A stretch of DNA of 64,000 nt from a virus (taxonomy: Duplodnaviria; Caudoviricetes). The stretch is taken from the IMG/VR virus record IMGVR_UViG_3300029288_000085, positions 80,335 to 144,334 of that record; one strand, written 5' to 3'. The translations under genes and the position numbers were made by a program. Below the pieces are notes generated by a model. The model saw nothing but the letters and a program-made list of their open reading frames with translations, was not told the origin of the DNA and did not search any database. Below are positions 1 through 64,000 of this stretch, in pieces; positions within the stretch are counted from its first letter, which is position 1, and each line of letters begins with the position of its first letter.

Positions 1-1
1 A

Positions 2-1018
2 GTTATCCATAATTTCAAGGTATTTGCTTTCTAATTGAGTGCAATTTCCAATTTCCTCAAGATTAGTGAAAGTAAAACCTATATTATGTTTATTTATATA
101 TTTTTCAGTTTCTTTACACCAACAAGCTAAGGAAGGCAATCCTGCCTGGGCATACTCCATCATTTTATTTGATAGAGTTAAATCAACTTGTTGATTCTTA
201 CCACTTTGATTATTCCAAATACATAAACCATATTTATATTGTTTTAAAGCCTTCATCATCTCATCATAATGTGTAGGAGGAAACAAAACTGCTCCAGTAC
301 CATGATAAGTATCAAAAGCGGAAAGATTTCCACAGTACATTGCTGTTTCATTTCCCATTTCTACTAACTTCTTGATGATTCCATAAAGATTACGATATGC
401 ATACATCTCACTTAATTCTTCATCGTCTGGTGGATTTGCTCCACCTTCGTAGACTAATCCTCTTCGTTTAAAGATATCGTTGCGGTCGTAATCATATTGC
501 TTATTACTACTACAATAACTATAGATTACAACATTAGGTATATTTACCTTGTGTAATTCGTTAGTTATCTTCTGTATAGGTTGAGAAGCATATATTAACC
601 CATCTGCTGCATTAAACATCTTCTGTTCATCTAGTGGGATAAACTGTCTCCTAATTGAGTCAAGATCGTGTAGGTCAGCAATGATAGGAACATTTGATCC
701 CATATCAGTTACAACGTTTCTTGCCCAAATAACAGGAAAGTCAGGTTCATTAGAATAATCAATAATATCAATACCCTGACTTATGAATGTTCGTAAGGAG
801 TTCTTAAATTGTTTTTCCCCCTTAAACAAAGCAAACATATCTAGTTCATTTGTACCATAACTATTCATTTCTCCTAAACCAATAGTTGTATATCCTACTT
901 TTCTTAATGCTTTTGCACGTTTATGAACTCGTATACACCAATGACATCCTGCCATCAATATTGTTAAAGGTTTTCCATTTTTATTAGTTAAAGGTTTATC
1001 AAAATCTATATAATCCAT
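2..1018 (-). CDS. Glycosyltransferase, GT-B/GT4-like (truncated by window edge; not in ORF track)
   Basis: Manual translation from ATG at 1018 (GAGGAG RBS upstream): MDYIDFDKPL...ILMAGCHWCIRVHKRAKALRKVGY...IIADLHDL...LVYEGG...SNKMMEYAQAGLP. The C-terminal NK.MEY..AGLP motif is typical of GT4 enzymes. The frame is open to the window start. Confidence 0.75.
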   Translation of the reverse strand, partial: MDYIDFDKPLTNKNGKPLTILMAGCHWCIRVHKRAKALRKVGYTTIGLGEMNSYGTNELDMFALFKGEKQFKNSLRTFISQGIDIIDYSNEPDFPVIWARNVVTDMGSNVPIIADLHDLDSIRRQFIPLDEQKMFNAADGLIYASQPIQKITNELHKVNIPNVVIYSYCSSNKQYDYDRNDIFKRRGLVYEGGANPPDDEELSEMYAYRNLYGIIKKLVEMGNETAMYCGNLSAFDTYHGTGAVLFPPTHYDEMMKALKQYKYGLCIWNNQSGKNQQVDLTLSNKMMEYAQAGLPSLACWCKETEKYINKHNIGFTFTNLEEIGNCTQLESKYLEIMDN

Positions 1019-1046
1019 AATCTCCTCATTAAAGTTTTATATAAAA

Positions 1047-1985
1047 TCATTTACATTGCATATCAGATAGTTTACATCCTTCTATGCTATGTACTTTTCT
1101 CTCACATTCTTTGCATAATGTTATTCCCATATCTACATCAGCACTTTCTATAGGATTCCATCTTATGCCTTCTTTGTGATGAGCTATAAGATTTTCTGTT
1201 GAACCACATTTAGTACATTTATAACCATCACGCTCTTTTACCATTTCAGACCAGTCATGTTGATCTGGTCTTTCATTTTCATTCAGCCTAAACCCTTTAG
1301 GATATTTCTTTTGGTTAAATATAGAACAACTTTTCTTGCACTTGACAGAACAATAAAAATGGTTTTCACTAGTCGTAGTTCCATTAATTGATCTTAATCT
1401 ATTTTCTACTGAGGTTCTAGTTGGTGTATACCATTTTTTGCAATTAGCACATCTTACTTGTAATATATTTTTTTCTTTTGGGTTTTCCCTAATTTCTTCA
1501 CAAAAAGAAATTTGACTAGAATATGTATTAAACCATGCTAAATTTCTTTTAGATACACCATTTTTCCAATTAGGATGATTTTCTTCTCTGAATTTACCTA
1601 TCATAATTTCACTTAATTTTTTTCGGGTTTCTCTAGATACAAACTTTCCCTTTTGGGCAATACTCATCTTTACTTTGGTTTCTTTAGATGTTGGTTTAGT
1701 TCTAATTTTCTTTAGCCCTTTTTGTGCTAATCCCATCCGAATCTTAGTTTCCTCAGATCTGATTTTACCTTTATTACCATAACTAATTTTTGCTTTAGAT
1801 TCATCACTAAACCTTTTACATTTCAAGCTACAAAATCTTCCACAACTATTTCTTGGAGCTAAAAACGGTTCTCTACAAGTTTCACAAGAATCAATATATG
1901 TATATCGGTTATTAGTAATTAAATCCTTCCAATATCCTTTTCTATAATATCTTAAATTTTCTATATTTTCCCAAGTAATTTTCAT
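1047..1985 (-). CDS. HNH homing endonuclease with NUMOD3-like DNA-binding repeats
   Basis: SEETKIRMG/SKETKVKMSIAQKG repeats; C-terminal ERDGYKCTKCG...AHH...GITLCKECERKVH HNH motif. Confidence 0.8.
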   Translation of the reverse strand: MKITWENIENLRYYRKGYWKDLITNNRYTYIDSCETCREPFLAPRNSCGRFCSLKCKRFSDESKAKISYGNKGKIRSEETKIRMGLAQKGLKKIRTKPTSKETKVKMSIAQKGKFVSRETRKKLSEIMIGKFREENHPNWKNGVSKRNLAWFNTYSSQISFCEEIRENPKEKNILQVRCANCKKWYTPTRTSVENRLRSINGTTTSENHFYCSVKCKKSCSIFNQKKYPKGFRLNENERPDQHDWSEMVKERDGYKCTKCGSTENLIAHHKEGIRWNPIESADVDMGITLCKECERKVHSIEGCKLSDMQCK

Positions 1986-1994
1986 TATTTACCT

Positions 1995-2414
1995 TTATAA
2001 TTTAATATGACGGCAACCAAAATTTGCTACAAAGATAAATATTTCCCCTCCTTCTTGGGTTTCTAATAAAATAGGGGAACTCTGTACTGCATGAATAACA
2101 CCATTTGCACTAGCCAAAATATTGTCATTATTGTCAAGTCTGTTAATAATTGATTGCGTTGTTCTGAATCCTTTTTCAGCATCTTTTATCTTTAATCTTA
2201 TCTGAAAAGCTGATTCCTGCCTTTCACCTTTGTCATATGGTTTTCCTCCTGGATATGGCAATATGGTCAAACATTTAGTTGAAGTAGCATCCTCTATACC
2301 AATAAATAGGTTTGTCCCACCAGTAAATGCTACTCCAAACTGAGTAACTATTTCATGAGTTGCTGACAAGTCATCAAAGTACTTTTTTATTTCATTTCCC
2401 AAGAAGTTAGCCAT
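1995..2414 (-). CDS. Tail terminator / neck protein (Minor_capsid_3-like)
   Basis: Size, position after the neck genes, and motifs NLFIG...PYPGGKP...FQIRL...QSSPILL...FVANF. Confidence 0.6.
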   Translation of the reverse strand: MANFLGNEIKKYFDDLSATHEIVTQFGVAFTGGTNLFIGIEDATSTKCLTILPYPGGKPYDKGERQESAFQIRLKIKDAEKGFRTTQSIINRLDNNDNILASANGVIHAVQSSPILLETQEGGEIFIFVANFGCRHIKL

Positions 2415-2418
2415 ATTA

Positions 2419-3186
2419 TTATACCTCAGCGGTTAGCCCGCCCCAATGCCCTTTGCTTCTAACATCCTCAAAACGGATATCTACAGTATCAACTTCGTAA
2501 TGTGTTTTACTTTGTTTCTTAACCTTTATACCTTTAGCTATATCTTTTTCTACTGCTTTAATTGAATTACGTATATAGCTGACTACTTCAGCTTTATGCT
2601 GCAACCAAGGTAATTCCAAGTATTTAGGACCAGTCCCTGGACTTCTAGCATACCATCCACTTCTTATACCTTTAAATCTATCTTCATAAGGTTGTAAAGC
2701 CTCATGAGTCCACAAAGCAATATCAAGACCCGTTTCTTCACTTATTCTTTGATATGAAATATCCCCAGAAACTGTTTTATAATTTCTATCTGCAAATCGT
2801 GATGGAATCATTTTAGATAAATTTACTGAAACAGAGCCATCCTTATTACCAGTAGCAATTGTAATATAATTGGTTTTATTCATATCTCCTAGATATATCC
2901 TAGCCGTGCCACTCTCTCTTAACTTTCCAGTAGATGGTTTTTGTAGTTTGCCGTCTACGTAACCACCAGGAAAATATGGTACAATTGGTTGTACATACCC
3001 CATTATATACGCTAACCCTTCAGCAACAGCCCTAGCAGCATAATAAGTTACAATTGGCCCAATCTGTTTTATATTCTTGATAGCCTTATCAAATTCCACA
3101 TCAGAAGTAGCAAAACTCACACCACCAGAATCAACTAGTGGTTTTGGTCCTTTTCCTAATTCTGGTACTTTGATTTCCATTTTCAT
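2419..3186 (-). CDS. Tail completion / HK97 gp10-like neck protein
   Basis: VP...TGKLRESG and PGTGPKYLE motifs; lies between head-closure and terminator genes. Confidence 0.55.
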   Translation of the reverse strand: MKMEIKVPELGKGPKPLVDSGGVSFATSDVEFDKAIKNIKQIGPIVTYYAARAVAEGLAYIMGYVQPIVPYFPGGYVDGKLQKPSTGKLRESGTARIYLGDMNKTNYITIATGNKDGSVSVNLSKMIPSRFADRNYKTVSGDISYQRISEETGLDIALWTHEALQPYEDRFKGIRSGWYARSPGTGPKYLELPWLQHKAEVVSYIRNSIKAVEKDIAKGIKVKKQSKTHYEVDTVDIRFEDVRSKGHWGGLTAEV

Positions 3187-3216
3187 ATAGTTATATCACT
3201 AACTTACTAATGATGA

Positions 3217-3534
3217 CTACTTTAAATATAAGACCACATGATCTATTTCACCTGCTAGATCTCTCGGTTTTCTTATTTTTACTATCTTATATTTCAGACT
3301 ATCTTTCTCTATAACATAAGACTCTAGAATAGTATTGTATTCTGGAGAAAGATATACTCTTATATCATAATCTAATGCTTCAGCTACATTTGAGAGATCT
3401 TTTAGTGTGCCTTCTTCCCACCGACATTGTACATCGTGATATACGGTGGTTGTAACTAATTTTCCATATGCATTCTTAGTAGTTGAATATATATAGTCAA
3501 TGCTATTATTCAATAAACCTGCTGTAATTGACAT
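3217..3534 (-). CDS. Head closure / stopper protein
   Basis: 105 aa, beta-rich, NAYG...VQCRWE...DLAGEIDH pattern; synteny. Confidence 0.6.
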   Translation of the reverse strand: MSITAGLLNNSIDYIYSTTKNAYGKLVTTTVYHDVQCRWEEGTLKDLSNVAEALDYDIRVYLSPEYNTILESYVIEKDSLKYKIVKIRKPRDLAGEIDHVVLYLK

Positions 3535-3723
3535 TTATTTACCTTTCTTTTTTCGCTTAAAGCCCTTGAGCGTCTTAGCAAGTGCTCACCTACGTTTGCT
3601 TGTAGATGAGAGGCTAGACTGAGCACAATATTCAGAAATTGACATCCCTCTACGATCTGCGGAGGCTATCAAACTTCCTTTTTTAGAAATAGCACTGGCG
3701 ATCCAATTCTTTTTCTTAGCCAT
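3535..3723 (-). CDS. Small basic protein with in-frame TGA at codon 46 (candidate selenoprotein, otherwise nonsense allele)
   Basis: MAKKKNWIASAISKKGSLIASADRRGMSISEYCAQSSLSSTSKRR[TGA]ALAKTLKGFKRKKKGK-TAA; the TAA abuts the ATG of the next gene. Confidence 0.6.
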
Positions 3724-3979
3724 CTAACTCATCACTTCCAATATCAGAATTCACAGTGTCTAAAACTATGTCTGATTTACTTATCACTTTTCGTTTTATC
3801 TTAACTGGAGTCCATCTCATACGTTTTGATCTCTTCCGTGAAAAGGTATCACCGTTTGTCGATCTTAGAAGAACTCTGCCATTATTCAAAAACTTAACAA
3901 ATTCAATCTTGTACCATTTATATCTTAATGAGTGTATTTCAACATACACCTTCTTTTGTTTTTTGAATTGTTTTTTCAT
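3716..3979 (-). CDS. Basic hypothetical protein
   Basis: ORF track; overlapping start/stop with both neighbours. Confidence 0.55.
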   Translation of the reverse strand: MKKQFKKQKKVYVEIHSLRYKWYKIEFVKFLNNGRVLLRSTNGDTFSRKRSKRMRWTPVKIKRKVISKSDIVLDTVNSDIGSDELDG

Positions 3980-4143
3980 TATTTTCTTTTCCGTTTATTT
4001 CTCCTTGTTATTGGAGATTTTGATTTTCTTCTTTTTCTTTTATTCCACCCTTTTGCATGTCCATGTTCACTGACCCACTTTTTCCAAATATCTGGGTGGT
4101 TTATCATTAAAAAATACTCTTGGTCTATAGAGGCAAAAGGCAT
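3979..4143 (-). CDS. Small basic protein, 54 aa (not in ORF track)
   Basis: MPFASIDQEYFLMINHPDIWKKWVSEHGHAKGWNKRKRRKSKSPITRRNKRKRK; GAGGTG RBS; TAATG coupling at both ends. Confidence 0.65.
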   Translation of the reverse strand: MPFASIDQEYFLMINHPDIWKKWVSEHGHAKGWNKRKRRKSKSPITRRNKRKRK

Positions 4144-4226
4144 TATTTAGGACACCTCATCTCATAATATCTACATCCTTTTTGTTGGTGTACTTCTTTA
4201 CACTCTTTACAAAAAGTAATTCTCAT
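4143..4226 (-). pseudogene. Internally deleted HNH endonuclease remnant (27-aa mini-ORF)
   Basis: MRITFCKECKEVHQQKGCRYYEMRCPK matches the N-terminus (MKIT) and C-terminus (ITLCKECERKVHSIEGCKLSDMQCK) of the HNH at 1047-1985. Confidence 0.65.
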
Positions 4227-5252
4227 TTAACATCTTCCGATCCGAATATTCTTGCGTATATATCTAGACAATAATTTTTTGGCTAATGAACATATTGAAG
4301 TCTTTTCAGATGAAGATCCATCACCAAAACTTACAGCTACATCTCCTATTGCTACACTTCTAGCTCCTAAATCTTTGTATGTTGAAAGTGTTTCAATCTG
4401 TTGGTTTTCTGCAATGAAAAGAGTCTGTTCACTCTGTGCATCTTTTATATCTTTAGATAGTGGAAAAAATAACTTGAATTGAGAGTTAATTGTAGGAGAC
4501 GCTGAAAACGATGATTCAAGTGTTATAGATCCGGTGGTTACATTTGATTTACTGATATTTCTTATTTCATAAAGTGGAGTACCAGTAGTTATATGTATAG
4601 TACCTTTTGCAAAAAAATTGGTTGGATATTCATTATAAGTAGATGATTTCAATGTGGAATTTCTAAAGGAACTAGTTGTAAATGGGGTTCCACAGTTACC
4701 AGTTTTTACTTCATGATCATCTCGTGGAAATTGTAATGCTTGTGAATCATAATATTTCTGACCAATAAAACTAAATGAATCTATTTCTTTTGCTGATTCA
4801 ATTAGTAGTCTTTTTTTACCTTCAACATCCAAAGTATCCCACTTATTATCATGCCCATACTTATTTCTGATATAATCATTTGCTTCCTTTAAAGTGATAT
4901 ATGAATTTGCACTCATATCACCTAAATTCGTATTTAATGTAACATTTCCAAACACTTCACAAGTTATATATTTTATATATCTATCTCCAGTGCTAGTCTT
5001 TGCACGAATTTTAATCGAATAAGTTTCACCAGTTACTCCTCTATTGAGTCTAAATTTACCTGTTCTTGGAGAACTTGCAGAAACATTAGACATCATACTG
5101 GCATTTTTAGACACATTGTTGTTATCATAAATAGATGCCCAACAACTAGCAATAGTATCACCAGAGGGAAATTCGTTTGTAAAGTCGTACTTTACATTGA
5201 ATATTTCTGCTGGATACTTATATAACCAAGAATTTTCATAGGTAAATTTCAT
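4227..5252 (-). CDS. Head-tail adaptor (DnaT_2-like) fused to an N-terminal fibre-adaptor-like Ig domain
   Basis: C-terminal ANSYITLKEANDYI...LLIESAKEID...FIGQK...QALQFPR...IKDAQSEQ...SVAIGDVAVSF; N-terminal KYPAEIFNVKYDFT...GDTIAS...GVTGETYSIKIRAKTSTG. Confidence 0.65.
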   Translation of the reverse strand: MKFTYENSWLYKYPAEIFNVKYDFTNEFPSGDTIASCWASIYDNNNVSKNASMMSNVSASSPRTGKFRLNRGVTGETYSIKIRAKTSTGDRYIKYITCEVFGNVTLNTNLGDMSANSYITLKEANDYIRNKYGHDNKWDTLDVEGKKRLLIESAKEIDSFSFIGQKYYDSQALQFPRDDHEVKTGNCGTPFTTSSFRNSTLKSSTYNEYPTNFFAKGTIHITTGTPLYEIRNISKSNVTTGSITLESSFSASPTINSQFKLFFPLSKDIKDAQSEQTLFIAENQQIETLSTYKDLGARSVAIGDVAVSFGDGSSSEKTSICSLAKKLLSRYIRKNIRIGRC

Positions 5253-5265
5253 TTGACATACTTCC

Positions 5266-7476
5266 TTATTTAAATGTTGTTTTCCTTTTATTGGATATAA
5301 AGCTTCTAGATCTCGTTATAATTAGACTAGATGACTTTCTTATTTCTGCAAAATTTCTTGTTCTTTCTAAATCATTAAATTCATATCTGAATACATCATA
5401 TGATGAACTTTGTGAACTAGAGCTAGAAGACTTTGAGCTAGATGATTTAGAACTAGAAGACTTAGAGCTAGAAGACTTTGAGCTAGACGACTTAGAACTA
5501 CTGACAGAGCTAGAACTTTGTGAACTAGAGCTAGAAGACTTAGAACTAGACGACTTAGAACTACTAACAGAACTAGAACTTTGTGAACTAGAACTAGAAG
5601 ACTTAGAACTACTAACCGAACTAGAGCTAGAAGACTTAGAACTACTTTGTGAGCTAGAACTAGATGATTTAGAACTAGACGACTTAGAACTACTAACCGA
5701 ACTAGAGCTAGAAGACTTTGAGCTAGAAGACTTAGAACTACTTTGTGAGCTAGAACTAGATGATTTAGAACTACTTTGTGAGCTAGAACTAGAAGACTTA
5801 GAACTACTTTGTGAGCTAGAACTAGAAGACTTAGAACTACTTTGTGAGCTAGAACTAGATGATTTAGAACTACTTTGTGAGCTAGAACTAGATGATTTAG
5901 AACTACTAACCGAACTAGAGCTAGAAGACTTAGAACTACTAACAGAACTAGAACTTTGTGAACTAGAACTAGAAGACTTAGAACTACTAACCGAACTAGA
6001 GCTAGAAGACTTAGAGCTACTAACCGAACTAGAACTAGATGACTTAGAGCTACTAACCGAACTAGAACTAGATGACTTAGAGCTACTTTGTGAGCTAGAA
6101 CTCTGTGAACTAGAACTAGAAGACTTAGAACTAGATGATTTAGAACTACTAACAGAACTAGAGCTAGAAGACTTAGAACTACTAACAGAGCTAGAACTCT
6201 GTGAACTAGAACTAGAAGACTTAGAACTAGATGATTTAGAACTACTAACAGAACTAGAGCTAGAAGACTTAGAACTACTTTGTGAACTAGAACTAGAAGA
6301 CTTAGAACTAGATGATTTAGAACTACTAACCGAACTAGAACTTTGTGAACTAGAGCTAGAAGACTTAGAACTACTAACAGAACTAGAACTTTGTGAACTA
6401 GAACTAGATGATTTAGAACTACTCTGTGAACTAGAGCTAGAAGACTTAGAACTACTTTGTGAACTAGAACTAGAAGACTTAGAACTAGACGACTTAGAAC
6501 TCGACGACTTAGAACTACTAACAGAACTAGAACTCTGTGAACTAGAACTAGAAGACTTAGAACTAGATGATTTAGAACTACTGACAGAGCTAGAACTCTG
6601 TGAACTAGAACTAGACGACTTAGAACTACTAACCGAACTAGAGCTAGAAGACTTTGAGCTAGAAGACTTAGAACTACTTTGTGAGCTAGAACTAGATGAT
6701 TTAGAACTACTTTGTGAGCTAGAACTAGAAGACTTAGAACTACTAACCGAACTAGAGCTAGAAGACTTAGAACTACTTTGTGAGCTAGAACTAGATGATT
6801 TAGAACTAGATCTACTTGAACTTATACTTGAAGAACTTTTACTAGAAGATGATTTACTTGAACTAGACTTAGAACTAGATGATTTAGAACTACTTTGTGA
6901 GCTAGAACTAGAACTAACAAAAGTACCCCCGCCAAAATCATCAATTCTAAGATTAGTTCCATAACAACATAGTCCGATATATCCAGCAGACCCATAAGTT
7001 GAATCTGTTGTGGATAATTTTTCAGTCCATGCTCCTCCTGTGTAATAATAAGCTTTTAAGGCTGTACCTATCGCCGAAAGTCCAATTTTCTCCCCACTGG
7101 CTACATTCTGAGTCGTAGTTGCTAAGGTTGTCCATCCACCATTAAGCATCTCGTTGATGTCCCATGTGTCAGGAGAATCATTCAGATTTATATCTAAAAT
7201 ATATCCATCGCAAGTACCAATGTTTAAGGTTGTAGTTCTAATTGCAAGAGATACTTCATCATTAGTTACAGTGGATATAGTTGCAAAGACTTCGGAAGCA
7301 GCCCCAAATGTTGCAGTGTCCCAAGCTCCAACATTAAGGGCACCAGCAGTTCCTCCTGTACACGCATTACTCTGAATCTTAAGTGTATTGAGCATATTCG
7401 TCCAATTCGCATTGGGCGGGGTGGTATTATTCGCACCCGTGAATGTTTCAATTACACCAGTAGTAGGAAATGCCAT
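5266..7476 (-). CDS. Serine-rich repeat virion protein (N-terminal beta-sandwich/lectin-like head, ~500-aa poly-Ser stalk, short basic C-terminal tail)
   Basis: ORF track. Residues ~1-187 are globular and Trp/Thr/Gly-rich; residues ~188-692 are Ser runs punctuated by K/Q/V. Located in the virion module directly upstream of the adaptor. Confidence 0.75.
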   Translation of the reverse strand: MAFPTTGVIETFTGANNTTPPNANWTNMLNTLKIQSNACTGGTAGALNVGAWDTATFGAASEVFATISTVTNDEVSLAIRTTTLNIGTCDGYILDINLNDSPDTWDINEMLNGGWTTLATTTQNVASGEKIGLSAIGTALKAYYYTGGAWTEKLSTTDSTYGSAGYIGLCCYGTNLRIDDFGGGTFVSSSSSSQSSSKSSSSKSSSSKSSSSKSSSSISSSRSSSKSSSSSSQSSSKSSSSSSVSSSKSSSSSSQSSSKSSSSSSQSSSKSSSSKSSSSSSVSSSKSSSSSSQSSSSVSSSKSSSSKSSSSSSQSSSSVSSSKSSSSKSSSSKSSSSSSQSSSKSSSSSSQSSSKSSSSSSQSSSSVSSSKSSSSSSQSSSSVSSSKSSSSKSSSSSSQSSSKSSSSSSVSSSKSSSSKSSSSSSQSSSSVSSSKSSSSSSVSSSKSSSSKSSSSSSQSSSSQSSSKSSSSSSVSSSKSSSSSSVSSSKSSSSSSVSSSKSSSSSSQSSSSVSSSKSSSSSSVSSSKSSSSSSQSSSKSSSSSSQSSSKSSSSSSQSSSKSSSSSSQSSSKSSSSSSQSSSKSSSSKSSSSSSVSSSKSSSSKSSSSSSQSSSKSSSSSSVSSSKSSSSSSQSSSSVSSSKSSSSKSSSSSSQSSSSVSSSKSSSSKSSSSKSSSSKSSSSKSSSSSSQSSSYDVFRYEFNDLERTRNFAEIRKSSSLIITRSRSFISNKRKTTFK
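5400..6918. repeat. Low-complexity coding tandem repeat (TCTAGT/TCTAGC units) encoding poly-Ser
   Basis: Plus strand reads gaactagaactagaagacttagaactact...; includes 30-bp units such as ctactttgtgagctagaactagaagactta repeated many times. Confidence 0.95.
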
Positions 7477-7985
7477 TAGCTGTTCGCTACCTCATCATCA
7501 GTTGCATCAATACTTTTTGTTGGTCGTGTATCACCATCAACTACTAATTCTCCACTTGTAGTATCTAATCTAGGAGTTAGTCTTCTTCTAGCAGCAAATC
7601 TTAAGACATCACCTAAAGTTTTTTCTCCAATATCACTTCCAATATTATCTCTAATCTCTTGTAGAGGATACCCCATATTTCTAAGTTTATTTACAATCGT
7701 ACTTTTCTGTTGTGATGTGAGATCAGATAATGAATGTGACAACATATTCTTAGGTAATCGTATAACTCCTGTTAATGCAGCTATAGCATTCAAAGTCTGA
7801 TCAGATGCCCGTATTTTAGCAATTATTACATTTCCAAGAGCTTCAGATCCCGCCCAAGCTCCACCATCTCCAAAAATCTGACTTGATAATTCTAAGAATT
7901 TTGGTCTTCTAGTCCATTTTGGAAATCCGTTTGGATCAGGATTAACCCATATAGTATAAGGTGCTATAAACCATGCTACAGACAT
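7476..7985 (-). CDS. Hypothetical protein translationally coupled to the Ser-rich gene
   Basis: ORF track; TAATG overlap at 7476. Confidence 0.7.
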   Translation of the reverse strand: MSVAWFIAPYTIWVNPDPNGFPKWTRRPKFLELSSQIFGDGGAWAGSEALGNVIIAKIRASDQTLNAIAALTGVIRLPKNMLSHSLSDLTSQQKSTIVNKLRNMGYPLQEIRDNIGSDIGEKTLGDVLRFAARRRLTPRLDTTSGELVVDGDTRPTKSIDATDDEVANS

Positions 7986-8011
7986 TGTAGAATTCCCCCT
8001 TTTAAATATTA

Positions 8012-8713
8012 CTATGCTAAAATATAATATTTTCTCAACAAACTGTCGAGACGTTCTGATACTGAAACAATACCAGTATTCTTTCTATTCAACCTATGAA
8101 TTTCCCAAGCAATCCTACTAAGCGGATTCATATGAGAAACTAAGATAGGCTTTTCAGCTCTTTGTCCTCTTTCTTTATAACCAGAACATCCTACATTATA
8201 GGTAGAATTGATTATAGTTACTCTATCTCTAACTGTGGATGACTTTAGAATTTTATTAAGGGTTGGTTCTTCTTTATTCTCACCCTTTGAAATAATAGTT
8301 GTTATAATGTTTATTATATCTTTTGCTGCTGGATATCTCCAAAATACACTTCCACCATTTAATTTAGGATTACTGTATGTTGCAATTCCTACATCTTTTA
8401 TTTCTGGTGGATCGAACTTATAATTTTGCCAACAATCTAGGTCTTGACTCCATATGATGTTATCATTAATAAGATTTTCAAAAATCCACAGTAATGCAAA
8501 CATCTTTGACCCAGTTAAACAATGTTTATTCAATTCTATATTATTTGCACTTACTCCCATAAATTCAAAATCAAAATTACTCACTAAGATAATATCCTTC
8601 TTATTCCATTCTAATTCAATCATGTTATCTATCTGTGCTTTTAAATTAGTGATTATATTTTCTTTTGAATAACGACCTTTTGATTGCACGTTTGCAACCA
8701 TTAATCTTTTCAT
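8012..8713 (-). CDS. Putative GT-A glycosyltransferase
   Basis: DLD (DxD) motif, LNGGSVF, YNVG; context. Confidence 0.55.
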   Translation of the reverse strand: MKRLMVANVQSKGRYSKENIITNLKAQIDNMIELEWNKKDIILVSNFDFEFMGVSANNIELNKHCLTGSKMFALLWIFENLINDNIIWSQDLDCWQNYKFDPPEIKDVGIATYSNPKLNGGSVFWRYPAAKDIINIITTIISKGENKEEPTLNKILKSSTVRDRVTIINSTYNVGCSGYKERGQRAEKPILVSHMNPLSRIAWEIHRLNRKNTGIVSVSERLDSLLRKYYILA

Positions 8714-9561
8714 ATATCTATCTCTTGCTCAAAATTCTTAATAAGATGTGCCTTACCCCAATGTTGATTCATATTTGCTTTAAATTTTTTACAAGCAATA
8801 TTACAAAGTGAAATTAAAGCATTTCTTCTCTGGGTATACTTCCAATCTTTATCAGGATAGTTATCAATAAAATGACGTTTATGATGTTCTACTACTTGAC
8901 AGAAATCACCAGTGAACTTTGTTATTGTAAATCCCAAATGGTATGCTCTACACAGAATATCCTCATCATCAAATCCATAAGCAGAACCGAAGGATTCATC
9001 GTAGCCTCCTAAATCATCAATAAATCTACTTTTGAAAAATCCTAATCTTCCTCTATTTGTTTGCTTACTCTTAATAAAGACTAGTTTGTCAGTATCAAAC
9101 TGATTAGCTATTTCATTTATTCTTTTCGAAAATCCAAAAAGGGTTAAATGATCTGCATCAACATTATTGACTATATCTCCTGATGCAATTTTGAAAGCTA
9201 TGTTTCGTGAGTGTGTCATACTATAGAACTTTGGTTCTATTGTTTTATAGTAATTCAAATAACCTTCTTTAATATATTCTGACAACTCATGCTTAACAAA
9301 GTCATCCATATCATCATTACTGTTATAGTTCAATAATACAAACTCCGTATTTGGGTACGTTTCAATATTATCAATTAAATTAGTAACATATGTTTTTTTA
9401 AGATCATAAGTTCTTCCCATACACGTAGTGCAAATTGAAATCTTATATTCTTTTCTTATTGGATTTATAAATTCTGGTAAAACATACTCAAGGTTGAAAT
9501 ACTTTTCCCACACGTCTTCATTAGTCAAACCTAATAAGAAATCATCTCTCATCCTCATCAT
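8710..9561 (-). CDS. Glycosyltransferase family 2/7-like
   Basis: ISICTTCMGR, SRNIA, NVDAD, LGGYDESF...YGFDDEDI. Confidence 0.85.
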   Translation of the reverse strand: MMRMRDDFLLGLTNEDVWEKYFNLEYVLPEFINPIRKEYKISICTTCMGRTYDLKKTYVTNLIDNIETYPNTEFVLLNYNSNDDMDDFVKHELSEYIKEGYLNYYKTIEPKFYSMTHSRNIAFKIASGDIVNNVDADHLTLFGFSKRINEIANQFDTDKLVFIKSKQTNRGRLGFFKSRFIDDLGGYDESFGSAYGFDDEDILCRAYHLGFTITKFTGDFCQVVEHHKRHFIDNYPDKDWKYTQRRNALISLCNIACKKFKANMNQHWGKAHLIKNFEQEIDI

Positions 9562-10076
9562 AGTTTAGTTGCCCACACACAATCCTCTAACAGTGTAATA
9601 TTGTTACCAAATAATCTATCTATCACTACAGCTACATCCTTATGTCTTCGAGAATTATAGTCATGCCCAGACAATATACCATCTTTTCTGATATGAGGAA
9701 TCCAAGCAATGATATCCCGTTCTAATGCTGCCATGGAATGATCTGCGTCTATATAAACCATGTCAAAATATTCTAGTGGAAATATACTTGCTGCTTCAAC
9801 AGATTCCATCCTTAAAACTTTCAAAGCAGAAAAATATCTCATTAAAGTACAGGCATATTTATATAGACTATTCCAATCGTTTGGAGTAAGTCTAGACATA
9901 CGACCTTTATCACTTCCAAAGAAGCACCACGAATCAATTGCCCAATATTCCTTCACTTGTTTAGTATTCTTAAGTACATGTTTTACGGTTTTACTTTTCC
10001 ATATTCCTACTTCTGCAATCCTTTTACACTTATTATCTAGTATAAGTTTTAATACTGATTCACTATGAATTGGCAT
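9558..10076 (-). CDS. Class I SAM methyltransferase (Methyltransf_24-like)
   Basis: AEVGIW...IDSW...FDMVYIDADH...GILSGHDY. Confidence 0.85.
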   Translation of the reverse strand: MPIHSESVLKLILDNKCKRIAEVGIWKSKTVKHVLKNTKQVKEYWAIDSWCFFGSDKGRMSRLTPNDWNSLYKYACTLMRYFSALKVLRMESVEAASIFPLEYFDMVYIDADHSMAALERDIIAWIPHIRKDGILSGHDYNSRRHKDVAVVIDRLFGNNITLLEDCVWATKL

Positions 10077-12591
10077 AAATATCTATAATTACCTCATTCC
10101 ACTTTGCGGGGTCTAAATTAGCTTTTGCCCAATCTTTAGCATTTTGACCCAATGCTTGTCGAAATTTTTCTTTTCTTATTAATGTACTGAGATGAACTAA
10201 ACATTCATCATAATGAGTAAAATAGTATCCTGTATCACCATGAATTATTCTATCTTTTGTACCATCTCTAGGTTCTGAGAGAATTGGCAATCCGGTAGCT
10301 AAAGCTTCTGCAATACAACGAGGATAGTTATCTCTCCACATATTACTTGTTCGATATAAATATATATGTCCTTTGCTTAAAAATTCTTCTACTGGGATTT
10401 CATCCCATTTAAAGAACTTCATCCGTGGTTCATCCTTAAAGAATTCTGCAAGTTCTTTATGAGCTTCCATAAACCAAAATTGTGTATTCTTAGTATCTTT
10501 GAGAAGTCTCTGATAAAATTTAGTATCTAATTCCTTATCAAGATGTTTCTGCCATATATGTATTTTGCTTCCATTCTTCACAGATTCATTAGTAGTATAT
10601 TTTCTATAATCTGGAGTACAATGTTTAAGTACTATGAGAGGTTCATCTTTTTCTCTTGGTTTTGTACATACCTCGTAGAATTTATTCATATCTATAGCTC
10701 CAAATAATACTATCTTCTTCGTATTATCAAATCCAATAACTTGTCTTTCCCATTCCTGTTTCTTCTCTTCATTTTGAAATATAACTGCCTTCAACTTATT
10801 TGATTTGATAAGCCATTCTGAAATATCAGGATTCTTGAGATGACCAAACATATAATTAATGCCTATTATAAGTATAGAACATTTATCAACTAATTTCTTA
10901 CCAGCTTGTAAAAAATCATTTATATTATCGTTACCATAGAATAGTAACGGGGTATTTTCAATACATTCAGATATACATCTTCCACCATCGGGCTTGAAAC
11001 TATAGTTTGATAGGTGTACATTCTTAGATTTTATATCTTTATAATTTTCATGTACACTATCCCAAGGAAATAATTGGACATCCCACCCTGCATCACCTAA
11101 TACATCAGCAATCTTAATCAGACTTTGTTCCCCACCACCATGACTACTGAGACTACCTAACAGATTTATAGATTTAGTTTTTTCAACAATTTCAAAGCTA
11201 TTAGAAATTTTAATTGCATCATCAGTATTTACTTTATCGCATGCAACACACGTTGTACAATCATCACTATCAGAAGCTATGCAATCTCTTCTGTTCATAT
11301 ATGTATAAATATCTCCTTCATAATATCGTTTTATTGCTCTTATGACATCGTCCGAAGTAATCACATCCATACACTCTTGGATAGTTCTACCATCAGAAGA
11401 AGTTGTACTTTTACATAAATTCTTATTTTGCTTTGGATCTTTAGGTATAGGTATAATCCTAGATTTCCAACATCCACCATTATCACAACATGTAAATACT
11501 CCATTTGTATGAAGAATCTGATGATTACAGTATTCTGTCCACGCTTTTGACTCTCTACCACCTTCTATAACTACACAGGGCTTTCTCCCTTTTTCAGTAT
11601 ACTTAGATGGAATTGCTGCTGCAAGATGCATTAACATACTGATACCGCTAATGCAACCATCAGCATGATAGACTAGGGAAACTAGTGGTCTCATATTATC
11701 ATTGAATTTATCAGTCAAATCAATGATATTATTCAACTTTTCTACTAAATGATCACTTCGTCCTATAACTACAAATTTTATCTTTCCTTCAAAATGGTCT
11801 ATGACTTCTTGGAATCTTCTCCAATCCCAAATCTTTGTAGTGGCATCCCGTTTTCCTCCAGGAGCTATTAGCCAATACTTATTATATCCATATACCTTTT
11901 GTATAAGATCATGTTTCTTTTCATCTTCACTTAAATGAATATCCCCACGTTGTCTAGCAAATGACTTTCCAAAGTTCTTATATTGATTTACTAATGAGAT
12001 GAATGGTTCATGAGAATTAGCATTCTTGTCTGGTTTACCAAGACAAGGATCTCCTACTTCACCATTTGCAAAAGCACTACAGAATTCTCCTAATGACACA
12101 GGAAGACTTTTATGTAAATCAGTGATAGCAATCATATCTAATAGAAATGCCATCGTGAAGTGTACGTATGTATTATTTGCCGACGCAATTGCTGGATATC
12201 CAACATCATAATATTCAACATCTTTGTCTTCTTTTTTCAAAGACCTATCTATATATGGATTATTTTCCCAAATCCAAGGTTGACTACTATCTACATTTAT
12301 TCTTATATCTGGAAAGAGAAGTTTGAAATCTCTAACCCCTGCACTAAACATTAAGGCATCTCCTACTGCTCGTTTATGTGCAAAGATTATTTTTCTATCA
12401 TTATTATCTGATTCTGTTAAATTCTGAGCCACTTCTTTTTTGAATATTGTATCATCAGGAGTATGAAGATGTAGATGACCGTCATCAAACTTCAACCCGA
12501 TCAATACTTGGCTTAAACTTTTATCACCAATTTCTTTTGTTTTGAGTATATCTTCTGCCTCATCTAGAAGTCTCTGTTTTATCTTATTCAC
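10063..12591 (-). CDS. Bifunctional glycosyltransferase (GT9 heptosyltransferase-like plus GT4-like)
   Basis: N-half AVGDALM...ENNPYI...TTKIW...ISMLMHLAAA; C-half GGGEQS...DNYPRCIAEALATGLPI...IIHGDTGY. Confidence 0.8.
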   Translation of the reverse strand: MNKIKQRLLDEAEDILKTKEIGDKSLSQVLIGLKFDDGHLHLHTPDDTIFKKEVAQNLTESDNNDRKIIFAHKRAVGDALMFSAGVRDFKLLFPDIRINVDSSQPWIWENNPYIDRSLKKEDKDVEYYDVGYPAIASANNTYVHFTMAFLLDMIAITDLHKSLPVSLGEFCSAFANGEVGDPCLGKPDKNANSHEPFISLVNQYKNFGKSFARQRGDIHLSEDEKKHDLIQKVYGYNKYWLIAPGGKRDATTKIWDWRRFQEVIDHFEGKIKFVVIGRSDHLVEKLNNIIDLTDKFNDNMRPLVSLVYHADGCISGISMLMHLAAAIPSKYTEKGRKPCVVIEGGRESKAWTEYCNHQILHTNGVFTCCDNGGCWKSRIIPIPKDPKQNKNLCKSTTSSDGRTIQECMDVITSDDVIRAIKRYYEGDIYTYMNRRDCIASDSDDCTTCVACDKVNTDDAIKISNSFEIVEKTKSINLLGSLSSHGGGEQSLIKIADVLGDAGWDVQLFPWDSVHENYKDIKSKNVHLSNYSFKPDGGRCISECIENTPLLFYGNDNINDFLQAGKKLVDKCSILIIGINYMFGHLKNPDISEWLIKSNKLKAVIFQNEEKKQEWERQVIGFDNTKKIVLFGAIDMNKFYEVCTKPREKDEPLIVLKHCTPDYRKYTTNESVKNGSKIHIWQKHLDKELDTKFYQRLLKDTKNTQFWFMEAHKELAEFFKDEPRMKFFKWDEIPVEEFLSKGHIYLYRTSNMWRDNYPRCIAEALATGLPILSEPRDGTKDRIIHGDTGYYFTHYDECLVHLSTLIRKEKFRQALGQNAKDWAKANLDPAKWNEVIIDIYANS

Positions 12592-13148
12592 TTCTTAACC
12601 TTATAAAAAAGTTCACGCCAAGTATCTAGAGGTAAATCCATAATCCCATTAACCCCAACCATTTGTTTACGCAATTCTGCTTTTCTGAATATGTTTTCTT
12701 CAGTCAAAACTACAGTCAATGAAATATTAAATTTAGAATAATCTGTAACACCATAAAGTAAATGTTCTACTTTTGTCTGATTACAAATTTTAGATAGGAT
12801 AATGTTAAGCCAACCTACATCCATACTTAATACTCTTGAAATTCCACCTGTCAATAAATATAAAGATAACTGCGTAGTCAACCTAACAATATCAACACTA
12901 TCTCTCTCATATCCTAAATTGATAATCTTTTTAATATTTAGTTCTTTACCAATACGGAATAAATCATCTGACCTTTGTTCATATACAGCAGATTTACAAA
13001 TATCATCTCTACAAAAAAATATTGGTCTATCATCATCTTTATTTATAACTACTATATCATAAACATCTTTAGGAACAGATAGGATAAGACCAGAACAATG
13101 TTTAACCCAATCATAAGAATTATTACTAACTATAAGCGACTTGGACAT
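12588..13148 (-). CDS. Hypothetical protein, weak PIG-L/LmbE deacetylase-like resemblance
   Basis: QRSDDLFRIGKELNIKKIINLGY segment; canonical HxDD motif not evident. Confidence 0.35.
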   Translation of the reverse strand: MSKSLIVSNNSYDWVKHCSGLILSVPKDVYDIVVINKDDDRPIFFCRDDICKSAVYEQRSDDLFRIGKELNIKKIINLGYERDSVDIVRLTTQLSLYLLTGGISRVLSMDVGWLNIILSKICNQTKVEHLLYGVTDYSKFNISLTVVLTEENIFRKAELRKQMVGVNGIMDLPLDTWRELFYKVKK

Positions 13149-13151
13149 AAT

Positions 13152-14162
13152 TTACCTCAAATAGTTTTTATTATCTGTATAAATATTGCTTGAAATATCA
13201 ACTTCTGACCACCAATTAGGGTTTTCTTTGTACCATTTGATAGTTTTCTGAATACTCCCTTTTAAGTTAGTTATTGGGGCAAAGTCTAACTCCTCTTTTA
13301 TTTTAGAACTATTTATAGCATATTGTCTATCATTTCCTGGACGATTAAATACTTGTTCTATATAACTACTCCATAACTCTATGTTATCCTCACCAGTTAA
13401 TTCCTTCAGCAGTAGCATCAACATATACTTATTAGTACAACGGATTCCACTACCAACATTATAGATTTGTCCTACTATCCCCCCATTGAGAACTTTCATA
13501 ATCCCATTACAACAATCTTGTACATATATCCATTCTCTTTTCTCATTGCCTTCTCCATGTAAGAACATTTTTTCTCCTCGAAGAAATCTAAGTATATTAA
13601 AAGGAACTAATTTCTCTGGATATTGTCTTTCCCCCATATTATTTGAAGGGCGTACAATAATTAATGGAAGATTATATGTTTTATAATAAGACAACAATAA
13701 AAGATCAGCAGCAGCTTTACTAGCAGCATAAGGGCTATTTGGAATCATAGGAAATGATTCATCTGCTTCACCACTATAACTATCACCATATACCTCATCT
13801 GTTGAAATATGAATGAATCTTTCTATCCCAAGTTTAAGTGAACAATATGCTAAATTGAATACACCAAGTACGTCTGTCTTAACAAAATCCATAGGATTAG
13901 TAATAGATCTGTCAACGTGAGTCTGAGCAGCAAAATTAACTACAGTATCAATTTTGTGATATTTCATAATATCTATTATAGTTGGATCTTCTATTCCAAC
14001 ATATAAAATCTTCTCAAAGTCTACATTCCTGACATTTTTTATATTACCAGCATAAGTCATTTTATCTAAGATTACCACATTAAACTTGTAGTTATTATAT
14101 AACTGCTCAACAAAATGACTGCCCATAAAACCACAAGATCCGGTAACAAGTATATTTTTCAC
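13152..14162 (-). CDS. rmlB: dTDP-glucose 4,6-dehydratase
   Basis: ILVTGSCGFMGS, DKMTYAGN, NFAAQTHVDRSI, ISTDEVYG, SPYAASKA, RPGNDRQYA. Confidence 0.93.
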   Translation of the reverse strand: MKNILVTGSCGFMGSHFVEQLYNNYKFNVVILDKMTYAGNIKNVRNVDFEKILYVGIEDPTIIDIMKYHKIDTVVNFAAQTHVDRSITNPMDFVKTDVLGVFNLAYCSLKLGIERFIHISTDEVYGDSYSGEADESFPMIPNSPYAASKAAADLLLLSYYKTYNLPLIIVRPSNNMGERQYPEKLVPFNILRFLRGEKMFLHGEGNEKREWIYVQDCCNGIMKVLNGGIVGQIYNVGSGIRCTNKYMLMLLLKELTGEDNIELWSSYIEQVFNRPGNDRQYAINSSKIKEELDFAPITNLKGSIQKTIKWYKENPNWWSEVDISSNIYTDNKNYLR

Positions 14163-15005
14163 CTATTCAATACTTTCTCCTTCCTTTATAAATTGATGAT
14201 ATAATTCATAAAGTTGTTCTTTGGTAAAAAGACATCTACTACTTTTAATTAAGTTTTTTTCTGCTAATATTAATCGTAAGTTTATTGGGGAAGCTATAAT
14301 TTCGGATGGTATATTATTTTCAAAACCTTTGGCAACTGAATATATGTGATCTAAGACATATCCAGTACTACCATTTCTAGATCTTTTTAAATTTTGTGAA
14401 TTTATTAAATAGTAGTACTTTGAAAAATTTATATTAGATAATTTTCTTACTTCAGTTTGGTATACACTTGCTTTTTCTAACTCTTCTTTTGAATATTTTT
14501 TTTGATTAAATATTGGACACTCATCCTTACATCTTTGAGAGCAGTAAAATCTTCTATCTCCCCTACTTTTACCATTTATAACTGCAATTCTTCCTTGAAC
14601 ACTATACCAACTTGGTGTAAACCATTGTTTACATTTTAGACATTTGACTTGTAGTATATTATGATCTTCTGGATTTCTACGTGTTTCTTCACAGAAAGAA
14701 ATTTGTGAAGCATATGTATCATACAACGGTAATTTTTTACTACGTACTCCCCCCTTCCAATTTCTATTTTTATTTCCTAAAGAATCAATACTTCTTTTTT
14801 TTCTATCTTCTTTAGATATATCTTTTCTAGCACAGGAGTTTGAACAATATAAACCAAACGAATGACCAGTTGATAAAAATGGTTCCCCACAAATTTTACA
14901 AAAGTCAACATACTTATATCTTTCTGACTTGTTTGATTTAGAATACCAATGCCCACTTTTACAGCTATATCTCAAATTTTCTAGATTATCCCAACAAATT
15001 TTCAT
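14163..15005 (-). CDS. Homing endonuclease, paralog of 1047-1985 with a different HNH C-terminus
   Basis: Shared MKI.W.N.ENLRY and TY.SQISFCEE.R.NP...NILQV.C..CK.W.TP; C-terminal LDHIYSV...ASPINL...N..K. Confidence 0.75.
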   Translation of the reverse strand: MKICWDNLENLRYSCKSGHWYSKSNKSERYKYVDFCKICGEPFLSTGHSFGLYCSNSCARKDISKEDRKKRSIDSLGNKNRNWKGGVRSKKLPLYDTYASQISFCEETRRNPEDHNILQVKCLKCKQWFTPSWYSVQGRIAVINGKSRGDRRFYCSQRCKDECPIFNQKKYSKEELEKASVYQTEVRKLSNINFSKYYYLINSQNLKRSRNGSTGYVLDHIYSVAKGFENNIPSEIIASPINLRLILAEKNLIKSSRCLFTKEQLYELYHQFIKEGESIE

Positions 15006-15680
15006 CTATCTCTCATCCTTATAATTATAAACCTTCAACAGAGAAGAAAGTTTTTCAAATAAGTCATTAATAGAAAAATCACACACATTAGTAAAGAACC
15101 CATTATATATAGTCTCCCAATTCTTGTATAAATCTATCTGAGAGGTATCCAAACCTCTAGGGTATCTTTCTTTTTGCCCTTCATGTCTAATTCTTTCCCA
15201 AGGTTTTAACATAATATCTTCAAAAGGTAATCCTAAAAACTTACACATTTTGTCAGTTTCTAATTTTATGTTAGTAATTACATCTTCAACCTTTATAGTT
15301 AATATATTTCCTGGAAAATTTTTATATAGTTCACAATATATAAAGGCAGCCCAAAACATATCTTTTATGTTACCTTTAAAACTTGCATCATCTGCTCTTT
15401 TCCATCCTCTGAAGATTTTACTTGCTGCTTGATCAAATGGATGACGAGTAGTCCAAATAATCTTACTATCAGGGTTATTTATAAAAAACCTACATACAAC
15501 ATTAAAATTAGGTATGTAGTTAGTATCACACTTTGTTAAATAGTTATGGATATATAATGTATCTCTCAAAAATAATTGTTTATCTTCGGGATAAGATGAG
15601 GGGATCAAAAAAGATGAACCCGAAATAATTTCAAGTATCAAATTTGTCCCAGAACGTCCATTACTTAAAACTACTACCAT
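15006..15680 (-). CDS. PAPS-dependent sulfotransferase
   Basis: 5'-PSB loop GRSGTNL, 3'-PB motif RHPFDQAAS, and KVED...MCKFLGLPF. Confidence 0.8.
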   Translation of the reverse strand: MVVVLSNGRSGTNLILEIISGSSFLIPSSYPEDKQLFLRDTLYIHNYLTKCDTNYIPNFNVVCRFFINNPDSKIIWTTRHPFDQAASKIFRGWKRADDASFKGNIKDMFWAAFIYCELYKNFPGNILTIKVEDVITNIKLETDKMCKFLGLPFEDIMLKPWERIRHEGQKERYPRGLDTSQIDLYKNWETIYNGFFTNVCDFSINDLFEKLSSLLKVYNYKDER

Positions 15681-15689
15681 TTAAATCAC

Positions 15690-16337
15690 CTATTTTAATT
15701 CTATGAGTGAGCAATAACTTGCCCAAGGAGTTGAAACTATTCTCTTAGCAACTGCTTCATAATCCGTGAAAAAAACAATACTAGGTTTTCTATGACTAAG
15801 AGCTAGAAAACTAATGAAACCTTCTGGTCCTAAGAATCCTTCTGAGTTAATTACTATATCTATTATATCAATAATATTAGTTTTACTAATAAGATTAATA
15901 CAACCTTTTATATCCTTATATTTTGAACTAGTACCCACTAATACACATCTATTTGTGTAACTCTTTATAGTTTGTTCTACATATGATATTTCTAATTCCT
16001 TACAATTATATCCTTTGTCCTTTCCTGAATGTGGTTGAATTATGATATATGGTTTCCTAATTTTATAATGAATCCGTGAAGTATCATATCTCAAATATGG
16101 AAAATACTCCATGTCTGGAGAATGTGAATCCGATGTAATTTCTTCTAGATCAGTTCTCGGATTTTCAACTGAAACCCATTTTACATTTGGTGCTAGTGAA
16201 AATACATTCTGTATTGACTCATTCCAATAGGAATGCTTAGTATGATGATAAACTATTATATTGTCTTTAATATTGAGTAGTTTACAAGTCTGAATGTATG
16301 CATCACCCAGTGAACCATTTACAGAAAGTTCTTTCAT
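15690..16337 (-). CDS. GT9-like glycosyltransferase
   Basis: GSLGDA, YIIIQPHS, INLISKTN, FLGPEGF. Confidence 0.65.
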   Translation of the reverse strand: MKELSVNGSLGDAYIQTCKLLNIKDNIIVYHHTKHSYWNESIQNVFSLAPNVKWVSVENPRTDLEEITSDSHSPDMEYFPYLRYDTSRIHYKIRKPYIIIQPHSGKDKGYNCKELEISYVEQTIKSYTNRCVLVGTSSKYKDIKGCINLISKTNIIDIIDIVINSEGFLGPEGFISFLALSHRKPSIVFFTDYEAVAKRIVSTPWASYCSLIELK

Positions 16338-17053
16338 ACTTGTCCATATTTTCGCATAGTTAGCAGATCATCTTTCATTAAACCTACACGTTCCAAAATA
16401 GGGATAAAACCTCCCTGACCGGCATAGTGTGTCACAAAAGCATCTGCTCTAGATTTGCCACACCAATTTTCTGTGAACATAGACATAAAGTTATATTCTA
16501 TTGGAAGTTCATAAATTGGAATATTCATTTTATGAATTTGATATCCAAGATAAACATCATCGAAACCTAGTCCCAACCAGAGATTTTCTTCTGATACTGG
16601 TTTAAATATTTCTCGTGATGACTTTGGAAACAACGCAAATCCAGTGTTTATATATCCTGTTTTCCAACCAACATCACCAAACTGCTTCTGTACTAGAGTA
16701 ATTCTTTTTCTTCTATCTTCCTGTCTACTACCTACATCCTCATAGATTGAGGCAATATGATTTTCAGGAACGACTTCAAATATATTAGGACACTTGTTTG
16801 AAATTAAGATATCAGTATCTACAGATAGAATAGAATCATACTCTTCAAACAAATCATAGAATTGCATTATCCGATAATGTTTATGCAATCCTTTACAATC
16901 TTCAATAACTTTAAAATCAGCCCCACATCTCTCAGCATAGGATTTAAGTAAGGGATGCGTCAAAATTGCCATATCAGTTTGTGTTTCATCGGATCTTGTT
17001 GCTATAAGTCTTTTCATTTTTCCCTCAAAAGTTATATAATTTCCTAAAATCAT
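16334..17053 (-). CDS. GT8-like glycosyltransferase
   Basis: ILSVDTDILI, YINTGF, LPIEYN, THYAG. Confidence 0.75.
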   Translation of the reverse strand: MILGNYITFEGKMKRLIATRSDETQTDMAILTHPLLKSYAERCGADFKVIEDCKGLHKHYRIMQFYDLFEEYDSILSVDTDILISNKCPNIFEVVPENHIASIYEDVGSRQEDRRKRITLVQKQFGDVGWKTGYINTGFALFPKSSREIFKPVSEENLWLGLGFDDVYLGYQIHKMNIPIYELPIEYNFMSMFTENWCGKSRADAFVTHYAGQGGFIPILERVGLMKDDLLTMRKYGQV

Positions 17054-17924
17054 TAATCTTTGTTAGACCAGACTCCTCTATTAACTTATGATGTTGACCA
17101 TTATAAACATGGAGATATCCATTAGAATTTGGGGTGAAATCTTTTGCATACCATGGAGATTTTAATCCTGATAATTCTTGGTTCTTATTGACCCAATATT
17201 CCTCATCACCAAGATAATAACTTCTATATATCTTCATAAGCCAATCAGTTTTTAATTTCTGATTTGTTCCAGCATATTCTGATTGCCAAAAATCATATTT
17301 CATCCACGGATTTTGGAGCATAGAGTAGTGAAACATCAGATTCGTTGTCTTATATATCTTATTTACTTTCTGATCCCATCTTTGTGTAGGAATAAATCTC
17401 TGATTCTCATTTTCTATTTTGAATAATCTAAAATGTGATCCAAAAAGATAATGTTGCATATTGATATAAAAGAATCGTTCTGATAATTCTATCTTGTTGC
17501 AGTTGTCAAAATCTATAACCCTATAAATTTCTTCTACTAGTTCTTGGCTAAAAAATTCATCCACATCTAGAGTAAATATCCAACTTCCTTTTTCAAAATA
17601 CACAGAGTTATATTTCAGCATAGTATTGAAAATATTAGCTTTTTCAGTTGAATGTTTTCCATCACCAACTAAAGCACCTGATATAACTTCCATATGCTTG
17701 CATTTCCAGTTATTGATTTCTCGTTCAGTAATGAAATAGTCTTTAAACTCATTAGCCAAATTATATGTATTATCTTCATATTTTGTCATGTCTGGAGAAT
17801 GTGGAGCAACCCACACTAGCACTTCATCACAGATATCCACTGCTTGTTTAAGTGCTAATTCTACGAATCCCTCAGATCCCCATGCTGCCATCAAACCAAT
17901 TATTTTTCTAGTCTTATCCACCAA
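17025..17924 (-). CDS. GT2-like glycosyltransferase
   Basis: WIFTLDVDEF, RLFK, MFHYS. Confidence 0.65.
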   Translation of the reverse strand: MVDKTRKIIGLMAAWGSEGFVELALKQAVDICDEVLVWVAPHSPDMTKYEDNTYNLANEFKDYFITEREINNWKCKHMEVISGALVGDGKHSTEKANIFNTMLKYNSVYFEKGSWIFTLDVDEFFSQELVEEIYRVIDFDNCNKIELSERFFYINMQHYLFGSHFRLFKIENENQRFIPTQRWDQKVNKIYKTTNLMFHYSMLQNPWMKYDFWQSEYAGTNQKLKTDWLMKIYRSYYLGDEEYWVNKNQELSGLKSPWYAKDFTPNSNGYLHVYNGQHHKLIEESGLTKINDFRKLYNF

Positions 17925-18442
17925 TCTTCTCCTTCATGTTTTATCTTATCTAAACTACCAAAATATTTTGATATGCCATCCTTGACATATTTACGAGTAT
18001 AATCATGCCCTGCAATATATCCACCTTTCTTTACTTTGGGCATATATAATTCTACGTCCTTGCAAACTATTTCAACCCTATGATCACCATCTATATAAAC
18101 AAAATCTAATTCTTCATCTGGGATACGAGTATGAGCATTCCATGAATAATCTATTATCCATACTATTTTAGACTGATAACTTTTCAGATATTCTTTAGCA
18201 AAATCAAGAGATTCAGGTGACTGTTTATTAGTAGAAAGTGTTCCATCTTTTGCAGAAGGGTATGGTTGATAAGAATCTATAAGATAAATAGTTTTAATAT
18301 TCAATGTTGACAATATGCGTAATGCATTATACCCATATTGCACACCTACTTCTGCAACAATCATTTCACTTCTACTTCTCAAAGCTTCTAACTTCAAAAA
18401 TGGTCTGTTCTTATTATTTTGTCTTTCAGGATTAGGTAGCAC
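17900..18442 (-). CDS. Class I SAM methyltransferase (Methyltransf_24-like)
   Basis: AEVGV...LDFVYIDGDH...GGYIAGHDY. Confidence 0.85.
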   Translation of the reverse strand: MLPNPERQNNKNRPFLKLEALRSRSEMIVAEVGVQYGYNALRILSTLNIKTIYLIDSYQPYPSAKDGTLSTNKQSPESLDFAKEYLKSYQSKIVWIIDYSWNAHTRIPDEELDFVYIDGDHRVEIVCKDVELYMPKVKKGGYIAGHDYTRKYVKDGISKYFGSLDKIKHEGEDWWIRLEK

Positions 18443-19682
18443 TTTTCTGTCCTAATAATATTTTCTGATGCCAAGGAATCTTATCCTTGAACATTTCTAC
18501 AAACCATTTCTGTATTTCTTTCAATTGTTGATTTGTGAAATTGGGTGTAGACCATATATCATTTGCGTACTCATCTACTTTACTCCAATCTACATCTTTA
18601 AATCTTTTGTAATCATAAAACTCTGTCCCTGGATATGGAGCTAGAATTGTAAATCCAATAACATCAGGATCTATATCTTTAGCTAATTCCATCGTTTTCA
18701 TTATTGAATCATTATCTTCTTCTGGTGTTCCTAATAGGAAGAATGCTCGTCTACTTAACCCATACTTTCTTCCCCATTCAAATACTTTCTTGATCTTATT
18801 TACAGTTACACCCTTATTTATACTGTTCAAGATTTTCTGAGAACCTGATTCTACTCCTACCATAATCATATCACAATCTGCTTTTGTCATCATCTCCAAA
18901 CTTTTTTCAGTTGCATAAGCAGCATGAACCATACAATCCCACTTGATATTATTTCTTCGCTTAATCTTCTCATTACAGAAGTTTAGTACTACGTTGTCAG
19001 ATACTGCCCATGTAGGATCTACAAATTTGATTCTATTTATATTATATTCTTTCTGCAAATACTCTATTTCATCCATCACATCGTTAGGATTTCTTATTCG
19101 CACATTTCCTTGTGTCATGCAGAATTCAGCACACATTTTACAATGACTCTTACACCCTCTTATACTCTGAACACTAGCAATCCTCTCCCCAAAATTCTTT
19201 TCACAATAGTCAAACTGTCTTTCTATCTTCATTGCTTTTCTATCTGGCCAATATCTAACGTAAGGAATAAGAAAACCTTCAAAGATTCTAAGTGATAAAT
19301 TCTTCAGAGATAATACAACAGGCAGAGTTACATCCCCCTCTCCTGCAATAATATAGTCAACAAATTTTGGGATTTCTAAAAAACCTGTTCTATAAGAAGC
19401 AGTTACATGCCATCCCCCCAATATAGTTTTTACATTAGGGTTGATCTTCTTTATCTCTTCCACAAAATATAATGCACGAGAATACGTAGGGCTTGTAGCA
19501 GATAAACATACAAAATCAGCCTTTGAGGATTCCTTAATTATATCTTCAGATTTATCAAATGCTTCGTGAAAAAAAAGAATATCTATATTTTTTATTAATA
19601 ACTTACATGCTTGAATAAGATATCCCGACCAAAGTGGTTCCCAAAAATTATGATAATATGGTTGTATAAAACTTACTTTCAT
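18432..19682 (-). CDS. Cobalamin-binding radical SAM enzyme
   Basis: N-terminal ILGGWHVT...IAGEGD B12 domain; RGCKSHCKMC CxxxCxxC; GVESGSQKIL; PYPGT. Confidence 0.9.
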   Translation of the reverse strand: MKVSFIQPYYHNFWEPLWSGYLIQACKLLIKNIDILFFHEAFDKSEDIIKESSKADFVCLSATSPTYSRALYFVEEIKKINPNVKTILGGWHVTASYRTGFLEIPKFVDYIIAGEGDVTLPVVLSLKNLSLRIFEGFLIPYVRYWPDRKAMKIERQFDYCEKNFGERIASVQSIRGCKSHCKMCAEFCMTQGNVRIRNPNDVMDEIEYLQKEYNINRIKFVDPTWAVSDNVVLNFCNEKIKRRNNIKWDCMVHAAYATEKSLEMMTKADCDMIMVGVESGSQKILNSINKGVTVNKIKKVFEWGRKYGLSRRAFFLLGTPEEDNDSIMKTMELAKDIDPDVIGFTILAPYPGTEFYDYKRFKDVDWSKVDEYANDIWSTPNFTNQQLKEIQKWFVEMFKDKIPWHQKILLGQKSAT

Positions 19683-20647
19683 TCTACTGCTCTCTTTATA
19701 ACCTCACAAATAAATCCTACTTTATTTTCCATTCCTTTATATACTGGTAATGCTATTATCCTATTATATATGTAGTCAGTGTTTGGAAGACCTTTTATTA
19801 AAGGTTCATAATAAATTTTTACTTCAATCCCATATTTATAAAAAGCGTTAGCAATTTTATCTCTAGTTTCTTTATCCTTTAATACAATTGCATATACACT
19901 TTGATTAGAACACTCTGGGATACTTTGTTCAGTATACTCTATATTATCAGATAGATATTTCCTATAACTATCTATGATTCCAAATCTAAGACCTTGATTA
20001 TTCCGAAAATGTTTTATAGACTCTAAAGCTACTCTAGCATTTATTTCAGTTAACTTAGAATAGTTATTAACTAACTTGATACATTCATTTGCTAATGAAC
20101 GATCTTTAGTAAGAATGACCCCGCCTTGCATACCACTAACAAGTTTAGTAAATGATAAAGATACTACTTCTAAATATCCTCTTTGTCCAAGTTCAGGTAA
20201 ACCAAAACCATGTGCGGCATCTACAATTAGATATTTACATCCAATATAATCACTGTTGAACTGATTACCAAACGTATCTACCCCTATTCGAATATCACAT
20301 GATACATTCCTCTCTTCAGATAACCAAGAATCTAACTTTACATCTTCAAAATATACATTTGCGTTATTAGATTCTGCTGCATATAATGTGCTATACCAAG
20401 TAAAAGCTGGAAGTGAAATAATTGATTCATAAACTGATAATGATTTTATTGCTATGGCAAGCCCTGAAGTACAATTTGCACAAGAGATTGCAAACGCATT
20501 ATGATGTTTCTCAAAATATTTTTCTAACTCTTTAATATAACTACCCTTTGCTACATTCCCACTTTTTAGAATATTAGCAACATCTTCAGCAATTGTATCT
20601 TCATTCTCTACTGAAAATCTATGGAATGGTACGATTACTTCACCCAC
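19679..20647 (-). CDS. DegT/DnrJ/EryC1/StrS sugar aminotransferase
   Basis: ANCTSGL, PAFTW, VDAAHGFG, SLSFTK...GGVI, IIALP. Confidence 0.85.
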   Translation of the reverse strand: MGEVIVPFHRFSVENEDTIAEDVANILKSGNVAKGSYIKELEKYFEKHHNAFAISCANCTSGLAIAIKSLSVYESIISLPAFTWYSTLYAAESNNANVYFEDVKLDSWLSEERNVSCDIRIGVDTFGNQFNSDYIGCKYLIVDAAHGFGLPELGQRGYLEVVSLSFTKLVSGMQGGVILTKDRSLANECIKLVNNYSKLTEINARVALESIKHFRNNQGLRFGIIDSYRKYLSDNIEYTEQSIPECSNQSVYAIVLKDKETRDKIANAFYKYGIEVKIYYEPLIKGLPNTDYIYNRIIALPVYKGMENKVGFICEVIKRAVE

Positions 20648-21564
20648 TTTTTTACCTCCTTAACAAAAATATTTTCATTTGGTGTCCATTCAATATTATT
20701 TAATATAATATTTGAATTGTCACAATCACTTTTTTTATCTTTTCCAACATATAGACATGACACAAATGCACCACTTCTTTCAAAGACTTTCATATATCGT
20801 TGTTTAAAGTGTCTATCTAATTCGGCAATAAAACCACCACTTCGAGTAGTACCCTTTTCGGGTAATATTGCACGACCAACAATAAATATTTTATCATCAG
20901 TTACTGAGAAATCTCTACACAGAAATCTGGAATCAAATTTTATCTGTGGGCCTTTGTTATTTATAAGCATATTTTTTCCTAAGATATAAGGTTCATCATC
21001 AATAAAATAAAAACAATCAGATTCAATATCAAATGATTCAGCAGATAGCATTTCAAACTTTTTATTCAAAGTAACTAAACCGCCAGTGTCTGAGTCATTT
21101 ATTTTACTTAAATTTATATAAATTTTATCATTATGGACATCTATACTAGTGAATGTGTCAAAAAGACTTGTGTATTCTTCACAGTTAAATTTTATCATAT
21201 ATACATCATAGCTCTTTTCAAGACTGAGGATTACAATTCCTTTTATCCCATTTGATGCAATAAATGTATTATCCCCTTGGGCTTTAGATTTTCCTAATGC
21301 TAGATCAATATTATTTCCATCTAAGTTATAAATTGTAAATATAGGATTACTCTTAGTATAAGTACAAATATTAAGATTAGTATTGATGATTATACTATTA
21401 TTAGTTTCAGATATACCACAAAAGTGTTCATTGTCATTTTCTAATCTATATAAGACATTTAAATCTTTTGTGACATCATCAAATGTATATAGATTGCCAT
21501 CGCCGGAACCTATCAATACTTTATTTTCTATCCCATTTATCTTCAATTGGTTTTCCATAAACAA
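20635..21564 (-). CDS. Hypothetical protein, possible beta-propeller
   Basis: Beta-strand-rich repeats; no clear motif. Confidence 0.45.
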   Translation of the reverse strand: MFMENQLKINGIENKVLIGSGDGNLYTFDDVTKDLNVLYRLENDNEHFCGISETNNSIIINTNLNICTYTKSNPIFTIYNLDGNNIDLALGKSKAQGDNTFIASNGIKGIVILSLEKSYDVYMIKFNCEEYTSLFDTFTSIDVHNDKIYINLSKINDSDTGGLVTLNKKFEMLSAESFDIESDCFYFIDDEPYILGKNMLINNKGPQIKFDSRFLCRDFSVTDDKIFIVGRAILPEKGTTRSGGFIAELDRHFKQRYMKVFERSGAFVSCLYVGKDKKSDCDNSNIILNNIEWTPNENIFVKEVKKWVK

Positions 21565-22510
21565 AACTCTCTAATATTTGATATAATTCCTTTGCTCGTA
21601 TTGAATCAGTATGATAGTTATTTATCATATTGATAGCATTAAAGGTCACTTCTTTCACTAAGTCTGCATCGTTCTGTATGATTCTTGATACTTTCAGTAT
21701 ATCACTACAATCCTGTTCATATTTAAAATAACATTGTTTTCCTGGAAATAAACTGTCACTACATATGAAATCATTACTCAAAAGAGTAGCCCCAGTTGCC
21801 ATAATCTCAAATGCCTTAGCAGGGGCCATATTAAGATAATATAGACTACAAGATAGACCACATCTATATTGCTTTATAAGTTTGGGGTATGCTTCATACC
21901 CAACATTTCCATAATAGTCTAAACTACCATCTAATTCTAACATTCTTATAGCCAACTGTCTTGTTCTATACAACACATTTGTACTATATCTTCCACCACC
22001 CACATATAAGATTTTGTTATATTTACTACTCAAATAGTCTGTTGTTGGATCTGTAAGAAAATCCTCGTGTGCAGACCAGGGAAGATATACATTCCGTATG
22101 GGGAATAAATTTGCTGCATATGGGCCTCTACATATAATCAGGTCAATACCCTTCTCCTTATACCAATTTTCATTGTTATCATTTAGATATGTGTAGTAAT
22201 CTATTTCAAGTGAAACTTTAGGAATATTTTTAATTTGTTCAAAACCAGCTACTCTTGAAAGCATTATCTTAGATATAATATACTCAGGCATAACAATTAT
22301 ATCCGGTTTTATTATATTAGCAACATCTTTTAAAGATAGTTTATGATTAAATTCTATAGGAGATATTTCTTCACCATTTAACTCCTGTTCATCTTTTCCA
22401 TAAATAAAGAAATCACAATGTTCTTTAAGACGTAACATGAATTCAGCTTGTAATCTTCTAGTATCTCGTCTACGTCCATCAAATAAATGCAAACAGCGCA
22501 TTTTTAACAC
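21521..22510 (-). CDS. Glycosyltransferase (CgeB/Glyco_trans_1_2-like)
   Basis: KPDII, LPWSA, KAFEIMATGATLL. Confidence 0.75.
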   Translation of the reverse strand: MLKMRCLHLFDGRRRDTRRLQAEFMLRLKEHCDFFIYGKDEQELNGEEISPIEFNHKLSLKDVANIIKPDIIVMPEYIISKIMLSRVAGFEQIKNIPKVSLEIDYYTYLNDNNENWYKEKGIDLIICRGPYAANLFPIRNVYLPWSAHEDFLTDPTTDYLSSKYNKILYVGGGRYSTNVLYRTRQLAIRMLELDGSLDYYGNVGYEAYPKLIKQYRCGLSCSLYYLNMAPAKAFEIMATGATLLSNDFICSDSLFPGKQCYFKYEQDCSDILKVSRIIQNDADLVKEVTFNAINMINNYHTDSIRAKELYQILESFVYGKPIEDKWDRK

Positions 22511-22637
22511 CTCATCTCATAATAATTACATCCTTTAACTTGATGTATTTTTTTATGCAATGTATGCAAACCATACCCCATTCACGTTTATTAAATTCAT
22601 TGTCTTTCCTATCCTCAAGACATTTTACACATTTCAT
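22504..22637 (-). pseudogene. HNH endonuclease remnant (frameshifted)
   Basis: MKCVKC...MVCIHC, then in a shifted frame HKKIHQVKGCNYYEMRC; DNA aaaggatgtaattattatgagatgaggtgt is near-identical to the remnant at 4143-4226. Confidence 0.55.
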
Positions 22638-23349
22638 TTATCTTAGCCTCAACAAAAATTTCGCACCCATAATTTGGAAGTATAGAAGCCATATTATTTA
22701 AACCATCAACGATCTTACTGTCCACTAGACAAGTCATTTGAGTATCAGAAAATGGTTTAATTAGATAAGATCCGCTTGTGATAATTTGGAATCCATTATC
22801 TTGCAAATGACGTTGCAATAACTTTTTATCAAAATGAAACTGATGATCAAACATAATATCATAATCTGAATTCAGCTCTAATCCCATACAAGACCCTAAA
22901 ATCTTGTGTAAGGACTTGGAATTAGGAACATTTATATGAATCTTTGTATTTCTGTTGCAGATGGTATGTATTTTGCTAAGAAAAATATCTATATTGTGTA
23001 CAAGATGAAGTACACTACTTAATATTATAAGATCAAATTTCTGCCCTTCTGAATTCCAATTTTCTAATTCTGTATGCTCTACAATAATATTACCATAATC
23101 ATATATATTTCTTTGTGCTTCATCAACAAATCTTTTTTCTTTTTCTATAACTATATATTTATCAAATGAAGCTTCATTTAAATCTGTAAAATAGAACTGT
23201 AATCCACAACCTACATCCAGAATTGTCCTATGTGGATATCTATTCATAAACTTTAGAACTTCAATTCTTCGATATTTTTCTACAAATGTCTCAAAGTGAA
23301 TTGTGTTATGTTCTGCAATATAATCATTTACATAGTTGTGCATATCCAA
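22615..23349 (-). CDS. Class I SAM methyltransferase
   Basis: ILDVGCG, FDLIILSSVLH, INVPNSKSLH. Confidence 0.85.
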   Translation of the reverse strand: MDMHNYVNDYIAEHNTIHFETFVEKYRRIEVLKFMNRYPHRTILDVGCGLQFYFTDLNEASFDKYIVIEKEKRFVDEAQRNIYDYGNIIVEHTELENWNSEGQKFDLIILSSVLHLVHNIDIFLSKIHTICNRNTKIHINVPNSKSLHKILGSCMGLELNSDYDIMFDHQFHFDKKLLQRHLQDNGFQIITSGSYLIKPFSDTQMTCLVDSKIVDGLNNMASILPNYGCEIFVEAKINEMCKMS

Positions 23350-24238
23350 CTCCTGATTTTCCTAATCCACTACCATTATAAAACATCAGCCTCTTATCTT
23401 CTACATCTACTACACACGAAAAACAGATTTGTTCTGAATCCCAACCAGTTTCAGATACATCTATGCCAACTTCACTATCTTTTCTTATCCACTTCACTCC
23501 ATCTTTAGATTCTGCATATCCTATTCTATATCCTACATCAAATCTTCTTATAGAATACCACATTTTATATATTCTATCCTCTTTGATGACCCAAGGACGA
23601 GCTAACCCAAACTCATGTTTAGATCTTGGTATATAACATGGAAATCCCATTTTAAACATTTCACCATCCGTCGATGAAGCATAAGATATACTATAACGTT
23701 CAACATCTTTACCATTATATTTTGCTATAAACCCCGTTCTGCTTCCTGTATACCACATTTTATATCTATCGAAATCTTTTATGACACATGATGCTGATCT
23801 AGCAATAAATTCTATATTAGTTCTATCTAAAATAGGAATTTGGTATTTTCTAATAAATGTATCTCCATTATCTACACTAGTAGCTAATCCAGTAAAAAGA
23901 ATTTGTGGTGCTTCAGTAGTTTTCATAAAACCAAAGTAATATAAGTATTTTATCTTACCAAAATTTAATATACAGGAAGGAACTACGCCATGTTCATCAA
24001 ATGTACCTTTTTCTCCTTGTATAAGACATGGTTCTTCTGATTCGTATAGTATTTTCTTTGGGTTGGATTTATCAACATCAATATATCCAATACGACCAAT
24101 CATATTTTCATCTAGTGAAGTAGTATATATACGGATACAATCATCCCTAATATCTACTGTAGGAAGATATGCCCGTTCTCTAGCCCACCACTTTTTTCCA
24201 TTAGGTTTCCAGATGAAACCACATTTCTGCCATTTCAT
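23324..24238 (-). CDS. Five-bladed beta-propeller glycoside hydrolase-like protein
   Basis: GTFDEHGV, YKMWY repeated twice, YRIGYAESKDGVKW, GWDSE, YNGSG.GKSGVG. Confidence 0.7.
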   Translation of the reverse strand: MKWQKCGFIWKPNGKKWWARERAYLPTVDIRDDCIRIYTTSLDENMIGRIGYIDVDKSNPKKILYESEEPCLIQGEKGTFDEHGVVPSCILNFGKIKYLYYFGFMKTTEAPQILFTGLATSVDNGDTFIRKYQIPILDRTNIEFIARSASCVIKDFDRYKMWYTGSRTGFIAKYNGKDVERYSISYASSTDGEMFKMGFPCYIPRSKHEFGLARPWVIKEDRIYKMWYSIRRFDVGYRIGYAESKDGVKWIRKDSEVGIDVSETGWDSEQICFSCVVDVEDKRLMFYNGSGLGKSGVGYAQLCK

Positions 24239-25005
24239 TTAAGACAGTTTTCCTTTGCTTCTGATTCATCACTACATACATTACAATTTATACATTTAGA
24301 ATAACCAGTCGTATAATCATCAAAATTTAGTATCCATTCATGTCCTAATATATCTCTATAATATGGTTTAGTAAGATTTAATCTATTGTCTTCTTTATCA
24401 CGTTTCCAAGTATGTCCTTCTTTGTATAATGAATTAGCTTTAATAAATGTAGAATCTGGTACATTGATATTATTTATAACTGTACTATTAACCCCAAAGA
24501 AACAATTGTTTCCTATAGTCACATGACCACAAATACAAACTTCTGAAGTGATAAGATTATGTGATCCAATAACCGAATGATGCCCAACATGTGAATTAGC
24601 CCAAATTGTCGTATTTTCTCCTATTTTTATAAAGGGTTGAATAGTATTACCTTCCATTATAAAACAACCTTCACCAACTATTACATTATTCCATACTGAT
24701 GCTTTGCTACTGATATAAGTTGCCATTTCATAACCTTTATCTCGTGCTTCATAAAACTTCTTTTCTCTTAATTTGAGATTATCCCCATAACCAACAGCAA
24801 TAAACATCTTATGAAAGTTAGGATCATATATGTCTTCAACATATTCAAATTCCACAATAGGCAAATTGAATTTTGATGTTTCTTTCATATGACTTTTATC
24901 TACTGTAAAAGCCACAACTTTAAGATTAGAATCATGAGTAAAATATTCATATGCTAGTTCTGCAAAAGATGAAGTACCAAAAATTACTATTTGCTTATTA
25001 ACCAT
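24235..25005 (-). CDS. Sugar O/N-acetyltransferase (NeuD/PglD hexapeptide family) with C-terminal Cys/His extension
   Basis: IVIFGTSSFAELA, FIAVGY, hexapeptide repeats, VGHH. Confidence 0.85.
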   Translation of the reverse strand: MVNKQIVIFGTSSFAELAYEYFTHDSNLKVVAFTVDKSHMKETSKFNLPIVEFEYVEDIYDPNFHKMFIAVGYGDNLKLREKKFYEARDKGYEMATYISSKASVWNNVIVGEGCFIMEGNTIQPFIKIGENTTIWANSHVGHHSVIGSHNLITSEVCICGHVTIGNNCFFGVNSTVINNINVPDSTFIKANSLYKEGHTWKRDKEDNRLNLTKPYYRDILGHEWILNFDDYTTGYSKCINCNVCSDESEAKENCLK

Positions 25006-25006
25006 A

Positions 25007-25951
25007 TTAATTTAACTCCTTACGATATGTCTTTCTTAATACTCCCCTACCACCAAACCCACTCTTAAATTTAAATAATCCCCAATTCACTTTTTCACCC
25101 TTATCTTCTGTCGATATTCCTAAGTTTGCATACTTATAACTATTATCTAACCCCCACCTCATTACTTTATATATCACAACATTGAGAGAACGAAGAATCT
25201 GAAATTCATAATTCTGAGCAATATAAAAGATCTCAAAAGCATTCTCATTACCTTTGAATATTACAATTCCAGCAGTCATTATATCTTCGTTATATGCAGT
25301 TACTAAAATTATATCATATGGAAATAAATTCTTTAGTCTTGTTATCTCTTCAATTGTATGTGTGGGCGCAACAGAATGTCTCTGTTCTAGATTCTTAGTG
25401 AGAATTTCCCAATATTTTTGCCATTCAATACTGTCAAATTCAATTCTAATATCCTGTGCTTTTCTTATTGAACGTTCTGTTGAATCATCAATAAGAAATA
25501 GATTGTCTAACCGTATTGTACAAGCAAGATCCTTTGCAGAAAGGTTATATCCATTTCTTAAAAGCATATATTCTAATTCATCACTTGGAACCTTATTATA
25601 GATATAAGGTGTCAATCTTAACTCAATTGCTTTATAAGAGGGAAATGATAGTAAGTCAATTATTTCACGGATATCATCAAGGTCAGTATGGTAAGATAAT
25701 ACTAAACCTCCAATAGAACTACCTGGATGGCTAAATATAATCTTCTTTCCATTTTCAGATTTTTCTGCTGCTGGAAGTACAGCTACAAGTTCATTTCTTT
25801 TATAAAACATTAAGGATTTGTCTATGAAGCGATTTTTGTGGTAGGATAAAAATTTACGCAGATGAAAGATAGTGCCATTCTTTGAATTTTTTAAAACAAA
25901 TAGATCCCATGAATCGGCTAGTAAGTCATTATAGTTTACACAACTGATCAT
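25007..25951 (-). CDS. GNAT/FemAB-like acyltransferase
   Basis: NGTIFH..KFLSYH..RF.D.SL, SHPG, PTHT, LGISTE, GLFKFKSGFGG. Confidence 0.8.
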   Translation of the reverse strand: MISCVNYNDLLADSWDLFVLKNSKNGTIFHLRKFLSYHKNRFIDKSLMFYKRNELVAVLPAAEKSENGKKIIFSHPGSSIGGLVLSYHTDLDDIREIIDLLSFPSYKAIELRLTPYIYNKVPSDELEYMLLRNGYNLSAKDLACTIRLDNLFLIDDSTERSIRKAQDIRIEFDSIEWQKYWEILTKNLEQRHSVAPTHTIEEITRLKNLFPYDIILVTAYNEDIMTAGIVIFKGNENAFEIFYIAQNYEFQILRSLNVVIYKVMRWGLDNSYKYANLGISTEDKGEKVNWGLFKFKSGFGGRGVLRKTYRKELN

Positions 25952-26936
25952 CTTCCCATTTCCTTGGTATCTCTTCCCCTGACAGGAAAGCCTCTAAAAT
26001 ATTTTTAAATTCCAAAATTCGATGTCTATCTAAATGATATCTGTTGATGACCTGAACAGCGTTGTCAACTATAACTTGAGCCTCATCTAGATTTTCTCTT
26101 ATGTATTTCACTACTTTTATTATGTCACTAAGATCATTCTTATACTCAAAGAAAAATTCTTCTTCACCAAATAATTCTTTCTGTCCATAAAACCAAGGGG
26201 TTAATAATACTGTTCCACTTGCCATTATTTCAAACATCTTTCCCAGAGTACAATGTAAATCACCACCAGCATCTGATAGTCCAATAGTATATTTTCTTAA
26301 TTCTATTGGATATTCTTTAGCTGGAATTATTTCTCTGTTAACTATTAAATTATGTTGTGATAATTTATCAATAGCATTTTTCCTAAGACTATATAACTTT
26401 TCAGCTTTACCTATATTACCTAAGAAGACTACATTATTTACTCTCTGATGTAATTTTTCCCCTTCATTAAATTCATTTTCATTTACTGACAAAGGAAGCC
26501 AAACTTTAGGCATAGTTAGTGGATCATTTTTCTTCATATATGACCTATTTATCATAAGATCAAATCCCATGTTACTGTACCAGTTAAGATCTGTATCATA
26601 CAGTACAGCATAATAATCACCCTCAAAAATTACAAATGGTATGGAACTTAACTTATTCTTTGCTGGCATCCAATTGTGTGTTAGATTATATGTGAATGCA
26701 ATTATGATATCTGGTCTGAATATACTATATAAATCATCTAGTGTATACTTACTATTATATTCAACAGGTGACAAAATTTTATCATTTAGAGTTTGTTCTT
26801 TAGGGCCATAAATGTTTACTTGGTGAAATTGTATCATCTTCATCCAAAAATCAAAATGTAATCTACTAACATATGATCTTACATCACCTATTGAGGAATC
26901 AAATAGATATAGTAGCTTCATTTTATAGCCCACCAA
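25929..26936 (-). CDS. Glycosyltransferase (CgeB-like), paralog of 21521-22510
   Basis: RPDII, WLPLSV, KMFEIMASGTVLL. Confidence 0.75.
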   Translation of the reverse strand: MVGYKMKLLYLFDSSIGDVRSYVSRLHFDFWMKMIQFHQVNIYGPKEQTLNDKILSPVEYNSKYTLDDLYSIFRPDIIIAFTYNLTHNWMPAKNKLSSIPFVIFEGDYYAVLYDTDLNWYSNMGFDLMINRSYMKKNDPLTMPKVWLPLSVNENEFNEGEKLHQRVNNVVFLGNIGKAEKLYSLRKNAIDKLSQHNLIVNREIIPAKEYPIELRKYTIGLSDAGGDLHCTLGKMFEIMASGTVLLTPWFYGQKELFGEEEFFFEYKNDLSDIIKVVKYIRENLDEAQVIVDNAVQVINRYHLDRHRILEFKNILEAFLSGEEIPRKWEDDQLCKL

Positions 26937-27430
26937 TCAGCAGTATCTGTATCTTCACATTTAAAACAATATAGTTGTACATCCATATGATCACAGAAGA
27001 ACTCATCTACTGCTTTTGTTACATTCAAATCGGTAAAATCATGTCCAGCAAATAACCCATCTAATTTTACTTTTGGATAGTATAACTCTAAATCTAATTT
27101 TATGTTATCATATTTATGATCCCCATCTATATATACAAAATCTAAAGTCTCATCATTAAATAAATTAATTACCTTTGCAGAAAAGTTTTTAATCCAAACA
27201 ATTTTAGCTATATATTTTGAATCTAATCGACTATGGGCCAAATTTTCCCATCTGTTAATATTTTCTTGTCTAAAATGCTCATATTCTATGTAGGGGTCAA
27301 TCAAATATAATAAGGCTATGTCAAGATTTTCTAGAATATTAAGAGCATTTTCTCCAGAACTAACCCCAATCTCAACACCAGTAAGATTTTTTCTATTTTT
27401 TATTACTCTGAATGCTGGTCTACTTATCAC
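26918..27430 (-). CDS. Class I SAM methyltransferase (Methyltransf_24-like)
   Basis: GVEIGV...LIDPY...LDFVYIDGDH...AGHDF. Confidence 0.85.
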   Translation of the reverse strand: MISRPAFRVIKNRKNLTGVEIGVSSGENALNILENLDIALLYLIDPYIEYEHFRQENINRWENLAHSRLDSKYIAKIVWIKNFSAKVINLFNDETLDFVYIDGDHKYDNIKLDLELYYPKVKLDGLFAGHDFTDLNVTKAVDEFFCDHMDVQLYCFKCEDTDTADWWAIK

Positions 27431-28854
27431 GGCTTAAATATCCAAAAGTCATGAGATCTAGAATCATTAGCATCAACCGCAGAAAAGATTTCTACACCTT
27501 TAGCTTTGAAAAAATCATATACTGCTCTTTTTACTTGATTACCATCATTCTCCTCATCAAAATCATGCCCTGCAACAAGACCTCCTGATTTGACTTTAGG
27601 ATAATATAATTCTAAATCTTTCATCACTGCATCATATTTATGATCCCCATCTATATATACAAAATCTAATAATCTATCAATCTTCTCATATGCCTTGTCT
27701 GATGGCTCATAAATCCATGTGATTTTACGCATAAAATTATGAAGTAATTTTATAGAATCATTCTTTGTTTCATCATCATTTATATATGGGTCTATAAGAT
27801 ACATGTGTTCAATACTTAGATTAGCAAATATATTAAAGGCATTCTGACCTCTAAAAACGCCAATCTCTGCACCAATCATATCTTTCTTATCTTCAAGATT
27901 CCTGATTGATGGTCTATCTATTTTTCTAACTATATTTACCATTCGAGCAAATACAGCTTCCCAAGTATATTCATTTACAGCCCTTGTTCTACCATTTATT
28001 GCAACTTTATAAGCCATACTATCATCAACTGATTTCATTAACTTGAGTAAATCATTTTCATTTTTGAAATAGAAAAGGTCTTTCTTGTCTTCAAAATATT
28101 TATTGAGTGTGCCAGTTGAATCTAAATGAAATACACAAGAACCACAAGCAAGGTATCTTATCAGTCTATTACTAAAATATTCTGTATGGATATCATTATA
28201 AGTATTTAATGATAGCATAAATTTTGATGATGAACACACTGTTGCAAAATCTGATTCAACAACTTCTTGTGGACTGTAACCATTACCATAGAACTTCACA
28301 TTATATCCGGCATCCTCAAGAACCTTTTTATACTTGTCACGTTCTGGAGTTTTAGAACCAATAAACGATATATCTGCTATACAATTACTATTTGAGTCTG
28401 TTGGTCTAAAAATGCTTGCGTCAATACCTTGTATAATGTGATGACATTTTCTTACACCCTCTGATTCGAACCATTGAGCAATATCTAATCCTGTACAAGA
28501 ACTGAAATTAGCATTTTTAGCATGTTGTATAACTTCAGGGCAAGATTCAATCGTCTTTTTAGGATCAGGATTAAATAGCCATGTTTGCGTATAAGCATTA
28601 CTTTTAGTAATAAGATCTGAATTCATACCATTACATTTGAAAAATACAGTTAAATATGGTCTGTGCTTATCTAATGTATATAACAACATATCTTCAAAAA
28701 ATTTATTTCCTTTACTAGATATAATTGTCCTATAATTTATAGGTAGTACTTCAAACCCTAACCTCAAAGCAGCTTTCGAAAAAGCAATATTTGTAGATCC
28801 TCGTTTGTCTAAAACGCCGACTATACAAATTGTTTTCTTATCATTATTATCCAT
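27427..28854 (-). CDS. Glycosyltransferase (CgeB-like) fused to Methyltransf_24-like domain
   Basis: DISFIGS...YFSNRL..YLACG...EYTWE followed by GAEIGV...FVYIDGDH...AGHDF. Confidence 0.8.
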   Translation of the reverse strand: MDNNDKKTICIVGVLDKRGSTNIAFSKAALRLGFEVLPINYRTIISSKGNKFFEDMLLYTLDKHRPYLTVFFKCNGMNSDLITKSNAYTQTWLFNPDPKKTIESCPEVIQHAKNANFSSCTGLDIAQWFESEGVRKCHHIIQGIDASIFRPTDSNSNCIADISFIGSKTPERDKYKKVLEDAGYNVKFYGNGYSPQEVVESDFATVCSSSKFMLSLNTYNDIHTEYFSNRLIRYLACGSCVFHLDSTGTLNKYFEDKKDLFYFKNENDLLKLMKSVDDSMAYKVAINGRTRAVNEYTWEAVFARMVNIVRKIDRPSIRNLEDKKDMIGAEIGVFRGQNAFNIFANLSIEHMYLIDPYINDDETKNDSIKLLHNFMRKITWIYEPSDKAYEKIDRLLDFVYIDGDHKYDAVMKDLELYYPKVKSGGLVAGHDFDEENDGNQVKRAVYDFFKAKGVEIFSAVDANDSRSHDFWIFKP

Positions 28855-29275
28855 TTATCTTCTCCATTATTCCTATAATAATATTATCATAAGTATCTGG
28901 TTTTCGATATACAATCACATCATCCTCTTCAGTTGGCTTTTCAAAGTATGAATCTTTCCACATATACTCAGTTGTACCATCAACAAATATCTGAATAGGT
29001 TTGATAAACTTCCTCATACACTCCAACCTCACTTTTCTAATTGGAGCAACCATTGCTATAATTGGTAAAACACCTTGCTTCTCAAATCTAGCTGCTAGAT
29101 TAGATAACATATGCATCCATTTTGTTCTATCCTCATCAGTAAATCCTTTATAATATAAATCTTCTCTCATCTCATCTGCATCAAGTAATATCGAATTACT
29201 AATACTACTATTAAGATATCTTCCTAACGTACTTTTTCCCATTTTTACATACCCAAAAATAATGATTACTGCCAT
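28847..29275 (-). CDS. cysC: Adenylyl-sulfate (APS) kinase-like protein
   Basis: P-loop GYVKMGKST, LLDADEMR, GFTDEDR, IAMVAP...R, FEKP; shorter than cellular CysC. Confidence 0.7.
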   Translation of the reverse strand: MAVIIIFGYVKMGKSTLGRYLNSSISNSILLDADEMREDLYYKGFTDEDRTKWMHMLSNLAARFEKQGVLPIIAMVAPIRKVRLECMRKFIKPIQIFVDGTTEYMWKDSYFEKPTEEDDVIVYRKPDTYDNIIIGIMEKING

Positions 29276-29797
29276 TTATTTTTCCACACTCCAATCCCAA
29301 TCTTCAACACGTATCATTTTTTGTAGTGGATAGAAATAATCATTTACAGCCTTTACTACTTGTAGCCTGTATATCTTTTTAAAATCGTGCCCTGCAATCA
29401 ATCCACCTATCTTTATTTTAGGATAAAAAAGAGCAATATCTTGCAATACATAAGGGTATCGATGATTACCATCAACATAAGCAAAATCCAATGGATCTCT
29501 GACATGAACAGCCATATTTTCTGATAATCCTCTTAACCACACTAGCTTATCTTCAAATGGGGCTAATATCTTTTTAGCATATTCCATGCATTTCAGAGCA
29601 GTTTCACTATTAGAAATTACACCATGCCCTTGCATATGATCATAACACATCCAAGGATCTATTAAATATAGTTTTTTAATATTAAGATAGGTAAGCATAG
29701 AGAGGGCATTTTCTCCTGAGTCAACTCCAACTTCACAGCCAACAAGATTTGATTTTTCAGATAGGACTTTTAAGGAAGGTCTTAATTCTTGTATCAT
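29276..29797 (-). CDS. Class I SAM methyltransferase (Methyltransf_24-like)
   Basis: GCEVGV...LIDPW...DFAYVDGNH...AGHDF. Confidence 0.85.
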   Translation of the reverse strand: MIQELRPSLKVLSEKSNLVGCEVGVDSGENALSMLTYLNIKKLYLIDPWMCYDHMQGHGVISNSETALKCMEYAKKILAPFEDKLVWLRGLSENMAVHVRDPLDFAYVDGNHRYPYVLQDIALFYPKIKIGGLIAGHDFKKIYRLQVVKAVNDYFYPLQKMIRVEDWDWSVEK

Positions 29798-29799
29798 TA

Positions 29800-30798
29800 T
29801 TATCCTCTTTGGATTATTTCATTTAACTTATTTATATCATCCCCTAATACACAATCAAATTCATTTATACCAGAATTTTCTGGTATAATAGTAATTATTT
29901 TCTCCCTCATTAATGCATCAAGGAATACCGCAAGATCTTTTGCAACGGTGGTAGCATCTATAGCTCTATAATCATAAACATATCTAAAAGAGCATGGAGT
30001 TTCAAATCTATTTTCTGCGATACAATGTCTATCCTTCTCATGTCCTATAATTAAAGAAGGAGTTCCACAAAGTAGTCCGACATGAGTAAGACCTGATTGA
30101 CTACTCACACAAGCTACAGATTTACACATATAATCCATTACCTTTTCAAACTTATCATCACTTTTATCAGGAATAAGATTAATTACATTCTCACCTTGGT
30201 AATCTGCAAGAAAGGAACCAGAGGGTGTTCCACATAATACTACATAGAAATCTTCTCTTAGTATATCTACTAATTCTCTCCAAACATATTCAGGAACATT
30301 TCTAATTGCTGCACGAGAACGCCCACGAGGACATACACATACGTATGGTCTACCTCTTATAGTACGATTACTATTTTCAGTGGAATAGCGGGCATACATG
30401 GAGGGTTTATGATTTGGCCAGAACTTATCCGTTCCACGTGGTGGCCAAAACTCAATAGCTTTAGAGGGGTTATAAAACTGTCTAAAATACTCTATTAATT
30501 TGGCGTAAACATCTGGGGGTGTAAGCGAACCTGGAGGACTTCCTGGTAATGGTGATTCAAAGCAATCCTTCTCAAGTTGTAATTCCTTAAACCAATCTGG
30601 TAGGTCCACTGTGTAGGATGTAAAATCATGTACCAAGACATGAAACTGAGTATCCATCATTATGATAAACTTCCTGTCTTGGTACATGTTATTTTTCATA
30701 TATCTAAGTAATGATTGATAATATTGACATAGCCAACCGAGTTCCCCGCAAAAGAAACTAACAAAACAAGGTTCATCCACATAAAGTTCTTGTTTCAC
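29800..30798 (-). CDS. GT-B (GT9-like) glycosyltransferase
   Basis: GELGW, VVLCG, VINL, SQSGLTHVGLLCGTP. Confidence 0.55.
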   Translation of the reverse strand: MKQELYVDEPCFVSFFCGELGWLCQYYQSLLRYMKNNMYQDRKFIIMMDTQFHVLVHDFTSYTVDLPDWFKELQLEKDCFESPLPGSPPGSLTPPDVYAKLIEYFRQFYNPSKAIEFWPPRGTDKFWPNHKPSMYARYSTENSNRTIRGRPYVCVCPRGRSRAAIRNVPEYVWRELVDILREDFYVVLCGTPSGSFLADYQGENVINLIPDKSDDKFEKVMDYMCKSVACVSSQSGLTHVGLLCGTPSLIIGHEKDRHCIAENRFETPCSFRYVYDYRAIDATTVAKDLAVFLDALMREKIITIIPENSGINEFDCVLGDDINKLNEIIQRG

Positions 30799-30807
30799 AT
30801 CATACTC

Positions 30808-31173
30808 CTATTTTTTATTAGTTTTTCGAATTTCATCTATAATTAATCTATTAAGTGAATCAAATTTGACATCTAATTTTTCTTCAAGACGCTCAAATTT
30901 ATTTTCAAATTTTTTAGTAGTATCACACATTGTGGTGTCTAATCGGGATAGTTGACTATTAAATTCATCCTTTCTTACATAATAAGAAAGACTACCTAAT
31001 ACATTATTAATGTCAGATTCAAGAGCCAGAGTTCTTACATGCATAGCAGAAGCTTCTTGCATACCTGTGACGATATTTGATAATCCCCATGTCCCTAGAC
31101 CTAAAACTATTGTAATAAATGAACCAAGCGCTAGTTTAGTAATGTTGGATTTTATTATTTTAGTTACCATCAT
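30808..31173 (-). CDS. Single-TM coiled-coil protein (holin-like?)
   Basis: N-terminal hydrophobic helix LALGSFITIVLGLGTWGL followed by coiled coil. Confidence 0.4.
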   Translation of the reverse strand: MMVTKIIKSNITKLALGSFITIVLGLGTWGLSNIVTGMQEASAMHVRTLALESDINNVLGSLSYYVRKDEFNSQLSRLDTTMCDTTKKFENKFERLEEKLDVKFDSLNRLIIDEIRKTNKK

Positions 31174-31182
31174 ATCACACTC

Positions 31183-31584
31183 CTATTTCACCTCCGTAAC
31201 ACAGATACCAGCATAAAACAGGCACGGACTCCCTAATGGTGAAGAAATTTGATCTTGTAGTTTTACACCTACACGATATGATTTAACTATTTCTGGGACT
31301 GAATAAAATGTATCTACATTTTGAGAACTAGCAATAACCTTAGTATAAATCGAGGCAGGTCTATCTACTGCATCAAACTTTCCTTCTACTCTGAAAACTA
31401 AAGATTTACCAGAATTATAAGTAGCTACTCTACTCTGGATTATTATTTTATCAGCTTTAGCATCAATCCAACCTGTATCGGAAGACACACCACCCGTAGA
31501 ATCATAAACAAAATGTGACGCTTCTACATCATATTTAGTAAAAAACGCACGACCCCATTGTGATTGAATCGTCATTAAAATCAA
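31183..31584 (-). CDS. Probable virion structural protein (beta-sandwich)
   Basis: Position downstream of capsid genes; beta-rich composition. Confidence 0.45.
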   Translation of the reverse strand: MILMTIQSQWGRAFFTKYDVEASHFVYDSTGGVSSDTGWIDAKADKIIIQSRVATYNSGKSLVFRVEGKFDAVDRPASIYTKVIASSQNVDTFYSVPEIVKSYRVGVKLQDQISSPLGSPCLFYAGICVTEVK

Positions 31585-31716
31585 CTCCTAATTGCAAAAT
31601 TACCTTCACTACTTCCATTTCCACTAAACTACCAACACACATTTTAGTAAAGGAGTTATATCTCAATATTATATATTGATGACTATTGGTGGGTTATTCA
31701 CCCACCAACATAATCA

Positions 31717-32124
31717 TTAGTCCAAATTAACTGGGGATGCAAGAACATCCGTTACGAAATAGAATATTCTAGCCTTTGGTTTACGTCTGCTCAAATACAC
31801 TGAGCCAATTAGTGGTGTAGCTTGAATTGCTGTTACTGATGCCACTATGGACGCAGCTACTCCCTTATTTCCAAAGAAAATATACTGTTGGGTTCCTAAT
31901 TTAAGATAACCTTTTGCTGCGGCAATTTGTATCTTAGTATTTGCCTTAACATAAGTAGCAGTCACTGTAGCACATTTAATTGTGTCTGCATTGATTGTTT
32001 TCTTAACATTAATCTTAGTAGCTGTTAATGTTCCACAAACTACCTCATCACCTTGAAATTTATCAAAACCAGTTATGGTTTCGTCCCCATCTTTTGCCGT
32101 TACACTTGATCTAAAACTTGACAT
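31717..32124 (-). CDS. Probable head fibre / decoration protein
   Basis: Ala/Thr/Val-rich fibre-like composition; ASP motif also present in 35207-35695. Confidence 0.45.
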   Translation of the reverse strand: MSSFRSSVTAKDGDETITGFDKFQGDEVVCGTLTATKINVKKTINADTIKCATVTATYVKANTKIQIAAAKGYLKLGTQQYIFFGNKGVAASIVASVTAIQATPLIGSVYLSRRKPKARIFYFVTDVLASPVNLD

Positions 32125-32215
32125 ATTTCATCACTTCCTTTTAGAGTGAGTGGTATATAGACAATATGTCAGTATCTATATCGCATCGTATACGGAAGAA
32201 ATTATACGAATCTCA

Positions 32216-32737
32216 CTATTTTTTGACCAAAACCCAAGTTTTTGGCTTTACACCTTTAGCTGAAACTACATCGGTACATTTAAATCCATAATCTTTTACC
32301 AATATTTCAGCAGCTTCAAGGTTTGATACTTCTACGTTACTTTCATCTTTATGTTGATCAGCAATATCCCTACCAATTTCCATTTTTCTATTCAATCTTA
32401 ACTTCAATGGTATAGTAGCTCCTGTCTTCCATTGCTTCATAACAGTAAAAAACTCTTCAGCAGTAATTGCATATTCATCAATTACATCTTTGATTGTCTT
32501 GCTTAAATCATATTTTGATTGATCAACATTGAATATATTCTGAGTTTGTTGAACTTTACTAACTGTGTTAGAAGGTTCCACATCAGTACTTTCATCTCCA
32601 ACTAATACTTCTGCATTCTTTGATTCAAGCAAATCATATTGTTCTCGTACCATGTTGTTCTTCTTGAGACATGCTGTCAAATGCATCTCTAAAGATTTAA
32701 AACTACCACCACAAATCCTACAAATTTTTTCATCCAT
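32216..32737 (-). CDS. Hypothetical protein with N-terminal zinc finger
   Basis: CRICGGSFKSLEMHLTAC. Confidence 0.6.
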   Translation of the reverse strand: MDEKICRICGGSFKSLEMHLTACLKKNNMVREQYDLLESKNAEVLVGDESTDVEPSNTVSKVQQTQNIFNVDQSKYDLSKTIKDVIDEYAITAEEFFTVMKQWKTGATIPLKLRLNRKMEIGRDIADQHKDESNVEVSNLEAAEILVKDYGFKCTDVVSAKGVKPKTWVLVKK

Positions 32738-32764
32738 TTTGAATACTTACCTCCATAAGTCATT

Positions 32765-33121
32765 CTATTTACTTTGATCTTTTAATTGTTTGCTTAATGG
32801 TTTAGTTGTATCTATATAAAAATCTTGATAGCTATCCTGTTTACCATAAGCCTTATTGATGTCTCTTCGATAATTCTTCATGCCCACATGTTCCTCTGCA
32901 TGAGTTCCATAAACTTCTTCACCGTGAATCCAAAGAAAAAGTTTATTCATATCCACACTGGTTCTAGGAACCTCATCTGATAATCTTTTAGTAGTACCAG
33001 TATCTCGTATACTGTAAGTTCCATCTGAATTGCGGGTTGCAGCCCTATCAGGATATATTGCATCCTTATCACTTACATCACTTCTTGGTATACTAGCTAA
33101 AGTATCGCTATCTATTGGCAT
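32765..33121 (-). CDS. Hypothetical protein
   Basis: ORF track. Confidence 0.6.
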   Translation of the reverse strand: MPIDSDTLASIPRSDVSDKDAIYPDRAATRNSDGTYSIRDTGTTKRLSDEVPRTSVDMNKLFLWIHGEEVYGTHAEEHVGMKNYRRDINKAYGKQDSYQDFYIDTTKPLSKQLKDQSK

Positions 33122-33144
33122 TACAAATCATCTCTTTTAGAATT

Positions 33145-33317
33145 TTCTCTACCTTATCTAAATTAGATAAGGTAGAGAACTAATCTATGAATTGTGATTC
33201 ATAGACGGTACTTAGATTCTATCTAAGTAGTAAAAACACAGGTTGGAATCAAAAAAACAGTGAATATTCGTTTTTAGTCATCATACGCACAATGTATAAA
33301 ATGGCTGTATCCAACCT
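33145..33317. other. Cluster of four inverted repeats in an intergenic gap
   Basis: 17-bp perfect IR 33145-33179; 9-bp IRs 33184-33205 and 33209-33229; AGGTTGGA/TCCAACCT 33240-33317. Confidence 0.8.
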
Positions 33318-33330
33318 TATTGAAAGACCT

Positions 33331-34083
33331 TTATACCAATCTAGTTCCACAATTAAAGCAGAACTTATTTGACGACTTGTTTGTTCTTCCACAAGTCGTA
33401 CAGTTGACTTTCATATTCACTGTTTGAGGTCTATCAACTTCAACTTTGTTACTATCTGTTCCTTTTAGCATAAGTGTTATTACATGAGAGGTATTCTCCA
33501 AAGTTCCAATATTACCGTATGTAAATCCTTGATTACAATCAGAACCTTTCACCGTTATACCATCCTCTGTTGATTCTTTCTGGAAATCATTACAACATCT
33601 TGCTTGCACACTAGTAGTATTTGATCCTATTGAATTATAATATGCTGTATTATAATATACTGTATCCCATACAGCTTTAGGTTCCTGATAATAATGGTTA
33701 TAATGCCAAATTTGGGGTAACGGTTCCCAAATCTTTTCAAAAGTATACTCTACCCTAACTATCCCATCATCTACCCTATCACCACGATGTTCAGATATCT
33801 CATCAGTTTTCTTGATAAATTTGAATCTATTCTTTACATTAAGACCTTCTTTTATGCCAAGAAGATCAATTGATTCATTTGAATTGAGAATTATCCTACC
33901 ATCTTTGGTTGCTGACTCACCATCAACTTCAACTGAAACTACTGCTTTTACCGAATTTAGATTCTTAATTAGAATTGAATACTCTGAACCAAAAGGTAGA
34001 GTGACTATATCATTGATTTCTCTAAGAATCTTACCCTGACACTTGATTGCTACTACAAACTTGTTTTGATGTACCATATACAT
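33331..34083 (-). CDS. Conserved phage protein with C-terminal zinc ribbon
   Basis: GKILRE...LPFGSEYSILIKNLN...GITVKGS...CTTCG...FCFNCG. Confidence 0.75.
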   Translation of the reverse strand: MYMVHQNKFVVAIKCQGKILREINDIVTLPFGSEYSILIKNLNSVKAVVSVEVDGESATKDGRIILNSNESIDLLGIKEGLNVKNRFKFIKKTDEISEHRGDRVDDGIVRVEYTFEKIWEPLPQIWHYNHYYQEPKAVWDTVYYNTAYYNSIGSNTTSVQARCCNDFQKESTEDGITVKGSDCNQGFTYGNIGTLENTSHVITLMLKGTDSNKVEVDRPQTVNMKVNCTTCGRTNKSSNKFCFNCGTRLV

Positions 34084-34165
34084 TCTCCCTCATAAAGGTT
34101 TTAGGCTAAAACCTTAAAATTTAAAGCCTATTAGGTTTCATTCAATACCCGATGATGACCTATAA

Positions 34166-34194
34166 TAAAAAAGGGGTGAAGTTTCCTCCACCCC
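34166..34194 (-). terminator. Intrinsic terminator after the major capsid gene
   Basis: GGGGTGGAG-GAAA-CTTCACCCC followed by a T run on the minus strand. Confidence 0.8.
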
Positions 34195-34224
34195 ATATCT
34201 ATAACAGTCCTAAGTTGTTATATT

Positions 34225-35187
34225 TTAAGTAGAAGTAATGTTACATGCGTAAGCATATCTCCAGTTAGTTACGGCCCCACCAAATCTACAAAAGATAGAA
34301 GCGAAGTAGTCTTTTGAAGTTTCATCCTGCCAAAAGTCTAATCCAACATCTTCTCTTTCAGTAGCCATAAGGCCCTTTCCTCTGGAAATCATAAACCACC
34401 CATCTGCATCAGTAAGCTGACCCCATTCCATAGGATTGAGAATAGCTCTCATGACGTTAGTATCATTATCCATTGACCCTGGAATCAAAGTTGATTCCAA
34501 AATAACAGCAGCAGTAAACTTTAATGCTGTGGGTAAAAGAAGAGTATCTGCTCGTAAACTGATCAACTCATCCCTCTCATCCCTGTTATTGGTAGAATGG
34601 AATGTAAGCCACGTAGTCTGAAGATTATCAGAAGTTAATGATCTAGTTTCCGTATAGTTAGCATATGTAGCACCTGTCCTACTTGCGTGAGTAGTGGAGA
34701 ACCAAGGCTTTCCATCATATGCCACATTTCCGGTAGGATCATCGACTACACCAGTAATACTATTATTAAAAACATCATTACCAGCAGTTTTTGCCCCATT
34801 AATCCAGAATTTAGCATAGAACTTATCCTTTGTTATAGGAACCATCCTACTCCATGATTGAACAGCAGATTGTAGCAAATTGCCACCTTTCTGAGCATCC
34901 TTTACAGTCTCATAAGTGAACCTTACAAGACGACCAAAAGATCTATTTTTACATACGATTGTATAACTCTCCATTGGAGCGTCAGCTTGTAGGTCTTCTC
35001 CTTCAGGCTTTTCCATAAGTTCCCCAAGGCCAATAGCAGAATTGAATTTCTCATAAGCTGCATTAGATTGAACTACGTCAAATAATTGCCCCCACACAGG
35101 AGCTACGTCATCATATGATTCCCAGTACCAATTATAAAGATCTTGTTTCATTGCTTCAGTAAATTGATTTCTTGAAACACCAGCCAT
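34225..35187 (-). CDS. Major capsid protein (Mu gpT-like, HK97 fold)
   Basis: KPEGE, YDGKPWFSTTH, DERDELI..RADTLLLPTAL...A..IL.S, LTDADGWF, RFG...NWR. Confidence 0.85.
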   Translation of the reverse strand: MAGVSRNQFTEAMKQDLYNWYWESYDDVAPVWGQLFDVVQSNAAYEKFNSAIGLGELMEKPEGEDLQADAPMESYTIVCKNRSFGRLVRFTYETVKDAQKGGNLLQSAVQSWSRMVPITKDKFYAKFWINGAKTAGNDVFNNSITGVVDDPTGNVAYDGKPWFSTTHASRTGATYANYTETRSLTSDNLQTTWLTFHSTNNRDERDELISLRADTLLLPTALKFTAAVILESTLIPGSMDNDTNVMRAILNPMEWGQLTDADGWFMISRGKGLMATEREDVGLDFWQDETSKDYFASIFCRFGGAVTNWRYAYACNITST

Positions 35188-35206
35188 ACTATATTACACC
35201 TCCCCC

Positions 35207-35695
35207 TTATACACCTTGTCTCTTAGTCTGCTTTACTTTAACGTAAAGTATATTTTTATCTGCATCGACATCTACGACAAAGAGAGGAGATGCAGTTACA
35301 GCACCACATACTTGTGCTTTTTGAGTTAGTGCATATGTAGCTCCTACAATGCAAAGTCCTGCGCCTTTCCCTATCCAACTAGCTGCAATACTGGCGTTTA
35401 CCTCTCTGCCAGGAATTGCAAACACGTTTTCAGGATCAGCATAAATAACAAATAACTTATCAGCAGCATTAGTTCCAGAACCTTTCCAAGCATTCTTACT
35501 GTCAGCTTGTTTTGGCGCAACAGCCCATCCAAATACTCTACCGACACCTGAAGCTACTAAACTAGCTTCTCCGGCGATTATTTGAACGAAGGCCCCACCC
35601 TGCCGATGAAAATACTGGTTGGCTTTTAAAGGAAGTTCCCGGCCTTTGCCTGGACCTTCTGCCAACCCCATTCTTAATTCCGTTGGTGTTGCCAT
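35207..35695 (-). CDS. Capsid decoration/cement protein
   Basis: Gly/Ala-rich 162 aa immediately upstream of the major capsid gene. Confidence 0.6.
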   Translation of the reverse strand: MATPTELRMGLAEGPGKGRELPLKANQYFHRQGGAFVQIIAGEASLVASGVGRVFGWAVAPKQADSKNAWKGSGTNAADKLFVIYADPENVFAIPGREVNASIAASWIGKGAGLCIVGATYALTQKAQVCGAVTASPLFVVDVDADKNILYVKVKQTKRQGV

Positions 35696-35741
35696 CTATA
35701 TTTTCACCTTCCTATAAAATAGGATAAGGATCATATCCTTA

Positions 35742-36074
35742 TTATTCCTTTTTTTTGTGTAATTTTGAATCTCTCTTTACTGCAAGTGGAATCCAATCTG
35801 CTACATCAATCTGATGATATTCAGCTTCTTCAACAAGTTTTCTGATTTTCTCATCCCTAATTGATGCAAAAGTGATAAGTGCTTGATATCTATGACTTAT
35901 AGTATCTAAACTATGTCTTACACTTTTTAAATCATCTATAAGTTTACTATTAGTTTTCTCTAAATCATATATCGTTTTCTGATTAGATTCTTGTAAAATC
36001 CTATTTGATCTTGCAACAGATTCCAACAGTTCAGATAATTCTTTTTCTGTCTTATTGTGTTTTTTAAAAAACAT
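35742..36074 (-). CDS. Coiled-coil protein ending in a copy of the scaffold C-terminal motif
   Basis: EEAEYHQIDVADW...RDSKLHKKKE versus scaffold EEAEFHGIPVEQW...KDAKLHKKKE. Confidence 0.65.
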   Translation of the reverse strand: MFFKKHNKTEKELSELLESVARSNRILQESNQKTIYDLEKTNSKLIDDLKSVRHSLDTISHRYQALITFASIRDEKIRKLVEEAEYHQIDVADWIPLAVKRDSKLHKKKE

Positions 36075-36095
36075 AAATTAACCCCTCCAGGTCAT

Positions 36096-37043
36096 TTATT
36101 CCTTTTTCTTATGTAATTTGGCATCCTTTTTTTCTTTTATTTTTACCCACTGTTCAACTGGTATACCATGAAATTCAGCTTCTTCTTTCAACTGTGGATC
36201 ACTAAGATTATATTTCTTTCCTGATTCAGTAACAATTTCTTTTCTGTTCTTATCAGTGTTAGTCTCCCGACCACCACCTACTCCACCTTTTGCATCTACC
36301 ACAACAAGATTTTCATTGTCTGGATCTTTAAGAAACTTTTCCACATACTCAGAAATAGTCATTTCAGTTAGTGGTTTACCTTTTGAATCTCTAGTATAAA
36401 CAAAGAACTTATCAACATCTTTATCATATTCAAAATCATTCATGATTAATCTGGCAATTTGAGAAGGATTATATGCCTTCAATTTACCAGCTTGTTCTAT
36501 GATTTCTCCCCTAAGCGTTGCCCTTCTCAGAGTGTCGATTTCTTTTTCTTTAGATTCAACAGTAGATTTATATCTATCAGTGGTAGACTTTAATTCAGTA
36601 AACTGCTTTTCCATATCTTTCTTAAAGTCACTAAAGGTTCTTTCCAACCTAATCTTCTCTTTTTCAACTTCTGATTTATTTTTTAATTCATTTTCCTCTT
36701 TAGCCTTTTCTGCTTCAGTCTTGAACTTTCTTAACTCGTCTAATTCTGTTTCTAAAGTCTTATACTTTTCAGGATCGGCAGTGGAGTCCAACTTTTTCTC
36801 TAAATCAGATATTTTAGTCTTCAAAGATCGTGTATCGGCAGAAACTCTATCCCTCTTATCAAAAGCCTTTTTAGCTTCTGCTTCCCAATAAGCCACTTTC
36901 TTCTTTACAGTATCTAAATCGTCAGTATCACTGACTTTTATTTTATTATCAATTTCTTTTTGAAGTGCTTCATCCGTCTGGATATCCTTCACTTCAATGC
37001 CTAATTCTTTAGCCTTTTCGACTAATTCTGTATTTAATCCCAT
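36096..37043 (-). CDS. Capsid scaffolding protein
   Basis: Long K/E coiled coil, AYNPSQI, GG-rich linker; between portal and major capsid genes. Confidence 0.75.
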   Translation of the reverse strand: MGLNTELVEKAKELGIEVKDIQTDEALQKEIDNKIKVSDTDDLDTVKKKVAYWEAEAKKAFDKRDRVSADTRSLKTKISDLEKKLDSTADPEKYKTLETELDELRKFKTEAEKAKEENELKNKSEVEKEKIRLERTFSDFKKDMEKQFTELKSTTDRYKSTVESKEKEIDTLRRATLRGEIIEQAGKLKAYNPSQIARLIMNDFEYDKDVDKFFVYTRDSKGKPLTEMTISEYVEKFLKDPDNENLVVVDAKGGVGGGRETNTDKNRKEIVTESGKKYNLSDPQLKEEAEFHGIPVEQWVKIKEKKDAKLHKKKE

Positions 37044-37147
37044 ACTACCTCCGTAGTTTTTTGTTTATATAAAGTCATCTAATCCAGATGAATGTTAATT
37101 GCCATTTTATGAGGTGTTTTCAATACAATATAATACTGATGACTAGA

Positions 37148-38719
37148 TTATTCTTTTTCTACTCTATGTTCTATTTTTTCCTTCTCTACTGTAGTTTTAG
37201 TTCTAAATGTTTTACCTGCATTAGATTGATTGTTTCCACCAGCTTTATCCTCTGTTTTTCGTATGTTCTCATCTTCGGATGATGTATCCCCTCGTGCATT
37301 AACTGGTTCGACGATACCATCTCCTGATTCAATCTCATCTTCGATAGTCTTTCGTATACTATTAGGAGCTAATGGTAATGCTGCCCTAGCAATATTCTTC
37401 TGAATAGTCTTATTTAAAGTAGTAGAAAAGTTCCTTTCCATAACAGGAAAGGAAGATTTAACCATTTCATCAAGAGAAGTAATATCAAATGAATTTGGAT
37501 ATTTTACTTCTTCCATTTCGGAAGTGTTTTTTCCCATATAAGCATAAGCAATTCGAGATATATCATTTTCAAACTTCTGATAACATCTTGACGTTTCAGC
37601 AAGAATAGAGTTGACACTTAAGAATCCAATTTGTCTAGCTCTACCGGAAGAACCAACATACATATCATCTGAAGAACCTATCAAACCACCAATTCTAAAT
37701 ATTTCTTTTATGTGATCTACAATTATTTTCCAGATAGTTTGTATATTTTGGGTATCAGGAGAGATAAAAGCAGGAGCATGTCTTGCATCAGCATTAAATG
37801 TCCACACCGATGCAGTACCTACTTTACGAAGTGGGTCATCCCCACTTTCTTTTTGCTCACTCAGTGAACCATCATCTGGTATTACTAGTTGGGAGAATGT
37901 TTGTCTTTCAATCTGTTCATCTACACAGGAAGACCAATTAAGTATAGCCCTATTTATATAGACTATATCTTTTATCATTGATTCCCCAACTTTATCATTA
38001 TCAATATCTTTATGATATACTGTTACAAGTGGAACTATACCTAATTCATTCGTACCTTTTACAGATACACCTTCCCCAAGATCAGCAGGAGCACCTTTCT
38101 CATCCTCAATTCGCCATTCTTTGGTGGTAATAAGATGATAGTGATTCTTTTCTTCTCTCTCAATAGCAGGATCTTCATCCGAATAATAAGTACTCTGAAT
38201 AACAACCCATCTATAATTGCCATCTATATCTAAAGACCAATCAACTAACTGAGTTGGATAAACTAGTTTGCAATAAGGATATATTTTATTATCCTTCATA
38301 AATCTAGCTGTAACCCTTTCTTTATTTTTATCTGGCATATTAACTAAAACATGCATAACCCCAAAAATCTTGGAGAAAAAGCCAATTTTAGCAACAAAAT
38401 CAGAGATTGGAGTTCCTCTACCATCCGTACTTTTTCTGAAAACATCTAAAGTCTCATCGGGTGGACGTTCAATATCCTCTTTGAAGATGAACGCATTGTA
38501 TATGGATGGCAGAACAGAACAATAGTTAAGATAGTATGCTCTCTCAAGTCGTTCATCAAAATCTGTTGAATCTTCGAGCCTATGTGTGAAGAGATTGTCT
38601 TCATTTATAAAGTCGTCCCCCCCTTTTACAGCATCTTTATACAAATTCCAACTATCAATGTTATCCATAAAAAGAGGATGTAACCGTTCTGATAGAAGTA
38701 GTTTTTTAGCTTTAGCCAT
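37148..38719 (-). CDS. Portal protein
   Basis: LHP...DAVKGG...RLERAYYLNY...LGIVPLV...DI.YINRAI.N...SSGRA; follows terminase. Confidence 0.85.
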   Translation of the reverse strand: MAKAKKLLLSERLHPLFMDNIDSWNLYKDAVKGGDDFINEDNLFTHRLEDSTDFDERLERAYYLNYCSVLPSIYNAFIFKEDIERPPDETLDVFRKSTDGRGTPISDFVAKIGFFSKIFGVMHVLVNMPDKNKERVTARFMKDNKIYPYCKLVYPTQLVDWSLDIDGNYRWVVIQSTYYSDEDPAIEREEKNHYHLITTKEWRIEDEKGAPADLGEGVSVKGTNELGIVPLVTVYHKDIDNDKVGESMIKDIVYINRAILNWSSCVDEQIERQTFSQLVIPDDGSLSEQKESGDDPLRKVGTASVWTFNADARHAPAFISPDTQNIQTIWKIIVDHIKEIFRIGGLIGSSDDMYVGSSGRARQIGFLSVNSILAETSRCYQKFENDISRIAYAYMGKNTSEMEEVKYPNSFDITSLDEMVKSSFPVMERNFSTTLNKTIQKNIARAALPLAPNSIRKTIEDEIESGDGIVEPVNARGDTSSEDENIRKTEDKAGGNNQSNAGKTFRTKTTVEKEKIEHRVEKE

Positions 38720-38738
38720 TCCTTTTCACTACCTTTTA

Positions 38739-38797
38739 TTAATTATGACATTGCATGTCATAGTAAGAGCCACCTTCAATGCTATACAAATCTTCAT
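38739..38797 (-). pseudogene. Internally deleted HNH endonuclease remnant between terminase and portal
   Basis: ATG AAG ATT TGT (MKIC) joined to a frame reading YSIEGGSYYDMQCHN*, compare HSIEGCKLSDMQCK* of 1047-1985. Confidence 0.6.
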
Positions 38798-38802
38798 ATT
38801 AG

Positions 38803-40710
38803 CTACCTTTTCTTATTTTCTAAGAAGGTCATCCGAAAACGAGGAGCTTGTGCTACTCTAAATGCCATTTCAATAGCATCACAAGCATGATCTGCTGAAT
38901 CATCCTCTCCCGTATAAGTTGTTATTTCTTCCACACATGTTCTATATGACGAATTATATGAATATTTATGTTTATCGAATACTAAAGTACCATCCTTTAA
39001 GAAAGGTACTATACCTTCAAATCTCAATTTCTTATCTTGATAATTATCAATACCCTGAACTGGTATATAAACACCTTGTTCTCTTGATTTCTTCTGGAGA
39101 TCCTTCATAACTACAAATTGAAAGCAATTAGTCTCTACTACAAAAAGTTTATAGTGAAATTCACCATGCTTCTTTAGAATCGCATCTATCTGATCATCCA
39201 CACTTCTAACTTTTTCATCCATTTCTATAACAAAAATATAACCTGTTTCTGGATCTCTTATAAGTGTAACGATACAGGAAGGATCACCCTTTCTACTTTT
39301 TTTACCTAAGCTTAAATCTATTGCACCATAAATTAATCCTTTTTCTGCACCTCTTTGAATTGCATCTGCTATCTTCTTATTTTGTTGGAAATACTCAAAA
39401 TGTAATTCGGCCTCACTAATATATATTTTTGAAGTATCTACTGGAGAATTTTGCTTTTCTGTGATAAAACCACTAGGATTCGAAGATTTATAAACCATAT
39501 TAGCATAATATGTATCACCTTCTGGCCATAAAACCTCAATTCCTTTTAACATCTCTTCTTTATGTTGTTCAAAGAACGCTTTTGCATCATCTTGTCTTTT
39601 TGGATTGAACCTATCTTTAAATAGATTCTCCCACTCATTCCAAAGATCTATATTTTCAGCAAACTTCTCAACAGCCTTAAATCTTGTACTCTTCCACGCT
39701 GGATATTCTTGTGGGTTAAGTAATGAATTTAAAAGTGAATCTTTACCTAAAATTGTTCCTACTACAAAAAAATCTGTTGATGACCCTTCTTCACCACCTG
39801 CAAATAACACTTCTTTATTAAACCACTCATATCTAATCTTATGTCTCTCAACATCAGATTTAACCATTGCATGATTTTCACAATCATCTAAGAGCAGAAG
39901 GTCGGGCCTATGAATACCATACTTTCTACCCCTCACTTTGCTACCTGTACCAAGAGTGAGTAGTTTAACACTATTATTTGTTATAATATCTTCAGTTCTC
40001 CATATTGGCCCCTCACCACAAGCTTCTGGAAAATCTCTTTGCAATTTTTCATTAAGAAGCAATTCTTGTTTTAAATCATAAAGAAAATCAGTAGCCTGAC
40101 CTGCTGTATCTGATATCATTATTATAAACTTCTTTTTCTGATAACAGATACACCACAATGGCATGATGCAACTTACAATTGAACTTTTGCTATTCGCCCT
40201 TGGCGCAGCAATTGCCCATTTTACACCATTAGGATATCGGTTGATGTCTCTTGAAAGTGTGTGATATAAGAATTTATGGAATCTGCTACTTGGTTTCTTT
40301 AGGAAGTGGGGAAAGTATCTTATAGCAAAAAGATAAAGATCATTTTTACATAATAACTTCAGAACTTTCAAATCAGCAGGAGATAAATCATGTTCATCTG
40401 ATTCAATTGCTCTAGGGGATTCTGGAAATACTCTTTCCATATCCCCAGGAGCATGTTTTGGAACTTTTATAATCTCAGATTCATTATTTTCCCAGAACTC
40501 TTTTTCCTGATCAGTTTTATATTTTATCCTCTCATCTTTAGTGTTTTGCCACTTATAAGAGGCTATTTCTTTATAATGTTCAGTTTTGGCAGCTTCAAGT
40601 TCTTTCTCATCAAAATAGGTAACTAGATAATCCGGCAATCCACCTTCAAATTTCTTATCAAGTTCTACCCGTTCGGATTTAATCTCCTCCACTGTCTTCT
40701 TTTGTGACAT
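38803..40710 (-). CDS. terL: Terminase large subunit
   Basis: Walker A APRANSKS, KVRG...RPDLLLLDD.E, VVGT; nuclease AID, VETN, DHACDA. Confidence 0.92.
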   Translation of the reverse strand: MSQKKTVEEIKSERVELDKKFEGGLPDYLVTYFDEKELEAAKTEHYKEIASYKWQNTKDERIKYKTDQEKEFWENNESEIIKVPKHAPGDMERVFPESPRAIESDEHDLSPADLKVLKLLCKNDLYLFAIRYFPHFLKKPSSRFHKFLYHTLSRDINRYPNGVKWAIAAPRANSKSSIVSCIMPLWCICYQKKKFIIMISDTAGQATDFLYDLKQELLLNEKLQRDFPEACGEGPIWRTEDIITNNSVKLLTLGTGSKVRGRKYGIHRPDLLLLDDCENHAMVKSDVERHKIRYEWFNKEVLFAGGEEGSSTDFFVVGTILGKDSLLNSLLNPQEYPAWKSTRFKAVEKFAENIDLWNEWENLFKDRFNPKRQDDAKAFFEQHKEEMLKGIEVLWPEGDTYYANMVYKSSNPSGFITEKQNSPVDTSKIYISEAELHFEYFQQNKKIADAIQRGAEKGLIYGAIDLSLGKKSRKGDPSCIVTLIRDPETGYIFVIEMDEKVRSVDDQIDAILKKHGEFHYKLFVVETNCFQFVVMKDLQKKSREQGVYIPVQGIDNYQDKKLRFEGIVPFLKDGTLVFDKHKYSYNSSYRTCVEEITTYTGEDDSADHACDAIEMAFRVAQAPRFRMTFLENKKR

Positions 40711-41191
40711 TTTTCAGTTTTGCCTCATGGCTTTTCTTTATTAAATCGGATAACTTCTTTCCAATTTCCGAATCTACCTTTTCAGGTTCATAGGTATTTA
40801 TTTGCTGGTTGATTTGCGTTGTAGGTGTACTCCTAACGGAATCCAATCCATACAACTGCATTCTCAGTTTAAGAGAGTCCATCCAAGCTGCAAAAAACAT
40901 CTTAGCTGATTGAGCCTTTTCTTCATCCCTAAACTTCATAAATTGTGTTCTTGCTTCATTGGATGCTTCCAAAGCCTCAAGGTATATTTCCTGTCGCTTT
41001 TCAGCTATTTCCTCTTTACTAATATCGGAGAGTGCTAATTCGGCAATGTACTTTTCATATCTTTGTACTGTCCTGATAGGAATATCCAGTTCTTTTGATA
41101 TCTCACTAGATTCTTTCCCTTCATCTAATAGATCTTTTACTTTTTTTAGTCTATCATACCGTTCAACTAAAGTTACTGTTCCTGTTGCCAT
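40679..41191 (-). CDS. Probable terminase small subunit (HTH)
   Basis: SSEISKELDIPIRTVQRY HTH; ...LYGLD...; overlaps terL start. Confidence 0.65.
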   Translation of the reverse strand: MATGTVTLVERYDRLKKVKDLLDEGKESSEISKELDIPIRTVQRYEKYIAELALSDISKEEIAEKRQEIYLEALEASNEARTQFMKFRDEEKAQSAKMFFAAWMDSLKLRMQLYGLDSVRSTPTTQINQQINTYEPEKVDSEIGKKLSDLIKKSHEAKLKNVTKEDSGGD

Positions 41192-41388
41192 AGTAACCCT
41201 TTTCCTTTTTCTACTGCAAATCTAGTTATCATTGCCAATGAGAAATCAGTCAGTACATGGATAATTATATCCTTTGTTAAATCATCTGCTGTCTTAAACT
41301 GCTCATTATTCTGTACAACCAAACGAGCTATTCCCTCTATTTCATTTCTTATGCTCATAAAATACCATCTCTCTATAAAACTAATCAT
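41173..41388 (-). CDS. Hypothetical protein (start possibly at MSIRNE)
   Basis: ORF track. Confidence 0.5.
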   Translation of the reverse strand: MISFIERWYFMSIRNEIEGIARLVVQNNEQFKTADDLTKDIIIHVLTDFSLAMITRFAVEKGKGLLWQQEQ

Positions 41389-41400
41389 TCAGATGACTTG

Positions 41401-41643
41401 TCATCCTCTATACCATTCTTCATCAACAACTGTAATGCTCTTGAGAATAGTTATTGGAACGTAGGCTTTTAGAATAGTCTTTCTGCTAAAAAATGACTTA
41501 GGTTTATCACGGAACTCAATTCGTTGATACCCATTTAGTTCATCATTGAAAACTTCAACAAAGTCAGCAGTATACCATTCCTTACTTCCATCTGTGAGAT
41601 TAACTTCCCAAACAATCATGGCTTGGCTTCTCCTCTTCCTCAC
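41401..41643 (-). CDS. Hypothetical protein (likely start at MIVWEV)
   Basis: ORF track; GAGGAG RBS before MIVWEV. Confidence 0.55.
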   Translation of the reverse strand: MRKRRSQAMIVWEVNLTDGSKEWYTADFVEVFNDELNGYQRIEFRDKPKSFFSRKTILKAYVPITILKSITVVDEEWYRG

Positions 41644-42007
41644 AAAAACAGATTACCTTCTGTTTAAACTTCCTATTCCCAAATGCCCTTTTCAACCTGT
41701 CTTTGGCCCTACGCAAATGTGTCTGTACTGAACTTCGACTTATCCCCAACATTTTGGCTACTCTCTCTTGAGTCCTTCCTTGAAGATAAATGATTTCAAC
41801 TATTTGCTTCTGCCTACCTGTCAAATGAGAAAGTAAATCTTCTAATCCGACTTCATCCAATTTAGCATTATCATATGCATCTGCCATATTATAAGTTTCA
41901 GAGTCAAAAGTATCTACGTTGGTACAGATGTATTTCCTTGGTACATAATCCTGATTTACATATTCTTCTCTCTCACTAGGAGTTAAATCATCCCATGATG
42001 GTATCAT
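41600..42007 (-). CDS. Sigma70 region 4-like HTH transcription regulator
   Basis: LTGRQKQIVEIIYLQGRTQERVAKMLGISRSSVQTHLRRAKDRLK. Confidence 0.8.
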   Translation of the reverse strand: MIPSWDDLTPSEREEYVNQDYVPRKYICTNVDTFDSETYNMADAYDNAKLDEVGLEDLLSHLTGRQKQIVEIIYLQGRTQERVAKMLGISRSSVQTHLRRAKDRLKRAFGNRKFKQKVICFCEEEEKPSHDCLGS

Positions 42008-42663
42008 AACTTTTTACCCACCCTCCTATAGAGAATATCTAATTTGTTATCCATAATCACCTGATGAAATGCTATTCCTAAACTTTTCAACACACCATTA
42101 TTATTATCTCTATGTGGTAATCTTAAATATGATGATACAGCCGCTACTAGATTATGAATAAGCAAATATTTAAGGTATGGTGGTGAAAATATATCATCAT
42201 ATTTTCTTTTTGCTATTCTTATTTCACTTAAAGCTGTATTAAATGAAGATTGTAAAGAACCTTCCTTAAAATCATATGGGAATGTAACTTTCACATTGAA
42301 TCCTATTATATTTAATCTAGGTGGAATAGATAATTGTCTATTTCTTAAATAAAGATCATTTTCAAAGAGAATTTGTGACATTCCTACTGCTAATCTATCT
42401 ATATCATCTTCATAATTATCATAATTGCTTAAATGTCCATCACAATAGGTATAATCTATTGCATGAACTATCTCATGCATTAAGGTGGCTAGAACTTCCC
42501 TTTCAGGAATTATTATATTTTCTGCTCTATCTTTACCTTCAATTTTTATTATATTTTCGTATTTGCCAAAACATCCTTCATAGTCTACGTCTATAAATCT
42601 GTATGGAAATATAACTTTAATGTCAAACCCACAGATTTTTATCTTTTTCGGTAGTTTTATCAC
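42004..42663 (-). CDS. Tandem phage zinc metallopeptidase-like protein (HEXXH)
   Basis: TLMHEIVHAI in domain 1; degenerate LLIHNLVAAV in repeated domain 2 (LPKKIKICGFDIKV.FPY / IPPRLNIIGFNVKV.FPY). Confidence 0.65.
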   Translation of the reverse strand: MIKLPKKIKICGFDIKVIFPYRFIDVDYEGCFGKYENIIKIEGKDRAENIIIPEREVLATLMHEIVHAIDYTYCDGHLSNYDNYEDDIDRLAVGMSQILFENDLYLRNRQLSIPPRLNIIGFNVKVTFPYDFKEGSLQSSFNTALSEIRIAKRKYDDIFSPPYLKYLLIHNLVAAVSSYLRLPHRDNNNGVLKSLGIAFHQVIMDNKLDILYRRVGKKL

Positions 42664-42832
42664 CCCATTACCCCAATAGCTTTTCTACCCAGATAACAAT
42701 TCTAGGCCATGCATATTTATAAAATGCAACTCCTACAGCAACTCCTACAATAAAAAGAAATCCTCCCATCACATAATCACCTCCAAAATTGCTGGAATAT
42801 AAATAAGCATCCAGTGTGTATAACATAATAAT

Positions 42833-43015
42833 CTATTTATCATAAATTGCTGCCAATATAGTCATGGTTATGATAAATACTACTACGACTAACCCTATCC
42901 CAAAAGACACTATAGTGGGAAGAAGGACTAGAATCCAGGGCCAAGTGATAGTCCCCATCAACTTTGCAACGACGAATATAATCGTCAAAATGTTTAACAC
43001 TCCAATTTTTAGCAT
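42833..43015 (-). CDS. Small membrane protein
   Basis: LTIIFVVAKLMGTITWPWILVLLP, a common phage transmembrane motif. Confidence 0.7.
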   Translation of the reverse strand: MLKIGVLNILTIIFVVAKLMGTITWPWILVLLPTIVSFGIGLVVVVFIITMTILAAIYDK

Positions 43016-43042
43016 ATGTTACTCCTGAATTAAATTTCTATC

Positions 43043-43391
43043 AATATAATCATTCATACAAATTTGTCAAGGGGTTTGATAAAATAAATTACCACCCGTC
43101 ACAACTACCTGGCACAATTTGTCACAATATGGACAATTCTGGAAGAGGTGGAATAATCACACAAGCCGTAAAATACCATCCGCAATCACACTGGATTGAT
43201 AATCCACATCCTCAAGTCTTATTTTCCCAATCCTTATTATCACCATATTTTTCTTTTAGTTGTTTAAAATCCATATAATATCTCCTAATAATTCTAATGA
43301 ACCATTGTGGATGACTGACGAGCAAGGGGTGAACTTTTTTTGAAAAAAGTGCTATCAACCCCTTGACAAAGGGGGGTAGGATGATTAACTT
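43043..43391. promoter_or_regulatory. Divergent sigma70-type promoters
   Basis: Leftward CCCCTTGACA at ~43074-43065 with TATATT -10; rightward CCCCTTGACA at ~43359-43368 with TAACTT -10; a third CCCCTTGACA points leftward at ~46032-46023. Confidence 0.6.
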
Positions 43392-43515
43392 AAAGGGAAA
43401 ACACAGAGGATACAATGAGAAATAAAACTTGGTATTGGAAAATATGGTGGTGGTTTGGATATCATGGTTTGTACCAAATAAACTGGTGGTTAAGAAGAAA
43501 AGGATGGATTAAATA

Positions 43516-43887
43516 ATGAACAACATACCGTGGTCAGAATTTAAACATATACAAGGATCTGAAATATGGCCTTCTCACAATCCAGCAGATTCACCGTTTG
43601 ATAAATTTACGTGTATTCACTGTGGGGAAATCCTACATATCTTAATGTATGGGTCAAGATTTATATGTGAATCTTCATTTGAACAGAAGGCGGAAAGAGA
43701 ACTAATGAATCATTTAAATTGCTGTGGGGAATTTCAGTCAGTTAAAGACAGGAAGAAGTATTTTAAACCAGACGGTTCTTGTACAAATATCTGTCCATGG
43801 GGATATGGTGTTGTAATATCTACTGAATTGTGCATTGCATTGCCAGAGTGTAAAAAGGAGTTTGGGGGTAAAAATGATCTGTATTGA
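43516..43887 (+). CDS. Cys-rich hypothetical protein
   Basis: ORF track; CxxC motifs. Confidence 0.55.
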   Translation: MNNIPWSEFKHIQGSEIWPSHNPADSPFDKFTCIHCGEILHILMYGSRFICESSFEQKAERELMNHLNCCGEFQSVKDRKKYFKPDGSCTNICPWGYGVVISTELCIALPECKKEFGGKNDLY

Positions 43888-44060
43888 CACAGAGGGAATT
43901 CAGCATAATATCTCTTTTGGAAAGAATCTAGCTGGAATAACCCCCAGATTCATAAGAATAGAAATTAATCCAAAGGATATATTAACATATAATCATTTTA
44001 AATATATGCTAGAACATGTGTTTAATGCATTAGCCCCAAATGGAGAATTAGTTATAAAAA

Positions 44061-44645
44061 GTGAGAGTATTAATAGCCTGTGAATTTTCAGGTATAGTAA
44101 GAGAGGCATTCAGAAAAAGAGGGCATGATGCATGGAGTTGTGACTATCTTCCTACGGAAATACCAGGAAATCATATTCAAGGGGATGTTCTATCTATTAT
44201 AGATCAATCTTGGGATTTGATGATTGCCCACCCACCATGCATCCATTTGGCAGTATCCGGTGCAAGATGGTTCAAAGAGAAGATGAAAGAACAGGAAGAG
44301 GCTTTAGACTTTGTCAGGCAACTTCTCAATTCCCCAATTCCTAGAATAGCACTAGAGAATCCGGTAAGCGTAATCTCAACCAGAATAAGAAAACCAGATC
44401 AGATTATCCAACCATGGCAATTTGGGCATGATGAAAGTAAGAAAACATGCTTATGGCTGAAGAATCTTCCATTATTGAAACCAACTAATATCATATTGAA
44501 AGACAGGTATTCAAATCAAACTCCATCAAAGCAAAATAAGCTAGGCCCATCACCAAACAGATGGAAGGAAAGAAGCAGGACATATACTGGAATAGCAGAA
44601 GCGATGGCTGAACAATGGGGGAGTAAATCACCAACCATCACCTAA
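44061..44645 (+). CDS. DNA cytosine-C5 methyltransferase (short phage type)
   Basis: VLIACEFSG, WSCD, IAHPPC, ALENPV, QPWQFGH, K.TCLW, RS.TY.GIAEAMAEQW. Confidence 0.85.
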   Translation: MRVLIACEFSGIVREAFRKRGHDAWSCDYLPTEIPGNHIQGDVLSIIDQSWDLMIAHPPCIHLAVSGARWFKEKMKEQEEALDFVRQLLNSPIPRIALENPVSVISTRIRKPDQIIQPWQFGHDESKKTCLWLKNLPLLKPTNIILKDRYSNQTPSKQNKLGPSPNRWKERSRTYTGIAEAMAEQWGSKSPTIT

Positions 44646-44678
44646 AATAACCTAATTTGGCTGAAAGCTAGGAAAACT

Positions 44679-45322
44679 ATGAAAATAAGCACTTTTATAA
44701 GAGAAAAAATAGCCAATTTCCAAAAAACCATCTGGGAGAAAATTTCATTTTTAGCCCAGAATTGCACAGATGAGCAGAAATTGCAACTACTGAAGAAAAT
44801 GGAGGCATATGAAAAACGAAGCAAATTGAAGCAAATTGAAGATAGGAAAATTAGAATACCATTTCTATTCTAATAACCAAAAAGGAAATTTTCTAAGGAG
44901 GGATTATGTTAAATTGGTTACGCAAACGACTTTTTCTCAGTGATCATGAATGGAAGAAGAAGAACTGTCCAACACTATACAACTACCTTTTTGAACTGAA
45001 TGATGAAGAACGACATTCTGTTTTTGAGAAAATCGTGGAAAACAGTAAACAGAATAGAGTCTGTCCTACCTGTCATGGGATTTATTGGGATGAAACCTGT
45101 CCAGAGTGTTCAGGTAGACATTCTTGTGGAGGATATGAGATAAGGCTAAAGTAAATTTTTTTGTGAAAATTTTTTGGGGGATGAGCCATGTATATAGAAG
45201 AGATAGGGGCTATTTTAGCAGAAATAGCAACTATTGTAGGAGAAATAGTAGTAATATTACTTATAGTAGGATTATGTATAGCAGGTATATTAGGGCTTAT
45301 TAGACTATTTGAAAAGTGGTAG
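44679..45322 (+). CDS. Three small hypothetical genes (44679-44873, 44906-45154, 45188-45322; the last is a membrane protein)
   Basis: ORF track plus manual translation MYIEEIGAILAE...IRLFEKW. Confidence 0.5.
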
Positions 45323-45386
45323 TTATAATTTTATATGAATATGGTTATGGGGGTAGGTTGCCCCTTTTCTCCCTTGCGAGTCAACA

Positions 45387-45971
45387 TGCAAGTATCGTGC
45401 CAGGGCAAATTCTCTAGTGTTATCCACTATTTAGCTATTCACATATTCAAAATACTCAATTCCCTAATCATATCAAGTGCTTGTGTCCATATGGCATAGT
45501 CTATGCATACATGCATAGGGTGTGCCAATGTAACTTGGTTGTTGCACTCACAAACAGTATGGCATAGTATATGCATAAAGCTTACTTTATATCCTAATAA
45601 CAGATAGTTATATCCATACTAAGATCGTATGACTTACCTATCAATAAATATGACATATACCTGGATATGGTATGGTATATGCATAGTCAAGAACTATGCC
45701 ATATCAAAACCATACCATATCACTAGGACTATTCCCTGTATGCATATACCATGCCAGTCTATTCCCTAGCTATATCCATCGGTTAAATCCATACTAAGAT
45801 CGTATGACTTACCTATCAATAAATATGACATATACCTGGATATGGCATAGTTTTTGACTATGCATAGACTATGCCAAATAGACCTGGGCCATGCATAAGT
45901 CATGCCAATACTCGATTATGCCCTGGTGAGCATTGGCATAGTCCTTGATCCGTAGTCATATCAGCAAGTTA
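45387..45971. promoter_or_regulatory. Non-coding array of 11 sigma54-like -24/-12 boxes with IHF consensus sites
   Basis: TGGYA-N8-TGCA boxes on both strands, e.g. TGGCACGATACTTGCA (45402-45387); IHF-like TATCAAGTGCTTG at 45471 and TATCAGCAAGTTA at 45959. Confidence 0.7.
45612..45845 (+). repeat. 59-bp exact direct repeat (45612-45670 and 45787-45845)
   Basis: atccatactaagatcgtatgacttacctatcaataaatatgacatatacctggatatgg occurs twice. Confidence 0.9.
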
Positions 45972-46262
45972 CCTCATACAATATATGGTGGTTCAAAATG
46001 ATCCTATACAAGGGCTTTCCTGTGTCAAGGGGTAAAAGCATAACAAAATTCGTCAATTGTACGATTTATTTTGACAAAATTGGGCATAGTTGACTAGTTT
46101 AGCTCAATCTAGCATGTATAACATACTATACTAAAAAGAGAGGGATTAAAAAGGCCTATGCTGAATACATAGAGTAGAGACACTGAGAAAAACTAATGAC
46201 AGGCGAAATTAAATCACTTGCTAATCAAAGCAAAATAAATCTTACGAAAGGAAAAAAAGATT

Positions 46263-47808
46263 ATGAAAGCAAAAGCAACGAGGAAAGAAGAACTAGCTGC
46301 AAAGATAATCACTACACTGTCAAAACACTCAGCCTTTACTGTAGATAGCTTTGTTGCTGTAGCCGCAAAAAAGACTCTACTGTCTTTGCCAAGTTACCAA
46401 ATTTCAAATCTCTATGCTATGATTGTACTTGGTGATATGGATAGAGTCATTGATCTAATGTAACTAAAAAGGGAGGATGAAAATGGCTACAAGTAAATCA
46501 TATGACGTATGGTTAAAGGAGCAATTAATTGCTGAAGAGAAAAGACACGGACATTTGATCCGATGGCTTAATAAGCATTACCAAACAGTGTGGAAAGAAT
46601 ATAACAACCATCTACTGTATGAATTAATCACTGGAAAGGAGGATGAAAATGGTTAAAATTTATATCTTAGGACGTTACAGTAAATCGATCATTTGGCAGT
46701 CTGTATATTTACCAAAAAGTCAGGCAATTGGCCTTTCAAAAGCTTACCGATTGCTAGTACCCAAAGAGTATGACGTTAAGGTCGGTTGGTAAACATGAAA
46801 CCTCTATCCCTCAGCCTGCAATTATACCGAGAACATTATCTTTGTTCTCTTCACATTTATTGCAGGCTACTGGATATAGGTTTCAATCGTAAGACTGCGA
46901 AATGGATTGCCTTAGCAATCGGAAACGACCCTATTAAGAGGAGTAAAGAAAATGGACACATTGAAAGACCTTGTTATCAAAGAATTAGCCACACAACGAC
47001 AGTTTAGACGCACCTATCTAACTAATGGATTGTCTTGGCAGATTGCAGCACAAGATTGTGAAACCTTGCGCTATTTAGTAGCACAAGAAGCAAACAAACA
47101 AAACGTTGACAAGAGGATAGTCTATAACTTGAGGTTGTATTAGTGACTAGTCAAGATTGCAGATTACTCTTAACAATAGGCCATAGACGCAATATTGTTA
47201 TGTTATGGCCTATGATTAAGAGTACCTTGCTAAACGTAATCAGATTGCAGGATTTAATCATTCTATGGCAATGGAGGGAAAAACATCATGAAACCTAGCA
47301 TACTAGAAAACGAAAAATGTCCTGCCTGTGGCAGAATAGAAACCATATCGCTTGCAATAGGAAATACCCCTACAGTTATTTGGTGTTGTTGTGGCCAAAT
47401 AACTGTATATATAAGCTTAGGACAAAAAGCAGAAATATGCAGAGCATAAATATGGAGGGAAAAACATCATGAAAATATGGTTATATAAACCTATACGTGC
47501 AAGGAAATGTTTTGGCAAGGTTTACACTGACTTTCATCCTTGCAAGGACAGACTTACTGTATACATTTTCGGTCTTATACTTCAAATAGATTGGAGGAAA
47601 ATGCATCATGAAACGATATGAATTGATTGATCGAAAACTAGCTAGACTAGAAAGCCTGTCTCGTATCTTAAAAGGTCTTAAACCTTCACAAGAACGCTAC
47701 AGACTTATGGCTGTTATTGGAAACCAAACAAAGGCACTGAATAGACTATTGCAAGACAGTAGTTTTTTTCGTGCGAAAATGCTTTTTTGCTTGACAAAAC
47801 AAGGTTAA
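46263..47808 (+). CDS. Run of very small early genes (e.g. 46263-46463, 46483-46656, 46649-46792, 46952-47143, 47608-47808)
   Basis: Short ORFs of about 45-75 aa, mostly with strong GGAGG-type RBS. Confidence 0.6.
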
Positions 47809-47873
47809 AGCCTTATTTTGTATATGGATCACATTAGTGATCCTAATTCCAAACAACGAGGTTTAAAGAGAGT

Positions 47874-48476
47874 ATGGCAAAAGACATCATTAAGAAGCAC
47901 GACACCGTTAACCTGGAAAACAAGGTTAACAACGGAACCGAAAACCTTTCAACCACACAAACAGAAGTAAAGACCTTGACTGAAGAGGAAGTCAAAGTCA
48001 AAGCCGAAAAAGAAGCAGCCGAAAAGATCCGGCAAGACGCTGAGGGAAAATTCCAGGCTTATATGGCCGACCCTACTAAGGGCATGGCAGCGTTTTCGAG
48101 AGATTGCCCGAACTATCTTCCATTGATCGTCGGTATGCTTATGCGGGGTGAAAATCCTGCTATCCTGCGCAAGACAATGGACGTGGTGCAAGAGGAAAGA
48201 AACATTCACGTTGAAAAGGAAAACGCTGCAAAGATGACTCTGTTTTCTGCCATTTCTGAACGTGTGTCTGGATTCATGAAAGATCACGCACGCACGCTTT
48301 TTGACTCTATGGCCGATGGAAACAAGGTCTCTTTCATGGCAGGTGACGGAAAGCGCAAAGACTCTGACATGAATATCCTCACTCCATACTCTGACAAAAA
48401 GGTGATCCGAACGAAAGTTCAATTCATCCTTGAATTGATCGACGCACCAAAGTCTCTGAGTCAGACTGTCAAGTAA
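47874..48476 (+). CDS. Probable highly expressed early protein
   Basis: Own TTGACA-N17-TATTTT promoter (~47791), visibly higher GC content, followed by a terminator. Confidence 0.7.
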   Translation: MAKDIIKKHDTVNLENKVNNGTENLSTTQTEVKTLTEEEVKVKAEKEAAEKIRQDAEGKFQAYMADPTKGMAAFSRDCPNYLPLIVGMLMRGENPAILRKTMDVVQEERNIHVEKENAAKMTLFSAISERVSGFMKDHARTLFDSMADGNKVSFMAGDGKRKDSDMNILTPYSDKKVIRTKVQFILELIDAPKSLSQTVK

Positions 48477-48504
48477 GTTCCTACCTCATTTCCTCTTCTT
48501 ATAG

Positions 48505-48540
48505 GGTCACTGGGTATAAAAGCTCAGTGACCTTTTCCTT
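48505..48540 (+). terminator. Intrinsic terminator
   Basis: GGTCACTGGGT-ataaaa-GCTCAGTGACC followed by a T-rich tract. Confidence 0.75.
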
Positions 48541-48856
48541 TTTATAGAGAGTCATACTTTTTGCCTTTCGAGGTTTCTGCAATGCTTACCAGGTATGTTA
48601 TGCAAAGCCTATGCCACATTTTTCTATCCAAGCAAAAAAGCATTAAGTCGCTAAAGAAGGTTAACAACAATAACCTTAAAATTATATCAGAAAGGCTTAA
48701 TGCTTTTTTGCTTGTATAGAATTTTAGATTTACATTTTCAGTGTAACCATTTGTATTATAATGGTTTTTTAGCGGTACAAAATTTACTGAACAAAATCAG
48801 GGAGTTAAACTATGTGTAAGAGATATTACGATGATTACTGCTCAGTGAGATAAATT

Positions 48857-51800
48857 ATGAATTCTATAACGAAAGATCATTATAGTATATTGCCATACTA
48901 TACCCATATGACATCTTTAGCTATTGGTGAAGCTACTGACCTATTACCTAATATAAAATTTCCTAAAGAAAAAAGATGGAATAGCCATCATCAAGGAAAC
49001 AAAGAAAAAGCCAGGAGAATCAAACAATTAAGAAATAAGGAGTTAAAAAATGGCTAATTCAAGAATGCAAAGAAAAGCTAATAGATCTAATCTAAGAGCC
49101 ACAATATGGGAAAACTGGGTTAAATGCATGAATAAGTATGATAATGATCTTTCAGGAGCGTGGAAGTATTTTACACAAACTTATTTTGACATAATCGAAT
49201 TCAGAAATAATCCTATGTACAGACAAGAGTATTTGATATTTAAATCTGATTTAGTTGGCATCATAAAGGGGGTTTATCGAAATGAAAAAGTATCCTGTTG
49301 AAGTTAGAATTAAACGACAGTATGGAAATCCTGGAGCACTTGTTGGTGTAATCAAAAGAGTACTCCGGGAAGAACAAATAGGAAACTTTAATCCTATCTT
49401 TTGTACATATCATGGTAAAAAGCATCTTGTAAATAGTGTGCAAGGTGATTTAAGTGATCCATTTCGGAGAGACGAATCTTATCTTAATACACTATACATT
49501 GAACTATAATGGAGAATGATTATGTATCTTGATAAACCGGATAAAGAAATACTTAAAATTGTCAATAAATGCTTTCCATCTTATAATGGAAAGAAATTTC
49601 AGCTTTCTACTAATATCCCTACAGAAATACATTCTTACTGGGATGGTGGAAGTAAAACTTCATATGTTTTCTATCAATTAGCTACTAGTGCAATTTATCC
49701 TGTCCATTCTAATCATCCTATGTTTGAATCAAATCAACCAAATAGATTGAAGGAACTTCCTAAAGGTATTATTATTGTTGCCCATACCATATTTTGTGGT
49801 AAAGATATGGGGATAACAATATACGCTAACCAGGATGATCTTACCCCTATGTTGCCTGCTCCAAGTGAAGAATTATCCAAAGAAGAAAAAATAGTTCTCA
49901 TATTCACAAGATCATTGAAGAATACTTATGCCGGAAGAAATAATGTTAGATTTTATGAAGCTAACAGAAAATACGGCATATCTCTTGATACTTGGGATAT
50001 TTCAAAAGAAAAGTTAATTTCTAAAGGCTTTTTGAATAAAGCTGGTGCAATTACTTCTAATGGTAGAAATGCCGTAGAACACGAAATAGAAATTAGACTT
50101 TATTAGAAAGGAGAATTATCATGGTAACAAAGATATCTTTTAAAGAAGATCAAAGAAAGGAAAACCCAGGATTACATTTGTTATATACAAAACGAGCAAT
50201 CACCCATTTAGCTCAAATTGAAGAAATCCAAAAGAAGTTATCTTCATTTTCAAACACAAATATGATAGATATTTCTCTTTCAGTAGAAAGAGAAAGACAA
50301 AAACTTATTAAGAATAATGCTGCTTATGCTGATGCAAATGAAATTTTAGACTCAATTCGTCATCTTGATTTCTATCGAAAGACGACAAAGATTCTTGATA
50401 TTGAAGAAACCTTACAAACAGAATAATAAAGGAGAATGATTTATGCATAAACAACTGTGTATTAATTGTTTTTCTACAAAGGCTGATACTGCTAAATTTT
50501 CAGAGGAAAGAGCAAAAATGCAAGCTGCTATGATGGAAAAAGGAATATTTTGGTGTCCTATTATATTAAAAGAGAGATTTTTGGCAAAATTAAACTCGCT
50601 CTTGCCAAAAGACAGAAATCTGTATGAATATTTAGCCTCTACTCTTACAATGGAATTGTCAGCAGATAAAAAATGTGTTCCTACATATTGCCCTTATAGA
50701 AATGCCCATTTCTTGTTTCATGATGAACCATTCACTTCAAATGAATAAAGGAGAATGATTATGGTAACTATTTGGGAAGATCCTAGTACAGAAGTTGAAA
50801 AAAAAGATCATCAGAAACGTCATCAAATTCTTCATAGTCACCTAGATGAACTTCTAGCAGATTATCTATGGCATCATTATAAAGCTTTACCTTCGAAAAT
50901 AACTTGTGAAATGTTAATGAAATGGTCAAAAAGACAAACAGAAAGTACTTCTGGCTTAATAGGTAAACTTCATAATCTCTAGGAGGAGAATAACGATGAG
51001 ACATTTTAATCTAGAAGATATCAAAGTCAGAGGAAGTAATGTTTTAGCTTTCTGGATTATAACTAATGATCATCAACTTCATATTCAAAGGAAAAGACTT
51101 CCTGATGATACTCCTGAATGGGTAAAGAATGCACAAAGTTTCTATAATGGAAGTACTTACTCTCTAGTAAAATACTTCAGAGATAATGAGTACTTACCAT
51201 TAAGAGAATGCTTGGATAAAGCAAAATCAATCCTAGCAGGAAAATGGAATTAGAAAGGAGGAACTGCCTATGGAATAAAAACACTATAAATAATGAAACA
51301 AACTAGCAGAATTAATCTATCATTATTAGTCTTTAACTAGGAGCAATTTATGATTATCTAATGATTTCTAACATTTAGCAGGAATAACCTTTGGCAAGTT
51401 ATTCCTGCCATAATGATAGAAATTAGAAAGGAGTATGATTATGTATGATTTCAAACAAAAGGTATTGCAAGGAATTGCACAAAGAATCTCTTCTCTAAGT
51501 GATAAAAAAGCATTTGCATTAAGTAAACGTGATTATTTAGAAGTATTCAAGTGTTGTATTCTAATAGAAGAGCTGTGTGCTTGCTGGAATGCTTTTAATC
51601 AGCTAGAAGGGGAATGATAATGGAAAAGAAATGGATAAACTTTAATAATAAAGGAGAAAATTATCATGATTAAAGGATATTGTATTACTCGTCACAGTGT
51701 TGGCAGAATAAAGGAGTGGCCTGAAGTATTTTGTGCTGTTCCATTAATTAATTCGACTGTAAGATCAAAGGATGGATCTCTTGCATTAAAAGTCACTAAT

Positions 51801-53080
51801 ATTACTCATTGTAGTAAACAAGCAAAGGAATATACTGCAATGGGTTATCGTCTTTTTCAAGAGCCTTCTATTGAAGTAGAATTAGAAGATGATTAATGGA
51901 GTTCCAAGTGAACAAAAAAATTCCAACAATTCAAGATAGATTATTGGGAATATTCAAAAGAGTATTCTCAATAGCATTTTGGACAATGGTTATCATAGCT
52001 TGCATTTCATTAGGATTGCTTCTTTATGTCAATATAATGAGGTAATAGAAAATGAAGAAATATGCAATTCTTACAAAATATGGAACAAAGTATGAAATTG
52101 ATGAAGATGGTTGCTTTTTAAAATATAACCAACATAACTGGAAACACCCACATAATACATGGAAATGCAGAGGTTGTGCTGAATTACGTCCTTTTGGACG
52201 TTTACGCTTTCATAATTTGACTAATTTTCTAGCAATGATTGAAAAAGGTCAAAAATGGACTTTTAAAAATGGGAAACCACGATTTACTCTAAGAGATATT
52301 GATCATGGCACAGAAAGAATTCACGGTAATATTTCAACACATGGTATTTATCTGACATGGAAAATTGAATTATAATGAGGTAAAGTACAATGAGAATACG
52401 AATAAAAAATAAACGTCTGGTGTTGGTTTTTAGACCAATTTCATGGATATTTAGAAAAGATTGGTATGGCTTATATAGATGGAAAAATCCTCTATCATAT
52501 GAAAATTATCGAATCTACTTGATAGATTTTGGCCTTATAACTTTTGGGTATGAAACTAACAGAAAATGAGACTAACATTTTATAATAGAGGAATAATACA
52601 ATGAAAACTTTCAGACAAAATCTATCCGGCAATCGTCTTGTTTCTTGGAAGGGATACTATCAAAGATTTATTGATAAATTAGATAGACGAGATAAAAATG
52701 GTGAATATACTACTGATAATATTCACCATTTTTCTGTTGTCTCACTAATTGCAGTAAATAAAACAGGAAGAGTGTGGAGGTACTAATGAAACATAAACCA
52801 TATGATGCAATGTACGCAATACTACCTCAATATTTGTGGGAAACCATTAGAAAATTACACCTTAAACAAATTAAAGAAGAGAAGAGACATTCTAATGAAA
52901 TACTCAATAATAAAGTCAAGCCAATTAACTCCAATTAATGGATATTCGTGTTGGCTACCTATAAGATTCTTACATGAATGTAACAAATGTACGAAGTTTA
53001 AAACTTGTCCATTACCAGAACCAAAAGGCCAACTAGAAGAAAGAAATATTCTATTTGGCACAAAAAATCCATTAATCTGA
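48857..53080 (+). CDS. Cluster of hypothetical early genes (incl. 49050-49301, 49282-49509, 49516-50106, 50121-50426, 50443-50748, 50755-50982, 50996-51253, 51666-51896, 52052-52375)
   Basis: Dense co-oriented ORFs with AAGGAG RBS. Confidence 0.65.
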
Positions 53081-53095
53081 AAGGAGAAAATTGCC

Positions 53096-53533
53096 ATGAT
53101 TAAAGATCAAATCAAAGTTATTTTTGAGGATTTCTTCAAGGAAAATCACATCCGTTATTTTATTGGTGGGAGTGAGAGATTTGGCTATAAGAGTATATTT
53201 TCTGATATTGACTTTTTTGCTCTTATGCATGATCCTTTGAATTATCCTTTGAATCATTATAATTTGTTTTCTTTGCCTCATACTGAAACCCACAATGATA
53301 TGTATACTTACAATAATACTCAATTCTCCTTTCTTGGTGGATTAATCCACTTGACAATTTTCGATCCTGGAGTCTATCATAAACAAGAAGATTTCTCTGC
53401 ATTAGAAGAAGAACACTACAACATTGAAAAACTCTTAGCAGATAATCCTAAAATACGTCTTCTTATTTCACACCTAAAAAGAATGAATATAAAAGGTGCA
53501 GAAATCTACAGAGCAATGAAACGTCTTCTATAA
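53096..53533 (+). CDS. Pol-beta-superfamily nucleotidyltransferase (minimal)
   Basis: FIGGSERFGY....SDIDF (hG[GS]x9-13DhD). Confidence 0.65.
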   Translation: MIKDQIKVIFEDFFKENHIRYFIGGSERFGYKSIFSDIDFFALMHDPLNYPLNHYNLFSLPHTETHNDMYTYNNTQFSFLGGLIHLTIFDPGVYHKQEDFSALEEEHYNIEKLLADNPKIRLLISHLKRMNIKGAEIYRAMKRLL

Positions 53534-53548
53534 ATAGAGGATAAAATC

Positions 53549-53812
53549 ATGAATAAAGTAAGATCGTGGAGTTATCAAGAAAAACCTGTATGGCAACATA
53601 ATTGCACTAGGTGCAAATTTATTATTGCAATTAATTTCTTTAATGAAAAAAATGAAATAATTGGTTCTGCGGATATCTATGAGAATTGCAATAGTATAAG
53701 AAGAGTAACGGATTTTTTAATCCGTTTTTCCTCAGAAGGTTCTGATTATGCTACATTAGGCCAAAATATACTATTTGCTCATTATGTAATAGATAATCAA
53801 GGGTGGAGATAA
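53549..53812 (+). CDS. Zn-binding hypothetical protein, paralog of 56294-56563
   Basis: P.W...C..CKF...D.YE.C...DY shared between the two. Confidence 0.6.
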   Translation: MNKVRSWSYQEKPVWQHNCTRCKFIIAINFFNEKNEIIGSADIYENCNSIRRVTDFLIRFSSEGSDYATLGQNILFAHYVIDNQGWR

Positions 53813-53816
53813 AATT

Positions 53817-54428
53817 ATGAATAGCCAAGTTGATACTATTGAATACAAAGGATACAATATTGAAATTTATTATGATAATGATCCACTAAACCCTAGAGAA
53901 GAGTTTGATACTCTAGGAAAAATGATTTGTTTTCATAACAAATATAATTTAGGCGATAAGAGAAAAGAATGGTATGAAAAAGAACCACACTATTTTGAAA
54001 TGTGGTTAAAAGAGTTGAAAGGAAAATATGTGATTTTGCCACTATATCTATATGATCATAGTGGAATAACTATGAATACAACTGGATTCTCATGTCCTTG
54101 GGATTCTGGCCAAGTAGGATATATTTATGTTACTTATGACAAAATCGAAGCTGAATATGGTTGGAAAGTAATGACCAAAAAACGGATTGAAAAAATAAAA
54201 GAATATCTCCGTGGTGAAGTAGAAACATATGACCAATTTCTTACAGGAAATGTTTATTGCTTTGTTACCAAAGATGAAAATAATGAAGAATTAGGTTCTT
54301 GTGGTGGATTCTTTGGCTATAAGTGGGAAGAAAATGGATTACTGGACCATGCTAAAGGATATATTGACTATTATTTGAAAGAGAATAAAAAGAAACAAAA
54401 TATAATTGACAGCGTTACTTCTGTATAG
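53817..54428 (+). CDS. Conserved phage hypothetical protein
   Basis: NPREEFDTLGKM.CFH..Y.LGD, LPLYLYDHSGITM, PWDSGQVG, SCGGFFG. Confidence 0.75.
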   Translation: MNSQVDTIEYKGYNIEIYYDNDPLNPREEFDTLGKMICFHNKYNLGDKRKEWYEKEPHYFEMWLKELKGKYVILPLYLYDHSGITMNTTGFSCPWDSGQVGYIYVTYDKIEAEYGWKVMTKKRIEKIKEYLRGEVETYDQFLTGNVYCFVTKDENNEELGSCGGFFGYKWEENGLLDHAKGYIDYYLKENKKKQNIIDSVTSV

Positions 54429-54432
54429 GAGA

Positions 54433-54945
54433 ATGATTATGTGTGAATTTATCAGTTGGAAAATATATAATAATAAGATTTATTTTCTTACTGATGACAT
54501 AATTGCACCAAACTTGGAAGAATTTAAAAAGGATAACCCAAACTGGAAAAATGATCTTCCAGGACATGGTGCTATAGAATGGTTTTTTAATCTTCCAATA
54601 AGATGTTGGATAAATATGGAATGCACTGATTTCTCTTTCCCTTCTAATTTTCCTGAAGAAATCATACAAGCATTAATATCTGGAAAAATCACTTATCCTT
54701 CTTTTCCAAAAGGTTTATTACGTGAGACTTTGAAGGATGAATATTATGCAACGATTAGAGCTTTGAATGATGATTATTATGCAAAGTATCACTCTTTGAA
54801 TAGTGATTATACTGCAATGATTAGAGCTTTGAATTATGATTATTATACAAAGCTTAAGTCTTTGAATGAGAAACAATGGAAATTATTATGGAAATTATTT
54901 ATGAATCCTAGCAATAGATCTGAAGCATGGAAATTAGGAGAATGA
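54433..54945 (+). CDS. Hypothetical protein with 11-aa tandem repeats
   Basis: MCEFISW start; DEYYATIRALN/DDYYAKYHSLN/SDYTAMIRALN/YDYYTKLKSLN. Confidence 0.65.
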   Translation: MIMCEFISWKIYNNKIYFLTDDIIAPNLEEFKKDNPNWKNDLPGHGAIEWFFNLPIRCWINMECTDFSFPSNFPEEIIQALISGKITYPSFPKGLLRETLKDEYYATIRALNDDYYAKYHSLNSDYTAMIRALNYDYYTKLKSLNEKQWKLLWKLFMNPSNRSEAWKLGE

Positions 54946-55400
54946 TTATGCTTACAACAGGAAAATACAGCCAAAAGATGTATAAATGTAGAAGTTGTGG
55001 AACTGAACAACTAAATGGGACTAATCATTGGGGATCTATTTATCCCTACTGTCATACATGTAGAACTGTAACAATATGGGATTGTTTAGAATCAATGCCG
55101 GATGGATATACTAAACCAGAAGAATGGAAGATTGCAAAATTAGGAGATATCTGTACTATAAAATAAAGGGGTATTTTAATGGACACATATTGCCCAAAAT
55201 GTGGTTTTTCTGTGCAAGAAGAAATTGAAGAGAAAATGCGTTATTTTTATAATGATTCATTTAACACAGAAATTGATTGCCCAAAATGTGGGGTACTCTT
55301 AAGACTAGATGTGGAACTCATACAAAGAATGTGGAGTACTCTTAAGACTAGATGTGGAACTGATACAAAATATCAGACTTAAAATAAAGGAGAAATAATT

Positions 55401-56129
55401 ATGGAATCTCTAAAGCAGACTAAGACTGAAATTATGAATGGAATCGACTGTATTAAGTCAAAGATAATAGACCATAATACAGTTGAATATTATCTTCAGG
55501 ATGGAACTAGAGTAATCAGATATCACAATACTGATATCATTAAGTTTTTGCCTGACAAATCTATTTGGCTTAATACAAGTGGATTCAAAACCTCTACCAC
55601 TAAAGAAAGGCTTAATAATTTTCAACCCTACCAAATTTATCAAAACAAATCAATTTGGTATATTAAGATTAGAGGAAGAGAATATATATTCCAAGATGGA
55701 ATAACTATTTCCAAATTTGGTAAGATAACTGGAGTGGGATCTAAGAAAGCATTACAAAAGCTTAATAAACAGATTACCAAATATGTAAATGGATATGTCG
55801 AAGAATTATCAAATAGAAGATTAGATAAACCTGATGGTGGTGATTGCTGGCTTTGTCTTTTGAAAGAAACAAAAACTGCAAAATCATTAGGTGATTTATC
55901 TAATAATACTGACCACTTACTCTCACATTTTAAAGAGAAATATTATGTTCCATCTTTATTAGTAAATGCAATAGATGAAAATCCTGTTGCTCCTATGGTA
56001 AACCATCAAATAGGATATTATTTAAAATACCATGATCAATCTTGGAAGACTAATGCTGATTTCATTAATAACCAAATTAAGATGGCTCTCAAAAGATATC
56101 TACGGAAACGACTAGGACTTTCTTGTTGA
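55401..56129 (+). CDS. Conserved phage hypothetical protein
   Basis: YHNTDI...LNTSGFKTSTTKERLN, GGDCWLC, YVPSLL.NA. Confidence 0.7.
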   Translation: MESLKQTKTEIMNGIDCIKSKIIDHNTVEYYLQDGTRVIRYHNTDIIKFLPDKSIWLNTSGFKTSTTKERLNNFQPYQIYQNKSIWYIKIRGREYIFQDGITISKFGKITGVGSKKALQKLNKQITKYVNGYVEELSNRRLDKPDGGDCWLCLLKETKTAKSLGDLSNNTDHLLSHFKEKYYVPSLLVNAIDENPVAPMVNHQIGYYLKYHDQSWKTNADFINNQIKMALKRYLRKRLGLSC

Positions 56130-56293
56130 AAGGAAAAACAAAATGGAATTTAAAATTATAGGTAAGTATAAATCTCTTCCTGTTGAAGAGATAGATAAAG
56201 CAGAAACAAGAAAAGAAGCAAACTATTTACTACAGGAATATCGTTTAGCTTTCGGAAAGGATTGGCAGTTACATATTAAAAGAGGGAATAATC

Positions 56294-56563
56294 ATGATAA
56301 ATAAACTAGAATATACTGATATATTTGAATTTCCTCATTGGGTATGGGATTGCCCAAAATGTAAATTCTGTTTTGGAATTTCACTTACTTCAACAAAAGG
56401 TAATAGGAAATATTTTGATGTTTATGAAAGTTGTTCTACCTTTTCTAAAGAAAAGAAAGAATATATAATAGTTTGTAGTAATACAGCAGGGGATTATTTA
56501 TCAGGTTTGAAATTTGAGAATATTATAGCACATGCTTTAGCTCACCAGATAAAATGGAGGTAA
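56294..56563 (+). CDS. Zn-binding hypothetical protein, paralog of 53549-53812
   Basis: Same motif set as 53549-53812. Confidence 0.6.
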   Translation: MINKLEYTDIFEFPHWVWDCPKCKFCFGISLTSTKGNRKYFDVYESCSTFSKEKKEYIIVCSNTAGDYLSGLKFENIIAHALAHQIKWR

Positions 56564-57330
56564 TTATGTCTACTTCAAACAAAGGAATTGATTGGGGAAA
56601 TGGGAAAACGAATATTGATAAAGAAATTTGTATTCGTTACGGGGTAATAAATCAAAACGAAGTATTACAAATGTGGGCAGATTCAAGTGAAGCATATTAT
56701 GGAGAACCACATTGTCCAGAATGTGGGAATGACGCAAAAGAAAATCCTTATACTGAAGAAACAGAAGAATATGAACCTGTATCAAAATATTCAGATGATT
56801 TTTATGTATGTGATAATTGTAAGAATTCATTTGGAAGTGAAGAAGCATTTGGTGAAGAACCTATTGCATTTTTCATTGATAGTAGTGAATATAAAGCAGA
56901 ACAATCGCATGATGATACGGATATATTCATACTCAAATCCCTGTATTTTACTTATGCTCAATTTTGTTCCCCGTGTGCTCCTGGAGCAGGGTATATAATG
57001 AATGAGATTGAAGATAAAGATCCTAATAATAAAACCTACTGTTTTGGCCACAATTTCTTTGAATCTGGAAAAGCACCATATAAAGTTTATTCTGTAGAAA
57101 CAGGAAAACAGATTATAATAGAAGAAAAGCATATTGAATGCCCAAATTGTCATGGCTCTGGTTGGGATACAGTTGCTAGAATAGCATTAGTTAGAGAAAC
57201 TAATACTACCGCAACAAGAGAAGATTTGATTAAGCATGGATATTCAATTGATGAATTGGATAGATTTAAATGCTTTCGTTGTTATGGAGTAGGTAAAATC
57301 AAAGAATTAGAAGAAATAGAGGTAGAATAA
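56554..57330 (+). CDS. Zn-finger-rich hypothetical protein
   Basis: CPECG, CDNC, FCSPCAPGAG, DnaJ-like CPNCHGSG...CFRCYGVG. Confidence 0.7.
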   Translation: MEVIMSTSNKGIDWGNGKTNIDKEICIRYGVINQNEVLQMWADSSEAYYGEPHCPECGNDAKENPYTEETEEYEPVSKYSDDFYVCDNCKNSFGSEEAFGEEPIAFFIDSSEYKAEQSHDDTDIFILKSLYFTYAQFCSPCAPGAGYIMNEIEDKDPNNKTYCFGHNFFESGKAPYKVYSVETGKQIIIEEKHIECPNCHGSGWDTVARIALVRETNTTATREDLIKHGYSIDELDRFKCFRCYGVGKIKELEEIEVE

Positions 57331-57610
57331 TGAAATTGACTCTACCAAAAAAGCGCAGGAGATAATATATTTAAAGGAAAAATATGATTTAGGTAGGTGA
57401 TACTAAAATGAAACACACTATTGAAAAAGTCAAGGAATTAATCTTTACTGAGATTGATATTTTAAGGAATGAAAGAGAAAAATTATTCTCGGAGGAAAAA
57501 AGATATTTTTTCCTTTGCTCAAGAATTAGATATAATCTCAGAAAAAATTATAATGCTCTGTGAACTGACCAAAAAAGTAAATCAAATTCCACTGAAAGGA
57601 GATAATTAAC

Positions 57611-58063
57611 ATGTTACTCCATAAAACAAAAGGATTAAATCCCAGAATGACTTTTTGCCCTAGATGTGGTGGAGAAGCTAATGAATTAATTTTAGTCGGG
57701 GCAAACGATAAAGTGCACAAATGTGAAGATTGTGGAATGCTCCATATTGGTGCTCCAAAGCATATGAAATGCCAGAAATGTGGAAAGTATAATCTTTCTT
57801 TTCACACAATATTGGGGGATTCCGACAAATTACCGGCATCACAACCATGTGATGCTTGCCAGAAAGAAATAGAATTACACAGAAGTATAATAGCAGAAGG
57901 TGGGATATATTGGAAATGTGCATTCAACAAAAATCATAATGGTGTAATTAAACCAAATAAGTTTACCATTGCAGTAAGAAGCCAACTAAAAGTAAATCCA
58001 CCTAGTCCTTGCGGGATTGAATTTACACAAAAGGAATGTCCTGTTTGCTCTCCAAAGGAGTAA
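57611..58063 (+). CDS. Multi-zinc-finger hypothetical protein
   Basis: Five CxxC pairs. Confidence 0.7.
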   Translation: MLLHKTKGLNPRMTFCPRCGGEANELILVGANDKVHKCEDCGMLHIGAPKHMKCQKCGKYNLSFHTILGDSDKLPASQPCDACQKEIELHRSIIAEGGIYWKCAFNKNHNGVIKPNKFTIAVRSQLKVNPPSPCGIEFTQKECPVCSPKE

Positions 58064-58066
58064 GTT

Positions 58067-60110
58067 ATGATAGTTAGAATAATTCAAAAGCCTAAGACTA
58101 CAAGAGTAGTCTTTACTTGTCTAACTGGCACTTATGAATTAAAGTTTAACAAGATACATTATCCTTTGTTAAATACTTTTTTCAAGACTCAAAGTTTAAA
58201 GCATTTACCTATTAATGAACTATCGGAAAGAATGCTACCTTATTCTAAGATGGAAGGAGAACGTGGAATTGAGAATGGTCTTGATTTGTTAAATCATCTA
58301 AGATGCAGAAAGATATAACATGAAATTCAAAGATAAAAAGAATTATAAAGCAATAGCAATCCAACTAGAAAACTATGTGAATAATTATATTCCTCCTAGT
58401 TGGAAAGAACCGATTAAATCTGTTGCATTTGTTTATCCAATTTCAGCAAAAGAAGCACAAGATTTATACATATCTTTTATGCATGGAAACTTGGAAGAAG
58501 ATGTACTCAAAACAAAACCTTGGTATATACATAAAGCTATTAGACAGTTTTTCTTGGAAATGGAGGAGTAAAATATGAGTCAATGGACACACGTTGTAGG
58601 ATGTATTCGTGTTGATGGACTTCCTAAAATAATAGAAGAGCATAAGATAGAAAATATTGAAAAGATATTAGGCCCAATGTGCTTATTTGATAAATGGAAT
58701 GATGAATCAACTTTACCTAGAGGAAGTGAAGGAAGTTTGCAATATCAAATAATAGAATATTATCATGGTATGCCCTGGGTTGTCATTCCTATTTGGGGAG
58801 ATCTACGTGATTTTGACAACCCTAAAATAATACAAAGTTGGTGGAATAAAACTATTTCAAAGTTAGACAGCACTGCAACAATACGAGATGCTGTTATCTA
58901 TCTTGAAGTAGAAGGAGAAAAATCACTAATATTAACTCATGAAACTTAGAGGAGATTAATATGGTCAAAAATATCATAGTTTATGGTTTAACTGGCATAA
59001 TTGTAGCTGCCTTAGCAATAGGGGCATGGAGTTTAGGAAAAAAGATAAATTATTCATTAGCATATCAAACGTTTGTTCAAGAAACAGTAAAAGAAATGGT
59101 TAAAAAGGAATGTTTACGGTAAAAGAAGGAAAAATATAAAGAATAATACTACGTGGAATTCTAAAGAAAGGAGAGGCACAATAAATTTTCCTGAAATCTA
59201 CTTCGGAGTATGCAGAAATTCCAACACCTGTTGTCAATCTTATAGTTACAATTCAGGAGAAATAATGCATGAAATTACGAAAGGGACGAAAAGTCCATTT
59301 CAAACTAGCTATAGGTTCACCAAGTTTATTTTTAGGAGTAATTGAGACAGTAGGAAGAAATATTTGTTGGATAAAACCTTTAATGGTAAAAGGAAAACCA
59401 ATTTCAGAAAAAATACATACAATATTTTCAATTGATAGAAAATTAATTGAATTGTGAGGAAAATATGACAGAAGAAAAGAAAATTCAAGTATTCCAATTA
59501 CTTCCAACGAAAAATATGTATGAAATGTTTTATTCCATACTTGGAAATAAAAGAATACTTAACAATGTTGCAGTGAGACATGCATGTGGTTGTATTTACA
59601 CTCTAATAGAGGAAAAAACTGGCTATACATATTTCTGTATTAGCTGCTGTATGACTCATAAAGTAACAGAATTAATTAGGTTTGAATTTCTTTTGAGGGA
59701 TATCTCCAGATTTGGTATGAATAAATTGCGAAAGGAGAGAATTAATAATGACAGATCGTAACTCTACAGTAACAGAAAAACCACCTAAAGCAGTTGCTAA
59801 AAAAGAAGTTACTAAAAAAAGTTCTCCGTATGCTTATAAATATCAACTTAACAACAAAGATACAATACAAAGTGTGCTAGTTCGACTTGAACACGTACAA
59901 ATAAATTCGGATATTGAAAGATTACTCATCTCAAAAACACATTTTCTTCTAAATGTAGTTTTAAACTTAAATCCTTCATTTAGATCCTATCAAGTAAATA
60001 AAATTGTAACTACACTAGTAGTAAACTTCTTAACAATGGCAGAAGATATTGCTACTAATAAACAGATTTATCCTCTTAACACTATTTTGAATTCTCTACG
60101 AGTTTATTAG
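58067..60110 (+). CDS. Cluster of hypothetical genes (58067-58318, 58320-58571, 58575-58949, 59269-59457, 59447-59761, 59748-60110)
   Basis: Co-oriented, closely spaced ORFs. Confidence 0.6.
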
Positions 60111-60127
60111 TAATATGAGGTAAAATT

Positions 60128-61207
60128 ATGTTAGGTGAAGCTATTACCAAATTCTATTTATATGATGAAGCTATAGAAGATATGAAAAAGATAATATCTT
60201 CTAATATCTTCTCAAAAGATAAAGATTTAATAGCTCTACAGGAAATACAAGAAGAATATAAACAATATTCAGAAAAACTCGCCAAAATATTTTATATTTA
60301 TCTCAGTACAGTAGCTTTTGGAGAATTACGTCATTGTAAACTGCAAAGTGATTTCTGTATTAATGATTCTAATCCGTTGTTGAGAAACTTATTTACTATT
60401 ACTTCACAAGGTGATAAATCTAGACAACTTGTCTATGAAGAGGCACATAGACGATTTGATCCTTTCCAATATATGCCAATAATAGAAAATCTATTTAGAT
60501 ATTTCTTCTGGACTTCTAATTTTGGTGGCAAAAAATGGGCAGGTATTTGTAATGCAGCAAATCTATACAAGAAAATTCCTAATGAGATATTTATTGATCA
60601 CGTAGTTGATCTCCACCATAATAGTGGAACTGTATTTGATAAACCATATATGAACCTAACCAGTGGACTTAGTATATCATCTATCTTACATAGTAAATCT
60701 TTATATGGGATAGTACCCACAACTAAATCCCAATATGCCAATAATTACATATTCTGCACAGATTTAATCACACCCCTAAAGAAATTTAGTAGAATATTGT
60801 ATAAAAGTGAGAAGAACGATTATAAAAGCTTATTTAGAGAAGCACAGAATAAAGACTATTTTTTACGCCATAAGAGTTTTAATCAACAGTTAGATCATTT
60901 TTTTGATGCTTATGCTTATATATCTACTAGACCTCTAAAACCAACAAAACTCCTCTCTATCACATATAAAGACATAATTCCAACATCATACATTGCAAGC
61001 TTAACACTTGCTCAACTAAGATCAAATGCAATTCCAACAGCAAACCAATTTAAAATCAGCAATTTTATAGAAGTTATCCAGTTTGATCGTAAATATTTTT
61101 TTGAGACTCAGACTGTTAGAACGAATTATATTTTTCCATACCCCTTCAACGAAATAAATCATAAGCTATATCAATTCACAAACTCTTATCCCAGAAAGGT
61201 AGGTTAA
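60128..61207 (+). CDS. Hypothetical enzyme-like protein, paralog of 62236-63000
   Basis: FGELRH...FGGKKW..I...FIDH.VDLHHNSG.VFDK. Confidence 0.7.
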   Translation: MLGEAITKFYLYDEAIEDMKKIISSNIFSKDKDLIALQEIQEEYKQYSEKLAKIFYIYLSTVAFGELRHCKLQSDFCINDSNPLLRNLFTITSQGDKSRQLVYEEAHRRFDPFQYMPIIENLFRYFFWTSNFGGKKWAGICNAANLYKKIPNEIFIDHVVDLHHNSGTVFDKPYMNLTSGLSISSILHSKSLYGIVPTTKSQYANNYIFCTDLITPLKKFSRILYKSEKNDYKSLFREAQNKDYFLRHKSFNQQLDHFFDAYAYISTRPLKPTKLLSITYKDIIPTSYIASLTLAQLRSNAIPTANQFKISNFIEVIQFDRKYFFETQTVRTNYIFPYPFNEINHKLYQFTNSYPRKVG

Positions 61208-61209
61208 CA

Positions 61210-61827
61210 ATGTACAATTTCTCTACCACTAAATGTCATGAAGGTACAGTCTTTGCTTTCAAAGATCCAATTTCCCAAATAAAATTCTTTGGAGGAGGAA
61301 GAACAAAAGGAGTAAAGGTAGAAAAGCATCAAATCCTTATAGATGTCGGAATAAATCTAGACCAAACTATAGAAGTATCCGGTATAAGAGCTTTATTCAG
61401 ATTATCTAAAAGATATAATGTCAAAAAAATAAAAATAGATTGGGATGATCAAGGAGCACCAGATCTACCAAGAGCGTTTTGGATAGAGTTAGTTAATTCT
61501 CTAAGAAAAGAAAGGAGGGATATAGTTGTTGCTTGTGTGGGTGGTCATGGTAGAACTGGAACTGCATTATCTATTTTATGCAATCTAATTCTAAAAGAGA
61601 AAGATCCAATAACCTTTATCCGTAAACATTACTGTGAGGAGGCAGTAGAGTCACAACGTCAAATTAACTACATAGAAGAGATTTGCAATATAGATACTTC
61701 ACACATAAAACCAGCTTGGCGTCCATCAGTATATAGTGGAAAATTTGTACACTATGGATATGATGATGAAACAGGTAATTTTACGCAGTGGCCAAAAATA
61801 AATGCAACCAAAGGAGACAAGAAATGA
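61210..61827 (+). CDS. Cysteine-dependent (PTP/dual-specificity) phosphatase
   Basis: WDDQGAP general-acid loop, CVGGHGRTG CX5R motif, R..YC..AVES..Q. Confidence 0.85.
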   Translation: MYNFSTTKCHEGTVFAFKDPISQIKFFGGGRTKGVKVEKHQILIDVGINLDQTIEVSGIRALFRLSKRYNVKKIKIDWDDQGAPDLPRAFWIELVNSLRKERRDIVVACVGGHGRTGTALSILCNLILKEKDPITFIRKHYCEEAVESQRQINYIEEICNIDTSHIKPAWRPSVYSGKFVHYGYDDETGNFTQWPKINATKGDKK

Positions 61828-62174
61828 ATAAAGAATTTAAGAAAAGTCTAGCAGAAAGTGGTAAGGATTATATCGTCATTCAAGGTAGAATAAGAGATGG
61901 GAAACTCCATATTCAAGGCAAAGGACCATATATCAATAGAGATTATGGAGTAGCAACTAATATACCAGTTGCTGACCACTTCATAAAATTTATGGAGAGT
62001 TGTACACATTCCTTAACATCACTTGTAACAGATCGTGCATATGTACCTATGCAATTCCGAGTATACCCAGACAACTGGATTCATATCCAAATAAAAGGGC
62101 CACAGCACAACAGAAATTATGGAGCAGTTCTTGACGTTAAAAGTGATGATCTTCTGAAATTTGCTGCTGCATAA
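61824..62174 (+). CDS. Hypothetical protein with internal duplication
   Basis: Likely start MNKEF (AAGGAG RBS); LHIQGKGPYINRDYG / IHIQIKGPQHNRNYG. Confidence 0.65.
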   Translation: MNKEFKKSLAESGKDYIVIQGRIRDGKLHIQGKGPYINRDYGVATNIPVADHFIKFMESCTHSLTSLVTDRAYVPMQFRVYPDNWIHIQIKGPQHNRNYGAVLDVKSDDLLKFAAA

Positions 62175-62183
62175 ACAACTAAC

Positions 62184-62220
62184 ATGAGTTAGAGGAGTAG
62201 TTCATTCTCCTCTAACTCAT
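62184..62220 (+). terminator. 14-bp hairpin, terminator or processing site
   Basis: ATGAGTTAGAGGAG / CTCCTCTAACTCAT; weak U-tract. Confidence 0.5.
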
Positions 62221-62235
62221 TCGTGGAGGTAATTA

Positions 62236-63000
62236 ATGCCAACACTTTCAAATATATCAAGATGTTTCAGTACAACAGTAACTTCATTTTATATGGCCGA
62301 GTCTCTAAAAGTAAAACTAAATGAAATAATAAGTAATAATCGAGTTAGTTTCTTAAGAAAAAGATTTATTGAGAAGAAAGCAGAAGATTTTGAATATTTC
62401 AATCAAAAATACATAGATAATACAGCTAATGCTATTTTTGATTATTTAACACTAATATGTTTTGGTGAAGCTAGACATTGTTATGGTAACTGTAATTATA
62501 TATTAACAGATCAACTTCCCCATGGCCGCTTTGAGTGTTACAGATTTGTAACACGCTATGAACCATTCTCCTCTTTAGAAATTATGAAAGATCTTTTCTC
62601 TAAAGGATGGGGAATAGGATCTTCTTTGGGGGGTAAACAATGGATGTATATTGCAACAGTCGCATCTCAATATAAAAAAATACCAAATACTGCCTTTATT
62701 GATCAAGCAGTAAATCTTTATCACAACGGAGGATTATGTTTTGATAAAGGAATTATTTGGCATAATGCAAATCCTAATCTAATAAAATTTCTAACTGCCA
62801 AAAATGGTAAATATATTTGGGTAGAAAAAGGAGCAAGCATCTATATTAGTGAACTATATAAACATGTTAATGAGACTTTTCAAAATTTGAAAAAGATGAG
62901 ATACATTAGAGCAAACTTACTCTTTATTTCTAAAGAGTACGACCACTATGAAGAAATACAGTGGGGGAAAAAAAGACTTAGAGGAATACACCCGGTGTAA
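62236..63000 (+). CDS. Hypothetical enzyme-like protein, paralog of 60128-61207
   Basis: FGEARH...LGGKQW..IA...FIDQAVNLYHNGG.CFDK. Confidence 0.7.
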   Translation: MPTLSNISRCFSTTVTSFYMAESLKVKLNEIISNNRVSFLRKRFIEKKAEDFEYFNQKYIDNTANAIFDYLTLICFGEARHCYGNCNYILTDQLPHGRFECYRFVTRYEPFSSLEIMKDLFSKGWGIGSSLGGKQWMYIATVASQYKKIPNTAFIDQAVNLYHNGGLCFDKGIIWHNANPNLIKFLTAKNGKYIWVEKGASIYISELYKHVNETFQNLKKMRYIRANLLFISKEYDHYEEIQWGKKRLRGIHPV

Positions 63001-63002
63001 TT

Positions 63003-63941
63003 ATGCCTGAGCAAGAAATAGCAATTGAAAATTCAATACTGAAAGTAAGAGTTGGTAGCCATTTATATGGGACCAATTTGGAATCTTCTGATGAAGATTT
63101 CGTTGGTATATTTATACCTACAGAAGATTACATTCTTGGATTTAAAAGAATAGAACAAGTAGATATTTCAACAAAGTCTAAGCAACAAGATGGTAAGAAC
63201 TCTAAAGATGCAATTGATTATACTGCATATACTTTGCACAAGTTTGCAAGGTTAGCATTAGATAACAATCCTAATATTATAGAAATAATGTTTGTTGACT
63301 ATAAAAATGTCAATTTCATAAATAAAATAGGATCAGAGTTTCTTTCTTATAATATGAGTTTTCCATCCAAAAATATCAAGCATCGATTTCTTGGTTATGC
63401 TTTTTCACAAAAACACAAGATGGTAATTAAACTGGAAAATTATGAGAAGATTAATGAAGCAATCAGCTTTCTTGAAAGACATGAAGAACTCGAATTTGTG
63501 TTAGATATACAACATCCTCTATTTGAAAGGAAGAAGGATATTATTAGAGTGGGTGATGTTAATATTCCAGCAGCATTTAAATGTAAGAAAGCAAAAGAGA
63601 ATCTCCAAAGAAGATTGCAGACGTTTGGTAATAGGAAAGAATTAGTAGAGAGATACCACTATGACGTGAAGTTTGGATCACATTTAATTAGATTAATGAA
63701 AGAAGGAATTGAATTATTATCTACTGGATACTTAAAATTTCCTTTAGAATACAAAGATTTACTCATTGATATACGCACAGGTAAATATGAATTAGGACAA
63801 GTATTAGAACTCTCTGACAAATTAGAGAAAGAAACAGAAGAAACATACGAAAAGAGTAAACTCCCAAACACACCAGACTTCAACACAATTGAGCAATTTG
63901 TAATTAAAGTACATCGAGATTTAATTTTGAATAGAAAGTAG
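63003..63941 (+). CDS. Pol-beta-family nucleotidyltransferase (RlaP/Nuc-transf-like)
   Basis: VGSHLYGTN...SDED..GIF, NNPNIIE, GYA..Q, YDVK..SHLIRL, LIDIR.G, LP..PD. Confidence 0.85.
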   Translation: MPEQEIAIENSILKVRVGSHLYGTNLESSDEDFVGIFIPTEDYILGFKRIEQVDISTKSKQQDGKNSKDAIDYTAYTLHKFARLALDNNPNIIEIMFVDYKNVNFINKIGSEFLSYNMSFPSKNIKHRFLGYAFSQKHKMVIKLENYEKINEAISFLERHEELEFVLDIQHPLFERKKDIIRVGDVNIPAAFKCKKAKENLQRRLQTFGNRKELVERYHYDVKFGSHLIRLMKEGIELLSTGYLKFPLEYKDLLIDIRTGKYELGQVLELSDKLEKETEETYEKSKLPNTPDFNTIEQFVIKVHRDLILNRK

Positions 63942-64000
63942 TAGGTTTTTAAAATGGAAGTAGGTAAACACATAATACAAAAACTTATGGAACACAATCA

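What the first reader, a model, noticed from the sequence alone, without database searches (positions are those of the whole stretch)
3535..3723. Candidate phage selenoprotein: in-frame TGA at a Cys-like position with a SECIS-like hairpin
Seen: the ORF reads MAKKKNWIASAISKKGSL...SISEYCAQSSLSSTSKRR-TGA(3588-3586)-ALAKTLKGFKRKKKGK-TAA. Read-through ends exactly at the next gene's ATG (TAAATG), fitting the tight coupling seen throughout the operon, and the protein-like basic sequence continues past the TGA. A hairpin CGCTCAAG-GGC-TTTAAGCG starts 13 nt after the TGA; its G-initiated loop is ~21 nt from the codon, as in the bacterial SECIS model. TGA is a normal stop in other genes here, so this is not genome-wide recoding. 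Inference: Sec pairs with the single upstream Cys in a small basic virion-module protein, implying a Sec-using host.
Basis: partly seen in the sequence, partly recalled or inferred. Interest (0 to 1): 0.72.

Follow-up and report, generated by a model that had tools for sequence, protein, structure and literature searches.

The report
Phage small protein with selenocysteine codon
A tiny, very common phage particle-module gene has a UGA "stop" exactly where its relatives need a cysteine. At least 15 related phage sequences share this, and all but this one follow the UGA with a strong selenocysteine-insertion hairpin. The family therefore looks like a phage selenoprotein family, and this phage is a probable but weaker member.

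Summary
A 45-codon minus-strand ORF (3723..3589) ends at TGA (3588-3586). The frame then runs 16 more codons to TAA (3537-3535), which abuts the next gene's ATG.

The TGA aligns with an invariant Cys in more than 160 relatives. My first searches found only TGC/TGT there, and the local hairpin is weak: -2.8 kcal/mol as a G-loop hairpin, and the MFE fold is no better than shuffles. I was therefore leaning towards a nonsense mutation.

An exhaustive profile search changed that. The family (about 2,759 clusters) contains many members truncated exactly before this Cys. Every one whose DNA I fetched has TGA there, a conserved continuing frame, and a hairpin with a G-rich apical loop 16-22 nt downstream.
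- TGA forms: 14 distinct sequences besides the window, hairpins of -6.2 to -10.5 kcal/mol.
- Cys forms: 116 distinct sequences, median 0 kcal/mol (p = 6e-11).
- Compensatory changes occur at synonymous sites.
- Some TGA forms recur in 4-8 contigs from different samples.

Family-level selenocysteine use is therefore well supported (about 0.9). The window is the outlier: its hairpin lies within the Cys-form range, its nearest relatives are Cys forms, and its host is unknown. I put Sec at about 0.6 here, nonsense or leaky stop at about 0.35, and error at about 0.03. I found no paper that describes phage selenoproteins. Earlier notes of this scan report other candidate families on other DNA.

The parts
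3589..3723 (-). First 45 codons of the small basic gene (MAKKKNWIAS...TSKRR). The ATG overlaps the stop of the upstream 87-aa gene.
   Evidence: phrog_20603 match E 5e-5; homologues of 56-69 aa
3625..3627 (-). TGT codon of Cys33, invariant in the family in both Cys forms and TGA forms
   Evidence: alignments A1, A3, A4
3586..3588 (-). In-frame TGA aligned with the invariant second Cys (position 46); candidate Sec codon
   Evidence: The same codon is TGA in 14 other distinct family sequences.
3535..3585 (-). Read-through part: 16 codons (ALAKTLKGFKRKKKGK) carrying the family's most conserved motif, then TAA, which abuts the next ATG
3554..3572 (-). Candidate weak SECIS: stem CGCU/AGCG, a C.A mismatch, AAG/UUU, and triloop GGC (3564-3562) 21 nt after the UGA. 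It is built from the phage's rarest codons (ACG, CTC, GGC, CGA).
   Evidence: Energy -2.8 kcal/mol, against -6.2 to -10.5 in the other TGA forms.
3553..3581 (-). Alternative MFE hairpin (-7.1 kcal/mol, loop CAAG with no G in its first two positions)
   Evidence: not better than shuffles
3217..3534 (-). Downstream head-tail adaptor gene, whose start abuts the read-through stop
   Evidence: phrog_793; syntenic with L082/L083
3716..3979 (-). Upstream 87-aa gene of unknown function, translationally coupled to the small gene

Best explanation
The gene belongs to a very large family (about 2,759 clusters) of small (about 60 aa), basic, helical phage proteins encoded in head/neck modules. The family has two invariant cysteines. 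In a minority of lineages the second cysteine codon is UGA, followed 16-22 nt later by a stable hairpin with a G-rich apical loop. This is the bacterial way of writing selenocysteine: host SelB-GTP carrying Sec-tRNA(Sec) binds the in-ORF hairpin and decodes the UGA. The window's phage carries such a UGA and most likely makes the full 62-residue protein with Sec46 in a Sec-competent host. The element it would use is weak, possibly young. It is the intrinsic palindrome of the L-K-G-F-K codons with a GGC loop 21 nt after the UGA, extended by two G-C pairs. Shown: the UGA/Cys alignment, recurrence of UGA in the family, the UGA-specific hairpins and their covariation, and ordinary use of TGA as a stop elsewhere. 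Inferred: decoding by host SelB, that this particular weak hairpin suffices, and the role of Sec46 (a redox or metal-binding partner of Cys33).
For: 1. The TGA aligns with an invariant Cys in 17 protein homologues and 160 loci.
2. The exhaustive profile search found members truncated exactly before that Cys. A second search found 17 of the best 120 hits at 41-47 aa, and all 14 newly fetched plus the three (all 17) end at ..KR[RQ].
3. Every truncated form whose DNA I fetched has TGA, with the frame continuing as [AN]L..[KR]T[LF]... That gives 14 distinct sequences besides the window. P0228 and P0211 occur in 4-8 contigs from different samples.
4. G-loop hairpin 14-26 nt after the codon: the 14 other TGA forms score -6.2 to -10.5 kcal/mol, with loops GGG, GGC, GGU, GGA, GGUC, AGUU, GUU. 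The 116 Cys forms have a median of 0, and only 5 reach -5 or lower. Mann-Whitney p = 6e-11. GC content does not explain this.
5. Covariation: 93.8% of cells are paired, and 3 pairs show changes on both sides, including Leu/Arg third positions. Slid controls give 28-56%.
6. TGA is a normal stop in this phage and in the Sec-form contigs, so this is not a reassigned code.
7. In the window the loop (GGC) and spacing (21 nt) match the family's elements. The stem and loop use the phage's rarest codons (5-8% each). The downstream motif and the abutting next start are intact. A second assembly shows the same TGA.
Against: - The window's hairpin (-2.8 kcal/mol) is far weaker than that of every other TGA form. 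It lies within the Cys-form range (19 of 116 as good) and fails my implementation of the published bSECIS model.
- 5.8% of synonymous recodings do as well, and the whole gene has raised GC3, so the rare codons need not reflect selection for structure.
- Its nearest relatives, including the syntenic L082/L083, are Cys forms. No close relative shares its TGA.
- The phage encodes no tRNA-Sec, selA, selB or selD, and the host is unknown.
- Raw reads could not be inspected.
Confidence: 0.6

Rival explanations
1. Recent nonsense mutation (TGT/TGC to TGA) in a Cys-type gene. Translation stops after 45 residues and the conserved C-terminal helix is lost. The gene is dead or dispensable in this phage, and the downstream frame is intact only because the change is recent. 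At most, near-cognate read-through (Trp, rarely Cys) yields traces of full-length protein.
For: - The change needs only one base.
- The local hairpin is Cys-form-like in strength and no better than shuffles.
- The same L-K-G-F-K palindrome with a GGU loop exists in a Cys form (L075, -3.1 kcal/mol).
- The nearest and syntenic relatives are Cys forms.
- No other candidate Sec site was found in this 144-kb genome.
- Frameshift-like broken members of the family do occur in the databases.
Against: - The stop falls on one specific codon out of roughly 25 that can mutate to a stop. That codon is the very one written as TGA, with a SECIS, in at least 14 other family sequences.
- All truncated family members seen end at this codon and none ends elsewhere.
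- The truncation would remove the family's most conserved motif, yet it is the consensus in two assemblies of a complete genome.
Confidence: 0.35
2. Sequencing or assembly error: the real codon is TGT or TGC.
For: Only one sample seems to hold this phage. The two assemblies are 100% identical over 5,049 nt outside a repeat, so they are probably not independent reads.
Against: Two assemblies that differ elsewhere (a repeat collapsed from 736 to 359 aa) agree on the TGA. Consensus substitution errors are rare, and this one would have to hit this exact codon.
Confidence: 0.03
3. Genome-wide reassignment of TGA (code 4 or 25 type) in the phage or its host.
For: Some phages and some candidate-phyla bacteria recode stop codons (my own knowledge). 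Two family members lie in CPR MAG bins.
Against: - TGA terminates 58 of 237 ORFs, including ATGA overlaps.
- There is no suppressor tRNA; the only tRNA is tRNA-Tyr.
- The aligned residue is Cys, not Trp or Gly.
- No other TGA read-through shows a family match spanning the stop.
Confidence: 0.01

Closest known systems
Bacterial selenoprotein genes with an in-ORF SECIS bound by SelB (prototype E. coli fdhF; consensus bSECIS model as summarised in PMC13188914)
   Same: UGA at a position that is Cys in homologues. The hairpin lies inside the coding sequence just downstream, with a small apical loop that has G in its first two positions (one family member even has GGUC) and 16-22 nt spacing. TGA otherwise acts as a stop.
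   Different: The gene is phage-borne, is not an oxidoreductase of any known family, and encodes a roughly 60-aa basic helical protein of the virion module. The hairpin register differs between lineages. The window's own hairpin fails the model's energy threshold.
Poxvirus glutathione peroxidases (molluscum contagiosum, fowlpox), the accepted viral selenoproteins (PMC8310308)
   Same: A virus-encoded gene whose UGA is decoded as Sec by host machinery.
   Different: Those are captured cellular enzymes decoded by the eukaryotic SECIS/SBP2 system. Here a phage-specific family uses the bacterial system.
Programmed UGA read-through in phage Qbeta coat/A1 (my own knowledge, not tested here)
   Same: An in-frame UGA in a phage structural-module gene, with a functional longer product.
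   Different: Qbeta inserts Trp at low frequency to add a new domain. There the UGA does not replace a conserved Cys and needs no SelB hairpin.
Other candidate phage selenoprotein families noted earlier in this scan (for example e1-5362015, e1-5355223; AI notes)
   Same: The same signature: UGA kept where relatives have Cys, plus a co-varying hairpin, in uncultured phages.
   Different: They are different protein families. A sequence look-up found this family only at this locus.
phrog_20603 (function unknown), and sub-threshold likeness to ribbon-helix-helix NikA (PF21983) and fusellovirus VP2 (PF25632)
   Same: phrog_20603 matches residues 6-33 (E 5e-5). The weak RHH-like GMSISEY segment and the basic N-terminus recur across members.
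   Different: All Pfam scores are below the curated cut-offs (16-21 against 27 bits). The AlphaFold model is three helices with no significant PDB match.

Membership tests
Bacterial-type selenoprotein gene (Sec-UGA with in-ORF SECIS) | In-frame TGA aligned with Cys in homologues | tested here: met
   Invariant Cys in 17 proteins and 160 loci
Bacterial-type selenoprotein gene (Sec-UGA with in-ORF SECIS) | TGA conserved at the same codon in other, divergent homologues, with coding conservation downstream | tested here: met
   14 other distinct TGA sequences, all with a continuing conserved frame. Some occur in 4-8 contigs from different samples.
Bacterial-type selenoprotein gene (Sec-UGA with in-ORF SECIS) | Family level: a hairpin specific to TGA forms, with G in the first two loop positions and 16-37 nt spacing | tested here: met
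   14 of 14 other TGA forms score -6.2 to -10.5 kcal/mol. The 116 Cys forms have median 0. p = 6e-11. Covariation shown.
Bacterial-type selenoprotein gene (Sec-UGA with in-ORF SECIS) | This locus: a SECIS that meets the published model (loop 3-9 nt, upper stem of at least 4 bp, G in loop positions 1-2, spacing 16-37 nt, MFE of -7.5 kcal/mol or lower; PMC13188914) | tested here: not met
   Loop GGC and spacing 21 nt fit, but the hairpin is -2.8 kcal/mol with a C.A mismatch, and my implementation finds no passing element. The review notes that some real elements fail the model.
Bacterial-type selenoprotein gene (Sec-UGA with in-ORF SECIS) | Sec machinery (selA, selB, selC, selD) available in the cell | not testable with these tools
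   Absent from the phage. The host is unknown. A B12-radical SAM gene gives only a hint of an anaerobic host.
Bacterial-type selenoprotein gene (Sec-UGA with in-ORF SECIS) | Selenium actually incorporated at the UGA | not testable with these tools
   Needs 75Se labelling, mass spectrometry or a reporter assay
Stop-codon-reassigned phage or host (TGA as a sense codon) | TGA rarely or never used as a terminator; genes fragmented under code 11 | tested here: not met
   TGA ends 58 of 237 ORFs, and coding density is 95% under code 11. The same holds in the Sec-form contigs.
phrog_20603 small phage protein | Profile match | tested here: met
   E 5e-5 over residues 6-33; also matched by the domain fused in L002
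Ribbon-helix-helix NikA-like (PF21983) | Score above the Pfam gathering threshold | tested here: not met
   16-21 bits against a cut-off of 27. The model has no N-terminal strand.

The most novel reading that the evidence does not exclude
This abundant phage family switches repeatedly between Cys and Sec. The complementary codons of its conserved L-K-G-F-K / T-L-R-R-M-R stretch already form a small hairpin with a GGN loop at SECIS distance, acting as a built-in proto-SECIS. On this reading the window catches a nascent Sec codon before its hairpin has been strengthened: an evolutionary intermediate in the birth of a selenoprotein, in a virus.
Probability: 0.3. Interest if true: 0.85.

Novelty: new variant of a known kind. 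Interest (0 to 1): 0.7.

Why it matters
In the papers I could search, the only accepted viral selenoproteins are two poxvirus peroxidases. A 2026 review of prokaryotic selenoproteomes does not mention phages. This case adds several things:
- A large, phage-specific, virion-module family with a Sec/Cys site would show that phages write selenocysteine into their own genes and depend on host SelB.
- A Sec codon would serve as a host-range marker, because it implies a Sec-competent host.
- Automated annotation is silently truncating these genes; all the TGA forms are stored as 41-47 aa products.
- The family offers many natural Cys/Sec pairs and diverse minimal SECIS hairpins for studying how Sec sites arise.
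- The window's weak element is a useful test of how little structure SelB needs.

Tried and rejected
- **Early searches that misled me.** The tblastn-confirmed locus searches in IMG/VR and JGI metagenomes returned only TGC/TGT forms, because TGA forms rank lower and one seed pattern required Cys. My first TGA-specific patterns found nothing because they were too strict: they demanded Ala at +3 and Lys at +7. On that basis I favoured a nonsense mutation until.
- **Searches that gave nothing useful.**
  - Phage GenBank searches by DNA and by protein.
  - PDB by sequence and by fold.
  - Rfam on the region.
  - Pfam, which gave only sub-threshold NikA-like and VP2 hits.
- **Host inference failed.**
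  - The terminase is only about 34% identical to that of any cultured phage.
  - The RmlB-like gene has no close relative in 185,579 genomes.
  - The family occurs in only two CPR MAG bins.
- **Other sites.** No other TGA read-through in the genome has a PHROG match spanning the stop.
- **Number of origins.** The protein tree gives 8 changes, but an AU test cannot reject a single Sec clade (p = 0.49). The number of origins is unresolved.
- **tRNA-Sec.** None found in five Sec-form IMG/VR fragments.

Full report
**1. The observation**

On the minus strand an ORF starts at ATG 3723 and overlaps the TAA of the upstream 87-aa gene. It runs 45 codons and meets TGA at 3588-3586. The same frame continues for 16 sense codons to TAA 3537-3535, which is directly followed by the ATG of the next gene. 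That next gene is a head-tail adaptor (phrog_793). The neighbourhood is a virion module: Ad1-type adaptor, tail terminator, portal, terminase and major head protein.

The window is the last 64 kb of a complete 144,334-bp IMG/VR phage record with terminal repeats and 32.7% GC. TGA is an ordinary terminator in it, ending 58 of 237 crude ORF calls, including ATGA overlaps. The only tRNA is tRNA-Tyr, and the phage has no selA, selB or selD. A second public assembly of the same phage (ENA ERZ27247363) carries the identical gene with the TGA. It is 100% identical over 5,049 nt outside a poly-Ser repeat, so it probably comes from the same sample.

**2. The hairpin in the window**

It starts 13 nt after the TGA, and its loop starts 21 nt after it. 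It contains a C.A mismatch and is worth only -2.7 to -2.8 kcal/mol.

The MFE fold of the region is a different hairpin (-7.1 kcal/mol, loop CAAG) and is no more stable than dinucleotide shuffles (z 0 to +1). The published consensus model for bacterial SECIS elements requires a loop of 3-9 nt, an upper stem of at least 4 bp, G in the first two loop positions, 16-37 nt spacing, and an MFE of -7.5 kcal/mol or lower (PMC13188914). My implementation of that model finds no passing element here.

The stem and loop are made of the phage's rarest codons: ACG 6%, CTC 5%, GGC 6% and CGA 8% of their synonymous sets. However, 5.8% of synonymous recodings give as good a G-loop hairpin, and the whole small gene has raised GC3 (0.36 upstream and 0.44 downstream, against about 0.21 in its neighbours). 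This is therefore only suggestive.

**3. Homologues, and how my reading changed**

The 62-aa read-through has homologues of 56-69 aa that span the TGA. All have Cys at that column and at position 33. In 160 related loci from IMG/VR and JGI metagenomes the codon is TGC or TGT without exception. These include the syntenic relatives L082/L083, with 63% and 42% identity in the flanking adaptor genes. Two TGA-specific DNA patterns found nothing in IMG/VR. At that point a one-off TGY-to-TGA nonsense mutation looked most likely.

Those searches were biased. One seed pattern required Cys, TGA forms rank low in tblastn, and my patterns were too strict. An exhaustive HMM search of 1.84 billion representatives (878 hits) turned up three divergent members of 43-46 aa that end exactly before the second Cys. 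Their DNA shows TGA at that codon, and the frame goes on with the family motif.

Three further steps extended this.
- A looser pattern found five more TGA forms in IMG/VR. It also matches the window.
- A search with a profile of the truncated forms showed that the family has about 2,759 clusters. Seventeen of the best 120 hits are 41-47 aa, and all 14 newly fetched plus the three (all 17) end at ..KR[RQ].

DNA for six more lineages again shows TGA and a continuing frame. Two of these products occur in 4-8 contigs from different samples. TGA is a normal stop in these contigs too (15 of 70 ORFs).

**4. The hairpin is specific to TGA forms**

For every sequence I took the best hairpin whose 3-5 nt apical loop has G in its first two positions and starts 14-26 nt after the codon.
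- The 14 other distinct TGA sequences score -6.2 to -10.5 kcal/mol. Their loops are GGG, GGC, GGU, GGA, GGUC, AGUU and GUU, at 16-22 nt spacing.
- The 116 distinct Cys-form sequences have a median of 0. Only five reach -5 or lower (Mann-Whitney p = 6e-11).
- GC content does not explain this. Low-GC TGA forms (27-40% GC) still reach -6.2 to -10.0, whereas no low-GC Cys form goes below -3.7.

In the four sequences that share one register, 93.8% of cells pair and three pairs change on both sides. One of these couples the third position of a Leu codon to the third position of an Arg codon (U-G, G-C, A-U). Slid controls give 28-56%. The register of the hairpin differs between lineages. This is the standard comparative signature of bacterial Sec decoding. 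I regard Sec use in this family as well supported (about 0.9), short of biochemical proof.

**5. Where the window stands**

The window is the one TGA form without a strong hairpin. Its -2.8 kcal/mol is matched or beaten by 19 of 116 Cys forms. One Cys form with the same L-K-G-F-K peptide has an equivalent hairpin (L075, -3.1 kcal/mol), because Leu/Lys and Lys/Phe codons are complementary. Its nearest relatives by identity and on the tree are Cys forms. The 61-column alignment cannot reject a single Sec clade, however (AU p = 0.49). No other UGA site in the genome looks like Sec.

For Sec at this locus:
- The stop sits on the one codon that the family repeatedly writes as Sec, out of roughly 25 codons in the gene that could mutate to a stop.
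- All truncated family members seen end at this codon, and none ends elsewhere.
- The loop sequence and spacing fit the family's elements.
- The most conserved motif and the junction with the next gene are intact.

For a nonsense mutation:
- The hairpin is weak and Cys-form-like.
- No relatives share this TGA.
- The host is unknown.

My estimate is Sec 0.6, recent nonsense or leaky stop 0.35, and error 0.03. A B12-binding radical SAM enzyme, an APS kinase and a sulfotransferase in the adjacent glycan island hint at an anaerobic host, where Sec use is common, but this is weak evidence.

**6. What the protein is**

The function is unknown. The protein matches phrog_20603. Pfam gives only sub-threshold likeness to NikA-type ribbon-helix-helix and to the basic N-terminus of fusellovirus VP2. 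An AlphaFold model built from 49 sequences gives three helices (residues 2-25, 29-33 and 40-61; pLDDT 72.7). Cys33 sits at the end of the short helix and position 46 early in the last helix. There is no significant PDB match.

In relatives the gene lies after the portal gene, near the terminase gene, or fused to the C-terminus of a 601-aa protein. My inference is a small basic virion or assembly protein whose two Cys form a redox or metal site. Sec would make this site more reactive, or more stable under reducing conditions.

**7. Comparison with what is known, and novelty**

The mechanism matches bacterial Sec-UGA/SECIS decoding (PMC13188914). Accepted viral selenoproteins are poxvirus peroxidases that use the eukaryotic system (PMC8310308). 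Searches of the held library found no paper describing a phage selenoprotein. The field treats singletons without a strong SECIS as unproven (PMC2398784), and that caution applies to the window itself.

Earlier AI notes of this scan report other candidate phage selenoprotein families on other DNA. This family was noted only at this locus.

Noticed in passing
window 5266-7476 (-) versus L166:190-1269: The poly-Ser protein is 736 aa in this record but 359 aa in the ENA assembly of the same phage. This is either repeat collapse in assembly or real length variation.
   Followed up: partly
window 18432-19682, 28847-29275 and 15006-15680 (-): A B12-binding radical SAM enzyme, an APS kinase and a sulfotransferase lie inside the glycan gene island of the head module (Pfam). 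This hints at an anaerobic, cobalamin-using host.
   Followed up: partly
L002:1351-3156: In the relative closest by identity (73%), the small-protein domain is the C-terminus of a 601-aa open frame, so the module also occurs fused to a larger protein.
   Followed up: partly
L169 and L170: The only family members in 185,579 species genomes lie on contigs binned as Candidatus Dojkabacteria and Saccharibacteria MAGs. They are probably phage contigs or prophages. In L169 the neighbouring 528-aa and 82-aa proteins carry other small basic Cys-rich C-terminal modules.
   Followed up: no
L181:4139-4180: One TGA form has a 6-bp stem with a GGUC apical loop, which I recall as the loop of the E. coli fdhF SECIS.
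   Followed up: no
P0058, P0063, P0103, P0112: Several database members of the family diverge abruptly after residues 36-48. They look like frameshifts or sequencing errors, so broken copies of this gene do exist.
   Followed up: no
window 1047-1985 (-): An HNH/NUMOD3 homing-endonuclease-like gene sits between the tail-terminator gene and the next structural gene. A similar ORF lies beside the small gene in the syntenic relative L082.
   Followed up: no
genome 7703-7785 (outside the window; L001): The only tRNA of the phage, tRNA-Tyr(GTA) with a long variable arm, scores 32.9 bits on the tRNA-Sec model. This is below the cut-off, and its anticodon is not UCA.
   Followed up: yes

Follow-up and report, generated by a model that had tools for sequence, protein, structure and literature searches.

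A composite of two putative glycosylation modules, one of them linked to a poly-serine protein, in the late operon of an uncultured phage

Results

The 26.6-kb stretch at 4227-30798 of this uncultured phage's DNA is best explained as two joined phage glycosylation modules, A and B, that would be co-transcribed with the virion genes and consist of soluble enzymes throughout. The window, that is the whole DNA analysed, is the final 64 kb of an IMG/VR virus record that is 144,334 bp long, has direct terminal repeats and reaches 100% completeness in CheckV. The late operon lies on the minus strand, with TerL at 38803-40710, and one tight co-oriented series of genes lies in the interval between the major capsid gene, whose product is 66-70% identical to that of relatives L002, L007 and L008 (L numbers are fetched loci), and the head-tail adaptor gene (Table 1). 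Searches with Pfam and NCBIfam profiles, together with structure comparison, identified about 10 glycosyltransferase (GT) domains, assigned at the level of fold or family, which does not reveal donor or acceptor specificities. They also identified six methyltransferase domains (five Methyltransf_24 and one Methyltransf_23 in Pfam), a B12 radical SAM enzyme, a sulfotransferase, an APS kinase and a dTDP-glucose dehydratase/aminotransferase/VioB-type acetyltransferase set. The terminal gene of the operon encodes the 736-aa poly-Ser protein.

An initial annotation had described one co-oriented glycan operon in this interval. The layout was confirmed, as were most of the domains: the six methyltransferases were recovered, and the GT count came down from about 11 to about 10. 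A GH-like propeller that it listed is reduced to a weak GH130/GH32-like match, and where it listed two acyltransferases, the profiles give a NeuD/PglB/VioB-type enzyme and a weak FemAB-like protein. The absence of carrier-lipid and export machinery holds for the whole genome, which encodes no initiating phosphoglycosyl transferase, flippase or polymerase, and no polytopic membrane protein (no product has more than three hydrophobic segments).

Table 1. Features of the late operon discussed here, from high to low coordinates, all on the minus strand
Coordinates	Module	Feature	Evidence
34225-35187		Major capsid protein, Mu gpT-like; bounds the head-neck interval upstream	phrog_371, PF10124
29800-30798	A	GT9-like GT, first gene of module	>100 homologues (45-63% identity); PF01075 2.3e-4 and TIGR04414 (Aah/TibC) 3.2e-4, each well short of cut-off; weak profile similarity to WaaF 1psw; family frequently Methyltransf_24-fused in relatives
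29276-29797	A	Methyltransf_24, sugar O-methyltransferase type	PF13578 1.7e-12
28847-29275	A	APS kinase (APS to PAPS)	PF01583 3.1e-12, TIGR00455 1.3e-10; homologue in L008/L009
27427-28854	A	CgeB-like GT + Methyltransf_24 fusion	PF13524 2.5e-13 (residues 181-305), PF13578 7e-13 (330-432)
26918-27430	A	Methyltransf_24	PF13578 8.8e-13
25929-26936	A	CgeB-like GT (Glyco_trans_1_2)	PF13524 8.7e-8
25007-25951	A	FemAB-like acyl/aminoacyl transferase, weak	PF02388 1.6e-3, TIGR03019 1.3e-8, below cut-off; 53% homologue in L007
24235-25005	A	NeuD/PglB/VioB-type sugar N-acetyltransferase	TIGR03570 4.7e-46 (157 bits, cut-off 160.8), Hexapep, PglD_N
23324-24238	A	GH130/GH32-like beta-propeller candidate	NF052550 (beta-1,2-mannobiose phosphorylase) 3.3e-11, far below cut-off; 46% homologue in L007
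22615-23349	A	Methyltransf_23, class I methyltransferase	PF13489 3.9e-12
21521-22510	A	CgeB-like GT	PF13524 1.4e-5
20635-21564	A	309-aa protein	No Pfam/NCBIfam match in profile searches
19679-20647	A	DegT/PseC-type sugar aminotransferase	PF01041 1.1e-29, TIGR03588 2e-17
18432-19682	A	B12-binding radical SAM enzyme, methyltransferase-type	PF02310, PF04055; HpnJ-like 1.9e-44
17900-18442	A	Methyltransf_24	PF13578 2.5e-12
17025-17924	A	299-aa protein, no family match	L010 homologue, 45% identity over 302 aa
16334-17053	A	GT8-like GT-A glycosyltransferase	PF01501 1.4e-4, below Pfam cut-off in this phage; 54-67% homologues in L008/L010, clean PF01501 match in L008
15690-16337	A	215-aa protein kept in module A of all relatives	43-44% identity in L010, L008
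15006-15680	A	Sulfotransferase	PF13469 3.4e-10, PF00685 4.1e-6; conserved in L008/L010
14163-15005	A	HNH-endonuclease-like insert; rejected as a glycan enzyme	Same L010 region matched by HNH gene 1047-1985
13152-14162	A	dTDP-glucose 4,6-dehydratase RmlB, last gene of module	TIGR01181 2.6e-97, PF16363 4.4e-63
12588-13148	B	186-aa protein at A/B junction; possible half GT-B domain, weak	Atlas model of low confidence; 39% homologue upstream of double GT in L014; also in module-A loci L052/54/55/57
10063-12591	B	842-aa double GT, hallmark of module	Pfam GT9+GT1 fusion
9558-10076	B	Methyltransf_24	PF13578 1.8e-10; homologues in L014/L015/L019
8710-9561	B	GT2	PF10111 9.9e-9; 44-50% homologues in L014, L015, L019, L021, L039
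8012-8713	B	233-aa virus-specific GT-A-fold protein	Atlas structure TM 0.70-0.72 to GT8/Nucleotid_trans clusters; nearest structure clusters 83-100% viral; 48-55% homologues in module-B loci
7476-7985	B	169-aa protein; stop overlaps poly-Ser start	No family match; no homologue in any fetched locus
5266-7476	B	Poly-Ser protein, 736 aa	N-domain 1-190, 505-residue Ser tract, 44-aa basic tail
4227-5252		Head-tail adaptor Ad1/DnaT_2 + N-terminal Gp77-like fibre-adaptor domain	PF23148 1.4e-7 (residues 12-93), PF20557 2e-14
2-1018		GT; C-terminal 339 of 394 aa, the gene extending past the window	Neck/tail module

Module A (13152-30798), the proximal 17.6 kb, was found beside Mu-like capsid genes in relatives, and Mom-family genes adjoin it within their late operon. 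Ser-rich ORFs are absent from those of the relatives' module-A loci that were read, and in L008 and L011 the adaptor gene comes immediately after RmlB. The double GT is absent from 10 records of relatives carrying module A and, reciprocally, the module-A GT from four records carrying the double GT, the positive controls having worked. Among the module-A records and loci examined, this phage alone has the double GT and alone has the poly-Ser gene, and on this comparison the two evidently reached its module-A lineage as one contiguous block. The initial annotation had proposed a single system of about 25 genes serving a single acceptor, a claim at odds with the recurrence of module A without double GT or Ser-rich ORF. 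It had named as evidence against itself a lack of correlation between island and Ser-rich gene among relatives, and this lack was found for module A only. Since module A recurs without the poly-Ser gene, the idea of a poly-Ser acceptor is supported, at the level of sequence, for module B only, and module A must have a target other than, or additional to, the Ser tract.

Module B (5266-13148) is recognised by its double GT, whose N-terminal half has a GT9 fold with six invariant Cys and whose C-terminal half has a GT4 fold; the model (pLDDT 84.6) matches 3tov (Z 20.9), 1psw (Z 19.2) and BshA (Z 29.4). Homologues at 50-60% identity number more than 312, and a search of 185,579 species genomes returned two matches only, both on short MAG contigs. 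The cassette appears widespread, mobile and essentially restricted to phages.

Poly-Ser ORFs occur in 27 of the 46 double-GT lineages having at least 8 kb of flank (~60%, the remaining ~40% lacking one nearby), and in none of 28 control loci, so that the co-occurrence of poly-Ser and GT genes predicted by the initial annotation is found for the double GT, and hence for module B. Shared descent could explain part of this association, because all 28 control loci were drawn from the phage's own wider lineage. When only ORFs up to 10 kb from the double GT are counted, 15 of 25 lineages have them; all 69 poly-Ser ORFs near a double GT lie on its strand, and several are directly adjacent. Furthermore, in other phages the Ser tracts form part of Phage_tail_L, minor tail and DUF2460 proteins, and they are attached to non-homologous proteins across phages with different virion modules. 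In L019, the module-B cassette and poly-Ser gene likewise follow the capsid gene.

In this phage, the 505-residue tract comprises 411 Ser (~80%), 50 Lys, 24 Gln and 18 Val, in agreement with the roughly 500 residues of almost pure Ser first described; its length is uncertain, because another assembly of this phage, 143,217 bp long, gives the poly-Ser protein 359 aa against 736 aa here. Serine in the tract is encoded by five codons that span both codon boxes, and this scrambling points to selection on the protein sequence. The N-domain belongs to a family of 2530 representatives, some matching PHROG virion/tail families, and its predicted fold (pLDDT 96.9) resembles CBM66, ConA-like lectins and a mycobacteriophage baseplate protein. 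Elsewhere in this family, non-Ser repeats occupy the position of the Ser tract.

Discussion

Phages that combine the double GT with poly-Ser tracts probably sugar-coat their own particles. We infer each enzymatic step below, as well as the acceptor and the presence of the fibre in the virion, and we lean towards the two-module reading as a whole, in which module B would glycosylate the adjacent Ser fibre and module A would make or decorate sugars. The double GT, GT2, GT-A-fold protein and O-methyltransferase of module B would O-glycosylate the Ser tract in the host cytoplasm, the fibre having a lectin-like head and a stalk some 500 residues long, followed by a short basic tail. A precedent is provided by TibC and AAH (PMC4358343), which have a GT9 fold and act as cytoplasmic serine O-glycosyltransferases, and the double GT likewise has a GT9-fold half; a sequence-level match to TibC was looked for and not found. 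Module A, presumably the older component in this lineage, may convert host NDP-glucose into an N-acetylated 4-amino-4,6-dideoxyhexose through RmlB, DegT and the VioB-type acetyltransferase, with further transferases, O-methylation and probably C-methylation, and host APS would be converted to PAPS by the phage kinase and then used by the sulfotransferase. In relatives, module A would have to decorate another target made late, for which a head protein is the likeliest candidate. Additionally, the Ser-stalk glycans of this phage may be extended or decorated by module A.

Fibre proteins often contain low-complexity linkers, and the Ser tracts might be flexible hydrophilic spacers or otherwise modified sites whose proximity to GTs comes from common ancestry. 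The single lineage of the controls, the double-GT loci devoid of a nearby tract and the non-Ser repeats of N-domain relatives all fit this explanation, which we nevertheless regard as unlikely given the occurrence of tracts on non-homologous proteins in phages with differing virion modules, the tract gene often being the immediate neighbour of the double GT, the contiguous block found in the sole module-A member possessing either, and the codon scrambling. Quite improbable in our judgement is a late-infection remodelling of glycans in the host envelope (LPS core, capsule, wall polymers), which might, for instance, prevent adsorption of progeny to debris or keep out other phages, the poly-Ser protein being unrelated. 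GT9, GT8, GT2 and GT4 are indeed the classic LPS-core and polysaccharide families, several homologues are named "ADP-heptose:LPS heptosyltransferase" by JGI, and soluble GTs could use host lipid-linked intermediates without a phage flippase. However, the genes belong to the late virion operon of a phage with direct terminal repeats that encodes none of the initiating, flipping, polymerising or polytopic membrane proteins sought, and the double GT is nearly missing from cellular genomes and tracks same-strand poly-Ser virion proteins.

Late-expressed Mom, which hypermodifies Mu DNA, offers a model for yet another role, in which module A or the entire island would add sugars to phage DNA shortly before packaging. 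Phage GTs that assemble glycans on DNA have a precedent, according to the passage of PMC12619734 that cites Pyle et al. 2024. The Mom-family genes beside module A in relatives are in line with such a role, as is a thymidylate-synthase-family enzyme of this phage that could be a hydroxymethylase; the latter gene, however, is situated well away from the island, in the early region, and scores best against ordinary thymidylate synthases. We know of no DNA-modification precedent for CgeB-like, GT8 or GT9 enzymes, sugar O-methyltransferases or a PAPS-dependent sulfotransferase. This role would also leave the poly-Ser association unexplained, and we give it a very small probability.

Under the two-module reading, the fibre would dock at the neck via the Gp77-like domain fused to the adaptor. 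This extra domain occurs in this phage only, the 236-aa adaptor of a relative aligning to residues 104-341 only, and in L015, L016 and L028 a Gp77 gene lies between the module-B cassette and a poly-Ser gene. The additional GT first reported at 2-1018, of which the window gives a partial view, has no Pfam match in this phage; its assignment draws on weak similarity to Gtf3/GtfC-type and WbbI-type enzymes (7.9e-6 for the latter) and to the glucosyltransferase of PDB 4w6q (9e-4), and its 55% homologue in L011 bears PF26337 (Gtf3_C).

Genomic setting and modular organization of the island

The source record (144,334 bp, with direct terminal repeats) is rated complete by CheckV; the window corresponds to its bases 80335-144334 and has a G+C content of about 31%. 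A late operon runs on the minus strand from about 42663 to beyond the window start and into the tail genes, which include a 1767-aa ORF of tape-measure size and a 1497-aa Phage-tail_3 protein. The gene heading this operon encodes a sigma factor that may drive late transcription and that has a counterpart with 43% identity in L007, a relative of this phage. The island of glycan genes lies on the same strand between the capsid and adaptor genes, its genes overlapping or abutting almost continuously, and a further glycosyltransferase (GT) is encoded in the neck/tail block. The zinc-ribbon protein encoded between the capsid gene and the island has no homologue among the relatives compared.

Features of the late operon and of the glycan island (window coordinates)
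Feature	Coordinates	Strand	Assignment
Sigma factor	41600-42007		Sigma-70 region-4/ECF-like
Large terminase	38803-40710		Mu/Mushu-like, 31-34% identity
Capsid protein	34225-35187		Mu gpT-type; phrog_371 match
Zinc-ribbon protein	33331-34083		250 aa; C-terminal zinc ribbon (PF13248/PF13240)
Module A	13152-30798	-	GT9-like gene through RmlB
GT9-like protein and next Methyltransf_24	29276-30798	-	Separate genes
ORF inside the island	14163-15005		HNH-endonuclease-like
Module B	5266-13148	-	186-aa protein, double GT, methyltransferase, GT2, 233-aa GT-A, 169-aa protein, poly-Ser gene
Double GT	10063-12591	-	842 aa, GT9 + GT4
233-aa ORF	8012-8713	-	Additional GT-A fold
Poly-Ser protein	5266-7476	-	736 aa
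Head-tail adaptor, Ad1-type	4227-5252	-	DnaT_2, phrog_477; extra N-terminal Gp77-like fibre-tail-adaptor domain
ORF in the neck module	1047-1985		HNH-endonuclease-like
Neck-module GT	2-1018		Belongs to a 394-aa gene

Comparison with the relatives of this phage divides the island into two modules. In L002, L007/L010 and L008/L011/L012, whose capsid proteins are 66-70% identical, the proximal part of the island (module A) is found at the same site, with a common set of genes encoding a GT9-like protein, methyltransferases, a CgeB-like GT, DegT, a radical SAM enzyme, a GT8, a 215-aa protein of unknown function, a sulfotransferase and RmlB. In the L008-type loci, the adaptor gene directly follows that of RmlB, module B has no counterpart, and the region from the capsid to the tape-measure genes encodes nothing Ser-rich and no homologue of the N-terminal domain (N-domain) of the poly-Ser protein. 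Furthermore, the 236-aa adaptor of a relative aligns only to residues 104-341 of the adaptor of this phage, so that the Gp77-like domain is specific to the latter. The L007-L009 loci were extended through exact-protein look-ups, and the sequence of L010, the closest long relative, ends directly past RmlB. Pattern scans of IMG/VR based on one protein alone, either the adaptor or the first GT of module A, gave no match, and alignments had to be used. In whole-record searches, in which the positive controls worked, the double GT was missing from ten module-A records, including a 135.7-kb record with direct terminal repeats, and the module-A GT was missing from four double-GT records, including a complete one of 175 kb. 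Among the records examined, both modules occur together in this phage only.

Enzymes encoded by the island

Domain searches recovered, with minor corrections, all the enzyme classes that the initial annotation had listed, and bring the island to about 10 GT domains (three of them PF13524, the CgeB family), a sugar-nucleotide branch, six methyltransferases and a sulfation pair made of an APS kinase and a sulfotransferase. The GT8 and the first GT9-like GT fall below Pfam thresholds and are backed by homologues and weak profile matches, and the extra GT reported outside the island proved to be part of a longer gene with weak Gtf3/GtfC-type and WbbI-type matches. The same annotation had noted the absence of genes for carrier-lipid, flippase and export functions. 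This holds, since a hydropathy scan of all 212 ORFs revealed no polytopic membrane protein: island proteins have at most one weak hydrophobic segment each, with a genome-wide maximum of three. Likewise, no Pfam family of an initiating polyprenyl-phosphate transferase, flippase or polymerase is present among the island domains.

A 4,6-dehydratase, a PLP aminotransferase and a VioB-type acetyltransferase form the usual pathway for making an N-acetylated 4-amino-4,6-dideoxyhexose. In module A, RmlB (TIGR01181, 2.6e-97), DegT (PF01041, 1.1e-29) and an acetyltransferase (TIGR03570, 4.7e-46), of which the dehydratase and the acetyltransferase score slightly below their own equivalog cut-offs, constitute by homology a putative gene set for a dTDP-4-acetamido-4,6-dideoxyhexose of the viosamine/Fuc4NAc type. 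No nucleotidylyltransferase (RmlA) was found, and the NDP-glucose must therefore come from the host. The Methyltransf_24 domains are of the sugar O-methyltransferase type, with TylF among their profile matches, and the predicted functions of the sulfation pair imply a PAPS-dependent sulfation with APS supplied by the host.

The GT9-like protein of module A and the next Methyltransf_24, separate genes here, form a single fusion of about 500 aa in many relatives (P0164, P0170, P0173 and others). The possibility that this GT9-like family is a paralogue of the GT9 half of the double GT was discarded, as the two share no detectable relation outside the nucleotide-binding lobe (hhalign E 0.02). The HNH-like ORF inserted into the island and that of the neck module both match one region of L010, which suggests that they are mobile homing endonucleases. 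In the late operon of relatives, Mom-family (PF25680) and CapR-domain genes lie beside module A (L008:3549-4289 and L011:17830-19446), and no counterpart was noticed in the window.

Structure of the double glycosyltransferase

The model of the double GT (pLDDT 84.6) combines an N-terminal half of GT9 fold with a C-terminal half of GT4 fold. Residues 64-431 superimpose on the GT9 structures 3tov (Z 20.9, rmsd 3.0, 265 residues aligned) and 1psw, WaaF (Z 19.2, rmsd 3.5, 261 aligned). The GT4 half matches BshA (6n1x; Z 29.4, rmsd 3.3, 334 aligned) and PimA (2gej; Z 27.7, rmsd 3.0, 326 aligned), with GtfA (4pqg; Z 23.0, rmsd 3.3, 330 aligned) and SdgB below both and the Gtf3 match lower than BshA. 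Judged from the model, the resemblance to SdgB and to GtfA, of the GtfA/GtfB type of priming O-GlcNAc transferases, is best taken as a generic GT4 match.

The GT9 placement comes from fold comparison only: searching the PDB with the N-terminal half, as a profile or as a single sequence, gave no GT9 or TibC match, and TibC is missing among the fold matches listed for the double GT, a list dominated by the C-terminal domain. TIGR04414 (hepto_Aah_TibC) does not match the double GT, and it scores 19.8 bits, for a cut-off of 200, with the GT9-like protein of module A. An insertion closing the GT9 half carries six Cys residues (339, 368, 369, 374, 393 and 407) that are invariant among 33 homologues.

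Poly-Ser tracts beside the double glycosyltransferase in other phages

The double GT has more than 312 homologues with 50-60% identity, as well as 33 IMG/VR loci and 150 metagenome matches, and gave only two matches in 185,579 species genomes, each on a 10-12-kb MAG contig. These sole 'cellular' matches (L066 and L067) are binned as Pirellulales and Methanothrix, and a poly-Ser ORF lies at the end of L066; both look like mis-binned phage fragments and provide no reliable host clue. The double-GT loci share a common gene order consisting of the double GT, one or more methyltransferases, a GT2 and a homologue of the 233-aa protein.

Flanks were scanned for ORFs in which windows of at least 60% Ser cover 50 residues or more, a lineage being defined as a cluster at 90% GT identity or more. 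Such ORFs were identified in 15 of 25 double-GT lineages and, with metagenome loci added (flank of at least 8 kb), in 27 of 46. All 69 flanking ORFs are on the same strand as the GT, and the rate is underestimated because 31 of them reach a contig end. Among loci devoid of the double GT, which are relatives of this phage and no random sample, none of 28 has a poly-Ser ORF (Fisher p = 5e-7 and 2e-5, with lineages partly non-independent and controls non-random). The co-occurrence of poly-Ser genes and GT islands, proposed as a check in the initial annotation, is thus found for the double GT and fails for module A, given the L008-type relatives without any Ser-rich gene.

The Ser tracts are carried by non-homologous proteins, among them a minor tail protein of the Phage_tail_L family (1.8e-39), a second minor tail protein and one with DUF2460; they mix TCN and AGY codons and are interrupted by K, E or Q. 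In L019, the cassette and a poly-Ser gene again follow the capsid gene, and in L015, L016 and L028 a Gp77 gene stands between cassette and poly-Ser gene. The 123-kb phage contig of L015 and L016 has an IS605 OrfB/TnpB (Cas12f-like) gene within module B, in the gap between the GT2 and the 233-aa homologue (17788-19080 in both). In L039, a 1585-aa ORF (5248-10005) with 1565 Ser-rich residues ends exactly where the double GT starts, and a second ORF of 831 aa, 645 of them Ser-rich, is located 3.7 kb downstream.

The poly-Ser protein

The poly-Ser protein consists of the N-domain (residues 1-190), a 505-residue tract and a basic tail of 44 aa. The tract comprises 411 S, 50 K, 24 Q and 18 V with S3, S4 and S6 runs, uses five Ser codons from both boxes and is continuous in reading frame with the N-domain. 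The N-terminus (MAFPTTG) has no hydrophobic leader and the basic C-terminus no LPXTG. Another assembly of this phage, 143,217 bp long, gives the protein 359 aa with identical N- and C-termini, and this 377-aa difference accounts for the difference in genome length; the tract is either truly variable in length or collapsed in assembly. By comparison, the capsid, decoration-like and tail-tube proteins of this phage have no obvious Ser/Thr-rich tail.

The N-domain belongs to a family of 2530 cluster representatives (E <= 1e-3), mostly stand-alone proteins of about 205-220 aa, a minority having other repetitive C-terminal extensions or being embedded in long tail proteins. Among the best 150 of these representatives, the protein of this phage alone bears a Ser tract. 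Family members have matches in PHROG families annotated as 'virion structural protein' or 'tail protein'. The model of the N-domain (pLDDT 96.9) is a ConA-like beta-sandwich, with CBM66 and legume lectins as nearest structures and similarity to a mycobacteriophage baseplate protein. No match was obtained by tblastn against 50,697 isolate phage records, nor any useful one in profile and single-sequence PDB searches, and the alignment is too variable to yield a scan pattern for a broad control.

Proposed function of the two modules

We consider it rather probable that the enzymes of module B O-glycosylate the Ser stalk of a fibre whose head is lectin-like and which would dock onto the Gp77-like domain of the adaptor, and that module A would add or decorate sugars in this phage; in the relatives, module A must have another target. 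That poly-Ser merely serves as an unmodified spacer, its co-occurrence with the GT being driven by lineage, appears unlikely, for the tract often lies immediately beside the GT, Ser tracts are grafted onto unrelated proteins, and GT, tract and docking domain arrived jointly in this phage. A remodelling of the host envelope by the island GTs seems quite improbable, given that the genes sit among the late virion genes, that no membrane components are encoded and that the double GT is nearly confined to phages. As for hypermodification of DNA, the Mom genes near module A in relatives would fit, as would a thymidylate-synthase-family gene of the early region, outside the window (G000:C1:53301-54044 in the genome, L068:1126-1869). 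This gene (PF00303, 1.3e-13; top NCBIfam match an archaeal-type thymidylate synthase, below cut-off) may encode either ThyA or a pyrimidine hydroxymethylase. However, such a role leaves the enzyme types and the association with Ser unexplained, and we hold it to be very improbable; the island itself is located in the late virion operon.

Beyond glycosylation of the stalk in this phage, we tentatively envisage a viral mucin: many uncultured phages could bear, on fibres and tail proteins, long and genetically unstable poly-Ser tracts that a phage-specific GT9+GT4 cassette would densely O-glycosylate in the host cytoplasm. In this phage, an aminodeoxy sugar of its own making, methylation and sulfation from phage-made PAPS would be added, and the virion would be covered by an anionic glycocalyx without any cellular genome encoding it. 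In the literature searched, we found no account of poly-Ser tracts that pair with phage transferases. Virion glycosylation in mycobacteriophages (cited in PMC12619734) and cytoplasmic Ser hyperglycosylation, the latter for bacterial autotransporter heptosyltransferases (BAHTs) and for the serine-rich repeat glycoproteins (SRRPs) of Gram-positive bacteria, are already known; the distinctive traits here are the composite architecture and the methylation/sulfation branch. Compared with the few-GT cases of mycobacteriophages, the present one points to a far larger and modular virion-glycosylation system across environmental phages. Its putative acceptor, a dedicated Ser tract, can be attached to various virion proteins, its hallmark double GT is nearly absent from cellular genomes and, in this phage, a second module contributes its own sugar-nucleotide branch together with methylation and sulfation. 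If true, this would offer a new view of phage surface chemistry (adsorption, diffusion in sediment or biofilm, resistance to proteases and grazers), bear on the 'LPS heptosyltransferase' annotation of viromes and provide a source of enzymes for cytoplasmic protein glycoengineering.

Comparison with known glycosylation systems

Virion glycosylation in mycobacteriophages involves one to a few GTs. On the other hand, this phage has about 10 GT domains from other enzyme families, a sugar-nucleotide branch, six methyltransferases and a sulfation pair, and the glycans would be carried by a dedicated, roughly 500-residue Ser tract that belongs to a separate fibre. In Che8, Corndog and Myrna (Freeman et al. 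2023), glycans are borne by the C-termini of capsid and tail-tube subunits, as cited in PMC12619734. The common ground is the presence among structural genes of soluble phage-encoded GTs that are presumed to modify virion proteins while still inside the host cell cytoplasm.

TibC/AAH (BAHT) enzymes are of GT9 fold and act in the cytoplasm, where they heptosylate numerous autotransporter serines with no lipid carrier involved; TibC has a Cys4 iron-finger insertion in its C-lobe (Cys339/342/358/370) (PMC4358343). The double GT shares the GT9 fold, and the insertion with its six invariant Cys, which closes the GT9 half at a corresponding position, recalls the iron finger. However, it has no detectable sequence similarity to TibC and is fused to a GT4 domain, and its acceptor would be a disordered Ser tract instead of a beta-helix autotransporter. 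Since there is no sequence match, the parallel with TibC is a working analogy and not family membership.

In the SRRP systems of Gram-positive bacteria (GtfA/GtfB, Gtf3/GtfC and accessory Sec), co-encoded GT-B enzymes glycosylate a long Ser-rich tract in the cytoplasm, with stepwise extension (PMC7948813, PMC6973325). A long Ser tract with co-encoded GT-B enzymes is likewise found here, as are the weak Gtf3/GtfC-type matches of the 394-aa neck-module GT. In contrast, this phage has no signal peptide, LPXTG, SecA2/SecY2 or Asp proteins, its tract is near-pure Ser whereas SRRPs have SASASAST-type repeats, and the product would exit on the virion and not through a secretion system.

Giant viruses decorate the proteins of their particle surface independently of host secretory glycosylation, as illustrated by the viosamine/rhamnose clusters of Mimivirus fibrils and by the chlorovirus capsid glycans, which are made by multidomain GT-methyltransferase enzymes. 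Compared by description, both sides have a 4,6-dehydratase/aminotransferase/N-acetyltransferase branch, GTs, sugar methyltransferases and GT-methyltransferase fusions. However, the giant viruses infect eukaryotes and their acceptors are unrelated, and to our knowledge their glycan clusters have no sulfation pair and no poly-Ser acceptor. Finally, in the Bacillus spore crust and exosporium (CgeB and Sps enzymes; BclA with methylated deoxy-sugars), soluble enzymes coat with glycans a particle assembled in the cytoplasm. While that process belongs to cellular differentiation, with collagen-like Thr acceptors and no virion, CgeB-family GTs, RmlB-pathway enzymes and methyltransferases are found on both sides, the link with the present island being a shared Pfam family.

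Follow-up and report, generated by a model that had tools for sequence, protein, structure and literature searches.

A poly-serine protein with a predicted ConA-like head, encoded beside a sugar-pathway block in the head-to-neck operon of a tailed phage

Results

Organization of the locus

The window, by which we mean the whole 64,000-nucleotide stretch analysed here, comes from an uncultured tailed phage of 144 kb. A gene for a poly-Ser protein (5266–7476, minus strand) sits in it within a head-to-neck operon. The minus-strand order runs from the major head protein (34225–35187; phrog_371, 7e-8) through a block of sugar genes, a partner gene and the poly-Ser gene to a head–tail adaptor of the Ad1 type (4227–5252; PF20557, 2e-14; PF23148, 1.4e-7; phrog_477, 1.8e-16), where the operon stretch ends. 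The adaptor gene lies 13 nt downstream of the poly-Ser gene, and the N-terminal domain of its product resembles the gp77 fibre-tail adaptor of phage GP4. Genes for the portal (37148–38719) and the large terminase (38803–40710) are also present, and a tape-measure gene lies further on in a near-identical contig.

The partner gene (7476–7985, minus strand; 169 aa) is translationally coupled to the poly-Ser gene, its stop codon and the poly-Ser ATG sharing one base (TAATG). A partner is likewise found upstream of the related genes at L003 and, with the same 1-nt overlap, at L002, L016 and L017, and it is fused to the jelly-roll domain described below in at least four clusters (P0040, P0055, P0065 and P0080). 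The AlphaFold2 (AF2) model of the partner has a pLDDT of 94.8, and it has no clear fold match: Foldseek gave no PDB match at E≤0.001 (best 0.016), VIA-align Z-scores reached at most 4.3, and no sequence match to solved structures was found.

The sugar-pathway block (8012–30798, minus strand) comprises 23 kb of genes for soluble enzymes. Its glycosyltransferases belong to Pfam families 2, 8, 9 and group 1; it also encodes six methyltransferase domains, a 4,6-dehydratase, a DegT aminotransferase, a hexapeptide acetyltransferase, a B12 radical-SAM enzyme, a sulfotransferase, an APS kinase, a FemAB-like protein and a GH130-like protein, while seven of its ORFs have no Pfam match at E≤0.01. From 30798 to 4227 the genes overlap or abut, and none encodes a membrane helix; because the run is tight and free of membrane helices, direct cytoplasmic glycosylation of a protein, rather than an export pathway, fits the locus. 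Pfam Glyco_transf_9 matches an 842-aa protein (3.8e-6) and the product of 29800–30798 (2.3e-4). BAHT enzymes (autotransporter heptosyltransferases such as TibC and AAH) are GT9-like and O-glycosylate Ser; for the GT9-like domains of the block, a link to TibC/AAH was not seen at the sequence level, phmmer against PDB sequences finding no TibC. DUF1975, the domain of GtfA/GtfB-type priming, was matched by no cluster ORF in Pfam at E≤0.01, and these searches yielded no candidate for the initiating protein O-glycosyltransferase.

A 504-residue serine stalk between a compact domain and a basic tail

The initial annotation had described an ORF of 736 aa at this position, and it exists: 736 codons plus a stop, divided into a 187-residue N-domain, a 504-residue stalk and a 45-residue tail. 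A plus-strand ORF (5291–6964; 557 aa, LELEDLEL...) mirrors the repeat and was rejected as a gene; the minus strand is taken as the coding frame because the N-domain has homologues in that frame.

Within the stalk (residues 188–691; 5404–6915, minus strand), 410 residues (81%) are Ser, the others being 50 K, 24 Q, 18 V, 1 I and 1 R, and the net charge is +51. Punctuation by K, Q or V, as first described, therefore holds apart from the single I and R. Ser runs had been put at 3–7 residues; the runs are real, but their lengths are 3, 4 or 6 (35, 27 and 33 runs, respectively). The repeat units are SSSK (33 copies), SSSSSSQ (23), SSSSK (17), SSSSSSV (10) and SSSSV (8). Serine is encoded by TCT (173), AGT (139), TCA (48), AGC (34) and TCG (16), with a switch between TCN and AGY codons at 74% of adjacent Ser–Ser pairs, in line with the alternation reported earlier. 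Tandem Repeats Finder reported imperfect repeats of 33, 48, 66 and 99 nt between approximately 5418 and 6849. Ser and Thr together make up 63% of the whole protein, as compared with 6–22% in neighbouring proteins. No phage tRNA-Ser accompanies the 410 Ser codons, tRNA-Tyr being the sole tRNA that the phage encodes. We estimate a radius of ∼8 nm for the stalk as a bare coil and a length of ∼125–180 nm if extended.

The C-terminal tail (5269–5403, minus strand) has the length and basic character that had been claimed for it, with 11 K+R against 5 D+E among 45 aa (net +6). The absence of a signal peptide and of a sortase motif had also been noted, and this too was borne out. The N-terminus, MAFPTTGVIETF, lacks a hydrophobic core, and a regular-expression search of the protein found no LPXTG-like motif; since the maximal 19-residue hydropathy of the whole protein is only 0.84, we conclude that it has neither a signal peptide nor a membrane helix.

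Two stalk lengths in near-identical contigs

Expansion and contraction of the repeat had been anticipated, and two lengths were found. A phage contig with 99.5% identical flanks carries the same gene as a 359-aa version, in which the stalk is 127 rather than 504 aa and the tail sequence is the same. The alleles differ by one clean deletion of 1,131 nt, bounded by 92-nt exact direct repeats (copy 1, 6719–6810; copy 2, 5588–5679; minus strand). The longest exact repeat in the long array is 139 nt, and no 141-mer is repeated. A shortcut taken by the assembler might account for the short allele. Further alleles were sought in IMG/VR and JGI metagenomes, where just distant relatives turned up, and a cluster look-up returned single-member clusters.

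The N-domain belongs to a large family of phage proteins

The N-domain (residues 1–187; 6916–7476, minus strand) begins MAFPTT and ends DDFGGGT. A ConA-like jelly roll had been predicted for it, and the AF2 model (pLDDT 97.2, pTM 0.92) is a ConA-like, carbohydrate-binding-module-like β-sandwich. Its nearest solved structure in a Foldseek search of the PDB is CBM66 (E 1e-7; TM 0.68 on the query and 0.76 on the target; 170 aligned columns, rmsd 3.0), at an identity of just 16–19%. Legume lectins, VIP36 and galectins follow, and the ConA-like fold also takes in glucanases and lyases. Judging from the modelled fold, the head may bind carbohydrate. The top viral structural matches (Foldseek, BFVD) are DUF7257 domains of actinophage minor tail and receptor-binding proteins, with TM ≤0.80. 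By sequence, Pfam DUF7257 weakly matches 4 of 69 family members (E≥8.7e-4) and not the N-domain of the window, and neither the whole protein nor the domain profile had matches in Pfam, PHROGs or PDB sequences.

The family, defined by a jelly roll that runs from MAFPTT to DDFGGGT, comprises 2,500 clusters at E≤0.001 and has no Pfam match. The N-domain of the window matches it end to end, including the conserved N-terminus and the last DDFGGGT strand, and is 55–58% identical to its nearest members; MAFPTT at the extreme N-terminus is nearly invariant. Most members are ∼200–220 aa (about 210) and consist of the domain, a short linker and a C-terminal peptide of roughly 10–30 aa. Of 164 sequences inspected, 87 have at most 75 residues beyond the DDFGGG motif, mostly as such a linker and peptide. 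The closest relative in the same cassette (P0198; 214 aa, 58% identity) has a 14-aa Gly-rich linker. Many members carry C-terminal PKD, Ig, LamG or glycosidase domains, the last exemplified by P0005. The comparison of stalk lengths among homologues that had been suggested thus shows a linker hugely expanded here, and the 45-aa tail corresponds to the short peptide at the C-terminus of stand-alone members. The poly-Ser protein is best explained as a derivative of this common ∼210-aa phage protein.

Among 50,697 phage records, neither blastn with the head module nor tblastn with the domain detected a cultured phage that has a family member; tblastn with a more typical member matched only four GenBank records, all uncultured. 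Across more than 10 loci, other members lie consistently in head or tail modules, mostly head. At L019 the domain is joined through a Ser-rich linker to a C-terminal Sipho_Gp37-like tail-module domain.

Serine-rich linkers and glycosyltransferase genes at other loci

At all three loci with a Ser-rich linker (this phage, L002 and L019), several glycosyltransferase genes lie directly upstream of the cassette. The linkers themselves differ, being ∼300 aa of SxSxS at L002 and ∼85 aa of SPSV at L019. Among loci without a Ser-rich low-complexity linker, no glycosyltransferase was recorded at six and a single one at two; this tally leaves aside L018 and L020–L024, for which single-sequence phmmer with sugar enzymes is too insensitive. 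The sugar enzymes of the window show no relation to those encoded at L002 and L019, and the ORF directly upstream of the partner (8012–8713) is likewise unrelated to the equivalent genes there. L002 and L019 have one upstream gene in common and are for that reason not fully independent cases. At L016, a GT9-like gene and methyltransferases adjoin a stalk-less family member of 214 aa; sugar genes beside the cassette may therefore serve another acceptor.

Discussion

We propose, with a probability of about one half, that the poly-Ser protein is an accessory virion fibre whose stalk is glycosylated by the phage's own sugar block and changes in length through its repeats. Because the poly-Ser gene directly follows 23 kb of sugar genes, the product is probably a mucin-like, sugar-coated fibre. 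It would have three parts: a CBM-like β-sandwich head, a disordered Ser tether of 504 residues and a short basic C-terminal peptide. The ancestral ∼210-aa protein would have been made together with the conserved ∼165-aa protein encoded just upstream, and the linker would have grown by repeat amplification in this phage. Most likely, the tether would be densely O-glycosylated in the host cytoplasm, ahead of particle assembly, by soluble enzymes that the sugar block of this operon encodes. The outcome would be a bottle-brush, probably methylated and sulfated, in which the glycans stiffen and protect the tether, and whose length could shift in frame through recombination or slippage between repeats. 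A stalk stiffened by glycosylation or sulfation had been suggested from the outset; the adjacent cluster, with its sulfotransferase and APS kinase, makes this plausible, and the modification itself we infer.

As to orientation, we lean slightly towards a fibre anchored by its C-terminal peptide and displaying the head. The family architecture of domain, linker and short C-terminal peptide favours this, as does the tail-module fusion at L019, whereas the coupling or fusion of the partner at the N-terminal side and the variable C-terminal add-ons favour the opposite. The opposite arrangement is the strongest competitor, though we consider it distinctly less probable than the fibre proposed above: the jelly-roll head and the partner would dock on the capsid or neck, and a glycosylated Ser brush would point its basic end outward as a glycocalyx, shield or sticky tether rather than serve as a lectin stalk. 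It would account for the near-invariance of MAFPTT, for a partner that is always on the N-terminal side, and for C-terminal parts (repeats, PKD, Ig, LamG, glycosidase) that vary as they do in N-terminally anchored fibres. A distal part of mostly just ∼10–30 aa would nevertheless be odd, the Sipho_Gp37-like domain at L019 lies behind the Ser-rich linker, and the fold resembles distal binding modules.

It is rather unlikely that the stalk serves simply as a flexible polyserine linker while the sugar block decorates another target, be it the capsid, some other virion protein or a host molecule. Three points count against this explanation: the length of the stalk, about tenfold that of the polyserine linkers in marine polysaccharide degraders; the adjacency and co-orientation of the genes in one tight operon; and the recurrence of Ser-rich linkers with sets of unrelated glycosyltransferases at the same cassette. 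In its favour are the sugar-type genes beside the stalk-less member at L016, the polyserine tracts that join carbohydrate-binding modules in Saccharophagus and Teredinibacter, in the examples given in PMC2386152 and PMC2699552, and the glycosylation of capsid and tail-tube subunits in mycobacteriophages, as cited in PMC12619734.

We give still less weight to a protein that stays outside the particle, as an intracellular or released lectin- or enzyme-like factor that merely sits in a structural operon. No family member has been seen in a virion, glucanases and lyases share the ConA-like fold, and P0005 bears a glycosidase domain; but the gene keeps to head or tail modules across loci, a secretion signal is absent, and the domain is fused to a tail-module domain at L019. 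We regard it as very improbable that misassembly produced the 1.5-kb repeat or altered its length: the assemblies do differ by 1,131 nt within an array of the kind that short-read assemblers mishandle, but the reading frame is uninterrupted over 504 codons and then leads into a tail that is identical in both assemblies, both have a Ser-rich stalk, and the long array has no repeated 141-mer.

The fibre reading can be taken further, although more tentatively than the proposal itself. The phage may make its own mucin, in which a lectin-headed Ser-tether fibre would receive a methylated, sulfated amino-sugar coat in the cytoplasm from a pathway of ∼25 genes; repeat recombination would tune how long the tether is and therefore how far the fibre reaches or how thick the coat is. 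By the same account, the widespread cassette of partner and jelly roll would have acquired Ser-rich linkers and glycosyltransferase sets on more than one occasion.

To our knowledge, a few mycobacteriophages are the only phages for which experiments have demonstrated glycans on the particle; there, the glycans blunt antibody recognition. If our proposal is correct, this phage carries both a purpose-built, mucin-sized acceptor and a complete 23-kb pathway, and tailed phages would be able to make glycan-stiffened fibres or a layer akin to a glycocalyx by themselves. This would matter for how phages encounter their hosts, how stable the particles are, how they escape recognition and how therapeutic phages are designed. 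The locus also offers a concrete, testable set of substrate and enzymes for cytoplasmic protein O-glycosylation, and the analysis defines a very large jelly-roll family, unmatched in Pfam, as well as its partner; both are encoded in phage morphogenesis modules that lack a cultured representative.

Comparison with known systems

A close parallel is with the serine-rich repeat (SRR) glycoproteins of Gram-positive bacteria (Fap1, GspB and PsrP, with GtfA/GtfB), in which a long Ser-rich tract is likewise encoded beside several glycosyltransferases. Their Ser-rich repeats are O-glycosylated in the cytoplasm, before the protein reaches its final place, and a binding domain is carried on the glycosylated stalk (PMC5796085). 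The SRR tract, however, consists of SASASAST-type dipeptides, whereas the stalk here is almost a Ser homopolymer, punctuated by K, Q or V; SecA2/SecY2, which export such adhesins, are absent from the window, and the poly-Ser protein is phage-encoded inside a structural operon. Because it lacks both a signal peptide and LPXTG, it is not an SRR adhesin, as the initial annotation had maintained.

In mycobacteriophages (Che8, Corndog and Myrna; Freeman 2023, as cited in PMC12619734), phage glycosyltransferase genes also lie beside structural genes, and glycans have been demonstrated on capsid and tail-tube proteins, whereas here they are suggested by the genes. There the glycans sit on the C-terminal ends of the subunits; the candidate acceptor in this phage is a dedicated 504-residue Ser tether on a separate lectin-like protein, and the cluster is far larger, its 23 kb including amino-sugar, methylation and sulfation genes. 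Mimivirus too has a virus-encoded multi-gene pathway, which places rare amino and methylated sugars on surface fibrils (PMC8456856, PMC10117803), but it is a eukaryotic giant virus whose carrier proteins are GMC-oxidoreductases rather than a Ser tether, and there is no sequence relation.

The modelled head shares its β-sandwich topology with CBM66 of Bacillus subtilis (PDB 4B1M/4AZZ), although at 16–19% identity and with no Pfam hit. In contrast to DUF7257, the domain of our family usually stands alone, mostly in head modules. The marine polysaccharide degraders likewise use a Ser homopolymer to join a carbohydrate-binding module to another part (PMC2386152, PMC2699552). Their enzymes are secreted, however, the linkers are far shorter and no sugar cluster is dedicated to them, whereas in this phage the tether lies in one operon with its putative glycosylation pathway.

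A poly-serine protein with a lectin-like head

The poly-serine gene (5266-7476, minus strand) encodes 736 residues: a domain of mixed composition (residues 1-187), a stalk (residues 188-691) that is 81% serine, and 45 C-terminal residues with 11 K+R as against 5 D+E. The 410 serines of the stalk are interspersed with 50 K, 24 Q, 18 V, 1 I and 1 R, giving 51 positive charges, and fall into units of the forms SSSK, SSSSK, SSSSSSQ, SSSSSSV and SSSSV. Serine codons of the two boxes are mixed (237 TCN, 173 AGY), with a switch of box in 74% of adjacent serine pairs, and the stalk DNA is an imperfect repeat array with periods of 33, 48, 66 and 99 nt. The architecture, low-complexity array, codon mix and absence of signal peptide or sortase motif reported in the initial annotation all stand; small details do not, the serine runs being of 3, 4 or 6 residues rather than 3-7. 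Homology of the N-terminal domain fixes the reading frame on the minus strand. A 557-aa plus-strand ORF opposite the array (5291-6964; LELEDLELDD...) is a mirror artefact of the repeat and not a gene. The phage genome has one tRNA gene, for tyrosine, and none for serine, as against 410 serine codons in this one gene.

The head was modelled with AlphaFold from a profile of 69 family members, yielding an all-beta structure with a mean pLDDT of 97.2 and a pTM of 0.92. Its best match among solved structures is the carbohydrate-binding module CBM66 of Bacillus subtilis (E 1e-7; TM 0.68 by query, 0.76 by target), at a sequence identity of only 16-19%. Lectin domains rank behind it (galactocerebrosidase, VIP36, legume lectins, galectins), and the matches also include two chains from the baseplate or fibre of mycobacteriophage Douge. 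The best matches among predicted viral structures are actinophage minor tail, tail fibre and receptor-binding proteins, several of them labelled DUF7257. The CBM66 and lectin matches of the model bear out, at the level of a predicted structure, the ConA-like jelly roll that had been proposed for residues 1-187.

The head domain has no Pfam or PHROG match and, at tblastn sensitivity, is carried by none of the cultured phages in a 50,697-record collection. Its family in metagenomes comprises 2,500 clusters (50% identity) at E<=0.001 and 1,263 at 1e-10. A typical member has 200-220 aa and starts with MAFPTT; in most, the domain closes with DDFGGGT and is followed by a short Gly/Ala/Ser linker and a short C-terminal peptide, recurrent kinds of which are LLGVG-like, PWYAYxQQ-like or a Tyr plus an Arg run. 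In other members the domain is followed by extensions that are long and vary greatly, with many kinds of tandem peptide repeats, and also PKD or Ig domains, a LamG domain, a glycosidase or extra copies of the domain; several of these extended forms likewise terminate in a basic peptide. One 996-aa member (P0005) has a DUF4038/collagen-binding-type glycosidase between LDALIQ repeats in its extension, and would be a form of the fibre that bears an enzyme. The closest relative found with the same gene arrangement (locus L016; head 58% and partner 64% identical) has 214 aa and a Gly-rich linker of 14 residues. The simplest reading is that the poly-serine protein is a common family protein whose linker has grown from about ten to 504 residues. 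The L016 locus also encodes a 167-aa protein (L016:2718-3221) that matches the fibre I protein gp80 of phage GP4 (PF23140, 4.5e-5, under the curated cut-off).

Gene order, partner and orientation

The window is the final 64 kb of one 144,334-bp contig (32.7% G+C). The minus-strand order begins with large terminase, portal and major head protein, and continues through a few small ORFs, the sugar run, the 169-aa partner ORF (7476-7985), the poly-serine gene and a head-tail adaptor. The late operon opens, ahead of the terminase genes, with a gene for a small sigma-factor-like or HTH protein (41600-42007, minus strand), and an HNH/NUMOD-type homing endonuclease gene (1047-1985, minus strand) is inserted among neck and tail genes. 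In a near-identical contig the order goes on with genes for a tail-terminator-like protein and for a tape measure of >1,700 aa, and the phage is therefore long-tailed. The N-terminal domain of the head-tail adaptor (4227-5252, minus strand) is similar to gp77, the fibre-tail adaptor of Ralstonia phage GP4 (PF23148, 1.4e-7), and could be a docking site for a fibre; no gp77-like match occurs in the adaptors adjoining the cassette of partner and jelly-roll genes in L016 and L017.

The partner ORF terminates in TAATG, one base of which is common to the poly-serine start. Partner homologues have the same position and overlap in L002, L016 and L017; one also lies upstream in L003, further homologues were retrieved from viral contigs, and at least four clusters (P0040, P0055, P0065, P0080) have partner and jelly roll in one fused protein, with the partner on the N-terminal side. 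Because of this conserved position and overlap, and of the fusions, the two proteins very probably act together. Despite a confident partner model (pLDDT 94.8), the search for a fold match returned nothing clear. The jelly-roll gene separates the portal gene from scaffold or capsid genes in L014 and L015, and terminase from portal in L003; it follows the portal in L004, where the head module is Mu-like, and the capsid gene in L017 and the window phage, and it belongs to tail modules in L005 and L019. These sites mark the cassette as an accessory that is mobile among morphogenesis modules, and they argue that the gene product is probably a particle protein.

We favour, with a probability of roughly 55%, the orientation of the initial annotation, in which the C-terminal peptide would be the anchor and the head displayed. 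This accords with the arrangement seen throughout the family (head, then linker, then short peptide), with the L019 member, in which a serine-rich linker connects the head with a Sipho_Gp37-like tail-module domain at the C-terminus, with a fold of distal-binding character and with the domain arrays in giant proteins. The opposite orientation, with the head end as anchor and the C-terminal part outward, has a chance a little short of even: the N-terminus is nearly invariant, the partner is located on the N-terminal side, and the C-terminal parts are variable.

Length variation of the stalk

The near-identical contig (143,217 bp, ENA sample ERZ27247363) has the same gene order and flanks that are 99.5% identical, while its copy of the gene encodes 359 aa; head and tail are unchanged in it, and the stalk has ~127 aa. 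The expectation that the repeat would vary in length is thereby supported, two stalk lengths being present in assemblies with such similar flanks. The short allele is the long allele minus 1,131 nt, with zero mismatches, and the missing segment is bounded by exact 92-nt direct repeats (6719-6810 and 5588-5679), the signature of recombination or slippage. An assembler shortcut in the short allele would give the same difference; the long form is favoured because no 141-mer recurs within its array, the longest exact repeat being 139 nt. On simple polymer estimates, the 504-residue stalk would form a coil of ~8 nm radius if bare and span ~125-180 nm if extended by dense glycans, and the short-allele stalk ~32-46 nm if extended.

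A candidate glycan acceptor

Some 25 sugar-related genes run uninterrupted from 30798 down to 8012 (minus strand), nearly all overlapping or abutting. They encode glycosyltransferases of Pfam families 2, 8, 9 and group 1, one enzyme being a GT9-plus-GT1 fusion of 842 aa, together with six class-I methyltransferase domains, an NDP-sugar 4,6-dehydratase, a DegT-type aminotransferase, a PglD-like acetyltransferase, and a sulfotransferase with APS kinase. GH130-like (mannoside phosphorylase-like) and FemAB-like proteins (23324-24238 and 25007-25951, minus strand) are also encoded within the block, and may point to sugar transfer by phosphorolysis and to the attachment of amino acids to the glycan. 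A B12-binding radical-SAM enzyme gene (18432-19682, minus strand) lies beside a Methyltransf_24 gene, a pairing seen again at L002:1719-3134 in an otherwise unrelated sugar cluster; a shared C-methylation step is possible. No sugar-block gene has a membrane helix, and the block therefore lacks flippase, polymerase and lipid-carrier transferase. Exported polysaccharide pathways look unlike this soluble set, whose content would match a complex glycan built directly on a soluble cytoplasmic acceptor. Since sulfotransferase and APS kinase genes are present, we speculate that the positive charges of the stalk could pair with sulfated sugars.

Strongly Ser-rich low-complexity linkers occur in three loci: the window phage (504 aa, poly-Ser), L002 (~300 aa of SxSxS, 50% Ser) and L019 (~85 aa of SPSV repeats). 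In each of these loci, several glycosyltransferase genes lie immediately upstream of the partner: in the window phage those of the 23-kb sugar block, in L019 three GT2 genes, and in L002 three GT2 genes accompanied by a sugar isomerase, a methyltransferase and a B12 radical-SAM enzyme. The window enzymes show no relation to the L002 and L019 enzymes; as the latter two loci have one gene in common, we count two independent cases and not three. Where there is no linker of this strongly Ser-rich, low-complexity kind, the recorded neighbourhood is free of glycosyltransferases in six instances (the P0003 contig, L003, L005, L014, L015, L017), and L016 has one GT9-like gene plus methyltransferases. 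L004, also without such a linker, has a family member with GIPSAEAFGQ repeats and, 4 kb downstream of it, one large multi-domain enzyme (L004:15108-18365; 1,085 aa) that combines GT2, TPR, methyltransferase and GT1 domains. The pattern supports the stalk as the candidate glycan acceptor, with small numbers and L016 as a warning.

A transferase cluster O-glycosylates serine-rich repeat adhesins while they are still in the cytoplasm, prior to export (PMC5796085). The poly-serine protein would work alike, yet without their defining export and anchoring features: it has no hydrophobic segment (19-residue hydropathy peaks at 0.84) and no LPXTG-like motif. It is for this reason not a member of that class, as the initial annotation had held. 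Among viruses, the glycans on Mimivirus fibrils are made by a pathway that the virus itself encodes (PMC8456856), and in mycobacteriophages the subunits of capsid and tail tube are reported to be glycosylated (Freeman et al. 2023, as cited in PMC12619734). The poly-serine protein would fit the broader, recently recognised theme of phage virion glycosylation, from whose known cases the window phage differs in having a dedicated, mucin-size candidate acceptor and a far larger pathway.

Follow-up and report, generated by a model that had tools for sequence, protein, structure and literature searches.

The locus described here lies in a window of 64 kb, the whole stretch of DNA that was analysed, which forms the final part of the 144,334-bp IMG/VR virus record IMGVR_UViG_3300029288_000085; positions are given in this window. 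The record has a GC content of 31%, and its two ends share a repeat of 127 bp, which we read as an overlap left by the assembly of a genome that is circular or permuted, so that the ends of the record would not be the physical ends of the DNA. A length of exactly 127 bp is typical of an assembler k-mer overlap, and the repeat should not be taken for a physical terminal one. By gene content the phage is of the siphovirus type: the minus strand carries the genes for the large terminase (TerL), the portal, a 1767-aa tape measure and a lambda-J-like tip protein, and the plus strand those for DNA polymerase A, a primase-helicase, an SbcC-like nuclease and NrdA. The terminase belongs to a Mu-like family (phrog_38), its best cultured matches being those of Mushu- and D3112-type phages (31–34% identity), and the known members of this family package their DNA by the headful mechanism. 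The first protein of the late operon (135 aa, 41600–42007, minus strand) matches phage "RNA polymerase sigma factor" families of the sigma-70 type (region-4-like, best E 2e-12); a role in directing late transcription is conceivable, and the protein is unrelated to sigma-54.

The two arms of the genome diverge at about 42.7–43.5 kb, and the site of interest is near this strand switch and near the turn of the GC skew. The plus arm starts with six small genes (43516–45322), all without an assigned family except a gene for a 194-aa protein of the phrog_757 "DNA methyltransferase" family (Table 1). Homologues of this protein, 52–63% identical, are encoded in three of the array-bearing viral contigs described below (L057, L252 and L221), and in L057 the gene lies some 350 bp downstream of the array; it was not counted as array-linked, because it was taken to be widespread in phages. 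The small-gene operon is closed by a terminator-like hairpin and T-run, the hairpin being no more stable than those of shuffled sequence. A gene-free gap of about 0.9 kb then separates the stop at 45322 from the next starts (46196/46263), where more small genes follow, and no family could be assigned to the small ORFs flanking the gap. It is in this gap that an array of sigma-54 (RpoN)-type boxes is found, at about 2.4 kb inside the plus arm and behind the six small genes and the hairpin, and thus not at the head of the early region, where a previous reading of the sequence alone (hereafter the sequence-only reading) had placed it.

As for the host, the endolysin (GH108 plus PG_binding_3), the J-like tail tip and the use of Shine-Dalgarno sequences (52% of the starts vs 7% of random positions) suggest a diderm bacterium outside the Bacteroidota. 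No relative of the RmlB-like protein of the phage was found among bacterial genomes, NrdA fell in viral clusters only in the Atlas, and the homologues of the endolysin were metagenomic only. The phage genome contains neither a gene for sigma-54 (rpoN) nor one for an enhancer-binding ATPase, the sole PF00158 match being a clamp-loader-type AAA+ protein, which was for that reason rejected as a sigma-54 activator, and no recognisable enhancer repeat lies near the array.

The array consists of eight full boxes (A1 to A8, GG-N10-GC) and three degenerate ones (B1 to B3, GG-N10-GA) in 563 bp, five of them on the plus and six on the minus strand, and one further full box is isolated in the next non-coding gap, at 48601 (Table 1); positions and strands agree with those given in the sequence-only reading.

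Table 1. Boxes, repeats and neighbouring features of the array (positions in the window).
Feature	Position	Strand	Remarks
Large terminase (TerL)	38803–40710	-	starts 4.7 kb from the array, across the strand switch
194-aa protein, GTG start, PPC and ENP motifs	44061–44645	+	phrog_757 "DNA methyltransferase", no Pfam match
Hairpin, then TTTTCT	45349–45365	+	terminator-like; closes the small-gene operon 43516–45322
A1, single box, TGGCACGATACTTGCA	45387–45402	-	full sigma-54 consensus match; top score of the genome, 25.7 bits, 80th percentile of the class
15-nt direct repeat flanking the array	45461–45475, 45949–45963	+	contains IHF-like cores at 45471 and 45959
A2 + A3, face-to-face pair	45492–45507, 45512–45527	+, -	starts 20 bp apart; hairpin-capable
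A4, single box, TGGCATAGTATATGCA	45560–45575	+	pattern and matrix match
60-bp box-free segment, copies 1 and 2	45607–45666, 45782–45841		near-identical; copy 1 heads the 175-bp tandem unit; one copy precedes each duplicated pair
A5 + B1, face-to-face pair	45668–45683, 45686–45701	+, -	A5 of TGGTAT type; B1 with GA for GC at -12
A6, single box, TGGCATGGTATATGCA	45741–45756	-	pattern and matrix match
B2 + A7, face-to-face pair	45843–45858, 45861–45876	+, -	B2 is a GA variant
A8, single box, TGGCATGACTTATGCA	45892–45907	-	20.7 bits
B3, single box, GA variant	45934–45949	+	rightmost box; points toward the downstream genes
Isolated box, TGGCATAGGCTTTGCA	48601–48616	-	next non-coding gap, right after a terminator and facing back into it; 19.3 bits

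When the region was scanned against a shuffled background, the TGG-N9-TGC motif occurred 8 times in 601 bp, vs 0.42 ± 0.63 times (maximum 3) in 2000 dinucleotide-preserving shuffles, and all other spacings from N5 to N8 and from N10 to N14 gave counts of zero, the enrichment being thus restricted to N9, the spacing of sigma-54 sites. Of ten matches to TGGYAYRNNNNWTGCA (TGGYAYR-N4-WTGCA) in the whole genome, eight fall within 45387–45907 and a ninth is the box at 48601; the reversed control gave none. GG and GC exactly 10 nt apart within TGGCAY...TGC(A/T) are present in the eight full array boxes and in box 48601, which keeps a TTGCA element at -12 and carries TGGCATA at -24; among the array boxes the extended consensus TGGCACG-N4-TTGCW is fully matched by A1 only. 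With a matrix derived from boxes found in other viral contigs, the six highest-scoring sites on both strands of the genome are five boxes of the array (A1, A3, A6, A7 and A8) and box 48601, all on the minus strand and directed leftward. Two other candidates look like chance: a cluster of TGG-N9-TGC at about 35.3–35.8 kb, which has no TGGCA core, and a box at 53591, which lies inside a coding ORF.

The boxes are arranged in three face-to-face pairs (A2/A3, A5/B1 and B2/A7), whose boxes start 20, 19 and 18 bp from each other, and five single boxes (A1, A4, A6, A8 and B3); the GA variants are the weaker partner in two of the pairs and the rightmost single box. Part of the array, two pairs included, arose by a tandem duplication of 175 bp (98 nt at 87% identity), whose unit comprises the 60-bp box-free segment; both copies of the segment contain a leftward sigma-70-like promoter match (TTGATA-17-TAGTAT) and, as a further feature, a direct repeat TATGAC 21 bp apart. 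In the two duplicated pairs (45668–45701 and 45843–45876), the central 18 bp are identical at 16 of 18 positions when one is inverted and at 9 of 18 in direct comparison, and are flanked by the arms TGGYATRG / CTATGCCA, which suggests that recombination between the arms of a pair may have inverted the central segment. The local boxes resemble each other (TGGCATRGT.TATGCATA) beyond what sigma-54 would need, the palindrome TATGCATA being found at five places in the array and at two elsewhere in the genome; A1 and box 48601 lack this half-site, yet fit the sigma-54 consensus. Between the partners of the three pairs, 3, 2 and 4 of the 5 spacer positions agree (manual count), and the pairs can fold. 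The excess likeness and the folding would fit a recent duplication and, equally, a specific phage-encoded binder. An Rfam search gave sub-threshold chance matches only. With regard to IHF, whose sites the sequence-only reading had associated with the boxes, the strict WATCAR-N4-TTR core occurs twice in the gap vs 0.24 expected, both times within the flanking 15-nt repeat, and the case for an involvement of IHF is weak: the two sites are of low information, and over 112 arrays, among the matches listed, the core has only twice the density of the surrounding DNA, which is mostly coding.

Similar arrays are present in many other viral contigs. A pattern of two TGGCAY-N6-TGCA boxes within 34 bp, searched in 2.9 million viral contigs, was found at at least 120 viral loci vs 22 for the reversed pattern, and most of the listed loci hold 3–16 boxes per 600 bp, beyond what the pattern demands, vs 0–3 per locus in the controls. 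The array-bearing contigs span 26–64% GC, among the matches listed, and are not relatives of the present phage. In a profile of 454 unique boxes from 87 loci among the matches listed, T precedes TGG in 65% of the boxes, -21 is C or T in 98%, -20 a purine in 93%, -15 is T in 85% and A in 5%, and A or T follows GC in 94%; the positions left free by the pattern thus reproduce the sigma-54 consensus (T-TGGCAY-R...T-TGC-A-T-R). The four to five bases of the spacer vary, and the spacers of the two partners are complementary, as a hairpin would have them, in none of the 126 unique strict viral pairs listed; since the spacers vary and do not pair, it is the bipartite box that is conserved and not an RNA or DNA hairpin. 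The recurrence of the same bipartite motif, with variable spacers, in arrays of many unrelated viral contigs supports the original view, in that the boxes look like sigma-54-type sites and not like arbitrary repeats.

Within this class, face-to-face boxes are 18–22 bp apart (mode 19–22), back-to-back boxes 25 bp and boxes on the same strand about 26–31 bp, with 26–29 bp in the profile of unique boxes. Where the flanks are clear (58 arrays), the array is located between divergent genes in 33 cases and in varied places in the others, and boxes facing outward at the outer ends, as divergent promoters would need, were found in 5 of the 58. No activator gene was found in five other array-bearing records. 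A 147-kb viral contig (L077) has 34 boxes in 6.5 kb (1–6511). In two other contigs of about 140 kb (G002 and G003) the boxes are dispersed, those of G003 being nearly all on the same strand, and look like a working sigma-54 promoter regulon and not like a single array. At 47 loci of about 45% GC (L031 and 46 others), in a group of contigs for which a marine origin is a guess, the array is just upstream of a conserved block encoding a small unknown protein, an endolysin, the large terminase, the portal and the major capsid protein. Exact 18-mer matches were obtained in 16 viral contigs, approximately the number estimated for chance, with real arrays in L019 and L023 only.

In 596 Gb of genomes of bacteria and archaea, only 28 stretches carry the strict face-to-face pair, which is present at at least 120 viral loci. 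Moreover, of the 26 unique bacterial pairs, 14 form perfect hairpins, vs none of the 126 listed viral pairs. These bacterial hairpins are dispersed REP-like palindromes, mainly of Actinobacteria without rpoN, and are a separate phenomenon. For example, the chromosome of an Acidimicrobiales MAG (L176, L177, L184, L187, L190, L191 and L193) contains, at least nine times, a perfect palindrome of 42 bp that fits the pair pattern, and the DNA-binding domain of RpoN was not found in the same MAG, a caution against calling sigma-54 sites from the pattern alone. Two contigs from bacterial bins with at least six boxes, in a Planctomycetales and in a Saprospiraceae MAG, are suspected to be binned phage contigs. 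As for the five genomes richest in boxes, three encode rpoN and the two without it are small MAGs of 1.5 and 2.6 Mb, which are probably incomplete. The class of arrays is virus-specific; this, like the motif, its clustering and its geometry, is a matter of direct observation.

The present array is a divergent and atypical member of this class. It holds at least four boxes per 600 bp of non-coding DNA in mixed orientation, and the spacing of its face-to-face pairs is within the 18–22 bp of the class. It differs from the class in its three boxes with GA for GC, in its location between co-directional operons and at position -15, where seven of the eight full boxes have ATGCA and one TTGCA. With the class matrix the array boxes other than A1 reach only the 3rd to 29th percentile. 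Since the experimentally enriched sigma-54 sites of Salmonella fdhF (TGGCATAAAACATGCATA), hycA and zraP also carry A at -15 (PMC3844500, Table 3), this base does not exclude sigma-54; low-scoring boxes with A at this position would be weak decoys. Relatives keeping the region were sought by TerL in viral and metagenome contigs and by a 200-aa early protein in viral contigs, and none was found; the best TerL relatives (53–55% identity) are on contigs too short to include the syntenic place, and these contigs have no boxes. When cultured phages were searched at the DNA level with the region, with the packaging region and with two loci of the class, no match was obtained. Thus characterized, the present array adds to the class a low-GC siphovirus of 144 kb and an fdhF-like ATGCA variant of the box, and gives an example of how such arrays may grow, through duplication in tandem and through inversion of what lies between the two arms of a pair.

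The reading to which we incline, with confidence about evenly balanced, is that the array provides docking sites for host sigma-54 or its holoenzyme, on which silent complexes would be parked as decoys or roadblocks and would not act as promoters of the genes behind them. The binder and its effect are what we infer here. According to this scheme, host sigma-54, alone or as the RNA polymerase holoenzyme, would first dock on the boxes; the closed complex would then remain silent, with no activator ATPase nearby and with the start points inside the partner box, where they fall because paired boxes face each other at 18–20 bp; the array as a whole would be a decoy, a place where complexes are parked, or a barrier that separates two early operons. 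Docking of parked complexes is favoured because a closed complex of sigma-54 is stable, and remains silent, as long as no activator acts on it (PMC3844500). The distribution of the boxes argues in the same direction, since unrelated phages share the motif, a fact that a binder private to one lineage does not explain and a conserved host factor does. To our knowledge, sigma-54 is the only conserved host factor with such a specificity.

A more specific form of the docking reading, to which we give a rather low probability, is that such arrays act as DNA sponges, the hundreds to thousands of densely packed sites of the replicating genome soaking up scarce host sigma-54 together with the polymerase bound to it. 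If this were true, the sigma-54-dependent stress, envelope, motility and RNA-repair responses of the host would be turned off without any phage protein, by a nucleic-acid anti-sigma strategy from which the host could escape only at the cost of its own regulon. Relations between phages and sigma-54 are known from other work, rpoN being a host factor for Salmonella phages by way of glutamine and RpoS (PMC8744999) and some phages encoding sigma-54 regulators (PMC3391216).

A different possibility, which we consider unlikely, is that the boxes, above all A1, A3, A6, A7, A8 and 48601, are working leftward sigma-54 promoters fired by a host activator, which would yield small RNAs or else RNA that is antisense to, or interferes with, the early operons of the plus strand. 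The common leftward direction of the six best-scoring sites, less expected of a decoy indifferent to orientation, and the perfect consensus of A1 would be in agreement with it, as would the dispersed, co-oriented and promoter-like boxes of some records of the class (G003), the single sigma-54-type promoters of Pseudomonas phage YuA (PMC10914365) and the intragenic and antisense sigma-54 sites that can drive transcription in Salmonella (PMC3844500). However, the minus-strand boxes face the hairpin and plus-strand genes, no minus-strand genes being present on their left, and only the degenerate B3 faces the next genes, from a distance of 250 bp; half of the sites face each other so closely that their start points lie inside the partner; and the phage, as described above, has neither an activator gene nor a recognisable enhancer repeat. 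This face-to-face layout in both orientations, with no gene behind, upholds the earlier opinion that the boxes are unlikely to be ordinary promoters.

We consider it improbable, to a similar degree, that the boxes are iterons bound by a phage or host protein unrelated to sigma-54, at a replication origin, a packaging site or an operator bank, in which case two 8-bp half-sites, TGGCATAG and TATGCATA, set one turn of the helix apart would produce the GG-N10-GC spacing incidentally. The excess likeness of the boxes, with its recurring TATGCATA palindrome, the pairs, which are near-palindromes that fold, the closeness of the strand switch and of the GC-skew turn, and a neighbourhood of small unannotated proteins (one of them with a zinc ribbon) and of the sigma-70-family-like protein would all suit such a site. 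On the other hand, the bipartite motif and the geometry of the pairs recur in many unrelated phages, which a private binder fails to explain, and A1 and box 48601 match the sigma-54 consensus without the TATGCATA half-site; in addition, no initiator, partition or terminase gene is found within 2 kb on either side, and DnaA boxes are not enriched.

It is much less probable that the array is of no use to the phage and arose as a palindromic repeat that expanded neutrally or selfishly. The recent 175-bp duplication with the 18-bp inversion between its copies, and the REP-like palindromes that fit the pair pattern in bacteria lacking rpoN, are what such an expansion would produce; against it, unpaired single boxes retain the GG/GC core, and in a class that is virus-specific the spacers vary and the core is kept, which points to selection on the box. 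Finally, it is hardly credible that the array is an entry or terminus element, as the sequence-only reading had proposed, or an injection-stop element like the iss of the first-step-transfer DNA of T5. In its favour, the stretch is non-coding and repeat-rich and lies amid small early genes, in a large siphovirus that also encodes a polymerase, a primase-helicase and a nucleotide reductase. Against it, such boxes are absent from the whole of T5, its iss region included; the terminase falls in the Mu-like family, whose known members use headful packaging; the ends of the record look like an assembly overlap of 127 bp; and the arrays of the class are at varied places, most often between divergent genes.

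Sigma-54 promoters are known as single, activator-dependent sites that drive genes. Dense bidirectional arrays, common in viral contigs and nearly absent from bacterial genomes, would indicate that the silent sigma-54 complex is used beyond ordinary transcription, candidate uses being titration, a barrier between operons and a reservoir of polymerase. The author of the sequence-only reading knew of no description of such arrays in phages, and a full-text literature search likewise returned no paper describing them, so that, as far as found, the dense sigma-54 box arrays of uncultured phages are unpublished.

Among the known systems, the closest in sequence are the bacterial sigma-54 -24/-12 promoters, such as those of Salmonella fdhF, hycA/hypA, zraP/zraS, pspA and glnA (PMC3844500), with which the boxes share GG-N10-GC, TGGCAY at -24 and TGCA at -12, fdhF matching the local box consensus at 14 of 18 positions; unlike them, the array has 11 sites in 0.56 kb, in both orientations and with overlapping pairs, most of them without a gene behind and with no enhancer or activator. 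Pseudomonas phage YuA (Ceyssens 2008, as cited in PMC10914365) is alike in using the host sigma-54 motif and differs in that its promoters are single, have mapped start sites and drive genes; the box pattern had no match in the YuA record, which has no array, nor was an array found in the record of one Vibrio phage. The T5 iss (NC_005859 annotation) is likewise a non-coding, repeat-rich region of about 1 kb among the early genes of a large siphovirus; by contrast with the present array, it is free of sigma-54-type boxes, and what defines it is its position within a terminal repeat of 10 kb. Arrays of iterons and of centromere sites (plasmid and phage origins, parC/parS, and lambda cosB with IHF) are also clusters of short non-coding repeats in two orientations, but their motifs are private to a replicon and adjoin the gene of the binder, whereas here the motif is common to unrelated phages and no such gene adjoins. 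Lastly, the transcription-factor decoy arrays (PMC8599769, PMC3322331), which concern response regulators and synthetic yeast systems and neither a sigma factor nor a virus, share with the docking reading its central concept, that of repeated sites titrating a regulator.
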